In this document: positions 1 to 24,034 of the stretch, in pieces | Position numbering within the stretch: position 1 is the stretch's first letter | How the letters are laid out: each line of letters begins with the position of its first letter | Source of the DNA: a virus | Virus record (IMG/VR): IMGVR_UViG_3300049639_000129 | Span: 1-24,034 of that record | DNA: 24,034 nt | Strand: one strand, 5' to 3' | The notes under the pieces: generated by a model | What the model was told of the DNA's origin: nothing | Databases searched by the model: none | The model's input: the letters and a program-made list of their open reading frames with translations, nothing else | Position numbers and translations under genes: made by a program

Positions 1-677
1 AAACTGAATGTAGTATTAGTTGTCCCGCTTCTGACAGGTGCGCTGAAATTCGCATCTATCCGCATGCTGTCGTATTCGAAATTTGAGAATTTTATGGTTA
101 TGGGGTTGCCACTTGCTGGACCTGCTCCCTGCGCGAGAACTCCAAAAAACATGCAAATATACGCGCTTGTATGTGGAATGTCGTCGCCCGTGTAGTTCCA
201 GTCGAGGATTGTAGTACCGTCCGAGGCAACTACTGAATAGTAAACATAGGAGGGAGTCCATTCTATTGTGTAGACTACCCCGCTATCGTTTACGTATGGA
301 TTCGTGCTCAGGCAACCATAGTGAATATTTTCAGGGTGACTGTCAATGGAAGCAGGATGACAGGAAAACCAGATTCTCTCATCATATCCAGGCCATTGAT
401 TGATTTCAATATCTAGCTCGTTGGGTATGTCTGTGTTGGGATCGTCATAGTAGGTGTTGAGACCCAGACTCGCGTTTCTCTCGATGTTGAGCGTGGGGGA
501 GCTTGCCGTCCACCTCATACGCCCGTATAGGTATGGAGTCGGTGTTTCGAATAATACCCCTTTGTAGATGCCATCGAACTTCTGCATCCTCAGATTGAGG
601 TCGCCGTTATCGTCTACCCATGCATTCGAGCGATCTACTCTTGGTCCCTGACACCAAACCCATGAAATGCCCTTCCA
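1..677 (-). repeat. Left arm of long inverted repeat (pairs with 23285-23961)
   Basis: The reverse complement aligns without gaps to 23285-23961, with identical blocks interspersed with synonymously diverged patches. Confidence 0.97.
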
Positions 678-1187
678 TGTAAGTTTTGATCCGGTTGGAT
701 AGGTTATAGGGGTGCCCCCCCCTCCAGTTGAAGTGACGGTTATGTACGCTGTTTTTGTTTCAGTATCATTTTTATCGGAGTCTGTTTTACAATCCGCGCA
801 AGAACTTTCCGGTCCATTTTTAGAATAAGTCCGTTCTTCTCCGGTGTAACTATCTTTTAATTCAATATTTGGAATGTAACTCTTGTATTCTCCAGGCTGA
901 CTTGTGTATATACTCTTGTATCCTTTTGCATTATTTGCAGAGTAATAGAAACTTATAGCAAGTTTTTCACCCTTGCAGGATTCACAGGCCCATAAATCAC
1001 AAACGTAACCTTTTTCTTTTGCGGATTCAAAGAGGTTTGACGCATAATTGTCTTTATCAGTTACGCTTTCACATAGAGTTTTTATCTGTTCTTCGGATGG
1101 GAGGTTTTTTCCTTCTGTTGCTGATACCGCAGAGGCGGTAATCAGGGCAATAAAAAGGGCTATACAGAGTATTCCTTTGTAGTTCAT
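1..1187 (-). CDS. Secreted GH16-like glycoside hydrolase + PKD domain protein (partial, runs off left edge)
   Basis: Manual translation from ATG 1187 is open to base 1: MNYKGILCIALFIALITASAVSA (signal peptide), a Cys-containing N-domain, a PKD-like terminal strand (DTETKTAYITV), a Gly4 linker, a GH16-type domain with catalytic motif ELDIE, then the start of a PKD domain (DANFSAPVRSG). Not in the ORF track because there is no stop in the window. Confidence 0.85.
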   Translation of the reverse strand, partial: MNYKGILCIALFIALITASAVSATEGKNLPSEEQIKTLCESVTDKDNYASNLFESAKEKGYVCDLWACESCKGEKLAISFYYSANNAKGYKSIYTSQPGEYKSYIPNIELKDSYTGEERTYSKNGPESSCADCKTDSDKNDTETKTAYITVTSTGGGGTPITYPTGSKLTWKGISWVWCQGPRVDRSNAWVDDNGDLNLRMQKFDGIYKGVLFETPTPYLYGRMRWTASSPTLNIERNASLGLNTYYDDPNTDIPNELDIEINQWPGYDERIWFSCHPASIDSHPENIHYGCLSTNPYVNDSGVVYTIEWTPSYVYYSVVASDGTTILDWNYTGDDIPHTSAYICMFFGVLAQGAGPASGNPITIKFSNFEYDSMRIDANFSAPVRSGTTNTTFS

Positions 1188-1212
1188 TTTGTTTTAGTCA
1201 CCTTCTATATTT

Positions 1213-1413
1213 TTAATCTTCAGGATATTTTTGTTCCCTGATACACAGCTCTCCAGTCTCCTTTTTTAATCTGTACACCAGGTCTTTGCCTTCAAAATAA
1301 CTTCTTATTTTCGAATAATCATTTGTGCCAAAATAGAGCATACCGAGTCCACGTTTTTGGTTATACACACGCATACTGGTATTTCCTGTGATTTCCTTTT
1401 CAGTCTCTTTCAT
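1213..1413 (-). CDS. Small hypothetical protein (66 aa)
   Basis: ORF track; co-oriented and 26 bp upstream of the GH16 gene; putative SD (GAGTG) before the start. Confidence 0.6.
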   Translation of the reverse strand: MKETEKEITGNTSMRVYNQKRGLGMLYFGTNDYSKIRSYFEGKDLVYRLKKETGELCIREQKYPED

Positions 1414-1478
1414 GTGATTACACTCGTCATTCGGTCAAGATATACTATTTTTGGCATCAACACATATTAAATAATCTC

Positions 1479-1504
1479 CATTGTAGATAAATTTATCTAC
1501 AATG
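1479..1504. promoter_or_regulatory. Perfect 26-bp spacerless palindrome
   Basis: CATTGTAGATAAA|TTTATCTACAATG, located in the intergenic region upstream of the 1413/1187 genes. Confidence 0.75.
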
Positions 1505-1696
1505 AAGACTATCTTATATTTACAGTTAAAGAAATCACAGAGGTTTAATTATGGCATCAAAATCTATCAAATCGATAGTAAAAAAGAGTGAAAATGAATA
1601 CTTAGTATCTTAAAAGGTAGTCATTTTAAAAAGAAAAGAAGAGTTAAAAAAGTATCTCTCCATTCTCGGAAAACGTCATGTTCTTCATGGTCCACC

Positions 1697-2236
1697 TTAT
1701 CTAAAGATATAGTTAAGAAGCAATCTTAAATATCCTGGGCTCTGGTCCTCGCTCTGCTCGAAGTTCTCGACTACAGCGTCAATTTTTGAGCTCGTATTAT
1801 TAGAGGCTGGAGGGATAAAGGTATTATTTTCCTGGGTGCTGTTATTTGCCCCCTGGGGTATTCCTATCCCTGAGCTGCTGTAGTCCTTCGCCTTATCTAC
1901 TAGCTGAGTGCAGGCAGCCCGAGCGTTTATAATCTGCCCGCACCTTTCCCTAGGCACGCTTATATTATTAGCTTTCTCTTTCACCTGGTTCTTTATGGCC
2001 TGTTTAAGCTTCTCCTCATCCTGGACTATCTCAACAGTATCACGGACCGGATTTTTAACAGTATCCTTTATCTTCTCGGCGGCCTTAAGGTCCGTAAAGT
2101 TTGCAGTTATCGGGATCGCTTCGGTAGTATCTGATTTTAAAAATTTTCTAAGTTCGGTTTCATTCTTCGCACCTACAGCACCTACTAGGGAAATAAGGAG
2201 GGCCGCAACCAATAACGCTTTTATGTATCTATTCAA
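1697..2236 (-). CDS. Secreted/exported hypothetical protein (179 aa)
   Basis: N-terminal signal peptide MNRYIKALLVAALLISLVGAVGA; GGAGG SD upstream on the minus strand; amphipathic C-terminus. Confidence 0.8.
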   Translation of the reverse strand: MNRYIKALLVAALLISLVGAVGAKNETELRKFLKSDTTEAIPITANFTDLKAAEKIKDTVKNPVRDTVEIVQDEEKLKQAIKNQVKEKANNISVPRERCGQIINARAACTQLVDKAKDYSSSGIGIPQGANNSTQENNTFIPPASNNTSSKIDAVVENFEQSEDQSPGYLRLLLNYIFR

Positions 2237-2265
2237 GAGATTTAAACCTCCATATTTTAATGATA

Positions 2266-2292
2266 TATATAAACAACACTAAAATTTAAATA
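2266..2292 (+). promoter_or_regulatory. TATA-containing promoter/operator shared with the pilin operon
   Basis: TATATAAACAACACTAAAATTTAAATA is 26/27 identical to 4288-4314. Confidence 0.7.
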
Positions 2293-2308
2293 ACTTTCCG
2301 ACGTTTAA

Positions 2309-4195
2309 ATGTTTATGAGTCTCCGGGAAACATTTATTTTATTCTTATATTTGTCGTCTTTATTTTTTACAGGGGCAGCGTCGGCTGCCGGTGATTACAT
2401 CGTAAGCCCGACAGGAGCGACTAACGATCAAGACGTTATTAACAAAGCGATAGAAAAAGCAAGCGGGAGCGGCGGCGGTACAGTTTACCTTACGGCTGGT
2501 GTCTATCTCGTAGATGGTCCAGTAATTATAAAATCTAATGTCCACTTAACCGGAGACCCTAACGCGATTATAAGGGTATCCTCCACCTCTTCGCAATGGT
2601 TTAAAGGGCAGATCGGGGTAATATGCAACCCTACGGAGTCCGTGCATAATGTCGAAATATCAGGCTTCCAGATCGACGGGAATATTGCAAACCTGCCTAA
2701 GAGTTACGCGAATTCGAGATCTGATACTCGACATGACTGCGAAAAACTTATTTTAATAGGCGGTTGGCAAAGCAATTTTGGAAGCAATATCAAAATACAT
2801 GATATGAAGTTGTATAATGCCTTTAGCGACGGAATTTATATTAGATTTTCTAAGGGAGTCGCATGTTATAATAATTTCATATCAAACTGCCAACACGAAG
2901 GGATTTTCTTTTCATGTGTGGTCAATGGTACAATTTATAAAAATAAGATTGCAGGTATAACAAGCGACTGCGCCAGGCTCGATAACTGTCAGAACTGCAA
3001 AATACACGATAACATATTTTTCGCGTATAAAGGGGACAGTTACGGAGCGTACAAGGGCGGGCACAACGGATTGCAGATCGGGAACGCGGGAGTCTCCCAC
3101 GGGTACGATGCAAGAAATAAACCATTCAAAACTAAAAATATTGAAGTTTTTAACAACGTTTTCTCTGATCCTGGGCTTAGGGCTATCTGGTATCATGGCG
3201 GGGAAAATGTGTATATACATGATAACGAGTTTGTCAATGCTGAAGAACTAATAACTATGGGTATTCCGGTCGGCGACATATCCTTCGATAACCAGCCGAG
3301 TGTCGAAATGAGCGAGGAGGTCTTCGGGGGCCTCCTTAAAATCCTTAATATTGATTTCGTCCATACTGCCAGGAATAACCAGACAGAGGAAAGCCTCAAA
3401 ATACCAGTAGAGGAAAGGGACAAAGGGAAGATAAGAGGAGGTATAATTATTGCAGGCTTCGCCGACGTCGTTTATAAAAAAGGCGTGCCTTATATCCCGG
3501 ATAACGAAAGCGTCCTCGTTAAAGCGATCGCCATGCCTTCACCAGCCTATACTTTCTTTAATGCTGGGGTCCACAGGACAGAAAAGCAGATCGAGAAAGG
3601 GATCGAAAACGGGGAAGCCTACGCGAAAATGACCGTAACAATGCACTATACCGTAAGCAGCAAAAACTCAAAAGGAGAGAAGGTTACAAAGCTAAAGACT
3701 ACTAAGGAAGTCTTCGAGGCGAAGCGGGTACCAGCTCCGGCGGTCCTTCCACGACCTGATAAAGTAAATTTCCGAATAGATCAATACACAGGAGGAATTA
3801 AAAATTATACCACGGTCGCACCTTACCCCTCGGTTCCGGAGGGCCTGCAGAGGGTAGAGTATGAATATGATGGGAAGATCGTAAAACACGTTTTAGAAGT
3901 CGGAGAACGCATAAGAGGGGATAACGGTATAATTCACACAAATATAACAGAGGTTAGTTACTGGGATGGAGATCTCGACCACTTCGGAGACGGCCTATAT
4001 ATTGAAGGAGAATTCGACCAGGATAAACTAAAGATCCGAGCCTATACGATATACGAGGAGATCCCCACAGAGTCAGAGTATTTCCTCCATGAGTACAAAG
4101 CTCAGAGGCTCCTAAGCTTCGAGAATATTATTGTGATCCTTAAAATCTGCCTGACTCTCTTTGCTTTATACCAACTCTTAAAAATCATTTTTTAA
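2309..4195 (+). CDS. Membrane-anchored right-handed beta-helix (pectate lyase-like) surface protein
   Basis: Signal peptide; pectin-lyase-fold start (DQDVINKAIEKA..GGGTVYLTAGVY); PbH1-like repeats (DGIYIRFSKGV, EGIFFSCVVNG); C-terminal hydrophobic anchor. The start may be 2315. Confidence 0.85.
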   Translation: MFMSLRETFILFLYLSSLFFTGAASAAGDYIVSPTGATNDQDVINKAIEKASGSGGGTVYLTAGVYLVDGPVIIKSNVHLTGDPNAIIRVSSTSSQWFKGQIGVICNPTESVHNVEISGFQIDGNIANLPKSYANSRSDTRHDCEKLILIGGWQSNFGSNIKIHDMKLYNAFSDGIYIRFSKGVACYNNFISNCQHEGIFFSCVVNGTIYKNKIAGITSDCARLDNCQNCKIHDNIFFAYKGDSYGAYKGGHNGLQIGNAGVSHGYDARNKPFKTKNIEVFNNVFSDPGLRAIWYHGGENVYIHDNEFVNAEELITMGIPVGDISFDNQPSVEMSEEVFGGLLKILNIDFVHTARNNQTEESLKIPVEERDKGKIRGGIIIAGFADVVYKKGVPYIPDNESVLVKAIAMPSPAYTFFNAGVHRTEKQIEKGIENGEAYAKMTVTMHYTVSSKNSKGEKVTKLKTTKEVFEAKRVPAPAVLPRPDKVNFRIDQYTGGIKNYTTVAPYPSVPEGLQRVEYEYDGKIVKHVLEVGERIRGDNGIIHTNITEVSYWDGDLDHFGDGLYIEGEFDQDKLKIRAYTIYEEIPTESEYFLHEYKAQRLLSFENIIVILKICLTLFALYQLLKIIF

Positions 4196-4275
4196 TTTTT
4201 AAGTATGTAGTTTATCCGAATAAATTACATACTCTTTTCTTTTATTGTTTCTTCTGACAGTGTTTAAGTGTTCTT

Positions 4276-4314
4276 ATTTTAGTGTTGTATATAAAGAACA
4301 CTAAAATTTAAATA
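4276..4314 (+). promoter_or_regulatory. Promoter of the transfer operon, with an 11-bp inverted repeat flanking the TATA box
   Basis: ATTTTAGTGTT-gtatataaag-AACACTAAAAT (4276-4307); further AGTGTT copies at 4259 and 4267. Confidence 0.7.
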
Positions 4315-4337
4315 GATTAACCCCATATTATGATTAT

Positions 4338-4727
4338 ATGAAATTTAAACAAGTTTTTACGGCTGCCTGGTTATCAAGCCTGGCAGGTTTGGCGAGCACT
4401 GCCTCGGCTGCAGTCTCACAGAATGGCACGTCGGTCTATATCCAGCCCGACGCAGTGAACGGGTATAATATGCTGACACAGTTCAGTTTATTTAGTCATT
4501 TAATGAACTTCTTAGACCTGCTTAACTATCTGGTTTATATCGGGGCTATTGCCGTCGCACTTTATTGTACCCTGCTCGTTATCCTCGGCATCGTTTCCGG
4601 GAAAAGAGACCCGAAGGCAATAAGGGACGAGCTGTCAGCTCAGGCAGGACTCGTTAAGGTCGTTAAAATTATAGTATATATGAAAGTTGCCTTGATGATT
4701 ATCGACTTTGTCTTCTATATAACATGA
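4338..4727 (+). CDS. VirB2/TrbC-like pilin candidate
   Basis: 129 aa; signal-like N-terminus then two hydrophobic helices separated by a short charged loop; first gene of the operon ending in VirB4. Confidence 0.6.
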   Translation: MKFKQVFTAAWLSSLAGLASTASAAVSQNGTSVYIQPDAVNGYNMLTQFSLFSHLMNFLDLLNYLVYIGAIAVALYCTLLVILGIVSGKRDPKAIRDELSAQAGLVKVVKIIVYMKVALMIIDFVFYIT

Positions 4728-4743
4728 AAGGAGAGCGGAAACG

Positions 4744-5697
4744 ATGCGACTGCTTCCCATCTTCGGTATTATTTTTTTATTTTCTTTTTCAGTCGTCCCG
4801 GTCATGGCTGCAGACGACGATAATACTGCAGCTCTCAAAGGAATAATAACCGGGGCCTTCGATGATTGGGTTACAAAACAAGCGGACGGGCTGGTCAAGG
4901 ACTCAAAGCTCGTAAGTTCAAACAATACCGGCGATGAAGCGAGAGTCGGCGTTTTCGATTTCGTTGTTTCTCCAATAACAATATTAGAGGATGAAACCTT
5001 CCAGAAAACCCAGAAAGAGACAATACAAATTTTTATTGTTTTGGCGAAAATCCTGGTTATTATTGTCGCTCTGCTTGCGTTAGTGCAGATTTTAGACCCG
5101 GATGCAGCCGGGGGAATAACTGAATTTTTCCACGGCAGAGCGACATATTACGAGCCGAAGGACGTGTTTAAAACGGGAATAAACCTCGCCTTATGGTTCC
5201 TTTGTGGTCCAGGGATCCTAATAGCCATGTTTTGGCTCTGCAACAACTGGGTTGGTCGGATGGATACATCGGTCCTCGATCAGGTGGTCGTCTCTTCAGA
5301 TAACCTCCCTAATTATGTAATTTTTGGGTTATCAGCTAAGGGCCTTAAAATTTACATGTCGATAAGGACGGCTATACTGCTTTTTGCGTCAAGATATTGG
5401 TATTATCTAGGTATAATGCTCGCCTGGAAAAAGACACGATGGGTAGGAATTCTTATTCTCGAATATATCGCGGTTCAGGTTTTCGTCCAGCCTGTTTTAG
5501 TTAGTCTGTTAACTGAAACGGTCGGCTACGTTTTAGACGGAGGCTTCGGGTTTTTCCTCGTTGATATGGTAGTATACGGAGGTCTAGCAATCTTAATGTC
5601 TTTAATTTGTTTCATAGCACTCACTTGCCCGATATGGATAAAATTGTTTAGTCCTAACACATTAAGGTCAGTTGTAGGGATCGCAAAAATCGCATAA
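4744..5697 (+). CDS. VirB6/TrbL-like polytopic membrane protein
   Basis: Signal peptide plus multiple hydrophobic segments; position between the pilin-like gene and VirB4. Confidence 0.6.
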   Translation: MRLLPIFGIIFLFSFSVVPVMAADDDNTAALKGIITGAFDDWVTKQADGLVKDSKLVSSNNTGDEARVGVFDFVVSPITILEDETFQKTQKETIQIFIVLAKILVIIVALLALVQILDPDAAGGITEFFHGRATYYEPKDVFKTGINLALWFLCGPGILIAMFWLCNNWVGRMDTSVLDQVVVSSDNLPNYVIFGLSAKGLKIYMSIRTAILLFASRYWYYLGIMLAWKKTRWVGILILEYIAVQVFVQPVLVSLLTETVGYVLDGGFGFFLVDMVVYGGLAILMSLICFIALTCPIWIKLFSPNTLRSVVGIAKIA

Positions 5698-5710
5698 GGA
5701 GGCTTATTAA

Positions 5711-6601
5711 ATGACAAACACACCCCCCGCGACGTTGAAGAAGGCTTATACGGGGCTCTCAGGGACCAGGGAAAAATCTAAAAAGTTCTTTATTTCTGCT
5801 GGGACTGCTTTTTTAGACCTGGAGCTCGCGAGCCGTGCCAGAGAGATATATCGAGTTTACGGGTATGATAATTATTTACTTCATTTTTATATAGGTCTCG
5901 GATTGGTGGTTACTGCTACCGTCTGGATCTGCTTAAAAGACGACGCTATCTTTTATAAAGTCGGTAATTTCTTAGACTTTTTGTATAGATGGATAATGAG
6001 AAAAGATTTCGTTTATAAACATGATGATAAAAAAACAAGCGACAAAGACATCGACGAGCACGTAAAAGTTAAGAAAATGTCTAAGTTCGGGATAATTTGG
6101 TTTAAGATCCTGACAATATACAAAAAATACAAGTGTAACACCGGGGTTATTTTCGTAGTCAATCCCCAGGACGTCCAGGACTTAGACGACTTTAACGAAA
6201 CGACTGCTTTACTACTTTACAGCCTACAGCCTGGGATCTTACAAAAATACCACACACTCCAAAGCCAGGACATGAGCGATATAGCAGAGCAGTATGAGGA
6301 ACGTCTTAAACTGCCCCCAGAAGAGCTTGGACCTGCTGAGAGAGTCGGGCTTTTTTACACCAAACAATTTTTACAAAGTCTTTCAGGGAGAGTTAACTGG
6401 GCTTATTTCATTTTCCTCGGTACTGGCTATTATACAGATGAAGAAAAAGCTAACCTGGAAGTATCTAGGATTATTAAAGCCTATCAGCTCTTTCTCGAAA
6501 ATTCCGGTATTGAGTCAAGGCTCATAACCTCGCCTTACGAGTACGAATTGATAACCAGGCAAATGCGGAGCATGAAAAATATAGGGGTGGTTACTGTATG
6601 A
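5711..6601 (+). CDS. VirB3/PrgI-like membrane protein with soluble C-terminal domain
   Basis: N-terminal hydrophobic segment(s); translationally coupled to VirB4 by an ATGA overlap at 6598-6601. Confidence 0.5.
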   Translation: MTNTPPATLKKAYTGLSGTREKSKKFFISAGTAFLDLELASRAREIYRVYGYDNYLLHFYIGLGLVVTATVWICLKDDAIFYKVGNFLDFLYRWIMRKDFVYKHDDKKTSDKDIDEHVKVKKMSKFGIIWFKILTIYKKYKCNTGVIFVVNPQDVQDLDDFNETTALLLYSLQPGILQKYHTLQSQDMSDIAEQYEERLKLPPEELGPAERVGLFYTKQFLQSLSGRVNWAYFIFLGTGYYTDEEKANLEVSRIIKAYQLFLENSGIESRLITSPYEYELITRQMRSMKNIGVVTV

Positions 6602-9309
6602 GTATCCCAATAATGTATAAGATCCTTCCAAAGCCCATAAAGAGGAGCTGGGCAGAATTCAAATGTTTTGTAAACGTTAAAAACTGGTTTAAACAGTTTG
6701 AGGAGATCGACAGGCGGCTCGTCCTGTCCCTTTCTCCTACTGTTTTTAAGCCAAAATGGGGAGGGCGGTATCTATACGCTGACGGCTGCTATATGCAGAT
6801 TATAAGCGTAGGAGATCCAAGTCCAGTTAATCCTAATAGGCAGGGAATACCCCCTAGAAAGGATCTTAGGCTTATAGATGACCTGCTAGACATCCCAACT
6901 GGGGAAAATGCCTGCATAGGAATTACGCAGACTGCTATACCCCTGCCTCCGAGAGACGAGATCGATGCCTTAGAGAACGCCAGGCGCGAAAATATCCTGG
7001 CGGCTGCAATGCAGGAAGCAGAAAACGAGGGCGTCTTTAAAAATATTCACGATAAGATTATCGACTATATAGCTGAGGGTATAAACGAGTATAACCGGGC
7101 AGTATTCGAGGGCCGTATGAGAATGTTTGAATTCTCGCTCCTGGTTGCGGTTAAGGGGAAGACTACAAAAGACGTAGACGACCTTATGAGCCTTATTATC
7201 GCTCTCCTGGACGGTAAGAGGGTAATACATGAAATCATAGAGTATGGACAGACTGACGCATATTATATGATGATGCCGACGCCGTTTATTAAGGAACGGC
7301 TTCTCTCGACCACAACCGGCGAGATGGTCGCCAGGACCAGCCCATTACGGAATAAAAATCCGAGGCTAGCGAAGTCGGGCCACTGGCTAGGGCTTAACGA
7401 GGATACAAATAACCCAATTTTCCTAAATTTCAAAGACGGAAGCCTGGTTTCTGGTCATGCTATAGTAATAGGAAAAAGTGGATCTGGAAAGTCGACTGAG
7501 CTTCTTAAGGACAATAAAAGAGTTCTTGAGATGGGAGACGAGGCTTTCCACATTGTCCCGAAGGCTGACGAGGATACTAACCATATCAACGTATGTAAAG
7601 AACTTGGCGGGCAGCTTATTAAGATCGGGCATATGCAGGCGGGGGCACAGGATGCAGACACTAACCCTAACATGTTCCAGGTCTTCTTTGATCCGGAAAG
7701 AATGGATAACTCATTAGGATCTTACCAGCTTGCGTTTTCTAAACATATGTCGCTTTTGCCGGATGTTATCGGGCTCCTAATTGGTGACAGTTTTTCAGAC
7801 CCTCAGAAAAATTGGGTATATAGCTCGCTGGTAGAGTTATACCACAGGCGAGGAGTGACAGACAACAACGGAAACGTCATTAACCTGGATAAATGGGAAG
7901 ATGGCAACTTCTGGCCTAATTTCGATGATTGGCGGGCTCTCATATATGAGTGGATGCAAGACGATGAGCACAAAGCCCCTAATGTGAATTCTGTCCTTGC
8001 TGCCATCTATAACAATACAACCATGATAACCCGGAAAGGGCCTTACGGTTTCCTTGTAAATAACAACATCCTAAAGCTTAGGAATAGATTTACAATGGTT
8101 GACCTTTCCGAGCTCATAGACTCGCCTAATATTCAGGACGCGTTGATCCTGCTTATTACAGGGATCATTAACACAAAGATCCAATGTGTACCGAAAGGGC
8201 AGGTTAAGAAACATATTTTTATTACCTTGGACGAAGGCGCAAACCTGGTTAAGATCCCACGGATGCGAATCGTAATTGAACGGATGTTCAGAGAGCTTCG
8301 CAGTTTTGGAGGTCATCTTAAAATAGTATTCCAGGACCTAGCAGGCGTGCCCCCGGAGACGATACTTATGATGAAAACAAATTCCGACTACGTGCTCCTG
8401 CTTTCTAACATGTCAGCCTATAACATAAAGCCGTTAGTTAAAGAATTTAACCTCACTAGAAACGACATAAGGAGACTTAAAGCGAAAGGAAAAGGAAAGG
8501 GCCTCCTGATCGTCGGAGACACGCGTATAAACTATTTCAATTCACTTACTGAGGATGATGAGAGGGTAATCTTTGGGAAATCGTTGAAAGTTGATTCTGA
8601 GAATACAGAGCAGTCGGCTGGATTCTGCCTGGATAAAAGGGTACAGTGGGTAAAGGATAAACATAAAGTCTTTTTAAAAGACTGGCTTACCGGCATACCT
8701 TTAAACCAGGTTATACGGGTACCCGGCTACGAAATGGAGCAATTCGACCATCCATTCAAGGCAGGAAAAAAGACGGTTTATGTTGAAGTCGGGCTCGAAA
8801 AAGAGGACGGGCACATCAAAAACCAGACGAAGGAACATTACCTCTTTGCCTGCGCTCTCGCAGGCGAAGGCTCATTAATGGGAGCAGTCGCAACTACTGA
8901 CGACTATGGGACACATCAAGAAGTAGACGTTAAGCTAGTCTTCAACCAGGGGACTGATAACGAAACTGTAATCGGGATTGAAGTTGAAATCGAAAGATCG
9001 CATACGGCAAAGGAACTTCAGGAAAAACGAGACAGGTTATTAATGAGAAAACGCGATGGGAAGCCTGAATTTGACCATATAATTTTCACGGGAACACATG
9101 ATTATTATAAAACGACACTCCGCGACGCCGTTGGGCCCGATTATTCAGCCCCCAGAGGCAAAAGGCTAAGGGAAAAAATACTCGCTTGCGTAAAAACAGG
9201 AAAGAGGGCAGCCGATGACGAAAAATTAAAGGGCGGAGAAAACCAGGATTCAGGAAATCCGCCTGATTTAAACGTGTATTCCTGCGAATCGACCGCTCAG
9301 GAGGCTTAA
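6598..9309 (+). CDS. virB4: VirB4-like conjugation ATPase with extra C-terminal domain
   Basis: Walker A GKSGSGKS (7471-7494), Walker B ITLDEG (8221-8238), R-S-F-G-G arginine-finger region, GxG motif (KGKGKGLL), long VirB4-type N-terminal domain; 903 aa. Confidence 0.85.
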   Translation: MSIPIMYKILPKPIKRSWAEFKCFVNVKNWFKQFEEIDRRLVLSLSPTVFKPKWGGRYLYADGCYMQIISVGDPSPVNPNRQGIPPRKDLRLIDDLLDIPTGENACIGITQTAIPLPPRDEIDALENARRENILAAAMQEAENEGVFKNIHDKIIDYIAEGINEYNRAVFEGRMRMFEFSLLVAVKGKTTKDVDDLMSLIIALLDGKRVIHEIIEYGQTDAYYMMMPTPFIKERLLSTTTGEMVARTSPLRNKNPRLAKSGHWLGLNEDTNNPIFLNFKDGSLVSGHAIVIGKSGSGKSTELLKDNKRVLEMGDEAFHIVPKADEDTNHINVCKELGGQLIKIGHMQAGAQDADTNPNMFQVFFDPERMDNSLGSYQLAFSKHMSLLPDVIGLLIGDSFSDPQKNWVYSSLVELYHRRGVTDNNGNVINLDKWEDGNFWPNFDDWRALIYEWMQDDEHKAPNVNSVLAAIYNNTTMITRKGPYGFLVNNNILKLRNRFTMVDLSELIDSPNIQDALILLITGIINTKIQCVPKGQVKKHIFITLDEGANLVKIPRMRIVIERMFRELRSFGGHLKIVFQDLAGVPPETILMMKTNSDYVLLLSNMSAYNIKPLVKEFNLTRNDIRRLKAKGKGKGLLIVGDTRINYFNSLTEDDERVIFGKSLKVDSENTEQSAGFCLDKRVQWVKDKHKVFLKDWLTGIPLNQVIRVPGYEMEQFDHPFKAGKKTVYVEVGLEKEDGHIKNQTKEHYLFACALAGEGSLMGAVATTDDYGTHQEVDVKLVFNQGTDNETVIGIEVEIERSHTAKELQEKRDRLLMRKRDGKPEFDHIIFTGTHDYYKTTLRDAVGPDYSAPRGKRLREKILACVKTGKRAADDEKLKGGENQDSGNPPDLNVYSCESTAQEA

Positions 9310-9322
9310 CTCCTAGCGGCAC

Positions 9323-9433
9323 TGTCCATAATAGGACATACGACTCGCTATAGCTCCGGACTATGATAAGTCCGGCATACGCTCGTCTATAGTCCATTAA
9401 TGTCCAGTCCCTCCGGGCCTGAGCCCGGAGGGA
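9323..9433. other. GC-rich cluster of three hairpins (candidate oriT, terminator or structured RNA)
   Basis: TGTCC/GGACA (9323-9338), CCGGACT/AGTCCGG (9356-9375), TCCCTCCGGGC/GCCCGGAGGGA (9408-9433). Confidence 0.55.
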
Positions 9434-9521
9434 ACGGAGAAAAACCGGTGCACGAAACAAGTAAAAAACTTATGAACAAGTAACACAAAAGTAACAGGTT
9501 TGTAATATTGGAGCTTCCGAG

Positions 9522-9920
9522 ATGAATAACTTTTTAAATGTCTCCTGCGATTGTATTTTAATGACTAGAGAAGAGTCAAATGAAATGAAAAAGGAGAAAG
9601 TCGGTAAGGGGATGTATCACGCTATTGACCTGGATGTGTGGGATGATCCGTTCCCGGTTCTCCAGATAGGCAATAAAGGGCGTGTACATCTGCCTCTTGG
9701 ATATCTCGACTCAGATATCTGGGTTTTTATTTCTGAATCTGCAGACATAAGGAAAAAATGTAATCTTATATTATTACCCAAAACAGGACCGACAAAGTGG
9801 GAAGAGGTCTTTCAATCGAGAGGGAAAAACGCAGGCGATCTTTTAAACATCTTCGGAAACGGCGATATTTGCGTAAAATATAAAAAAGGTATGAATGTTA
9901 AAGTATTCGTGAGGAAATAA
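9522..9920 (+). CDS. Hypothetical protein, possibly tandem AbrB/DUF2080-like swapped-hairpin DNA-binding domains
   Basis: Two similar segments (LQIGNKGRVHLPLGYLDSDIWVFI; LNIFGNGDICVKYKKGMNVKVFV). The true start may be a downstream ATG (MTR or MKK). Confidence 0.55.
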   Translation: MNNFLNVSCDCILMTREESNEMKKEKVGKGMYHAIDLDVWDDPFPVLQIGNKGRVHLPLGYLDSDIWVFISESADIRKKCNLILLPKTGPTKWEEVFQSRGKNAGDLLNIFGNGDICVKYKKGMNVKVFVRK

Positions 9921-9924
9921 TCTT

Positions 9925-10344
9925 ATGTTACCTGAATTAAACCCTATTACTGTTATACTGGTTATACTCGTCGCTGTCGGTGGATTAGTCGGCGGTTACG
10001 CAGCGCATGACTTCCAGCTCCAGGAGATCAAGGAGAACAGCTTTGAGGATCAGATCAGAGCAAACGTTACCCAGGTAGATAACGAGATCCAGGCGTTAAA
10101 GCTGGCTTATAATAATTCAAGTGTCGGATATTTCCGGGCAGACTGCCAAAACTCGCAGCAGTATATAACGGAGAAATGGCAGACAGCGAGCCGTGATTCT
10201 GGAATGAGTGCAGAGGACCGGAAGCTTAACGCGGAATACAGGGATTTTTTAGTCGAAGCCAGCAGCATTATAGACGTTTACCTGGCGAGAAGTAACCCGG
10301 ACTTCACAGAGTATGAAACCCACAGAGACAACTTATTAAAGTGA
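9925..10344 (+). CDS. Single-pass membrane-anchored hypothetical protein (139 aa)
   Basis: N-terminal transmembrane segment (ITVILVILVAVGGLVGGYAA) followed by a helical soluble domain. Confidence 0.75.
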   Translation: MLPELNPITVILVILVAVGGLVGGYAAHDFQLQEIKENSFEDQIRANVTQVDNEIQALKLAYNNSSVGYFRADCQNSQQYITEKWQTASRDSGMSAEDRKLNAEYRDFLVEASSIIDVYLARSNPDFTEYETHRDNLLK

Positions 10345-10398
10345 ATTCAGAAAAGCAGGAAACGACGGGAGAAATATTTATTGAGTGAGGAGTGAAAT

Positions 10399-10608
10399 AT
10401 GAAATACAGAAAAACCGCATTAATCGAAGCTGAACAGTATAGAAGAGGACTTGAAGATGGAATAGATGAGAAAGGACCTTATCTTAATACTCTCGAAGGA
10501 AAACTGTATATCCCTCCAAATGGCTGGATAGCTACCGGGGCGATGGGCGAGAGATGGGCAATTCAGGATGATATATTTAGATTGACTTATGAGGCTGTCG
10601 AGGAATGA
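10399..10608 (+). CDS. Small phage-type protein (TLEG...GE...IF..TYE family), function unknown
   Basis: Motif pattern MKYRK..IEAEQ / NTLEG / GW..TGAMGERW / DIFRLTYE is typical of a widespread phage family; GAGGAGTG SD. Confidence 0.7.
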   Translation: MKYRKTALIEAEQYRRGLEDGIDEKGPYLNTLEGKLYIPPNGWIATGAMGERWAIQDDIFRLTYEAVEE

Positions 10609-10662
10609 ATTCTTTGGTCCTCTCGTTTATTATTTCCTTTATATCATTAACGAAACAGGAGG

Positions 10663-10695
10663 CTTAAAGCTATGGTATTAGACCATAGCTTTAAG
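10663..10695. promoter_or_regulatory. Perfect 14-bp-arm inverted repeat
   Basis: CTTAAAGCTATGGT-attag-ACCATAGCTTTAAG. Confidence 0.7.
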
Positions 10696-10705
10696 GTGGT
10701 CCAGG

Positions 10706-11137
10706 ATGCCAGCCTCCCCGAGGGTGGAAATGTCGAATTATGATACTCATAAATTCCTCGGGCTCCTCCCCCTGCCTCTCGTCGTGGTCTTTCTATGGAT
10801 GGCATACGACGGAGGCTTCGCCGAGATCGAGCCTTTAATTTTATTCCTGGTCTGGTGGCTGCTGCACACTCTCGTTATAACTCCAGATATAGACACGCTT
10901 TCGATACCCTCTAAGCGACTGGGACCACTAGGCTGGGTAATAAGGAAACTGTCAAAGCATAGGAAAACCTGGCACTCTCCGCTATTTTGGGCCGTATATT
11001 TTGGCCTGAGTTACAATTATCTCGGCTGGTGGACCCTGGGTGGTGTCTTCCCTATATACTGTCATATTTACGTGGATATAATAACAAGCTGGCTAAACAG
11101 ACGCAAAATAATAAAACTATTAAAGAAGTTATTTTAA
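10706..11137 (+). CDS. DUF2227/YdjM-like metal-binding membrane protein (putative hydrolase)
   Basis: Motifs TH, TPDIDT.S and HRK.WHS with transmembrane segments; the start may be 10730. Confidence 0.7.
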   Translation: MPASPRVEMSNYDTHKFLGLLPLPLVVVFLWMAYDGGFAEIEPLILFLVWWLLHTLVITPDIDTLSIPSKRLGPLGWVIRKLSKHRKTWHSPLFWAVYFGLSYNYLGWWTLGGVFPIYCHIYVDIITSWLNRRKIIKLLKKLF

Positions 11138-11168
11138 AACGGTCTATTGCAACTGAAAAAACAAACGC

Positions 11169-11245
11169 CTACTACTACTACTACTACTTACTAAGATAGA
11201 ATATAGTATAGTATAGATAGTGTAGGTACATACACGTACATACAC
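11169..11245. repeat. Simple-repeat cluster upstream of the RHH gene
   Basis: (CTA)6 at 11169-11186, (TATAG)3 at 11202-11216, (GTACATACAC)2 at 11226-11245. Confidence 0.85.
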
Positions 11246-11268
11246 TCCCCAATCAATACGGTGATATC

Positions 11269-11682
11269 ATGCCTCTCGTAGCAACCACAGTGAAATTAGA
11301 ATCTGACAAATTAGAACTTATTAAAATGAAGCAGGTGAACGTTTCCCAACTCTGCCGAGATGCTGTAGACTCTTATCTTAAATTAAATAGCACAGATAAA
11401 GCCGTTATAAAGAGCCAGATCGCAGACTTACAACAGCAAAGGAATTCTATTGACCTACAAATAAAACTCCTCCTGAAGCAGTTAGAAACATGTGAGAACG
11501 AAGACGTACTCAGCACTCACAGGAACGCAATGTTTGAAAAGTGGAAAACTAACATGGCGTTTATGGTCAATAAAAAGACTATTGATTGGGGGACTGTTTC
11601 GGATGTCTTCAAGTTCTCAACAAGGGCAGAATGTGAGGCGTATATTATAAATAGGTTAAAAGAAGAAGGATTAATTACATAA
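11269..11682 (+). CDS. Ribbon-helix-helix transcriptional regulator with coiled coil
   Basis: N-terminal strand-helix-helix pattern (ATTVKLESDKLELIK..VNVSQLCRDAVDSYL), heptad segment, helical C-terminal domain; GGTGA SD. Confidence 0.75.
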   Translation: MPLVATTVKLESDKLELIKMKQVNVSQLCRDAVDSYLKLNSTDKAVIKSQIADLQQQRNSIDLQIKLLLKQLETCENEDVLSTHRNAMFEKWKTNMAFMVNKKTIDWGTVSDVFKFSTRAECEAYIINRLKEEGLIT

Positions 11683-11702
11683 CACTTCCAGAGGGGTATC
11701 GA

Positions 11703-11837
11703 TTGACAGGCGACAAATCCGAGGTGGAGAGCCAGCTTGCAGAAATTGAAAAGGAAATAGAGTGTTTAGATGCTCAAAGGCGTCTACTCCTTTCCATTCT
11801 TGAAACTATTAATAACGAAGTCCCGACAGGGGCTTAA
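11703..11837 (+). CDS. 44-aa coiled-coil mini-protein paralogous to the RHH protein's coiled coil
   Basis: TTG start after GAGGGG; MTGDKSEVESQLAEIEKEIECLDAQRRLLLSILETINNEVPTGA; 14/35 ungapped identities to the upstream gene. Below the ORF-track length cutoff. Confidence 0.7.
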   Translation: MTGDKSEVESQLAEIEKEIECLDAQRRLLLSILETINNEVPTGA

Positions 11838-11932
11838 TCACTCTTTTATCAAAATCGTTATCAGTTGATGGTGTGTACACGTACACACATTTAATTTAGT
11901 CTATTTTTTTGTTTCCTTATTTTTCCTTTTTA

Positions 11933-12010
11933 GTTTGGTTGTGCAAATATAAGCATAACCAAACGTAAGTTATATATAGTAATAGGTTGTATAGTATATT
12001 GTACAACCTA
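11933..12010 (+). promoter_or_regulatory. Array element copy 1: hairpin + BRE/TATA + 28-bp palindrome
   Basis: GTTTGGTTGTGC/GCATAACCAAAC stem, then CGTAAG-TTATATATA, then TAGGTTGTATAGTATATTGTACAACCTA (11983-12010). Confidence 0.9.
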
Positions 12011-12049
12011 ATAGTAAAACGGATAATAAAAGAACTAATAAAAGGAGAC

Positions 12050-12103
12050 AACCAAACATAAGTTTTATATACTATTAGGTTGTATAGAATATTGTACAAC
12101 CTA
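12050..12103 (+). promoter_or_regulatory. Array element copy 2 (no upstream hairpin arm)
   Basis: AACCAAACATAAG-TTTTATATA; palindrome at 12076-12103 with one spacer substitution. Confidence 0.9.
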
Positions 12104-12141
12104 AGAGAAAACAATAACAAAGTAATACGGAGGAAAAGAAA

Positions 12142-12537
12142 ATGATACTCAATTTGACCCAACACGCAGCGACCCCAGAACAGAAGGCTCAACTCGTAGT
12201 AGAGCCTAGAATGTGCAAAGCAAAAATACAGAAACTTCTTACTTTCGATGAGATCCCTTCAAAAGAAGAAATCGAAGCAAGAGCCTCAGAGCTGGCGGAA
12301 ATCGCAGTGTCTGAGGCAAATCATTACGCGGGTGAGACTGACAATAGAATCTGGATCACCCGCGTAATGATAGGTGGTGCTCCGTTTTTCATGGGAGCAC
12401 TCGAGAAAGCACTCCGGGAATGCGGGTTTACCCCCGTATACGCGTTTTCGAAAAGAGAGAGCGAGGAAATCCCACAGCCGGATGGGTCAGTCAGGAAGAT
12501 CGCAGTATTCCGGCACATTGGATTCGTGGAGGTCTGA
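12142..12537 (+). CDS. Csx20/Csx15-like small Rossmann/CARF-like protein, candidate ring nuclease (copy A1)
   Basis: N-terminal LNLTQH..TPEQ and C-terminal MIGG..G.TPVYA.SKRES.E..QPDG..RK..VFRH.GF resemble the recalled Csx20/Csx15 consensus; GGAGG SD. The ORF is certain, the function is inferred. Confidence 0.6.
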   Translation: MILNLTQHAATPEQKAQLVVEPRMCKAKIQKLLTFDEIPSKEEIEARASELAEIAVSEANHYAGETDNRIWITRVMIGGAPFFMGALEKALRECGFTPVYAFSKRESEEIPQPDGSVRKIAVFRHIGFVEV

Positions 12538-12540
12538 AAA

Positions 12541-12975
12541 ATGACCTCCAGACTCAACGCACTGGAGAACAGTTTTCCTCCAGAGATATTGGATAACACA
12601 TTCAAAAAAATCGTTAACAAAGCCTTGTACGCAAGGCTTCGTGAAATGGAAATCGAGGGTGCATCTGATAGACAGATGTACTCTGAAGTATTCAAATATA
12701 TTAGCCCAAAAGAAATCCCAGCGTTTCCGGGGGGGCTGAAATATGTCAAACGTGGAGCATTTCGCTTCCGTTTCGTCGCGAATCAGAAATACTATCGGAG
12801 CCCGTGCTTCGTAGTAGAGCCAGTTCCAGATATAGATCAAGCGCTCCGAGAGCTTCACCTCAGATATAATGATCTCCCATATGAGGAGTATAAAAAAGCC
12901 AGACTTCAAGAAATTGAAGGGCTTCCATACGACAAAAAATACTTGCGCCCACCTCGGACAAAGTGGACGTTGTGA
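12541..12975 (+). CDS. Hypothetical protein (copy B1, 144 aa)
   Basis: Paralog of 14795-15271; starts 3 nt after the A1 stop. Confidence 0.85.
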   Translation: MTSRLNALENSFPPEILDNTFKKIVNKALYARLREMEIEGASDRQMYSEVFKYISPKEIPAFPGGLKYVKRGAFRFRFVANQKYYRSPCFVVEPVPDIDQALRELHLRYNDLPYEEYKKARLQEIEGLPYDKKYLRPPRTKWTL

Positions 12976-13017
12976 ATCGCGCACAAGGAGAGCTTTAATA
13001 GGGGCTTTTAGCCTCTC

Positions 13018-13104
13018 AAAACTTACGTTTAGTTATAAGAAATATATCATAACCAAACGTAAGTTTTATACAGTAATAGGTTGTATAGTATATTGTACAA
13101 CCTA
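13018..13104 (+). promoter_or_regulatory. Array element copy 3
   Basis: 19-bp stem (13018-13036 / 13049-13067, one mismatch), TATA, palindrome at 13077-13104. Confidence 0.9.
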
Positions 13105-13149
13105 TTAGAAAAACAGGAACGCCAAAGCTAATAAAAGGAGAGAACCAAA

Positions 13150-14064
13150 ATGTTAAAAATAGGAGAAAAGGATACTAAATATGGAGTCTTTGAATTCTTC
13201 CTCAAAGAGGAAGATCAGGTAAAACTTGTTTGTGTCCACGGCGGCAAGACCGCTGAAACCACTTTCTGCGGTCAAATCCGGGGGCACAACGCAATGAATA
13301 TTGAAAAACTCGACGTGAAAGAAAACGGAAAAACGATGATGTTCATAGGGCTTCCCGATGAAGTTTACAATGCATTTCAAAACGCGAAATCAAAATTCGC
13401 GCTGAAAAATATCCACCTAACATATGCAGGACGGAGCGCAGAAACAGGGATAAAATGGTATTCATTGAGTGCAGTAGTTCCCCGGGATGTGTGGAGAAAG
13501 AACGCGAAATACTTCGAGAAATTCGAAGAAGACGAAGAGGACGCAATTGACGGAGAGCTTTACGGCTGGCTCACAGCACAGCCCGAAGCCGTTGAGAAAA
13601 ATTTGAATGTCAGGGAAGAGCTTACCCTGGCATATAGGGGAGAACAGGCAAAGAAGAGAAGAGAAGAGAAAGAGAAAAAAGCTAAGGAGCTACAGGAAAA
13701 AATTGACGACATCAAAAAAGCCTTTGAGAATGCAGAATACCCAGATCCAAAGAAGGAAGCTCCTGGAGAAGCTGCTCAGTTTCGACCAGGATACGAAAAA
13801 ATGCGGGTTGATGGGGAAGAAATTCAGCACCCCATAAATCCAGAAAACGCATGGGGTGGCGGCGAGTGGTGGGTAATTCAGCCAGAATGGATCTGGCACA
13901 TTAGAAATAACGGCTTCGACGGGGATGACTGGGGCCGGAACAACGTGCAGACAGGAGGAGCCGGCGCGATTGGCGTAAGAGTTCCATATTCTGAAGAACT
14001 TGCCGCACAAATCAGGGAGCTTAAAAAAATGACAGCGCGAAAACCGAACACTCCTAAAAAATGA
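13150..14064 (+). CDS. Hypothetical protein C (304 aa), acidic/charged, Trp/Gly-rich C-terminal domain
   Basis: Long ORF with AAAGGAG SD; C-terminal GGGEWWVI..WIW..RNNG.DGDDW..NNV.TGGAGAIG segment. Confidence 0.85.
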   Translation: MLKIGEKDTKYGVFEFFLKEEDQVKLVCVHGGKTAETTFCGQIRGHNAMNIEKLDVKENGKTMMFIGLPDEVYNAFQNAKSKFALKNIHLTYAGRSAETGIKWYSLSAVVPRDVWRKNAKYFEKFEEDEEDAIDGELYGWLTAQPEAVEKNLNVREELTLAYRGEQAKKRREEKEKKAKELQEKIDDIKKAFENAEYPDPKKEAPGEAAQFRPGYEKMRVDGEEIQHPINPENAWGGGEWWVIQPEWIWHIRNNGFDGDDWGRNNVQTGGAGAIGVRVPYSEELAAQIRELKKMTARKPNTPKK

Positions 14065-14110
14065 CCAAATCCCGGCAGTTAAGTTAATTTCACTTTCCTT
14101 ATTTTTCCTT

Positions 14111-14192
14111 TTACGTTTGGTTATATTAATTTTAACTTAACCTAACGTAAGTTATATATAGTAATAGGTTGTATAGTATATTGTACAACCTA
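14111..14192 (+). promoter_or_regulatory. Array element copy 4
   Basis: 13-bp stem (14111-14123 / 14138-14150, one mismatch), TATA, palindrome at 14165-14192. Confidence 0.9.
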
Positions 14193-14238
14193 TTAGAAAA
14201 AACGGGAACACCAAAGCTAATAAAAGGAGAGAACCAAA

Positions 14239-14634
14239 ATGATATTAAACCTTACACAACATGTCGTGACCCCAGAACAAAAAGCTCAACTGGTTGTTGA
14301 GCCTAGAATGACGAAAGCAAAAATACAGAAACTCCTCACATTTGAGGAGATCCCCACGAGGGAAGAAATTGAAGCAAGAGCGAAAGAGCTCGCAAGAATA
14401 GCCGCGTCCGAAGCGTCGATGTACGCGGGTGACACCGATAACATGATTTGGATCACCCGTGTAATGATCGGTGGCGCTCCGTATCTCATGGGGGCACTTG
14501 AGAAAGCACTCCGAGAATGCGGGTTCACTCCCGTATATGCTTTTTCGAAAAGAGAGAGCATAGACCAGCCACAACCTGACGGATCAGTCAGGAAGGTCGC
14601 AGTATTCCGACATCTCGGGTTTGTGGAGGTCTGA
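14239..14634 (+). CDS. Csx20/Csx15-like protein, candidate ring nuclease (copy A2)
   Basis: 111/131 aa identical to 12142-12537 by manual comparison, with the same motifs. Confidence 0.6.
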   Translation: MILNLTQHVVTPEQKAQLVVEPRMTKAKIQKLLTFEEIPTREEIEARAKELARIAASEASMYAGDTDNMIWITRVMIGGAPYLMGALEKALRECGFTPVYAFSKRESIDQPQPDGSVRKVAVFRHLGFVEV

Positions 14635-14672
14635 GCAGTTGTTAATTTCTCTTTCCTTTTTTTTCCTTTTTA

Positions 14673-14750
14673 GTTTGGTTATACCAATTATAATATAACC
14701 AAACGTAAGTTTTATATAGTAATAGGTTGTATAGTATATTGTACAACCTA
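14673..14750 (+). promoter_or_regulatory. Array element copy 5
   Basis: Perfect 11-bp stem GTTTGGTTATA/TATAACCAAAC, TATA, palindrome at 14723-14750. Confidence 0.9.
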
Positions 14751-14794
14751 AGAGAAAACGATAATAAAAAGAACTAATAAAAGGAGAAACCAAA

Positions 14795-15271
14795 ATGATG
14801 CAAAGAACTACACAGAAGGAAATAGGAACAGAAGTGACCTCAAGACTCAACGCACTGGAGAACAGTTTTCCTCCAGAGATATTGGATAACACATTCAAAA
14901 AAATAGTAAATAAAGCCTTGTACGCAAGGCTTCGTGAAATGGAAATCGAGGGTGCATCTGATAGACAGATGTACTCTGAAGTATTCAAATATGTTGACCC
15001 TTCCGAAATCCCAGCGTTTCCGGGGGGGCTGAATTATGTCAAACGTGGGACATACCGCTTCAGGTTCGTCGCGAATCGGAAGTACTACAGGAGCCCGTGC
15101 TTCATAGTGGAGCCAGTTCCAGATGTAGATCAAGCGCTCCGAGAGATTAATATTAGATACAATTATGATCTCACATCCGAGGAGTGTAAAAAAGCCAAAC
15201 TTCAAGAAATTGAAGGGCTTCCATACGACAAAAAATACTTGCGCCCACCTCGGACAAAGTGGACGCTGTGA
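14795..15271 (+). CDS. Hypothetical protein (copy B2, 158 aa)
   Basis: Paralog of B1 with 13 extra N-terminal residues; AAAGGAG SD. Confidence 0.85.
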   Translation: MMQRTTQKEIGTEVTSRLNALENSFPPEILDNTFKKIVNKALYARLREMEIEGASDRQMYSEVFKYVDPSEIPAFPGGLNYVKRGTYRFRFVANRKYYRSPCFIVEPVPDVDQALREINIRYNYDLTSEECKKAKLQEIEGLPYDKKYLRPPRTKWTL

Positions 15272-15327
15272 ATCGCGCACACGATGAAACTCTTAAACAA
15301 ACCGAATGAAAGCTCAGAGGAAATAAA

Positions 15328-15789
15328 ATGACTGTTTATAAACTTGACAAGGGTGCTCACTCCGTATACACCCTGCATTACCATTTAATTCTCGTCGTGA
15401 AAGACAGGAGAAAAGCCCTGTATAACGAGGTAATCAGGGAAAGGTTAAAAGAAATTATATATAAAATGGCTGAAAAATGGCAAAGAGAAAAAAATACAGA
15501 AATGGCTATTGAAATCGTAGCTCAAGAGCCGGGGGAAGATCACCATTATATTCTCTTCAAGGCAACCCCTCGCACCTCTCTTACAAAAGTGATCAACAGC
15601 ATCAAAGGAGCCTCCGCGAGAGTCCTTAGAAATGAATTTCCTGAAACTAAGAAATTCTTATGGGGGGATGCTTTCTGGGCACCTTCATACTTCTTGGCTA
15701 CGACAGGACAAGTTTCTCTTGATGTCCTAAAAGCCTATGTCGAAAGTCAGGAAAGCAAAAGAGAAAAGATCTTTGGAAAATTAAAGTAA
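15328..15789 (+). mobile_element. tnpA: IS200/IS605-family Y1 transposase with degenerate HUH motif; no tnpB
   Basis: KGAHSVY.LHYHL, SIKG.SAR, FW.PSYF..T.G and catalytic Y..SQ present; HUH reads H-H-Y (15541-15549) and KYRR reads KDRR. Confidence 0.9.
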
Positions 15790-15804
15790 AGGAGGATTAA
15801 AACA

Positions 15805-16077
15805 ATGGATTCAATAGAAAAACTACTAAAAACCGGAAGACCTGCCCCACAGCCAGAACACAACTTTCAGATTCTATTTGAAGGTTCAGAACCTAAATTA
15901 ACAGATTATAAAGTGCTTGCCTCAAAGTTCGGTGGAAAATGCGTAAAACTCGGTGGAGGCGGCTCAACATTCGACCCATGTATAGAATTCATGAAAGTAA
16001 CTGACGATGAAAAGGACAAGTTGACCGCAGAAGCAATAAAAATTATTGAGAAAAGAGAAGAGGTTTCAAACCTCTAA
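15805..16077 (+). CDS. Hypothetical protein (90 aa)
   Basis: GGAGG SD; operonic spacing. Confidence 0.75.
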   Translation: MDSIEKLLKTGRPAPQPEHNFQILFEGSEPKLTDYKVLASKFGGKCVKLGGGGSTFDPCIEFMKVTDDEKDKLTAEAIKIIEKREEVSNL

Positions 16078-16092
16078 AATTTTTGAGGAAAA

Positions 16093-16260
16093 ATGTCAAC
16101 TTACATGAAAAGGATAAACGAAACATTTACAGAAGAAGAATTTGAGGAATTATCAAATTATAATGACATTGGCCGAAACAAAAGAAGAGGAGTGATAAAA
16201 CATGATACGAAACGCAGAAAATACCTTAATGTCAGTAGAACACGAAAACGAACTCCCTGA
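16093..16260 (+). pseudogene. Possible truncated small DNA-binding gene remnant (55 codons)
   Basis: GAGG SD; MKRINETFTEEEFEEL looks like a strand-helix start, then the sequence turns into a basic tail overlapping the next gene out of frame. Confidence 0.3.
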
Positions 16261-16507
16261 AAACATCAGAAAATATTATGATGTAATCAACGAATCGGAC
16301 CGCATAGTCTCAGCCTTTGAATATGGGAAATTTCACGTCTGTATGAAAAACGAAGCCGGAGAACTCGGACTTTTCCAAAAGAATCTCATCAAAGAAAGCG
16401 GGGACATGTATCTTCCATCTTTTGAAAACGCGCCTCTGTTTATCAGGAAGCCTGGGAAGATTGTGGTCATTGCGCCTTGTGAAGTTAAGGGGGTTGGTAA
16501 TGTCTGA
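16202..16507 (+). CDS. Hypothetical protein (101 aa)
   Basis: GAGGAGTGA SD; overlaps the start of the next gene. Confidence 0.75.
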   Translation: MIRNAENTLMSVEHENELPENIRKYYDVINESDRIVSAFEYGKFHVCMKNEAGELGLFQKNLIKESGDMYLPSFENAPLFIRKPGKIVVIAPCEVKGVGNV

Positions 16508-16883
16508 AATCGAAATCCTCAACATGCGTAATACTCATCTAGTCGCGGACCTCTGCTTCAGGATCGACAGAAAAACGAAATGGGGTAATCCCTATAAAAT
16601 GCGCTCAGAACGTGAACGGATGGATGTTATTAAGAAATACACTTACTATCTTTTAGATAGTAAGTTACTCGATGATATTCACGAACTTGAAGGTAAATGG
16701 CTGGCATGTTGGTGCCATCCTAAACCTTGTCATGGGGATGTCCTAAAGTACCTCGCTGAACATCCTGAACTAGTCGGGATGTATCGAGGCGGGGCGATTT
16801 CGAGGGATGACGTAATACAAAGGATCTGGCAGGCTAATGGATGGAAGGGGGAGCAGGTAGGACAGCAGATGAAGTTATTTTAA
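16500..16883 (+). CDS. DUF4326-family protein
   Basis: Motifs IDRKTKWGNPY and LEGKWLACWCHPKPCHGDVL. The start is reassigned from 16422 to ATG 16500 (MSEIEIL), which follows a G-rich SD. Confidence 0.85.
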   Translation: MSEIEILNMRNTHLVADLCFRIDRKTKWGNPYKMRSERERMDVIKKYTYYLLDSKLLDDIHELEGKWLACWCHPKPCHGDVLKYLAEHPELVGMYRGGAISRDDVIQRIWQANGWKGEQVGQQMKLF

Positions 16884-17126
16884 GGAGCAGCCATGAAGAT
16901 TATGAAATTATAAACGACGCGATAAACAAAGGAGAGTTATCAAGATAACTGCTTTCTGTAATCCTCTATAATCTCTTTTTTCTAAGTACCGAATGTAAAT
17001 CTATTAACTTTTTATTTTGGCTCAATACAGAGCCTCACATTAAGTCGGTTTTTCAGGCATTCAACGTCTTTTCAAAAAGGCGTTTTTAATTTTCCTTTAT
17101 TTATATACTCTTCTTATTTTTCATAC

Positions 17127-18140
17127 ATGCCACAAAATATCGGCGATCCTCCTCAACATTTCATAACTGAACCATTACGTTCTTTTGCTCCTAAAAAACT
17201 CGAAAATGGCGATCTCCGCATGGCAATAGCGAAAGCAGGTCAGAAAGCATATTCTATGCGGGGAGAAGAGGCCACACTAACGAAAGAATTTTTATCAAAA
17301 GACTTTTCCACATGGGATGAAGGTCTTGTAAGTATCAACCATGAAAACAATCACGAGTGGGTCAAAGCTACTCTTTACGATCCAGAATATGACCCAGAAA
17401 ACGAATTAGTCATTTGCTCTTTTTCAGGCTTACCTGAATGGGTTGTGAGCCTCATCTATTCCGAAGATTACAGGGGTCTTTCTCAAGAGTGTATCCCTGT
17501 GAAATTCGCTAAAAATTCAATGAATGTTGTAAGAGGGTTTGGGACTGGTGTAACTATTGTTACAGCACCTTACGAGCCTGCGGCTAATCAGGGCATGGGT
17601 GTAGGAATCAGGCCCGAACTTTCCGCTATTCTTGCTTCAAAATATCCAACTCAAATAGAGGATACTATGTCAGAAACCAAAGGAGGCGGTACCCCCGCCA
17701 TATCAGTGGAGACATACGAGAGTGTTGTCTCCGAAAAAGCACAGCTCGTAAGCCGTGTTTCGGCTTTAGAATCTGAAAAAACAAAACTGGAGACTGAACT
17801 TGCTTCCACAAGAAAAGAGTTTGAATCCTATAAAGCTGGAGAAGCTGAGAGGACTAAACTTGCCTACTCCGAAGGAAAAGCGGACGGACGGGCTGAAATC
17901 ATTGCTGAAACCGAAAGAAGTACCGCTATAGAAGAGTTTAAACAGACTCATAGTAAGGAGTTTGTTGAATCTTTCCTCTCTACTAATCCAAGCATTGAAC
18001 AGATAAAGATTCTGACTGCAGGTAAAAAAGTGGATCTTTCAAAGGGTCCAGGCACATCTCAGAGTTATCAGCCTGAAGATGACGGTGAGTCTTACGAATC
18101 CATAAACCGGCGGTTCAATGAATTGCTTGGGAGGACGTAA
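17127..18140 (+). CDS. Prohead protease / scaffolding protein
   Basis: N-terminal protease-like motifs (W..GLVSINH; GLSQE; GVTIV..P..PAA), C-terminal acidic coiled coil; first gene of the capsid operon; TTTATATA box at about 17099. Confidence 0.65.
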   Translation: MPQNIGDPPQHFITEPLRSFAPKKLENGDLRMAIAKAGQKAYSMRGEEATLTKEFLSKDFSTWDEGLVSINHENNHEWVKATLYDPEYDPENELVICSFSGLPEWVVSLIYSEDYRGLSQECIPVKFAKNSMNVVRGFGTGVTIVTAPYEPAANQGMGVGIRPELSAILASKYPTQIEDTMSETKGGGTPAISVETYESVVSEKAQLVSRVSALESEKTKLETELASTRKEFESYKAGEAERTKLAYSEGKADGRAEIIAETERSTAIEEFKQTHSKEFVESFLSTNPSIEQIKILTAGKKVDLSKGPGTSQSYQPEDDGESYESINRRFNELLGRT

Positions 18141-18142
18141 GC

Positions 18143-18745
18143 ATGGCAACTAACTCAATATCGGGTGACTATGGCTTTGTAACTCAAATCCCATGTATCC
18201 TTAAGGAAGGGGATATTACTGTCAATAGCTCGGCATACGGTCCTTTCGGCAAAATGACAGTTTGCACATTCGCCTCTGAAATTTCTAAGGGCGACGTGGT
18301 AGCACTCTCAACAGACTCTGCAAACACAGCAGACGCAACAGAAAACAATATTGTAGTTACCGCCCTTGCAAACAATGTAGATCTTGCAATAGGCAGAATC
18401 ATAGATGAGCCCAAGTGGGTAAGACAGCCAACCGCAAACCAGTCCACATGGGCTGATATGCTTGCAGCCGGGTATTACAGAATTGCAACCGTTGAGCTGT
18501 TTATCCCGATGAGTATTTTCAAAGCTACCCTTGTATGTGCAAATGCTTCAGCCATTACCCCCGGAACCACTGGAAACCTTGACATCGATGCAAGCGCAAG
18601 CCTGGAACTTCACGGTCTTTCAGTTGTAGATGTTGATACAGGTGGATCATCTGACATGATACCTCTAACATACGCAGCTAAGTCGGATAGCGCAACTGTT
18701 TCTGTTCTCGTTGGATTCAAAGGATTTGGAACGGTGACAACTTAA
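18143..18745 (+). CDS. Capsid decoration/cement protein candidate
   Basis: Located between protease/scaffold and major capsid gene (lambda gpD position); small, beta-rich, Ala/Thr/Gly-rich. Confidence 0.55.
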   Translation: MATNSISGDYGFVTQIPCILKEGDITVNSSAYGPFGKMTVCTFASEISKGDVVALSTDSANTADATENNIVVTALANNVDLAIGRIIDEPKWVRQPTANQSTWADMLAAGYYRIATVELFIPMSIFKATLVCANASAITPGTTGNLDIDASASLELHGLSVVDVDTGGSSDMIPLTYAAKSDSATVSVLVGFKGFGTVTT

Positions 18746-18759
18746 GGGAGGGATGAAAA

Positions 18760-19722
18760 ATGTCTGTAACAGCACCAAATGAAGAATTTTTGACTAAGCG
18801 GTTCCTTATCCCGAAAATGTACGAGATAATGAACCCTCTGCTTGCCTGGACTGACATATTCCCACAGGTTCGGGCTACTGCTCCTGTAGTCGCATATAAG
18901 CAGGAAATCACAAGCGATTCTGGAGATACTAAGAAGGAAAGACCTAAACTGATGACTACATCAGGCCAGTGGACTTATGTGGAGATCTCGCAGTTCACGA
19001 TGAAAGCTGCAAACCTGAACAAGCGCGGTTTTGCGATCAAAATCGACCAGGACGCTCTAGATTATGTAGAGGGCGTTGACGAAATCCAGAGAGCCCTACG
19101 GAAGACTGGCTATTGGATTGCCGAAGATTACAATACAAGGATATCCACTGAAATTGCCAACAGTGGAACGGATCTCGCAGGGGAATGGAATCCAGCTGCC
19201 GAATGGTCCGATGCAAACGCCGCTCCGATTTCAGACCTGGAAGACCTCGAAGATGCTTTCATTCGGGAAGGATACCCGTACAGGCTCACGGATGTATTCA
19301 TCCATAAAGACAATTTCAAAGAGCTAAAAAAATACCTTACATCCCTTGATATCGACCAGTATAAACACGAGAAGCTCTACGGTACTCCGAACAACGGAAA
19401 CCGCGACACTCTGGAAATTCCAGTCGTGGGAGCTACAGTTCACCGGCTTCTCTCAGGAATTTCGGAAGGGTCTATTATTGCAATTGACCGCAATAACCCA
19501 GGCATTACAATTTTCTACAACCAGAGCCCCAGATATTCTGCGATGAGTGGAACTTATGAAACCATGCAGAACGGTCAGAAGATCAGCAAAAGCCTGTCTT
19601 ATGGGTTCAACATGAACAAATATTTCGACAACGAGACCCACCAGACTATCATTCAGATGTGGTATGACAACGTACCTGTCACTATTGAACCGTATGCAAT
19701 AGCAATAGATACAGGCATTTAA
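18760..19722 (+). CDS. Major capsid protein, HK97-fold candidate
   Basis: 320 aa; KRGFAIKIDQDAL followed by a long spine helix (EIQRALRKTGYWIAEDYNTRI), W.D..A.PI.DL motif, terminal V..P.AI; GGGAGG SD. Confidence 0.75.
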   Translation: MSVTAPNEEFLTKRFLIPKMYEIMNPLLAWTDIFPQVRATAPVVAYKQEITSDSGDTKKERPKLMTTSGQWTYVEISQFTMKAANLNKRGFAIKIDQDALDYVEGVDEIQRALRKTGYWIAEDYNTRISTEIANSGTDLAGEWNPAAEWSDANAAPISDLEDLEDAFIREGYPYRLTDVFIHKDNFKELKKYLTSLDIDQYKHEKLYGTPNNGNRDTLEIPVVGATVHRLLSGISEGSIIAIDRNNPGITIFYNQSPRYSAMSGTYETMQNGQKISKSLSYGFNMNKYFDNETHQTIIQMWYDNVPVTIEPYAIAIDTGI

Positions 19723-19777
19723 GCCTGTTACATTTTTTGGGACTCCCTAAGTACCTAACATCAAGGAGATTTTTATA

Positions 19778-20281
19778 ATGACTTACACTCAAACACCCCT
19801 GGCAACTCTGCGAAGTAAAGCAGGTTCATTACTTCAAAAATTATATTCTGAATTCGGTCTTGTCAAAACCGAACTTGACGCTCTAGCAGCAGTAGACGCA
19901 GCAGGCTTAAAAATAGCAAAGGGTTCCCTCACACCAGGTGACGCTGGCGATTTCGCTTTCACCTGGCAAAATCCAGAAGCCTCTAAAATAATTGTTACCC
20001 GCATTCTCATCAATATTACTACAGCCGGAGGAACTGACTCTAGCGTTCTCGATGTTGGAGTAGTCGCAGATGCAGCAAGCACAGCAAATACTCTTATTGA
20101 TGGGTTGGACCTCAACGCCACTGGAATTTTTGATAATATAACAGACAAAGGAGATAGCGGGAAATCCCGTCAGGTAGTCGATGAAAAAGGCGGGACAAAT
20201 GATTACATCACGGGTAAGATTCTTGTACAGGACGCAGCTGCTCTGGCGGGTAAGTATTACATTCTTTATACTGTTATATAA
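19778..20281 (+). CDS. Virion structural protein candidate (167 aa, beta-sandwich)
   Basis: Follows the MCP; alternating beta-strand pattern; LDVG..LIDG motif. Confidence 0.6.
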   Translation: MTYTQTPLATLRSKAGSLLQKLYSEFGLVKTELDALAAVDAAGLKIAKGSLTPGDAGDFAFTWQNPEASKIIVTRILINITTAGGTDSSVLDVGVVADAASTANTLIDGLDLNATGIFDNITDKGDSGKSRQVVDEKGGTNDYITGKILVQDAAALAGKYYILYTVI

Positions 20282-20292
20282 GGAGGGTTCTG

Positions 20293-20655
20293 ATGTACTC
20301 TCCTTTAGTTTTTGATCCTATCAACCTTTTCACAGATCAATCTGTAGCAGCCTCGACGACTTCGGATCCTTCAGACAGACTCGAAACTACTCGACTTACT
20401 AAAGTTCAGATCAGAGTAAAAAATACCGGAGCTTCAACGAATGTTACTGTAAATATTTATTCAGTTGACGCAGCTACAGGCGGGATAAGCGCACTAGTCC
20501 AGCCGTTTACTTTAGGGGCTGGCAATGTAACACCTGCTACAGCTTGGAAATATATTGAGAAAGACGCGATTCCCAGGTATATCTATGCTCAAATTGTGAA
20601 TTCTGACGCTTCAAATGATGCGATTATCACGGTGTCAGTAGACAGGTGGCGTTAA
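20293..20655 (+). CDS. Virion structural protein candidate (120 aa, beta-rich)
   Basis: GGAGGG SD; operonic with neighbours; TAATG coupling to the next gene. Confidence 0.6.
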   Translation: MYSPLVFDPINLFTDQSVAASTTSDPSDRLETTRLTKVQIRVKNTGASTNVTVNIYSVDAATGGISALVQPFTLGAGNVTPATAWKYIEKDAIPRYIYAQIVNSDASNDAIITVSVDRWR

Positions 20656-22850
20656 TGAAACTTCCAACTCCATCTGCCCCATATTCTCCTGTCTATGTGC
20701 ATGGGGAGTCTATCACAATCGAGACAGAGGGCAAAGTCTTAGTTCTCCCCTCTGGAAATCCTGACATCCTCACTTCACACAATGAATATACTCTCAACAG
20801 CAACCGTTTATCTATAGCTGAAAATCCGTTTGGCGGGCTTAAAGGGTCTGGCTCTCCTGATTATGCGCCTGGAACTGTCCATATTATCGAGGGTGACGGG
20901 GTATATTTACAGGATGTTTCAGGGACAAATTCGAGTAAAACGTTATCGGCGGGGAAGTTAAAAGAGTTAAATCTGTTGAGTGTGGATACCGTTGGTCATT
21001 CGATTACTGAAGAGTTTATTATTGCGAATACTGCGACGGGTAATAATCCGAGTGTTATTGATGCTTGTGATGCTACTACAGGATGGTCAGGTGTATCACT
21101 TGGAACCGGAACATTAACCTCTGAAAATGGCAAATTGAAAATCGTAGGTACAACAGACGCAAACGGAAGAATACGTACGTATAAACGCTTTACAAACGTT
21201 TTCGCTGGAAAAGACTTTTGCACTTTTACGATTAACGCGAGTCAAAATTGCAACCTATATTTTATAATTGCAAATTCTCCATATACAGGCGAAAAATTTT
21301 GGAGTGGGCCGAGATTCCCAATTAGTGCTAACACTGATACAAAATTCTGCATACCCGTACACGCACCTGCTGGATCGCTTGGGTCATTACCAAGTTCTGG
21401 CAGTTTAACATCGGATGGTGTGGACGCGGTAGTTGATATATATATAGGCATATCTGGTGCGACACCGAGTTCTGAGGTCACTGTATACATTGATAACATC
21501 ACAGCAGATGTAGCTCGCCCCACATATCTCGAAATTCAAGTCCCTGATTATCTCGCTGATACAAGTGCACAAATATACACACACAACGGCACAGCCTATC
21601 AACTCTGTTCTACACATTCTTTAGACGGTGCTTATTCTCAGGTATCCCAAACAAGCGCAAACTGCACATTTTTGGACGGTACAAAACTTGATGATGTCTA
21701 CGGAACCGGGGCAGGTAGAGCAGTTTTCCCTAAAGGATCAGCAGCAGCTACGGTAAACGGTTCTACAGGGAGTATAACGTATTCGGAAAATCGAGGGACT
21801 GATAAGAGAATCGGATTGAAAGTAGACCTGCCTCCGAGTGATAATGGAAGGACGAATTTTAATAAAGTTCGGGCGAAATTAGTTATAAATTATACTGATA
21901 CGGTCGGAAATATTGTACCTGATTTGTCAGGGAATGGGAACCATGGAACTATTGTTGGCGGTGTGACGAAGTTAAATGAAGGTGGATTAAAGTTTGATGG
22001 GAGTACAGGGTATGTTAATTGTGGAAACCCTACGGCATTAAATACTAACAATTTTACGATAATAACCACCGTAATACCAACAACTGGTGGATACATCTAT
22101 GATAAAAATGTAAGTACATATAATAATGGGGAGTATTTAATTCAGTATGACCTCAACTATCAGCGAGTATTGAGTTCTATTGATTATTATGCATCTAATA
22201 TCACATCACCGTCAAATTCAGTACCGTCAGGTGTATCGGCATGTATAGTACAGCGGTATGATTCCAGTGTACATTCTCTATTTATTAACAATGTTAAATA
22301 TACGGTAGACTATTCAGCTACACGTACTCACAATAGTTCTAATTTTGTATTAGGTACTCGAAATATAAATACGGGTAATTTCGGAGGAACTATACAAAAA
22401 ATACGTGTGTATAATCGCGCACTATCAGACACGGAAGTAACTGCTGCATATAATAATCAATATGTAGATCCAACAGGGTTGGTCATTAGTTACGATCCAA
22501 CCCCTATAAACATGGGTGCAGTAACCTATGAACTTTCCAATGACAACAGTGCCTCTACCGGACTGCAAAACCTCTCAAAGCCCTGGATAGCTCTCTACGA
22601 TCCCACTTCTAACCTCATAGACTTTTATCTCTTCACTCACCGCCCTAAAAATCTCGAATTCCGCAGGGATGAATCAGGCAACATCTATGAGCTTGTTTTG
22701 TATCCTGGAAACGGGTTGATCTATCACGGACAGATAACGTATCCTGATTTGACACTTGATTCTGATTCTAATTTGATTCCTAATTTTTTAGAGGAGTCTA
22801 TTGAAGGTTCACTTACTAAATTTTTAAAACCATATGGAATGGTGATATAA
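20655..22850 (+). CDS. Large spike/fibre-like protein with LamG (ConA-like) domain
   Basis: LamG signature DLSGNGNHGTI...LKFDG..GYV...FGG.I...RVYNRALSDTEV. The start is reassigned from GTG 20646 to ATG 20655 (overlapping the upstream TAA). Confidence 0.75.
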   Translation: MKLPTPSAPYSPVYVHGESITIETEGKVLVLPSGNPDILTSHNEYTLNSNRLSIAENPFGGLKGSGSPDYAPGTVHIIEGDGVYLQDVSGTNSSKTLSAGKLKELNLLSVDTVGHSITEEFIIANTATGNNPSVIDACDATTGWSGVSLGTGTLTSENGKLKIVGTTDANGRIRTYKRFTNVFAGKDFCTFTINASQNCNLYFIIANSPYTGEKFWSGPRFPISANTDTKFCIPVHAPAGSLGSLPSSGSLTSDGVDAVVDIYIGISGATPSSEVTVYIDNITADVARPTYLEIQVPDYLADTSAQIYTHNGTAYQLCSTHSLDGAYSQVSQTSANCTFLDGTKLDDVYGTGAGRAVFPKGSAAATVNGSTGSITYSENRGTDKRIGLKVDLPPSDNGRTNFNKVRAKLVINYTDTVGNIVPDLSGNGNHGTIVGGVTKLNEGGLKFDGSTGYVNCGNPTALNTNNFTIITTVIPTTGGYIYDKNVSTYNNGEYLIQYDLNYQRVLSSIDYYASNITSPSNSVPSGVSACIVQRYDSSVHSLFINNVKYTVDYSATRTHNSSNFVLGTRNINTGNFGGTIQKIRVYNRALSDTEVTAAYNNQYVDPTGLVISYDPTPINMGAVTYELSNDNSASTGLQNLSKPWIALYDPTSNLIDFYLFTHRPKNLEFRRDESGNIYELVLYPGNGLIYHGQITYPDLTLDSDSNLIPNFLEESIEGSLTKFLKPYGMVI

Positions 22851-22851
22851 C

Positions 22852-23244
22852 ATGGCAACAATCAAACTCAGACGACTCAGAGCAAATACTCCCGACTCAG
22901 GACGCAATATAATAATCACATGGGAAGATCGAGGCAACCCCATGAGAGATTCAGATGGGAATATAATTCGGACAGATGTGATAGGACAGAACGGGCGTCC
23001 ACTTCCTTTATACCCAGAATTCTCCGTACCTGTCGCAATACCTTATAATCTTCCGGAAACAGAAGCAGAACGGCAGGCACTAATTACATCTCTCAAGGAT
23101 CAGGCACTTGAAGTTGCAAAAGTACAGGCTCAGAAGCGAGCGAATGATCTGGAAGACAAGAATATATTGAGGAAGTTAATTAAAGACTTGAATCAGACTG
23201 TAGGTATTGATTTCGAGGGCGAGGTTGAACTGATAGAAGAGTGA
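22852..23244 (+). CDS. Hypothetical protein (130 aa), possible fibre-associated or chaperone
   Basis: Starts 1 nt after the fibre gene stop; C-terminal coiled coil. Confidence 0.75.
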   Translation: MATIKLRRLRANTPDSGRNIIITWEDRGNPMRDSDGNIIRTDVIGQNGRPLPLYPEFSVPVAIPYNLPETEAERQALITSLKDQALEVAKVQAQKRANDLEDKNILRKLIKDLNQTVGIDFEGEVELIEE

Positions 23245-23251
23245 GGCTATC

Positions 23252-24034
23252 ATGGTAACGTACATAGTCAATGACCGACTACTCTGGAAGGGCATTTCAT
23301 GGGTTTGGTGTCAGGGACCAAGAGTAGATCGCTCGAATGCATGGGTAGACGATAACGGCGACCTCAATCTGAGGATGCAGAAGTTCGATGGCATCTACAA
23401 AGGGGTATTATTCGAAACACCGACCCCTTACCAATACGGGAGAATGAGATGGACTGCAAGCTCCCCCACGCTCAACATCGAGAGAAACGCGAGTCTGGGA
23501 CTCAACACCTACTATGACGATCCCAACACAGACATACCCAACGAGCTAGATATTGAAATCAATCAATGGCCTGGATATGATGAAAGAATCTGGTTTTCCT
23601 GTCATCCCGCTTCCATCGACTCACATCCAGAAAACATCCATTACGGCTGCCTTTCTACAGACCCAAACGTAAACGATAGCGGCTGCGTCTATACAATCGA
23701 ATGGACTCCATCATATGTCTACTATTCCGTAGTCGCATCAAATGGTACGACAATCCTCGACTGGAACTATACAGGAGACGATATTCCGCATACAAGCGCG
23801 TATATTTGCATGTTTTTTGGGGTTTTAGCTCAGGGTGCAGGTCCAGCAAGTGGCAACCCCATAACCATAAAATTCTCAAATTTCGAATACGACAGCATGC
23901 GGATAGATGCGAATTTCAGCGCACCTGTCAGAAGCGGGACAACTAATACTACATTCAGTTTTTCAGACACTTCGACAGGGTTACCAAGATCGTGGCTCTG
24001 GAATTTTGGAGATGGAACAACTTCAACAGAGCAA
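23252..24034 (+). CDS. GH16-like glycoside hydrolase + PKD protein without signal peptide (partial, runs off right edge)
   Basis: Manual translation MVTYIVNDRLLWKGISWVWCQG...NELDIEINQW (E at 23543)...DANFSA...SWLWNFGDGTTSTEQ, open to the window end. Confidence 0.9.
   Translation, partial: MVTYIVNDRLLWKGISWVWCQGPRVDRSNAWVDDNGDLNLRMQKFDGIYKGVLFETPTPYQYGRMRWTASSPTLNIERNASLGLNTYYDDPNTDIPNELDIEINQWPGYDERIWFSCHPASIDSHPENIHYGCLSTDPNVNDSGCVYTIEWTPSYVYYSVVASNGTTILDWNYTGDDIPHTSAYICMFFGVLAQGAGPASGNPITIKFSNFEYDSMRIDANFSAPVRSGTTNTTFSFSDTSTGLPRSWLWNFGDGTTSTEQ
23285..23961 (+). repeat. Right arm of long inverted repeat (pairs with 1-677)
   Basis: Same 677-bp length and gapless alignment to the reverse complement of 1-677. 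Confidence 0.97.

Follow-up and report, generated by a model that had tools for sequence, protein, structure and literature searches.

Do the T4SS-like operon and the capsid operon that share this stretch of viral DNA belong to one element, and what could such an operon do in a virus? The window analysed here is the whole IMG/VR record IMGVR_UViG_3300049639_000129, of 24,034 nt. The original prediction saw both operons in one stretch with no host housekeeping gene between them, and both points hold: the cassette operon (4338-9309) and the scaffold/MCP operon (17127-22850) lie on a single contig and on the + strand, no intervening ORF belongs to a housekeeping family, and neither host genes nor tRNA genes were found in the window. 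We are highly confident that the window comes from a head-tailed virus of HK97 type (Caudoviricetes), most likely with a Methanosarcina host, and covers about one-third of its genome, in which evolution has kept a six-gene cassette built in between the portal and the scaffold/MCP blocks. Its completeness is 34% by CheckV, which explains why terminase, portal and tail genes seem to be lacking. No description of such a cassette was found in the searchable literature or in GenBank phage records. The features of the window are as follows.

1..1187, - strand: secreted GH16-like/PKD paralogue with a signal peptide, 3' end off the contig
2241..2292, + strand: promoter/operator copy 1, a TATA box within a palindrome, upstream of the beta-helix gene (direct repeat D7, inverted repeat I10)
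2309..4195, + strand: secreted right-handed beta-helix protein, pectate-lyase-like (PF12708 4.4e-14, Beta_helix 1.8e-8)
4263..4314, + strand: promoter/operator copy 2, upstream of the pilin-to-VirB4 operon (D7, I10)
4338..4727, + strand: VirB2/TedC-like pilin candidate, with signal peptide, two hydrophobic helices and a K/R-rich (basic) loop
4744..5697, + strand: TrbL/VirB6-like polytopic membrane protein, with signal peptide and at least five TM segments (alignment A3, dN/dS 0.12)
5711..6601, + strand: membrane-anchored 296-aa protein at the VirB3/VirB4-N position, one TM segment at 55-75 (dN/dS 0.06)
6598..9309, + strand: VirB4-family ATPase with the Walker A motif GKSGSGKST; the C-terminal 240 aa or so (8560-9306) form a nuclease-like domain
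9522..10344, + strand: two small genes after VirB4 (132 aa; 139 aa with an N-terminal TM segment), orthologues after VirB4 in G001 and G002
11912..15281, + strand: accessory gene array, each gene behind a repeated 72-nt promoter/palindrome unit (direct repeats D1-D6)
15328..15789, + strand: IS200-type Y1 (HUH) transposase gene (PF01797 1.8e-34)
16422..16883, + strand: DUF4326 protein (PF14216 3.1e-21), which ties the window to G001, G002 and L006
17127..18140, + strand: scaffold-like protein, N-terminal domain and coiled coil (Phage_scaffold hint, E 0.11)
18143..18745, + strand: candidate decoration protein of the head module (200 aa), its gene conserved in place after the scaffold gene and before the MCP gene
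18760..19722, + strand: major capsid protein (MCP), PF25209/HK97-like by sequence
19778..20655, + strand: pair of short genes of the head module (167 and 120 aa) with conserved counterparts in G003, L005 and L006
20646..22850, + strand: 734-aa protein with a concanavalin-like lectin domain (Laminin_G_3 1.1e-9)
22852..23244, + strand: 130-aa conserved gene, homologues in G002, G003 and L005
23252..24034, + strand: GH16-like/PKD gene without a signal peptide, 3' end off the contig (PKD_4 9e-6; GH16 PF00722 E 0.02 and ExDxE motif)

The relatives of the window strongly support a single element, as originally claimed. A VirB4 homologue, TerL and an MCP occur together in three circularised genomes: G001 (54.1 kb, exact terminal repeat of 119 nt), G007 (53.0 kb, 82-nt terminal repeat) and G003 (73.5 kb, end overlap of 98 nt), the last with a VirB6-like ORF that reads uninterrupted across the circle junction. 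The same combination is present in G006, G008, G009 and G012; G002 and G010 carry VirB4 with just one of TerL and MCP each. In the three circularised genomes and several other long records, the cassette is accompanied by genes for TerL, portal, MCP, tape measure and MCM. The full order in G001, G003 and G007 (complete or nearly complete) is TerL, portal, beta-helix, pilin, VirB6, 296-aa protein, VirB4, scaffold, MCP and tape measure, and it recurs in G002, G008 and G009 as far as the genes were detected. Linkages in independent assemblies agree: IS200 and DUF4326 genes are joined to the MCP module independently in L005 and L006, and the cassette to DUF4326 and accessory genes in G001 and G002.

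Separate adjacent insertions or a chimera were the outcomes that the prediction had named against itself; the relatives show the opposite, with both modules in conserved order within single circularised genomes, and two adjacent insertions are rejected. The suggestion that a conjugative element had domesticated a capsid is likewise not supported, as relatives carry TerL, portal, tape measure, tail and MCM genes, which make a full Caudoviricetes-type virus. G001 encodes MCM, TerL, portal, tape measure protein, a Linocin-like MCP and disaggregatase-related proteins. The element is a true tailed virus with a built-in cassette.

The capsid module had been described as a protease-decoration-major capsid-spike operon. 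The major capsid protein stands, by sequence, as HK97-like: it matches the 'major head protein' family phrog_1650 (2e-8) and PF25209 (2.5e-5, 25.2 bits against a cut-off of 27), a precomputed annotation present in nearly all 74 relatives. By tblastn it also matches the gene of BK063678 annotated 'major head protein, HK97-like fold' (3e-10, 82% of the query); its AlphaFold model has a pLDDT of 37. The protease is not retained, since 17127-18140 has only the coiled coil and the Phage_scaffold hint; this scaffold-like gene is syntenic with the MCP gene in G003, G008, G009 and L005-L007. The 200-aa protein has no family match and stays a decoration candidate. For the 'spike', what is seen is the lectin domain and a place between the MCP and head-tail connector genes. 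This protein is highly variable among relatives, and is a candidate head fibre or receptor-binding protein; homologues of the 120-aa head-module gene adjoin it in G001 and G002 too.

The inverted GH16-PKD repeat said to tie the operons together is real (1-677 versus 23285-23961, 92% complementary); the GH16 identity is weak, and the left copy has no Pfam match. The two arms are diverged paralogues, not an assembly fold-back. In L010, homologues of head-tail connector genes come after the full-length GH16-PKD gene (824 aa), just past the right end of the window.

The VirB4 protein of the cassette matches the NCBIfam families VirB4_plasma (E 1.6e-28), CD1110-family VirB4 (2.4e-25) and TIGR00929 (2e-15), all under the curated cut-offs, which marks it as a distant relation of these families. 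Its family profile matches PDB 4AG5, a VirB4, at 3.3e-5. The C-terminal domain is modelled with a pLDDT of 84.6, and PD-(D/E)XK nucleases make up most of its top structural matches, next to some receiver and flavodoxin-like domains; the scores are middling (Foldseek E 0.012-0.5, above 0.01; VIA Z 5-6.9, below 8). Residues H747, E757, D777, E795, E797 and K810 are conserved in VirB4, and the model places the conserved acidic residues on an alpha-beta-beta-beta-alpha core, so that this conserved domain resembles a PD-(D/E)XK nuclease. The domain is also present in more distantly related VirB4 proteins encoded on non-viral contigs, in one case near VirD4/TraG coupling protein, TA, ArdC-N and methylase genes. 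The gene upstream, previously labelled VirB3-like, codes instead for a one-TM protein homologous to the N-terminal part of VirB4. Its family (A4) is collinear with residues 42-258 of P0280, a 1066-aa conjugative-element VirB4 (hhalign probability 96%, E 3.6e-9), which indicates a split-off, membrane-anchored N-terminal part of VirB4.

The pilin candidate has no match in the HMM search; its position is conserved (family alignment A2, dN/dS 0.18), and topology makes it a candidate VirB2/TedC-like pilin. The product of 4744-5697, also without an HMM match, has TrbL/VirB6 proteins (TrbL_4/TrbL_2/CD1112) as all ten of its top matches among language-model clusters, with 177 shared features and a score of 0.88, under the tool's mark of 0.9; together with the topology this is a lead to a TrbL/VirB6-like protein. 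Genes comparable in size to the two that follow VirB4 occur there in L026, L027 and L038. The beta-helix gene is always the first cassette gene, at the same position in G001, G002, G003, G007, G008, G009 and L037-L040. It codes for a signal peptide and a C-terminal TM segment (membrane anchor), and some copies among relatives bear a Disaggr_assoc domain; it is a candidate cell-wall or matrix-opening enzyme. A palindromic TATA-operator, predicted from sequence, is common to this gene and the cassette operon. Comparison of the window with G001 gives dN/dS values of 0.06-0.27 for the cassette genes, which indicates purifying selection. From its families, topology, dN/dS and common operator, the cassette is judged to be functional and of T4SS type.

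Between the modules, two genes of the accessory array are duplicated (131 aa and 144/158 aa), and homologues of the array occur in rearranged order in G001 and G002. In L005 and L006, too, the MCP module is preceded by the IS200 transposase gene.

As had been predicted, neither a relaxase nor VirD4 is recognisable. No relaxase or ParB was found in the window and the viral relatives searched, and the coupling protein PF02534 is absent from the five complete or nearly complete viral genomes searched. ParA (PF01656) gave a single sub-threshold match, in G008. Among named relatives, those closest to the G001 MCM all come from Methanosarcina (55% for a mobile-element copy, 46-47% for cellular copies), and among 14 control genomes only M. 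acetivorans has the Disaggr_assoc domain. Two scans of genome contigs found no provirus. The host is probably Methanosarcina.

For this host, and for the assembly, substrate and transfer direction of the cassette, we infer the following. We tentatively propose, at somewhat less than an even chance, that the cassette is a virus-encoded conduit moving DNA, most plausibly the viral genome, between touching Methanosarcina cells. In an infected or carrier cell, a regulator acting on the common operator would turn on the beta-helix gene and the operon jointly. The beta-helix enzyme would locally open methanochondroitin or the S-layer, the wall-opening part done in bacterial systems by VirB1, CwlT and PrgK. 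The pilin, the channel and a VirB4 in two pieces, the membrane-anchored N-terminal piece and a motor piece ending in the PD-(D/E)XK-like domain, would build a minimal envelope-spanning conduit or pilus, like the archaeal conjugation and Ced/Ted systems; the small membrane proteins encoded downstream also belong to the cassette. The conduit would pass DNA between touching cells of an aggregate, and the nuclease-like domain would process it, replacing a relaxase. Archaeal conjugative elements are also without relaxases (PMC6563490).

Beside two transmission modes, as first suggested, the cassette may just as well be an importer of the Ced/Ted kind or a machine that does not handle DNA, each rather unlikely when taken singly. 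An importer would pull the DNA of neighbours into the infected or lysogenic cell, as nucleotides, recombination partners or a benefit to the lysogen, and would export no virus. The three-part core of Ced/Ted is matched by the cassette pilin, channel and ATPase, and TedC has a cleavable signal peptide, like the candidate pilin (PMC9905601). Neither Ced/Ted nor the cassette has a coupling protein or relaxase, and the CedB profile NF041017 matches the window VirB4 weakly (E 4.8e-4); this score is, however, far under the cut-off, Ced/Ted are chromosomal host systems, the gain for a virus is hard to see, and, of the non-viral relatives beside transfer genes, the nearest one found lies near a VirD4-type coupling protein, a conjugative-element context. 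A surface machine, about as improbable as the importer, might serve release from the methanochondroitin matrix or egress, adhesion or aggregation of infected cells, protein secretion, or exclusion of superinfection or competing conjugative elements. It would fit the first cassette gene, predicted to be co-regulated, whose glycan-degrading beta-helix product is secreted and, in some relatives, bears a disaggregatase-related domain. No lysis system is known from the tailed viruses that infect S-layer archaea, protein secretion is also among the tasks of T4SS machines, and no DNA-processing partner was recognised aside from the putative nuclease domain. That domain, however, points to a DNA substrate when carried on the motor, and the VirB4 subfamily with it is common to elements with typical DNA-conjugation neighbours.

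The cassette and its flanking small genes could also be a separate mobile element nested in the virus (a mini-ICE or hitchhiker) and using it as a vehicle, which we consider quite unlikely. Portal and scaffold genes usually neighbour each other (as in G012) but are here 15-20 kb apart, the gap holding the cassette, accessory genes and an IS200 transposase, with a small tyrosine recombinase gene in G001, and cassette alleles are swapped among viruses with similar capsids. However, the cassette keeps its position and orientation in six genomes while VirB4 has diverged to 21-24% identity, its genes are under purifying selection, no close relative with an empty site and no att-like flanking repeats were found, and the region has no replication or coupling gene. 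Far less credible is an artefact, either a chimeric contig or two independent elements side by side in a host chromosome. The contig ends are a 677-nt inverted repeat, where assemblers can misjoin. The leftmost 1.8 kb has no support from independent assemblies, and its unique part (678-1820) has no blastn match in the four records compared (G001, G002, L005 and L006). Yet the repeat arms differ by 8%, which speaks against a fold-back, every internal junction is spanned by independent assemblies, and the circularised relatives have already largely refuted this explanation.

The identities of the two modules are discordant between relatives. Against G003 the window has 80% identity in the MCP and 24% in VirB4; against G001, VirB4 is 94% identical and the MCP unrelated. 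The cassette has thus been exchanged as a module among these viruses, and it could serve a purpose unrelated to virus spread.

The window is a full IMG/VR entry of 24,034 bp, of the linear class and with a CheckV completeness of 34%. Its G + C content is 37–46%, almost all long ORFs lie on the + strand and no tRNA genes were found in it. The T4SS-like half consists of five genes in a single orientation, and the head genes lie in the right part.

Main genes of the window (window coordinates).
2309–4195: right-handed beta-helix protein (PF12708, 4.4e-14; Beta_helix, 1.8e-8); signal peptide at the N-terminus, membrane anchor at the C-terminus
4338–4727: pilin-like candidate of 129 aa; signal peptide, two hydrophobic helices, loop rich in K/R
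4744–5697: VirB6/TrbL-like protein; signal peptide, five or more TM segments
5711–6601: 296-aa protein with one TM; no family match
6598–9309: VirB4 ATPase (NCBIfam profile matches; Walker A motif)
17127–18140: scaffold-like protein with a coiled coil
18143–18745: head-module gene
18760–19722: major capsid protein (MCP; sequence evidence), followed by two small genes
20646–22850: 734-aa protein with a Laminin_G_3 lectin domain
22852–23244: gene of 130 aa, followed by a GH16-like/PKD gene that runs past the right end

The VirB4 query retrieved the IMG/VR virus records G001 (54,099 bp) and G002 (38,759 bp) at 93–94% identity, and the MCP query retrieved G003 (73,512 bp) at 80% identity; the VirB4 of G003 is only 24% identical. 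Positions 1821–10346 of the window have about 90% nucleotide identity with G001 and G002, and the MCP of both records differs. Further records (G006, G007, G008, G009, G010 and G012) were obtained with more diverse alignments. All records of sufficient length that carry the MCP of the window type (identity at least 61%) also carry VirB4, as does G012, with an MCP identity of 45%; VirB4 is absent from the more distant viruses G011, G013, G014 and G015. From one relative to the next, MCP identity and VirB4 identity do not go together, so the modules are exchanged between viruses with their position kept.

Circular genomes are found among the relatives: G001 has an exact terminal repeat of 119 nt, G007 a terminal repeat of 82 nt and G003 an end overlap of 98 nt, through which the VirB6-like ORF runs uninterrupted. 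A tblastn map of six genomes (G001, G002, G003, G007, G008 and G009) gave the order (MCM), TerL, portal, beta-helix, pilin, VirB6-like, 296-aa, VirB4, scaffold, MCP, tape measure; the complete genomes show this order throughout, the others for those genes that were detected. In G012, portal, scaffold and MCP are contiguous and VirB4 is located at another place. In the contigs L005 and L006, IS200 and DUF4326 are joined to the MCP module; in G001 and G002, DUF4326 and accessory genes are joined to the cassette; and in L010 homologues of the head–tail connector come after the GH16-PKD gene. The internal junctions of the window are thus bridged by independent assemblies; the leftmost 1.8 kb alone lacks outside support. 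The original prediction, a conjugation-like T4SS and an HK97-like capsid operon on one methanogen element, holds in this respect: circularised relatives with both gene sets in the same order, and assemblies spanning the junctions, establish the cassette and the capsid genes as one element, and a chimeric assembly is very unlikely. This element is a tailed virus whose conjugation-type cassette is inherited yet exchangeable.

The MCP matches phrog_1650 'major head protein' (2e-8) and, just below the cut-off, PF25209 (2.5e-5), which is precomputed on almost all of the 74 relatives. By tblastn it matches the 'major head protein, HK97-like fold' of BK063678, a virus of Methanobacteriales (3e-10, 24.5% identity). 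These matches agree with a predicted HK97-like MCP of the PF25209 type. An AlphaFold model from a 13-sequence alignment had a pLDDT of 37; the shallow alignments made both a profile–profile test of one MCP type against the other and a profile search of the PDB uninformative. TerL, portal and tape measure are absent from the window, which is a genome fragment. TerL is present in G001, G002, G003, G006, G007, G008 and G012, with at most 40% identity to any listed record. G001, the cassette aside, is a complete tailed-virus genome, with TerL (phrog_38, 6e-103), tape measure (PF10145, 1.4e-51), a portal whose Pfam match stays below threshold (PF04860, 4.4e-5; 23.3 bits, cut-off 39.1), a Linocin-like HK97-type MCP, and an MCM, on which replication of these viruses relies.

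G001 also encodes two beta-helix proteins related to disaggregatase. They lie in its tail region (G001 30895–38320; L018 10895–18320) together with a DUF2341 protein of 1236 aa, and these proteins are likely depolymerases on the virion that act on the Methanosarcina matrix. Of 14 control genomes, M. acetivorans alone has the disaggregatase-associated domain that relatives of the window carry. Among MCM proteins with a named source, those closest to the MCM of G001 all come from Methanosarcina, one with 55% identity and the cellular MCM with 46–47%; MCM of other Methanosarcinaceae have 42–45%. On these sequence affinities, we infer that the host is probably Methanosarcina. Two scans of species genomes found no provirus of this family. 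P0142, the Methanosarcina MCM with 55% identity, was considered as part of such a provirus and rejected; it sits in a small integrase–MCM element.

The VirB4 of the window belongs to the VirB4 ATPase family, as had been proposed. It has a Walker A motif and matches VirB4_plasma of NCBIfam (1.6e-28), the CD1110-type VirB4 (2.4e-25) and TIGR00929 (2e-15), all far under the curated cut-offs; the best named models are the ATPases of the CD1110 and Mbov_0397 ICEs. The family profile also matches VirB4 4AG5 in the PDB (3.3e-5). Residues from about 655 to 903 are conserved throughout the family, non-viral relatives included, and H747, E757, D777, E795, E797 and K810 are invariant or nearly so. The model of this C-terminal domain (pLDDT 84.6) has an alpha-beta-beta-beta-alpha core with acidic residues placed as in PD-(D/E)XK enzymes. 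Its best structural matches are mostly PD-(D/E)XK nucleases (Cdn1/Can2, HindIII, MspJI, FokI, Hjc and Bax1); the matches by Z score also include a few domains of the receiver and flavodoxin-like types. The scores are middling (Foldseek E 0.012–0.5; Z 5–6.9), and a PD-(D/E)XK-like fold is likely according to the model. In G001 (9529–12228) and G002 (6277–8976), the VirB4 gene has an in-frame TGA about 20 codons ahead of the end of the window ORF; similarity goes on past it, and it may be either a truncation or a site of read-through.

The family of the 296-aa protein is collinear with residues 42–258 of P0280, a distant VirB4 relative of 1066 aa on a non-viral contig (hhalign probability 96%, E 3.6e-9). 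By this alignment, the protein is a split-off, membrane-anchored N-terminus of VirB4. It had originally been called VirB3-like; it does look like a small membrane partner of VirB4, and it is not a classical VirB3. A language-model atlas search with this protein gave no match. For the VirB6-like protein, the ten nearest neighbours by language model all belong to clusters of TrbL/VirB6 (score 0.88, 177 shared features), and no Pfam, NCBIfam or PDB-profile match was obtained; the family of the 296-aa protein, too, matched nothing in a profile search of the PDB. The pilin candidate has the layout of the VirB2 and TedC pilins, a likeness of topology only. A shared 52-nt element, a TATA box within a palindrome, precedes both the beta-helix gene and the pilin gene; this shared sequence points to a single regulator for the beta-helix gene and the pilin operon. 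The dN/dS values between the window and G001 are 0.06–0.27 for all seven cassette genes.

An exhaustive VirB4 profile search found 1871 relatives at E ≤ 1e-3, 88 of them at E ≤ 1e-30. The nearer ones (37–100% identity) are on contigs with an identical five-gene layout, several of 53–74 kb. Two distant full-length relatives have other surroundings: P0254 is in a non-viral context with type III CRISPR genes nearby, and P0280 is accompanied by a VirD4/TraG coupling protein, toxin–antitoxin genes, ArdC-N and a methylase, and its locus is a conjugative element. Non-viral relatives with the nuclease-like C-terminal domain occur in L079 (a contig of GCA_040961635.1) and L080 (a contig of GCA_041643235.1), and one of these neighbourhoods has VirD4, ArdC-N and toxin–antitoxin genes; the two loci may represent a family of conjugative elements, perhaps from archaea, that has yet to be described. 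Comparison of the viral pilin and VirB6 families with the small membrane proteins of L080 by hhalign gave no match. The nearest plasmid VirB4 in PLSDB is of the CD1110 type, from Bacillota, with about 23% identity. Among GenBank phage and archaeal-virus records (INPHARED), there is no real homologue, just two unannotated partial matches of 24%.

As had been noted at the outset, no ORF of the window belongs to a VirD4/TraG or relaxase family. The coupling protein PF02534 is also absent from G001, G003, G007, G008 and G009, where the sole weak match falls inside VirB4. The missing relaxase is not decisive for archaea, since archaeal conjugative plasmids and ICEs also lack one (PMC6563490). ParB (PF02195) and ParA (PF01656) are absent from nine related records, apart from one sub-threshold ParA match in G008. 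A tyrosine recombinase is present in G001, G008 and G009 and was not found in G003 or G007. An IS200-type Y1 (HUH) transposase gene without a TnpB partner lies at 15328–15789, with the accessory genes on one side and the head module on the other; it is kept at 92–95% in two independent assemblies (L005 1–594; L006 929–1369) and was not found in G001 or G003. As a core part standing in for a relaxase, this transposase was rejected, since neither of these two genomes yielded it.

The region 11912–15281 of the window has five copies of a 72-nt unit (a TATA-like box and a palindrome of 28–34 nt), one ahead of each small gene. Two of its accessory genes occur in duplicate, one of 131 aa (at 12142 and 14239) and one of 144/158 aa (at 12541 and 14795); in G001 and G002 the accessory genes are inverted and rearranged. 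The interval from the MCP to the connector (19778–23244) is hypervariable in comparison with L005, L006, L007, L010 and G001–G003; it encodes lectin-domain proteins of 550–850 aa or an unrelated protein of 611–685 aa. Such variation suggests that these are head fibres for glycan binding, or receptor-binding proteins, of an exchangeable kind. The predicted inverted repeat is genuine and lies at the two window ends (677 nt, arms 92% complementary), and its arms are two diverged paralogues. The GH16-PKD gene is thus present in two copies, inverted relative to each other, the left one having an extra N-terminal region and a signal peptide. In G001 (locus L085), a small tyrosine recombinase gene of about 195 aa (2985–3569, − strand) is flanked by the GH16-PKD gene on one side and the cassette on the other; this gene for a surface protein could conceivably be inverted or switched by the recombinase.

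Ced, of Sulfolobales and Aeropyrum, and Ted, of Thermoproteales, are minimal archaeal T4SS derivatives for DNA exchange (PMC9905601). They are host-chromosomal systems of Thermoproteota that import DNA (PMC9905601). Like them, the cassette combines a two-helix VirB2-like pilin candidate, a candidate polytopic VirB6-like channel and a VirB4-like ATPase, without relaxase or VirD4 (PMC9905601). The TedC pilin is processed at its signal peptide, and the pilin candidate of the cassette has a signal peptide. Unlike Ced and Ted, the cassette lies not in a host chromosome but in a virus, probably one that infects a euryarchaeal methanogen; its VirB4 is split and carries a nuclease-like domain at the C-terminus, and a secreted, probably co-regulated beta-helix enzyme accompanies it.

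Among conjugative systems, the cassette was compared with the MPF_FATA class, CD1110-type VirB4, CD1112-type TrbL, Sulfolobus plasmids and thaumarchaeal ICEs (PMC6563490); archaeal conjugative elements are generally without relaxases (PMC6563490). It resembles the T4SS of monoderms in its best VirB4 models, in a candidate TrbL-like partner similar to CD1112-type clusters and in a predicted wall-opening enzyme at the first position (as CwlT and PrgK), and a relative of its VirB4 adjoins VirD4 in a conjugative element. However, its scores for conjugative T4SS families are far under the cut-offs, and the carrier is a complete tailed virus without coupling protein, relaxase or oriT-type function. 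The viruses share a predicted HK97-like MCP of the PF25209 type with BK063678 ('Caudoviricetes sp. vir249', host Methanobacteriales), and TerL, portal, tape measure and a virus-encoded MCM with methanogen Caudoviricetes; unlike in the latter, the cassette region separates portal from scaffold, and the VirB4 has no real homologue in INPHARED. Phage-plasmids transfer in the phage manner and keep plasmid replication and partition genes without mating-pair genes, and bacterial phage–ICE tandems are two elements side by side (PMC12282955, PMC7969092, PMC13651849, PMC12934698). Like these and like prophage-carrying conjugative plasmids, the present viruses combine virus-type and plasmid- or conjugation-type gene sets, but here in one small genome, with mating-pair-type genes inside the structural region and ParB not found.

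For the function of the cassette, contact-dependent DNA transfer between cells of an aggregate is the leading option, tentatively held. The conjugation-type conduit would pass viral DNA straight between touching cells of a Methanosarcina aggregate, and the nuclease-like domain fused to VirB4 would stand in for the relaxase. That the virus spreads in both ways, by virions and by its own conduit with this domain replacing a relaxase, is a more doubtful proposal. The strongest competing explanation is an importer of the Ced type, with which the cassette shares a three-part core (pilin candidate, VirB6-like channel, VirB4-like ATPase) and the lack of a coupling protein; but the match to the CedB model is marginal (E 4.8e-4; 18.9 bits, where the cut-off is 700) and the cassette is located in a viral genome. 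We place behind it a role other than DNA transfer, in release or adhesion, and behind that a nested hitchhiking element.

We found no literature joining VirB4 with archaeal tailed viruses. Such a cassette is unmentioned in Ngo et al. 2022 and in a 2026 survey of archaeal proviruses; the methanogen-virus compendium of Medvedeva et al. 2023 lies outside this coverage. As far as can be told, the VirB4 cassette of archaeal tailed viruses is unpublished.

Viruses and conjugative elements are usually seen as two distinct routes by which DNA moves itself between cells, and the hybrids known so far either behave like phages (phage-plasmids) or are two elements travelling jointly. Here, complete genomes of tailed viruses, whose host is probably a key methanogen, contain a putative mating-pair-type machine as a conserved, selected component. 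If the cassette serves release or adhesion, this would still be a new viral use of T4SS parts. If instead it moves DNA, a contact-dependent route would be added to the virus life cycle, and with both routes the virus would also be self-transmissible by contact, which would suit Methanosarcina aggregates, where a thick matrix restricts the diffusion of virions. A cassette that moves DNA would also offer a tractable entry to archaeal conjugation outside Thermoproteota, where no relaxase is known, with the nuclease-like domain of VirB4 as a concrete candidate for the missing DNA-processing step.

Follow-up and report, generated by a model that had tools for sequence, protein, structure and literature searches.

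Organization of the array and its repeated module

The window, by which we mean the whole 24,034-nt stretch of viral DNA that was analyzed, carries an array of small genes headed by a repeated module. The features of this locus, with positions numbered along the window, are as follows.

11269..11682, + strand: predicted RHH + coiled-coil protein (P0306), just 5' of the array; weak CcdA match
11912..12049, + strand: module 1 (T tract, upstream inverted repeat, BRE/TATA, palindrome 11983-12010, leader); no ORF after it, continues into module 2
12050..12141, + strand: module 2 (BRE/TATA, palindrome 12076-12103 with 1 mismatch, hybrid leader ending in A's own SD)
12142..12537, + strand: gene A (P0001, 131 aa), Csx20/MJ1673-like, candidate cA4 ring nuclease; NF040559 profile match
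12541..12975, + strand: gene B (P0002, 144 aa), orphan family; own module absent, begins 3 nt past the A stop and is coupled to A
13005..13149, + strand: module 3 (upstream inverted repeat 13018-13066, TATA, palindrome 13077-13104, leader, SD)
13150..14064, + strand: gene C (P0003, 304 aa), hypothetical protein; 137 homologs, AF2 model
14075..14238, + strand: module 4 (T tract, upstream inverted repeat, TATA, palindrome 14165-14192, leader, SD)
14239..14634, + strand: gene A' (P0004, 131 aa), second Csx20/MJ1673-like gene; NF040559 profile match
14640..14794, + strand: module 5 (T tract, upstream inverted repeat, TATA, palindrome 14723-14750, leader, SD)
14795..15271, + strand: gene B' (P0005, 158 aa), equivalent to B with 14 further N-terminal residues that are part of the module
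15328..15789, + strand: IS200-like Y1 (HUH) transposase-family gene; PF01797, E 1.8e-34, full profile

A scan of the window found the 28-nt palindrome TAGGTTGTATAGTATATTGTACAACCTA as exact copies at 11983, 13077, 14165 and 14723 and with one mismatch at 12076. All five lie on the + strand, confined to 11983-14750, with an expectation of 0 from 100 shuffles of the window, confirming the five same-direction copies described in an earlier, sequence-only reading of this DNA. The 8-nt half-site of the palindrome occurred 10 times in the window (0.67 expected), always inside the five palindromes, and this whole-window scan found none around the Y1 gene (15328-15789).

The repeat extends well beyond the palindrome. 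The conserved module of approximately 100-165 nt consists of a T tract, an upstream inverted repeat, BRE/TATA, the palindrome, an unstructured leader, SD and ATG, and repeat families of 72-145 nt span the AACCAAACGTAAG box, TATA, palindrome and leader. In copies 1, 3, 4 and 5 the T tract and upstream inverted repeat precede the promoter elements, the right arm of the inverted repeat being the AACCAAACGTAAG box; copy 2 lacks both because it directly abuts the leader of copy 1. This agrees with the repeated terminator-promoter-palindrome-leader unit, without terminator and hairpin in copy 2, that had been proposed earlier. The 3' part of the module 2 leader is similar to the A leader of contig L011. 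The cassette carries one 9-nt word, ATAACCAAA, at both boundaries: the right arm of the upstream inverted repeat holds the 5' one, and the other immediately precedes the ATG.

The TATA-like decamer ends 3 nt before the palindrome in 5/5 copies of the window, and the 29 copies of relatives have the same spacing. Given how far from the TATA archaeal transcripts usually start, we infer that the palindrome overlaps the start site. Folding energies were -0.2 kcal/mol for the leader and -11 to -15 kcal/mol for the two inverted repeats, both of which form stable hairpins (palindrome -12.4 kcal/mol, z -3.6). Sigma-70-type sites were not enriched (13 found, 8.8 ± 3.0 expected). The module is much more conserved than neutral sites, with 28/28 palindrome positions identical in four copies compared with 59% synonymous differences between A and A'. 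The five "cassettes" comprise only three gene families: A/A' (85% protein identity), B/B' (88%) and the single C.

Genes A and A' resemble Csx20/MJ1673

Gene A matched the NCBIfam profile NF040559 with an E-value of 1.7e-9 (38 bits; residues 3-129 on model positions 2-122 of 124), and A' matched it at E 1.4e-8. These scores (33-38 bits for A/A') lie under the equivalog cut-off of 70 bits, which the M. jannaschii control exceeded; as judged from the profile, A and A' are a diverged viral clade and not Csx20 equivalogs. Among the homologs listed, 118/120 close homologs of A carried PF27247 (MJ1673). A also aligned with the phage homologs RM378 p002 and the Pm86 csx20 remnant, sharing motifs with them, and its conserved blocks common to the phage proteins are an N-terminal LNLTQH, GGAP and FSKR. 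No match to A was found among PDB sequences.

Comparison of A with A' gave a dS of 1.18 and a dN/dS of 0.10, and A' is nearer to its homolog in contig L010 (92%) than to A. On these divergences, A' is an old paralog or allele of A. Mosaic copies and A/A' joints in other samples show that recombination is frequent.

Csx20 is a demonstrated cA4 ring nuclease that is found in a few phages (PMC12409355). Homology makes A and A' candidate anti-type III CRISPR ring nucleases, which would most likely degrade the cyclic tetra-adenylate of the host type III CRISPR system, AcrIII-1-like in effect. Type III systems are present in Methanosarcina species, and M. mazei has an active cA4 ring nuclease (PMC7694759, PMC7371418). 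Should A and A' prove active, the range of virus-borne Csx20 ring nucleases would widen from a few bacteriophages to include archaeal viruses.

The remaining cargo

Gene B lies directly 3' of A, where an aca gene would sit. Its residues 32-64 gave a sub-threshold match to the HxlR/YtcD winged-helix recognition helix (wHTH signals E 0.08-0.44), and its AF2 model was poor (pLDDT 45) and unusable. An exhaustive profile search for B returned only 8 representatives, all within its own narrow family, and Protein Atlas searches with B and C gave no usable matches. The MMQRT... N-terminus of B' also begins an unrelated 74-aa gene behind the module in contigs L007, L009 and L010.

The 137 homologs of C share an invariant C-terminal motif. 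Its AF2 model (pLDDT 88) predicts a PH-like N-terminal domain, a long helix and a conserved glycine-rich C-terminal domain. Searches of this model against PDB (Foldseek, VIA wide), BFVD and Atlas gave no convincing match, the best structural match (Z 5.5) being to the PH-like N-terminal domain; C thus has a confident predicted model with no known fold. Pfam, PHROGs and NCBIfam searches of B, C, cargo X and Y, and the 74-aa, 72-aa, 256-aa and 419-aa genes returned nothing significant.

The sequence-only reading had taken every cargo gene as an anti-defence candidate. That part of the proposal stands for A/A', whose family is of the Csx20/MJ1673 type; it does not carry over to the cargo as a whole, since B, C and the other cargo families lack recognizable relatives and show no defence-related similarity.

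The module in related viruses

Related viral and metagenomic contigs yielded 29 distinct module copies, which head at least nine unrelated gene families. The outcome that the sequence-only reading had said would count against it, the motif always preceding the same fixed genes in relatives, was not seen. Across the 29 copies the palindrome is invariant and its flanks vary; the single arm variant found, in contig L021, has no compensating change. Cargo is most variable in the slot just 5' of the IS200-like Y1 gene, and the tandem module-module-A order recurs in contigs L021 and L032. A search for the exact palindrome in one genome per prokaryote species gave no match and thus turned up neither a provirus nor a host copy.

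The near-complete relative G001 (54,099 bp, with terminal repeats) matches the left half of the window at 86-96% protein identity; among its genes are those for an MCM helicase, terminase, portal and tape measure. It has one module only, in front of a whole operon, so the module need not be multiplied. When the phage collection was searched with the major capsid protein, its relatives there were Methanobacteriales viruses only. On this gene content the window represents part of a tailed archaeal virus with a methanogen host, putatively of Methanosarcina type. One contig labelled as a Methanosarcina thermophila MAG is the only direct pointer to the host, and a search of genome contigs with the major capsid protein gave no confirmed match. 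The sigma-70-bearing contig L011 pointed to a bacterial host, which we judged unlikely in view of the MCM helicase in G001.

Candidate regulators of the palindrome

The RHH protein P0306 had been suggested earlier as the palindrome-binding protein. It shows only a weak match to CcdA, an RHH antitoxin (E 0.026), and its gene is flanked by its own, different repeat. Of the contigs with a module, 5 encode a homolog, and G001, L010, L020, L021, L025 and L034 lack one in the contig DNA examined. BLASTP of P0306 against the 71-aa RHH ORF beside the Pm86 csx20 remnant (Aca14) produced no alignment at E <= 100. We rejected the RHH protein as the default dedicated repressor on the ground that it and the palindrome do not occur together consistently. 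No regulator was found to co-occur with the palindrome in all the relatives compared. By its aca-like position, B would be at least as good a repressor candidate as the RHH protein.

Proposed function and alternative explanations

We favor, with moderate confidence, the explanation that the module is a portable early-type promoter and operator driving an accessory, partly anti-defence block in which A and A' are candidate ring nucleases. Each module would be a self-contained archaeal expression unit, in which the oligo-T would terminate the preceding gene and the right arm of the upstream inverted repeat would overlap the BRE. The palindrome, because it begins 3 nt after the TATA, would cover the expected start site, and would be followed by an A-rich unstructured leader of approximately 45 nt and a Shine-Dalgarno sequence whose spacing to the ATG is constant. 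A DNA-binding repressor acting as a dimer, for which B/B', the RHH protein or a host factor are candidates, would occupy the palindrome and silence all copies together, as Aca proteins do. Homologous recombination may have spread the module through the accessory region in a set of tailed viruses that infect methanogens, placing it in front of different small genes in different relatives; in the window it would drive A, A', B/B' and C.

It is also possible, if unlikely, that the module amounts to no more than a strong promoter and leader used in common, without a viral repressor devoted to it, its copies kept alike by gene conversion. The palindrome would then belong to the initiator region or 5' end, or bind a host transcription factor, within a general early or host-takeover block in which the Csx20-like gene is one passenger. 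The lack of a regulator accompanying the palindrome in all relatives fits this, as do the cargo genes without defence-related similarity and the frequent recombination seen in the mosaic copies and A/A' joints; the intergenic repeats of halovirus HF2 are, in the part of its description drawn on here, plain promoters (PMC8707807). However, an invariant 28-bp dyad over the expected start site in 29 copies, with varying flanks, is a typical operator layout, and the best-identified cargo is a homolog of a CRISPR ring nuclease. That the palindromes serve as substrates of the adjacent Y1 HUH enzyme, in a REP/RAYT-like or cassette-mobilizing manner in which hairpin nicking moves or swaps genes and promoter activity is secondary, is very improbable. 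An intact Y1 gene does lie directly 3' of the last module's cargo in the window and in at least 10 related contigs, next to the most diverse slot; both inverted repeats can fold into hairpins, and among the contigs compared Y1 carriers tend toward more module copies. Yet G001, L010 and L007 have the palindrome without the Y1 gene in the contig DNA examined, the palindrome keeps a fixed register with TATA, SD and ATG, and within the window it is never found outside the array locus or flanking the Y1 gene. The Y1 gene itself has been inherited in place at approximately 91% protein identity, like its neighbors.

A role for the palindrome as RNA, namely a 5' or intercistronic hairpin acting in stability, processing or read-through termination instead of a DNA operator, seems less probable still. 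The folding energy of the palindrome is in its favor, and one RNA-library contig spans the whole of palindrome 4. Against it, transcripts initiated at the module's own promoter, whose TATA lies only 3 nt before the palindrome, would carry the right arm only, and the sole arm variant is not compensated. RNA-library contigs from three studies cover array genes, and those of two studies begin at 12019 and 12027, but metatranscriptome contigs break at repeats, as they did in the DNA run too, so that neither transcript ends nor the timing of expression can be read from them, and they do not bear out the immediate-early expression proposed in the sequence-only reading; nor can contig depth rank the genes, and RNA libraries may contain DNA.

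A bolder extension, which we regard as improbable, would make the module the unit of a gene-capture platform of methanogen viruses. The 9-nt word at both boundaries would allow complete promoter-gene units to be gained, lost, stacked in tandem and swapped between co-infecting viruses, possibly aided by Y1. This would give an integron-like, self-expressing anti-defence arsenal, with B, C, X, Y and all other captured genes each coding for a new archaeal counter-defence protein.

Under the favored explanation of a portable promoter and operator, the module could serve as a search handle, and it already yields nine orphan families that appear to share a control region with a CRISPR ring-nuclease homolog. 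For Methanosarcina-type hosts, which are genetically tractable, the module further suggests a candidate regulator-operator pair. To our knowledge, tailed archaeal viruses of anaerobic digesters are almost uncharacterized. In the literature that we found, Acrs of archaeal viruses are described only from Sulfolobales viruses (PMC11065993).

Comparison with known systems

Integrons hold promoterless cassettes behind one common promoter, whereas each unit here has its own promoter-like module, and no integrase family was detected in the scanned ORFs of the window, itself a genome fragment; integron-type gene cassettes were set aside. As in IS200/IS605 elements and REP/RAYT systems, a Y1 HUH gene adjoins repeated imperfect palindromes. 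Unlike in those systems, the palindromes do not flank Y1, are present without it in relatives and are locked in a promoter-leader frame.

AcrIII-1 is a viral Crn2-type ring nuclease of the DUF1874 family. The effect proposed here would be the same, viral degradation of cA4 blunting type III CRISPR signalling, but A and A' belong to an unrelated family and their predicted activity comes from Csx20 homology alone.

The closest parallels lie in three published virus systems. HF2 is likewise a tailed archaeal virus having intergenic repeats with AT-rich promoter motifs that are conserved among relatives (PMC8707807), and the repeated intergenic sequence of the window, with its predicted promoter motifs, is also conserved in relatives. 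The HF2 repeats differ in being 29 and 58 bp long and scattered genome-wide, and the part of the HF2 account consulted describes no operator dyad or variable cargo. Phage csx20 homologs lie behind inverted-repeat promoters, the repeat being bound by the RHH protein Aca14 (PMC13551039). The array resembles this arrangement in its virus-borne Csx20 homolog, its promoter with an inverted repeat overlapping the predicted core promoter, as in Acr/Aca loci, and the small gene directly downstream. It differs in that the gene after A is B, a non-RHH gene, whereas the RHH gene of the window is separate, upstream and without detectable similarity to Aca14; the promoter is of archaeal type and the operator sequence unrelated.

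In Sulfolobales viruses (SIRV2 and others), a consensus regulatory sequence stands at early and anti-defence genes and a putative wHTH protein, Aca8, has been described (Bhoobalan-Chitty et al., 2024, PMC11065993). There too an archaeal virus places a near-identical BRE/TATA sequence before many small, mostly single, unannotated and unrelated genes, known Acr genes are among them, and a small DNA-binding repressor has been proposed. The present case differs in its methanogen host and tailed virus, in its longer module (terminator, second inverted repeat, 28-bp dyad, full leader and, in some copies, the first 14 codons), in its lack of an Aca8 homolog and in having 1-5 copies in one locus where the Sulfolobales copies lie at genome termini. 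The claim that this might be an undescribed system is therefore not sustained: the logic of the array is already known from other viruses, having been published for the Sulfolobales viruses, csx20-aca14 and HF2.

Anatomy of the repeated module

A 28-bp imperfect palindrome was found in five copies in the window (itself an entire IMG/VR record, 24,034 bp long, with completeness rated at 34%). All five lie on the + strand where none is expected by chance, which confirmed the direct repeats described in the sequence-only reading. The 8-nt half-site of the palindrome was absent from the window outside these copies.

Palindrome copies, located by sequence matching
11983, + strand: start of copy 1
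12076, + strand: start of copy 2, with one central mismatch
13077, + strand: start of copy 3
14165, + strand: start of copy 4
14723, + strand: start of copy 5

The repeat unit far exceeds the palindrome in length. From 5' to 3', a full module comprises an oligo-T tract, an upstream inverted repeat with conserved arms and a variable spacer of 8–12 nt (the right arm being the AACCAAACGTAAG box), a TATA-like decamer, a 3-nt spacer, the palindrome, a leader of ~45 nt, AGGAG and, after a further 7–9 nt, ATG. The word ATAACCAAA is present twice per module, at the 5' end and immediately before the ATG, and it is within this word that module copy 2 directly abuts the leader of copy 1. The same tandem of modules stands ahead of gene A in two other contigs (L021 and L032), suggesting an inherited double promoter and not a one-off empty cassette. 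Immediately upstream of the array in L021 is a 411-aa ORF (11116–12351, - strand) that, by eye, looks like an Orc1/Cdc6-type AAA+ initiator. Conservation of the module is far greater than that of synonymous sites in the genes behind it, which indicates either constraint or homogenisation.

In archaea, the usual distance from TATA to the start site is 23–27 nt. BRE, TATA, dyad and leader are spaced in a way that would fit an archaeal promoter, and this distance would place the start site in the right arm of the dyad. Sigma-70-type promoters were not enriched in the array. A dimeric repressor bound to the dyad would block initiation at every copy simultaneously, while each module's T tract would terminate the preceding transcript. 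The leader is predicted to be unstructured, which would favor translation.

A second, unrelated AT-rich repeat of 52 nt occurs at 2241–2292 and 4263–4314 (83% identical), preceding a beta-helix gene (2309) and an operon starting at 4338; it looks like another shared promoter class.

Genes of the array

The five modules serve three gene families, A/A', B/B' and C.

Genes in and around the array
11269–11682, + strand: ribbon-helix-helix (RHH) protein gene, weak CcdA-type signal
12142–12537, + strand: A, 85% protein identity to A'
12541–12975, + strand: B, no module of its own, starting 3 nt after the A stop
13150–14064, + strand: C, headed by a module
14239–14634, + strand: A', 85% protein identity to A
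14795–15271, + strand: B', 88% identical to B, with 14 extra N-terminal residues
15328–15789, + strand: IS200-like Y1 gene (PF01797, E = 1.8e-34)

Along their full length, both A (E = 1.7e-9) and A' (E = 1.4e-8) matched the NCBIfam model CAS_Csx20, with scores under the equivalog cut-off; in M. jannaschii the model scores above its own cut-off. Among close homologs of A, the Pfam family assigned is PF27247 (MJ1673); the MJ1673 protein itself is small and occurs in association with type III-A loci (PMC3973734). Full-length homologs of A were found in Rhodothermus phage RM378 (44% identity), and a terminal csx20 remnant in Pasteurella phage Pm86 also matched A, with conserved blocks common to A and the homologs of both phages. 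Csx20 is a demonstrated cA4 ring nuclease, and four phage genomes carry it (PMC12409355).

Comparison of A with A' gave a dS of 1.18 and a dN/dS of 0.10, marking the two as old copies that purifying selection has maintained; the dS between B and B' was 0.22. A' is nearer to its homolog in the related contig L010 (92%) than to A (85%), and B' is nearer to the B of G001, a 54-kb relative (94%), than to B of the window (88%). The second copies therefore look like alleles acquired through recombination among related viruses, and not like recent duplicates.

Family B has only 37 close relatives and eight representatives among 1.84 billion proteins, and its predicted structure was a poor model. Its sole lead is a sub-threshold match of residues 32–64 to the recognition helix found in winged-helix regulators of the HxlR/YtcD type. 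The 304-aa protein C has 137 relatives, in which a glycine-rich C-terminal motif of the type NNGxDGDxW...TGGAGAxGxR is invariant. The predicted model of C was confident (pLDDT 88), and no structural relatives of it were found in PDB, BFVD or Atlas. Among relatives, short forms of C have no PH-like N-terminal domain, and in some distant ones a zinc ribbon takes its place. In relatives (L008 5432–5671, L010 8015–8254), C is followed by a basic zinc-ribbon gene of 79 aa, the start of which matches the last 11 codons of C in the window (14029–14064); here the remainder of that gene is missing and module 4 occupies its place.

Cargo in related contigs

The exact palindrome is carried by five contigs of viral and 24 of metagenomic origin, most of them from assemblies of bioreactor, fermentation and other metagenomes. 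Across 29 distinct copies in related contigs, the module stands directly ahead of at least nine unrelated gene families: A, B', C, a 108-aa protein, a 185–193-aa protein, a 74-aa protein, an acidic 72–75-aa protein, a 256-aa zinc-ribbon protein and a 419-aa protein. Apart from A, B and C, these families were orphans in family searches. The first ~14 codons are common to B' and the 74-aa protein, showing that the repeated unit can reach into the coding region.

The most variable cargo slot is that between a module and the Y1 gene, which lies a few nucleotides after the cargo in at least 10 contigs. An intact Y1 gene without TnpB is found in many relatives at one fixed position, after the cargo of the last module, and L020 has a second Y1 copy adjoining a TnpB-like gene. 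The pattern suggests a viral HUH enzyme that has been domesticated or fixed.

Virus type, host and expression

Proteins encoded in the left half of the window are 86–96% identical to those of the relative G001 (54,099 bp, with direct terminal repeats). G001 encodes a complete MCM helicase, terminase, portal and tape measure, a combination that identifies it as a tailed archaeal virus. In the phage collection, the major capsid protein of the window had relatives in Methanobacteriales viruses only. One contig with an A homolog bears the label of a Methanosarcina thermophila MAG, the sole pointer to a host genus.

G001 has a single module, at the head of an operon made up of the 74-aa gene, a 79-aa gene, A, B and a DUF4326 gene; both the Y1 and RHH genes are absent from G001. 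Relative to conserved flanking genes, the entire accessory block (C ... A, B ... DUF4326) has opposite orientations in the window (9925–17127) and in G001 (12847–19135), which marks the stretch from the VirB4-like to the capsid operon as hypervariable and invertible.

A low-GC mosaic piece of ~3 kb, with 80–92% DNA identity to parts of the window, was seen at 8898–11782 of L011 (FZPS01000083.1, 893 kb), a bacterial-looking contig with a sigma-70 gene and a GC of 0.5–0.6. It holds a module remnant, the N-terminus of A fused to B, A, a Y1 stub and the start of the capsid operon, and adjoins genes of prophage type (YopX, HNH and DnaB). An assembly chimera or an inter-domain transfer could explain it.

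RNA-library contigs from three studies cover A-B, A', B' and downstream genes, one of them running from module 2 through A into the first part of B; these contigs are assembled and break at repeats, DNA carry-over is possible and depth cannot rank genes, and they show presence in RNA libraries only.

Candidate regulators and alternative explanations

The RHH gene is bracketed by its own 14-nt direct repeat (regions 11178–11247 and 11871–11889, repeat starts 11231 and 11876). Differing from the module repeat and its 28-bp dyad, this repeat may serve the RHH protein as an operator of its own. Upstream of the gene there are also a run of (TAC)n and repeats of the ATAGT type. The RHH protein showed no similarity to Aca14. 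B occupies the position of an aca gene, directly after the candidate acr gene, and B' is under its own operator copy; evidence for B as a putative DNA-binding regulator is below significance.

All cargo had been read as immediate-early anti-defence candidates under one operator, with the RHH protein a candidate to bind it. Part of this stood, since the module precedes at least nine unrelated families, the Csx20-like A/A' among them; the role of the RHH protein was not supported, its gene being absent from G001 and several other module-bearing contigs.

We weighed whether the module is a plain shared promoter, made uniform through gene conversion, with a host factor or nothing at the dyad, and whether the palindrome instead acts as an RNA hairpin. 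That the palindromes are substrates of the neighboring Y1 HUH enzyme was also considered: the hypervariable slot adjoining the Y1 gene is striking, but the palindrome is found without a Y1 gene and never flanks one. The cargo might also be a general early gene set and not anti-defence. We favor reading the block as an early region for accessory and counter-defence functions, since the cargo with the clearest identity is a ring-nuclease homolog.

The module provides a useful catalogue of cargo genes, along with three orphan families that merit testing. In the literature searched, loci of this kind were not described for this virus group. The array belongs among known conserved-regulatory-sequence, Acr/Aca-like loci and promoter-bearing intergenic repeats and, as read here, matches the logic demonstrated in Sulfolobales viruses (PMC11065993) and that of the csx20-aca14 operon (PMC13551039).

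Follow-up and report, generated by a model that had tools for sequence, protein, structure and literature searches.

Two diverged Csx20-family genes behind repeated promoter-operator cassettes in a putative methanogen virus: candidate anti-type III CRISPR ring nucleases

The Csx20 protein of type III CRISPR systems cleaves cA4 and, at high enzyme concentration, also cA3 (PMC12409355), and its earlier prediction as a ring nuclease had been grounded on a set of His, Arg and acidic residues (PMC8284326). Copies of csx20 have also been described in four phage genomes (PMC12409355) and, in Pasteurella multocida, in an operon with aca14, which encodes an RHH protein (PMC13551039). In archaeal viruses of the Sulfolobales, early anti-defence genes are recognisable by the regulatory sequences that they share (PMC11065993). 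Among potential archaeal hosts, Methanosarcina species have type III systems, and Csx3 of M. mazei cleaves cA4 (PMC7694759, PMC7371418).

Here, we analysed a linear viral contig of 24,034 nt (hereafter the window), which is a whole IMG/VR record (IMGVR_UViG_3300049639_000129) and ~34% complete. It carries two genes of the csx20 family, csx20-1 and csx20-2, embedded in an array of repeated cassettes (Table 1). Judging from sequence, structural model and analogy, we think it fairly probable that both encode viral anti-type III CRISPR cA4 ring nucleases that belong to the mobile-element branch of the Csx20 (MJ1673) family. Each of these small proteins, CARF/SAVED-like with a Rossmann-type fold, would form a dimer that binds cA4, the second messenger produced by Cas10 of type III CRISPR, and cuts it to linear products, so that the cA4-activated effectors of the host stay off; for phages, such a use of Csx20 has been proposed before. 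A preliminary description of the locus had announced the pair as new anti-type III candidates; with csx20 in phage genomes and csx20-aca14 operons already published (PMC12409355, PMC13551039), the two viral genes are further members of a published kind and do not constitute a new class.

Table 1. Genes and promoter-operator cassettes of the csx20 region (window coordinates)
Feature	Coordinates	Strand	Description	Evidence
o137	11269..11682	+	RHH-like N-terminus then coiled coil; directly upstream of cassette array; candidate Aca-like repressor	
cassette P1 (empty)	11905..12049	+	T-tract, upstream palindrome, TATA-like box, operator 11983-12010, SD; no ORF; abuts P2	
cassette P2	12050..12141	+	before csx20-1; operator 12076-12103	
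csx20-1	12142..12537	+	131-aa Csx20/MJ1673-family protein, candidate cA4 ring nuclease	ORF, NF040559, PADLOC, AF2, Atlas
o144	12541..12975	+	orphan, 4 nt after csx20-1; possible DNA-binding partner	
cassette P3	12999..13149	+	before o304; operator 13077-13104	
o304	13150..14064	+	no family assigned; behind cassette P3, between the two csx20 units	
cassette P4	14087..14238	+	before csx20-2; operator 14165-14192	
csx20-2	14239..14634	+	131-aa paralog, 85% identical to csx20-1	ORF, BLASTP, NF040559
cassette P5	14645..14794	+	before o158; operator 14723-14750	
o158	14795..15271	+	o144 paralog behind own cassette P5	

The earlier observation of two intact 131-aa paralogs, about 85% identical, was confirmed by ORF calls and by a gap-free BLASTP alignment with 111 of 131 residues identical, and the four motifs that had been quoted as invariant (QH..TPEQ, IGGAP, PVYAFSKRES and DGSVRK..VFRH.GF) do have the same letters in both copies. 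Comparison of the two genes yielded a dN/dS of 0.097 at a dS of 1.18, showing that they are under purifying selection. Because of this ratio, and because homologs at E<=0.001 number 1353 and the family forms 1818 clusters at 50% identity, the ORFs are real genes and not chance reading frames. Rather than a fresh duplication, the copies are old, long-diverged alleles (dS ~1.2, dN/dS 0.10): csx20-1 is ~92% identical to the allele of the relatives L014 and L018, csx20-2 is ~92% identical to that of the relative L016, and related viruses carry a single csx20 each. The duplication involves more than one gene, as a second paralog pair, o144 and o158, lies 3' of the csx20 copies. The proposal that the paralogs might differ in their preference for cA3, cA4 or cA6 finds no echo in the alignment, where 30 of the 31 family-conserved columns are kept in csx20-1 and in csx20-2, and the 20 differences between them fall in variable columns.

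Both proteins match the NCBIfam Csx20 profile NF040559 over its length, csx20-1 with E 1.7e-9 and 38.1 bits, its residues 3-129 aligning with positions 2-122 of the 124-position model, and csx20-2 with a full-length match at E 1.4e-8 (35.1 bits), scores that stay below the curated cut-off of 70 bits. Three Csx20 models of PADLOC match as well (csx20-1 with Csx20 at E 1.5e-9), and Pfam PF27247 (MJ1673) is, in precomputed annotation, present on 118 of the 120 listed homologs, which are 63-93% identical to the query. Among 58 diverse relatives from the clade, 57 matched Csx20 and no other family (best E 1.4e-12), and a control search with NF040559 matched only M. jannaschii, home of MJ1673. The resemblance to Csx20 put forward in the preliminary description is thus upheld by the full-length NF040559 matches, the three PADLOC models, the PF27247 homologs and the predicted shape (TM 0.83, see below), and both proteins are true but divergent Csx20/MJ1673 relatives. 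Their sequences place the viral clade, in all likelihood, as a sister clade of Csx20 and not as an equivalog; given scores under the cut-off, the activity of Csx20 would not be directly transferable to it.

A link to Csx15, which had also been drawn, comes down to one mixed PADLOC model ('Csx15/20/peptidase', E 5e-7) and was not borne out by NCBIfam, where a search at E<=10 returned Csx20 for both proteins and one CHIPS row for csx20-2 (E 0.07), with Csx15 absent. The claimed distinctness from AcrIII-1 is well founded, as the csx20 proteins have no Pfam match to DUF1874 at E<=1. No chain in the PDB matched the csx20 protein in a sequence search, and none of 400 sampled genomes from one bacterial class scored above the NF040559 cut-off, so no canonical CRISPR-linked Csx20 was found in that sample. 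Tandem fusions of two and three domains occur within the family, which is no more than suggestive of a homodimer with its ligand site on the two-fold axis, and the longer fusion members showed no informative Pfam partner domain.

The AF2 model of csx20-1 has a pLDDT of 94.9. In the Atlas shape search its nearest clusters (TM 0.83 and 0.80) were 100% MJ1673 (PF27247) and 81-82% viral. The top structural rows from the PDB were mostly cOA sensors and ring nucleases (Cam1 with cA4, Foldseek probability 0.93; Crn1 Sso2081; Csm6; the SAVED domains of Cap5, Cap14 and CalpL; the viral SAVED ring nuclease 9r8s). Superposition on SAVED and CARF domains gave Z 5.3-6.1 over ~100 residues with an rmsd of 3.0-3.6 A, where values below 8 are common among unrelated Rossmann-like folds; with Z not exceeding 6.1 and no Foldseek E below 0.013, the similarity to solved CARF/SAVED structures is middling. 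CARF domains bind their ligand at the loops after the first and central strands, and in the AF2 model the conserved loops are in these two places (NLTQH for the first, MIGGAP for the central strand).

Across the clade, H8, S103, R105, K119 and H125 are invariant and the Glu of 'RES' is the majority residue. These positions seem to fit the His/Arg/acidic set used to predict Csx20 as a ring nuclease, matched by residue type and not by column alignment. They also bear on the idea that the proteins are cOA sponges, binding the messenger and leaving it uncleaved, which we regard as quite improbable. A role as possible sponge has been discussed for the related protein Csx15, which is likewise small and CARF-like and showed little turnover (PMC12409355), and two gene copies, along with the high word depth that one RNA library shows, would weakly suit a stoichiometric binder; however, the catalytic sites of metal-independent ring nucleases typically contain residues such as the His, Ser, Arg and Lys that are invariant here, and with substrate in 100-fold excess Csx20, the closest characterised family, still turns cA4 over (PMC12409355).

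Members of the family were found on many IMG/VR contigs, in the phages RM378 and Pm86 and on 116 plasmids, mostly of Citrobacter, Klebsiella, Pseudomonas and Providencia; tblastn against plasmids returned only copies annotated as 'hypothetical', and this holds for every one of them. That the family is so widespread on viruses and conjugative plasmids under such annotations suggests that ring-nuclease-type counter-defence is far commoner than the few published phage cases. Type III CRISPR is uncommon in these plasmid hosts, many of them enterobacteria, which hints at another or broader role in which the proteins degrade or bind other or additional cyclic-nucleotide signals (cA3 of CBASS, cyclic dinucleotides) as general anti-signalling factors. 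The best structural rows are CBASS SAVED domains with cGAMP, c-diAMP or cA3 bound, and the cA3 degradation by Csx20 at high enzyme concentration (PMC12409355) points the same way. We nevertheless consider this broader role unlikely: every characterised relative (Csx20, Csx16) is cA4-specific and tied to type III loci (PMC12409355), methanogens do have type III systems (PMC7694759), and SAVED and CARF domains have a common fold, so that a ranking at Z 5-6 cannot tell their ligands apart.

The mobile element assumed in the preliminary description can be specified in so far as the csx20 genes lie on a viral contig from IMG/VR. The contig encodes a capsid protein with a match to the HK97-like head protein from a Methanobacteriales virus, and the evidence points to a tailed virus that infects a methanogenic archaeon; it reaches the methanogen level without singling out Methanosarcina, the genus named earlier. 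A blastn search of the region against phage records gave no match. Biogas reactors and landfills harbour abundant methanogen viruses. Only one contig had been binned as M. thermophila, and as all of its genes are viral it was discarded as evidence for Methanosarcina. A bacterial host was considered on account of copies, 79-85% identical, among sigma-70, PTS and T4SS genes in GCA_900198705.1, and rejected because the viral pieces there are short and abrupt and lie on two contigs with differing bacterial neighbours; they include a 38-aa fragment of o337, and we read this accession as a concatenated biogas-metagenome assembly. That the actual host has a type III system with cA4 signalling is an assumption.

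As had been noticed from the sequence, each csx20 gene is the first ORF behind its own promoter-like cassette, csx20-1 following two in tandem. All cassettes present, in this order, a T-tract, an upstream palindrome, a TATA-like box, a 28-bp palindromic operator and a Shine-Dalgarno sequence. The 28-bp palindrome is perfect in 5/5 cassettes (chance expectation 0.01), a core of ~50 nt is nearly invariant across nine cassettes from four viruses, and the operator palindrome is also kept in relatives, including L015. Such a perfect palindrome suggests a repressor site. A sigma-70 promoter scan was uninformative (12 sites versus 7.2 +/- 2.9 in shuffled sequences). Since the same cassette stands before each transcription unit, one virus-encoded repressor could switch the whole block, the RHH-like o137 and the o144/o158 protein being the candidates.

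Residues 1-60 of o137 match a CcdA-type RHH at E 0.0067, below the curated cut-off, and a 90% identical homolog occurs in L015, which also has the operator. Clear RHH neighbours belong to other loci only, Pm86 and L040, where an RHH gene directly follows csx20, and it is by likeness to these pairs that o137 becomes a candidate repressor. The short distance of o144 to the upstream gene places it in the csx20-1 operon. It has 38 homologs only, all at least 68% identical, no Pfam family and a weak match to the HxlR HTH (E 0.12); its AF2 model is of low confidence (pLDDT 60.7), with a strand-helix-helix-hairpin core at residues 20-80. For o144 and o158 the Atlas gave no usable match, and Foldseek on the low-confidence model returned noise (TM at most 0.27). 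The first ~14 residues of o158 resemble the start of orf74 in L018. No family match was found for o304 in Pfam, NCBIfam or the Atlas, and the gene is kept in the relatives L014-L018; an assignment to Cas4 was rejected, the weak rows (E 0.003-0.09) lying in a Lys/Glu-rich stretch.

Recombination at the cassettes probably brought the two csx20 alleles into one genome. A bolder and rather doubtful extension is that the block 11905-15271 represents a recombination-driven, integron-like anti-defence array of methanogen viruses, in which identical cassettes serve both as shared switch and as crossover points for the gain, loss and swap of genes between co-infecting relatives, and in which the two Csx20 alleles gathered in this way act as a heterodimer or with differing ligand ranges. 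If so, paired alleles would widen the range of cyclic oligoadenylates destroyed.

In the metatranscriptome X2, contigs with the same sequence as the window span 12027-13085 and 14164-14618, both csx20 genes included; this is a hint of expression, although RNA-library contigs may contain DNA and neither strand nor level can be read from them. RNA contigs of two studies start at 12027, one of them with adapter letters before it; this could be an RNA 5' end, and an assembly break is equally plausible because a 72-nt repeat ends at 12028. RNA contigs are absent over most of o304 and, in X2, over 11514-11984.

The surroundings of the csx20 genes bear on whether they act in defence at all. Among the window's proteins (contig ~34% complete), neither cas families nor known anti-CRISPRs were found, and the neighbouring genes have no assigned function; together with profile scores under the curated cut-off and PDB Z values below 8, this would suit a nucleotide-binding regulator or a viral replication enzyme whose likeness to Csx20 reflects shared Rossmann-like ancestry. 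The family, however, recurs beside RHH regulators, an arrangement also described for anti-defence operons (PMC13551039). With 57 of 58 members matching Csx20 and nothing else, close homologs placed in MJ1673 by Pfam, and a spread over unrelated viruses and plasmids that is usual for accessory counter-defence genes, we hold such a role to be very unlikely and favour the cA4 ring nuclease.

We know of no characterised anti-CRISPR protein from any methanogen virus and of no viral Csx20 that has been assayed. We believe that csx20-1 and csx20-2 are clean, short and easily expressed candidates for the first of each, and that the repeated cassette provides a search handle for more anti-defence genes in methanogen viruses, whose dynamics with their hosts influence methane production in biogas reactors and landfills.

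Compared with Csx20 of type III CRISPR loci (PMC12409355), the viral proteins are of the same length class (~125-131 aa), with full-length HMM alignment and the same predicted fold class, and they share the Pfam family, through close homologs, and have conserved His, Arg and acidic residues that may correspond to those of Csx20 (PMC8284326); they differ in scoring 38 and 35 bits against a cut-off of 70 and in being virus-borne, with no cas neighbours and in a large clade that is mostly viral or plasmid-borne. They belong to the same clade as the phage genes, the Pm86 copy being 52.5% identical over the C-terminal half with the same motifs. Like the csx20-aca14 operon, the locus combines a palindromic operator in the promoter with an RHH-type protein encoded nearby, but here the host would be an archaeal methanogen, there are two diverged copies and five cassettes with one operator, o137, with its sub-threshold RHH match, forms a separate unit upstream, and the gene within the operon is the orphan o144, which is no RHH. 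With AcrIII-1/Crn2 (DUF1874) they share the proposed job of destroying cA4 quickly so that type III CRISPR is disarmed, whereas their sequence is unrelated and their predicted fold differs (CARF/SAVED-like). A Rossmann-like core, predicted in their case, is common to them and Crn1 (Sso2081), Cam1, Cap5, CalpL and 9r8s, at a Z of only 4.2-6.1 and 5-14% identity to Crn1 and the CARF/SAVED sensors. Finally, although sequence and host lineage differ, the palindrome is a perfect one of 28 bp and we infer the early timing, the arrangement recalls the early regulatory sequences of the Sulfolobales viruses (PMC11065993) in that one conserved promoter element is repeated before several small accessory genes.

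The contig is a linear IMG/VR viral record of 24,034 bases, complete as a record and with an estimated genome completeness of 34%, on which we located two open reading frames (ORFs) encoding 131-residue proteins that align without gaps and share 111 of 131 residues. These paralogs and the four motifs quoted for them in the preliminary description, each the same in both copies, were confirmed. The duplication extends beyond csx20, as each copy is followed by one member of a second paralog pair, o144 and o158. Directly 3′ of o158 lies an IS200/IS605-type TnpA gene (15328-15789; Y1_Tnp, E 1.8e-34), which is not a fresh insertion because it occupies the same place in the related contig L015 (91% identical). 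Further on, at 16422-16883, stands a gene for a DUF4326 protein (E 3e-21) whose homolog directly follows an o158-like gene in the relatives L014 and L018, and which may be part of the same accessory block as the csx20 genes. The same contig also encodes a 903-residue ATPase with a weak TraG/VirB4-type P-loop match (6598-9309; E 1e-4) and an HK97-like capsid protein (18760-19722).

Positions of the csx20 genes, their companion genes and a candidate repressor gene
Feature	Position	Strand	Location	Description
csx20-1 (copy 1)	12142-12537	+		131-aa ORF
csx20-2 (copy 2)	14239-14634	+		131-aa ORF
o144	12541-12975		after csx20-1	paralog of o158
o158	14795-15271		after csx20-2	paralog of o144
o137	11269-11682		directly upstream of the cassette array	candidate repressor

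Both proteins aligned over the whole NCBIfam CAS_Csx20 model (NF040559; residues 3-129 against positions 2-122 of 124), with E-values of 1.7e-9 for csx20-1 and 1.4e-8 for csx20-2 and scores of 38 and 35 bits, under the curated cut-off of 70 bits. PADLOC added matches to three Csx20 models and to one fusion model, CARF-HEPN-Csx20, and close homologs in a large protein collection carry the precomputed Pfam label PF27247 ‘MJ1673’; the Csx20 assignment of the preliminary description was right. Pfam itself, in a release older than the PF27247 model, gave no match for either protein. In a control run, the sole match of NF040559 was to Methanocaldococcus jannaschii, from which MJ1673 comes, and the two names therefore denote the same family. 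Among 58 diverse relatives, 57 matched Csx20 and no other NCBIfam family (best E 1.4e-12), so that, by sequence comparison, the group is a coherent sister clade of the CRISPR-linked Csx20 and not an equivalog.

Structure prediction is consistent with a CARF/SAVED-like fold, short of proof. The AlphaFold2 model, built from the alignment of the 58 family members (pLDDT 94.9, pTM 0.84), runs from a short first strand through an NLTQH loop, helices, a central strand and a MIGGAP loop to a further helix and a long beta-hairpin bearing AFS.RES and K..F.H. When the ESM Atlas was searched by shape, the clusters obtained (TM 0.83 and 0.80) were 100% PF27247 and 81-82% viral. The best Foldseek match was cA4-bound Cam1 (E 0.013, prob 0.93), with the ring nuclease Crn1 Sso2081 at prob 0.80; no PDB chain matched by sequence, and VIA-align against solved structures gave middling Z values of at most 6.1. 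The top structural rows were mostly sensors of cyclic oligonucleotides or ring nucleases, namely the SAVED domains of Cap5, Cap14, Cap4, CalpL and TIR-SAVED, together with Cam1, Csm6, Cad1 and a viral SAVED ring nuclease. A broader or different target, in the form of another cyclic nucleotide, seems unlikely to us.

The ring nuclease prediction for Csx20 rested on conservation of His, Arg and acidic residues (PMC8284326); the enzyme later proved to degrade cA4 fully at 100-fold substrate excess and cA3 at higher enzyme concentration, whereas cA6 was not degraded (PMC12409355). Invariant in the clade are N4, T6, Q7, H8, Q14, P39, G79, A80, M84, F102, S103, R105, K119, F123 and H125, a set that fits the published description at the level of residue types. 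That the proteins act instead as a sponge for cyclic oligoadenylate is distinctly unlikely in our judgement. We believe that csx20-1 and csx20-2 are probably viral Csx20-clade cA4 ring nucleases directed against type III CRISPR signalling.

The two copies do not stem from a recent duplication; their nucleotide identity is 78% and their dS 1.18 (dN/dS 0.097). Five related viral contigs (L014-L018) share the gene order DUF2227, o304, csx20, o144/o158, DUF4326, each with a single csx20 and at most one o144/o158 gene. The closest alleles of copy 1 are found in L014 and L018 and that of copy 2 in L016 (about 92% in each case), so two circulating population alleles have been combined in one genome. 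Chimeric joints between the copies occurred in co-occurring variants in one DNA run and one RNA run. Of the 31 columns with a conservation of 90% or more across the wider family, 30 are retained in both copies, the sole difference being A10V, and the 20 differences between the copies fall in variable columns (mean entropy 2.71 vs 1.74, permutation p 0.0006); both look functional on this evidence. Changes flanking the conserved loops (A9V/A10V, F82Y/F83L, E108I-I110Q) would make a difference in specificity possible, yet nothing argues for one, and the divergent ligand preference suggested earlier for the paralogs was not borne out. Leu occupies residue 18 (12193-12195 and 14290-14292) in every one of the nine alleles of the virus group, against Gly in 90% or more of the family at large.

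The window contains five copies of a unit some 145 nt long, which stand before csx20-1 (two in tandem), o304 (the gene between the csx20 units), csx20-2 and o158. Its elements are, in order, T-rich tract, upstream palindrome (GTTTGGTTAT..ATAACCAAAC), TATA-like box, 28-bp palindrome (TAGGTTGTA-N10-TACAACCTA), A-rich leader, Shine-Dalgarno sequence and ATG. All five cassettes carry the 28-bp palindrome without a mismatch, where 0.01 matches would be expected by chance, and the rest of the window lacks it; the position of the palindrome suggests a repressor site overlapping an archaeal core promoter. Nine cassettes from four viral genomes share an almost unchanged core of some 50 nt, although silent sites in the adjacent coding DNA are near saturation, so strong constraint acts on the element. 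Shared regulatory sequences upstream of early anti-defence genes have been described in Sulfolobales viruses (PMC11065993).

We found two candidate repressors. Residues 1-60 of o137 match a CcdA-type RHH (E 0.0067, under the cut-off) and are followed by a coiled coil, and o144/o158 show a weak HxlR HTH match (E ~0.1). The latter pair is an orphan family, its 38 homologs all being at least 68% identical and confined to this virus group; its structural model is of low confidence, with a strand-helix-helix-hairpin as its best part, and a fold search with it gave only noise.

The cassettes may also mark points of exchange. The first unit, in the 11905-12141 stretch, is empty: behind its Shine-Dalgarno sequence, the AACCAAA otherwise found before ATG joins directly to AACCAAAC, the opening of the next unit. 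This is what a crossover between the two short identical stretches would leave. Furthermore, the first ~14 residues of o158 (MMQRT.., 14795-14840) resemble the start of orf74 (L018 9267-9491), the first gene behind a cassette in L016 and L018, and the start of o158 is a mosaic, since o144 has no such extension. In L018 a single cassette drives orf74, orf79, csx20 and an o158-like gene, so the observation that each csx20 comes first behind its own promoter holds within the window and is peculiar to it. Both csx20 genes would be expressed from repressor-controlled cassettes that double as recombination points.

Some 20 studies have yielded metagenomes with this stretch, from bioreactors, anaerobic digesters, wastewater and landfills. 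Contigs of one metatranscriptome, identical to the window, tile 12027-13085 (csx20-1 and o144) and also cover 14164-14618 (csx20-2) and 14963-15228 (o158), which indicates presence in an RNA library but neither strand nor level, and DNA carry-over is possible. RNA contigs of two studies start at 12027, one with adapter letters directly before it. This could be an RNA 5′ end, some 26 nt past the AT-rich centre of the palindrome, or equally well an assembly break, because a 72-nt repeat ends at 12028.

Among phage records, the capsid protein matched only the HK97-like head protein of a Methanobacteriales virus (24.5% identity, E 3e-10), and the nearest named cellular homologs of TnpA are from Methanocella, Methanothrix and Methanogenium (62-66% identity). 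Since both are linked to methanogens, we take the host to be a methanogenic archaeon and assign no genus. The earlier proposal of a Methanosarcina host was not upheld: a single homolog is binned with Methanosarcina thermophila, on a contig that holds viral genes only. The bacterial context in GCA_900198705.1 was likewise rejected; this record resembles a concatenated metagenome assembly and is unsuited to host assignment. In two of its very long contigs (L003 and L053), short viral fragments stand abruptly amid unrelated bacterial genes. For Methanosarcina, both type III systems and a Csx3 that cleaves cA4 are on record (PMC7694759, PMC7371418), which makes it plausible that a viral Csx20 would find its target.

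Our literature search found no paper testing a viral Csx20, although the idea of one is already published. Csx20 was reported in 4 of 28,114 phage genomes by Hoikkala et al. (PMC12409355), and in Pasteurella multocida csx20 homologs in anti-defence operons under the RHH protein Aca14 (2026) were proposed to be co-opted counter-defence genes (PMC13551039). The novelty claimed in the preliminary description was not upheld. We regard a role outside defence as very unlikely. The unannotated csx20 of Pasteurella phage Pm86 (MH238467.1, 55549-55725), truncated where the linear record ends, belongs to the same clade and has a 71-residue RHH gene (RHH_1, E 1.5e-5) directly after it. Rhodothermus phage RM378 carries a clade member at 45% identity; a pattern-limited scan found the clade in 35 IMG/VR loci, and 116 plasmids have family members, always annotated ‘hypothetical protein’. 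These plasmids (for example NC_003905.1, NC_004444.1 and NZ_CP010421.1) are mostly conjugative or mobilizable and come chiefly from Citrobacter, Klebsiella, Pseudomonas and Providencia. At 50% identity the clade falls into 1818 clusters, which include many tandem fusions of two or three domains, and viral contig L045 has two adjoining csx20-like paralogs (9525-9914 and 10001-10381); judging from these sequences, doubling of the Csx20-like domain is recurrent. Beside these known cases, the added interest of the present locus lies in its methanogen-virus setting, its two maintained alleles and its cassette array.
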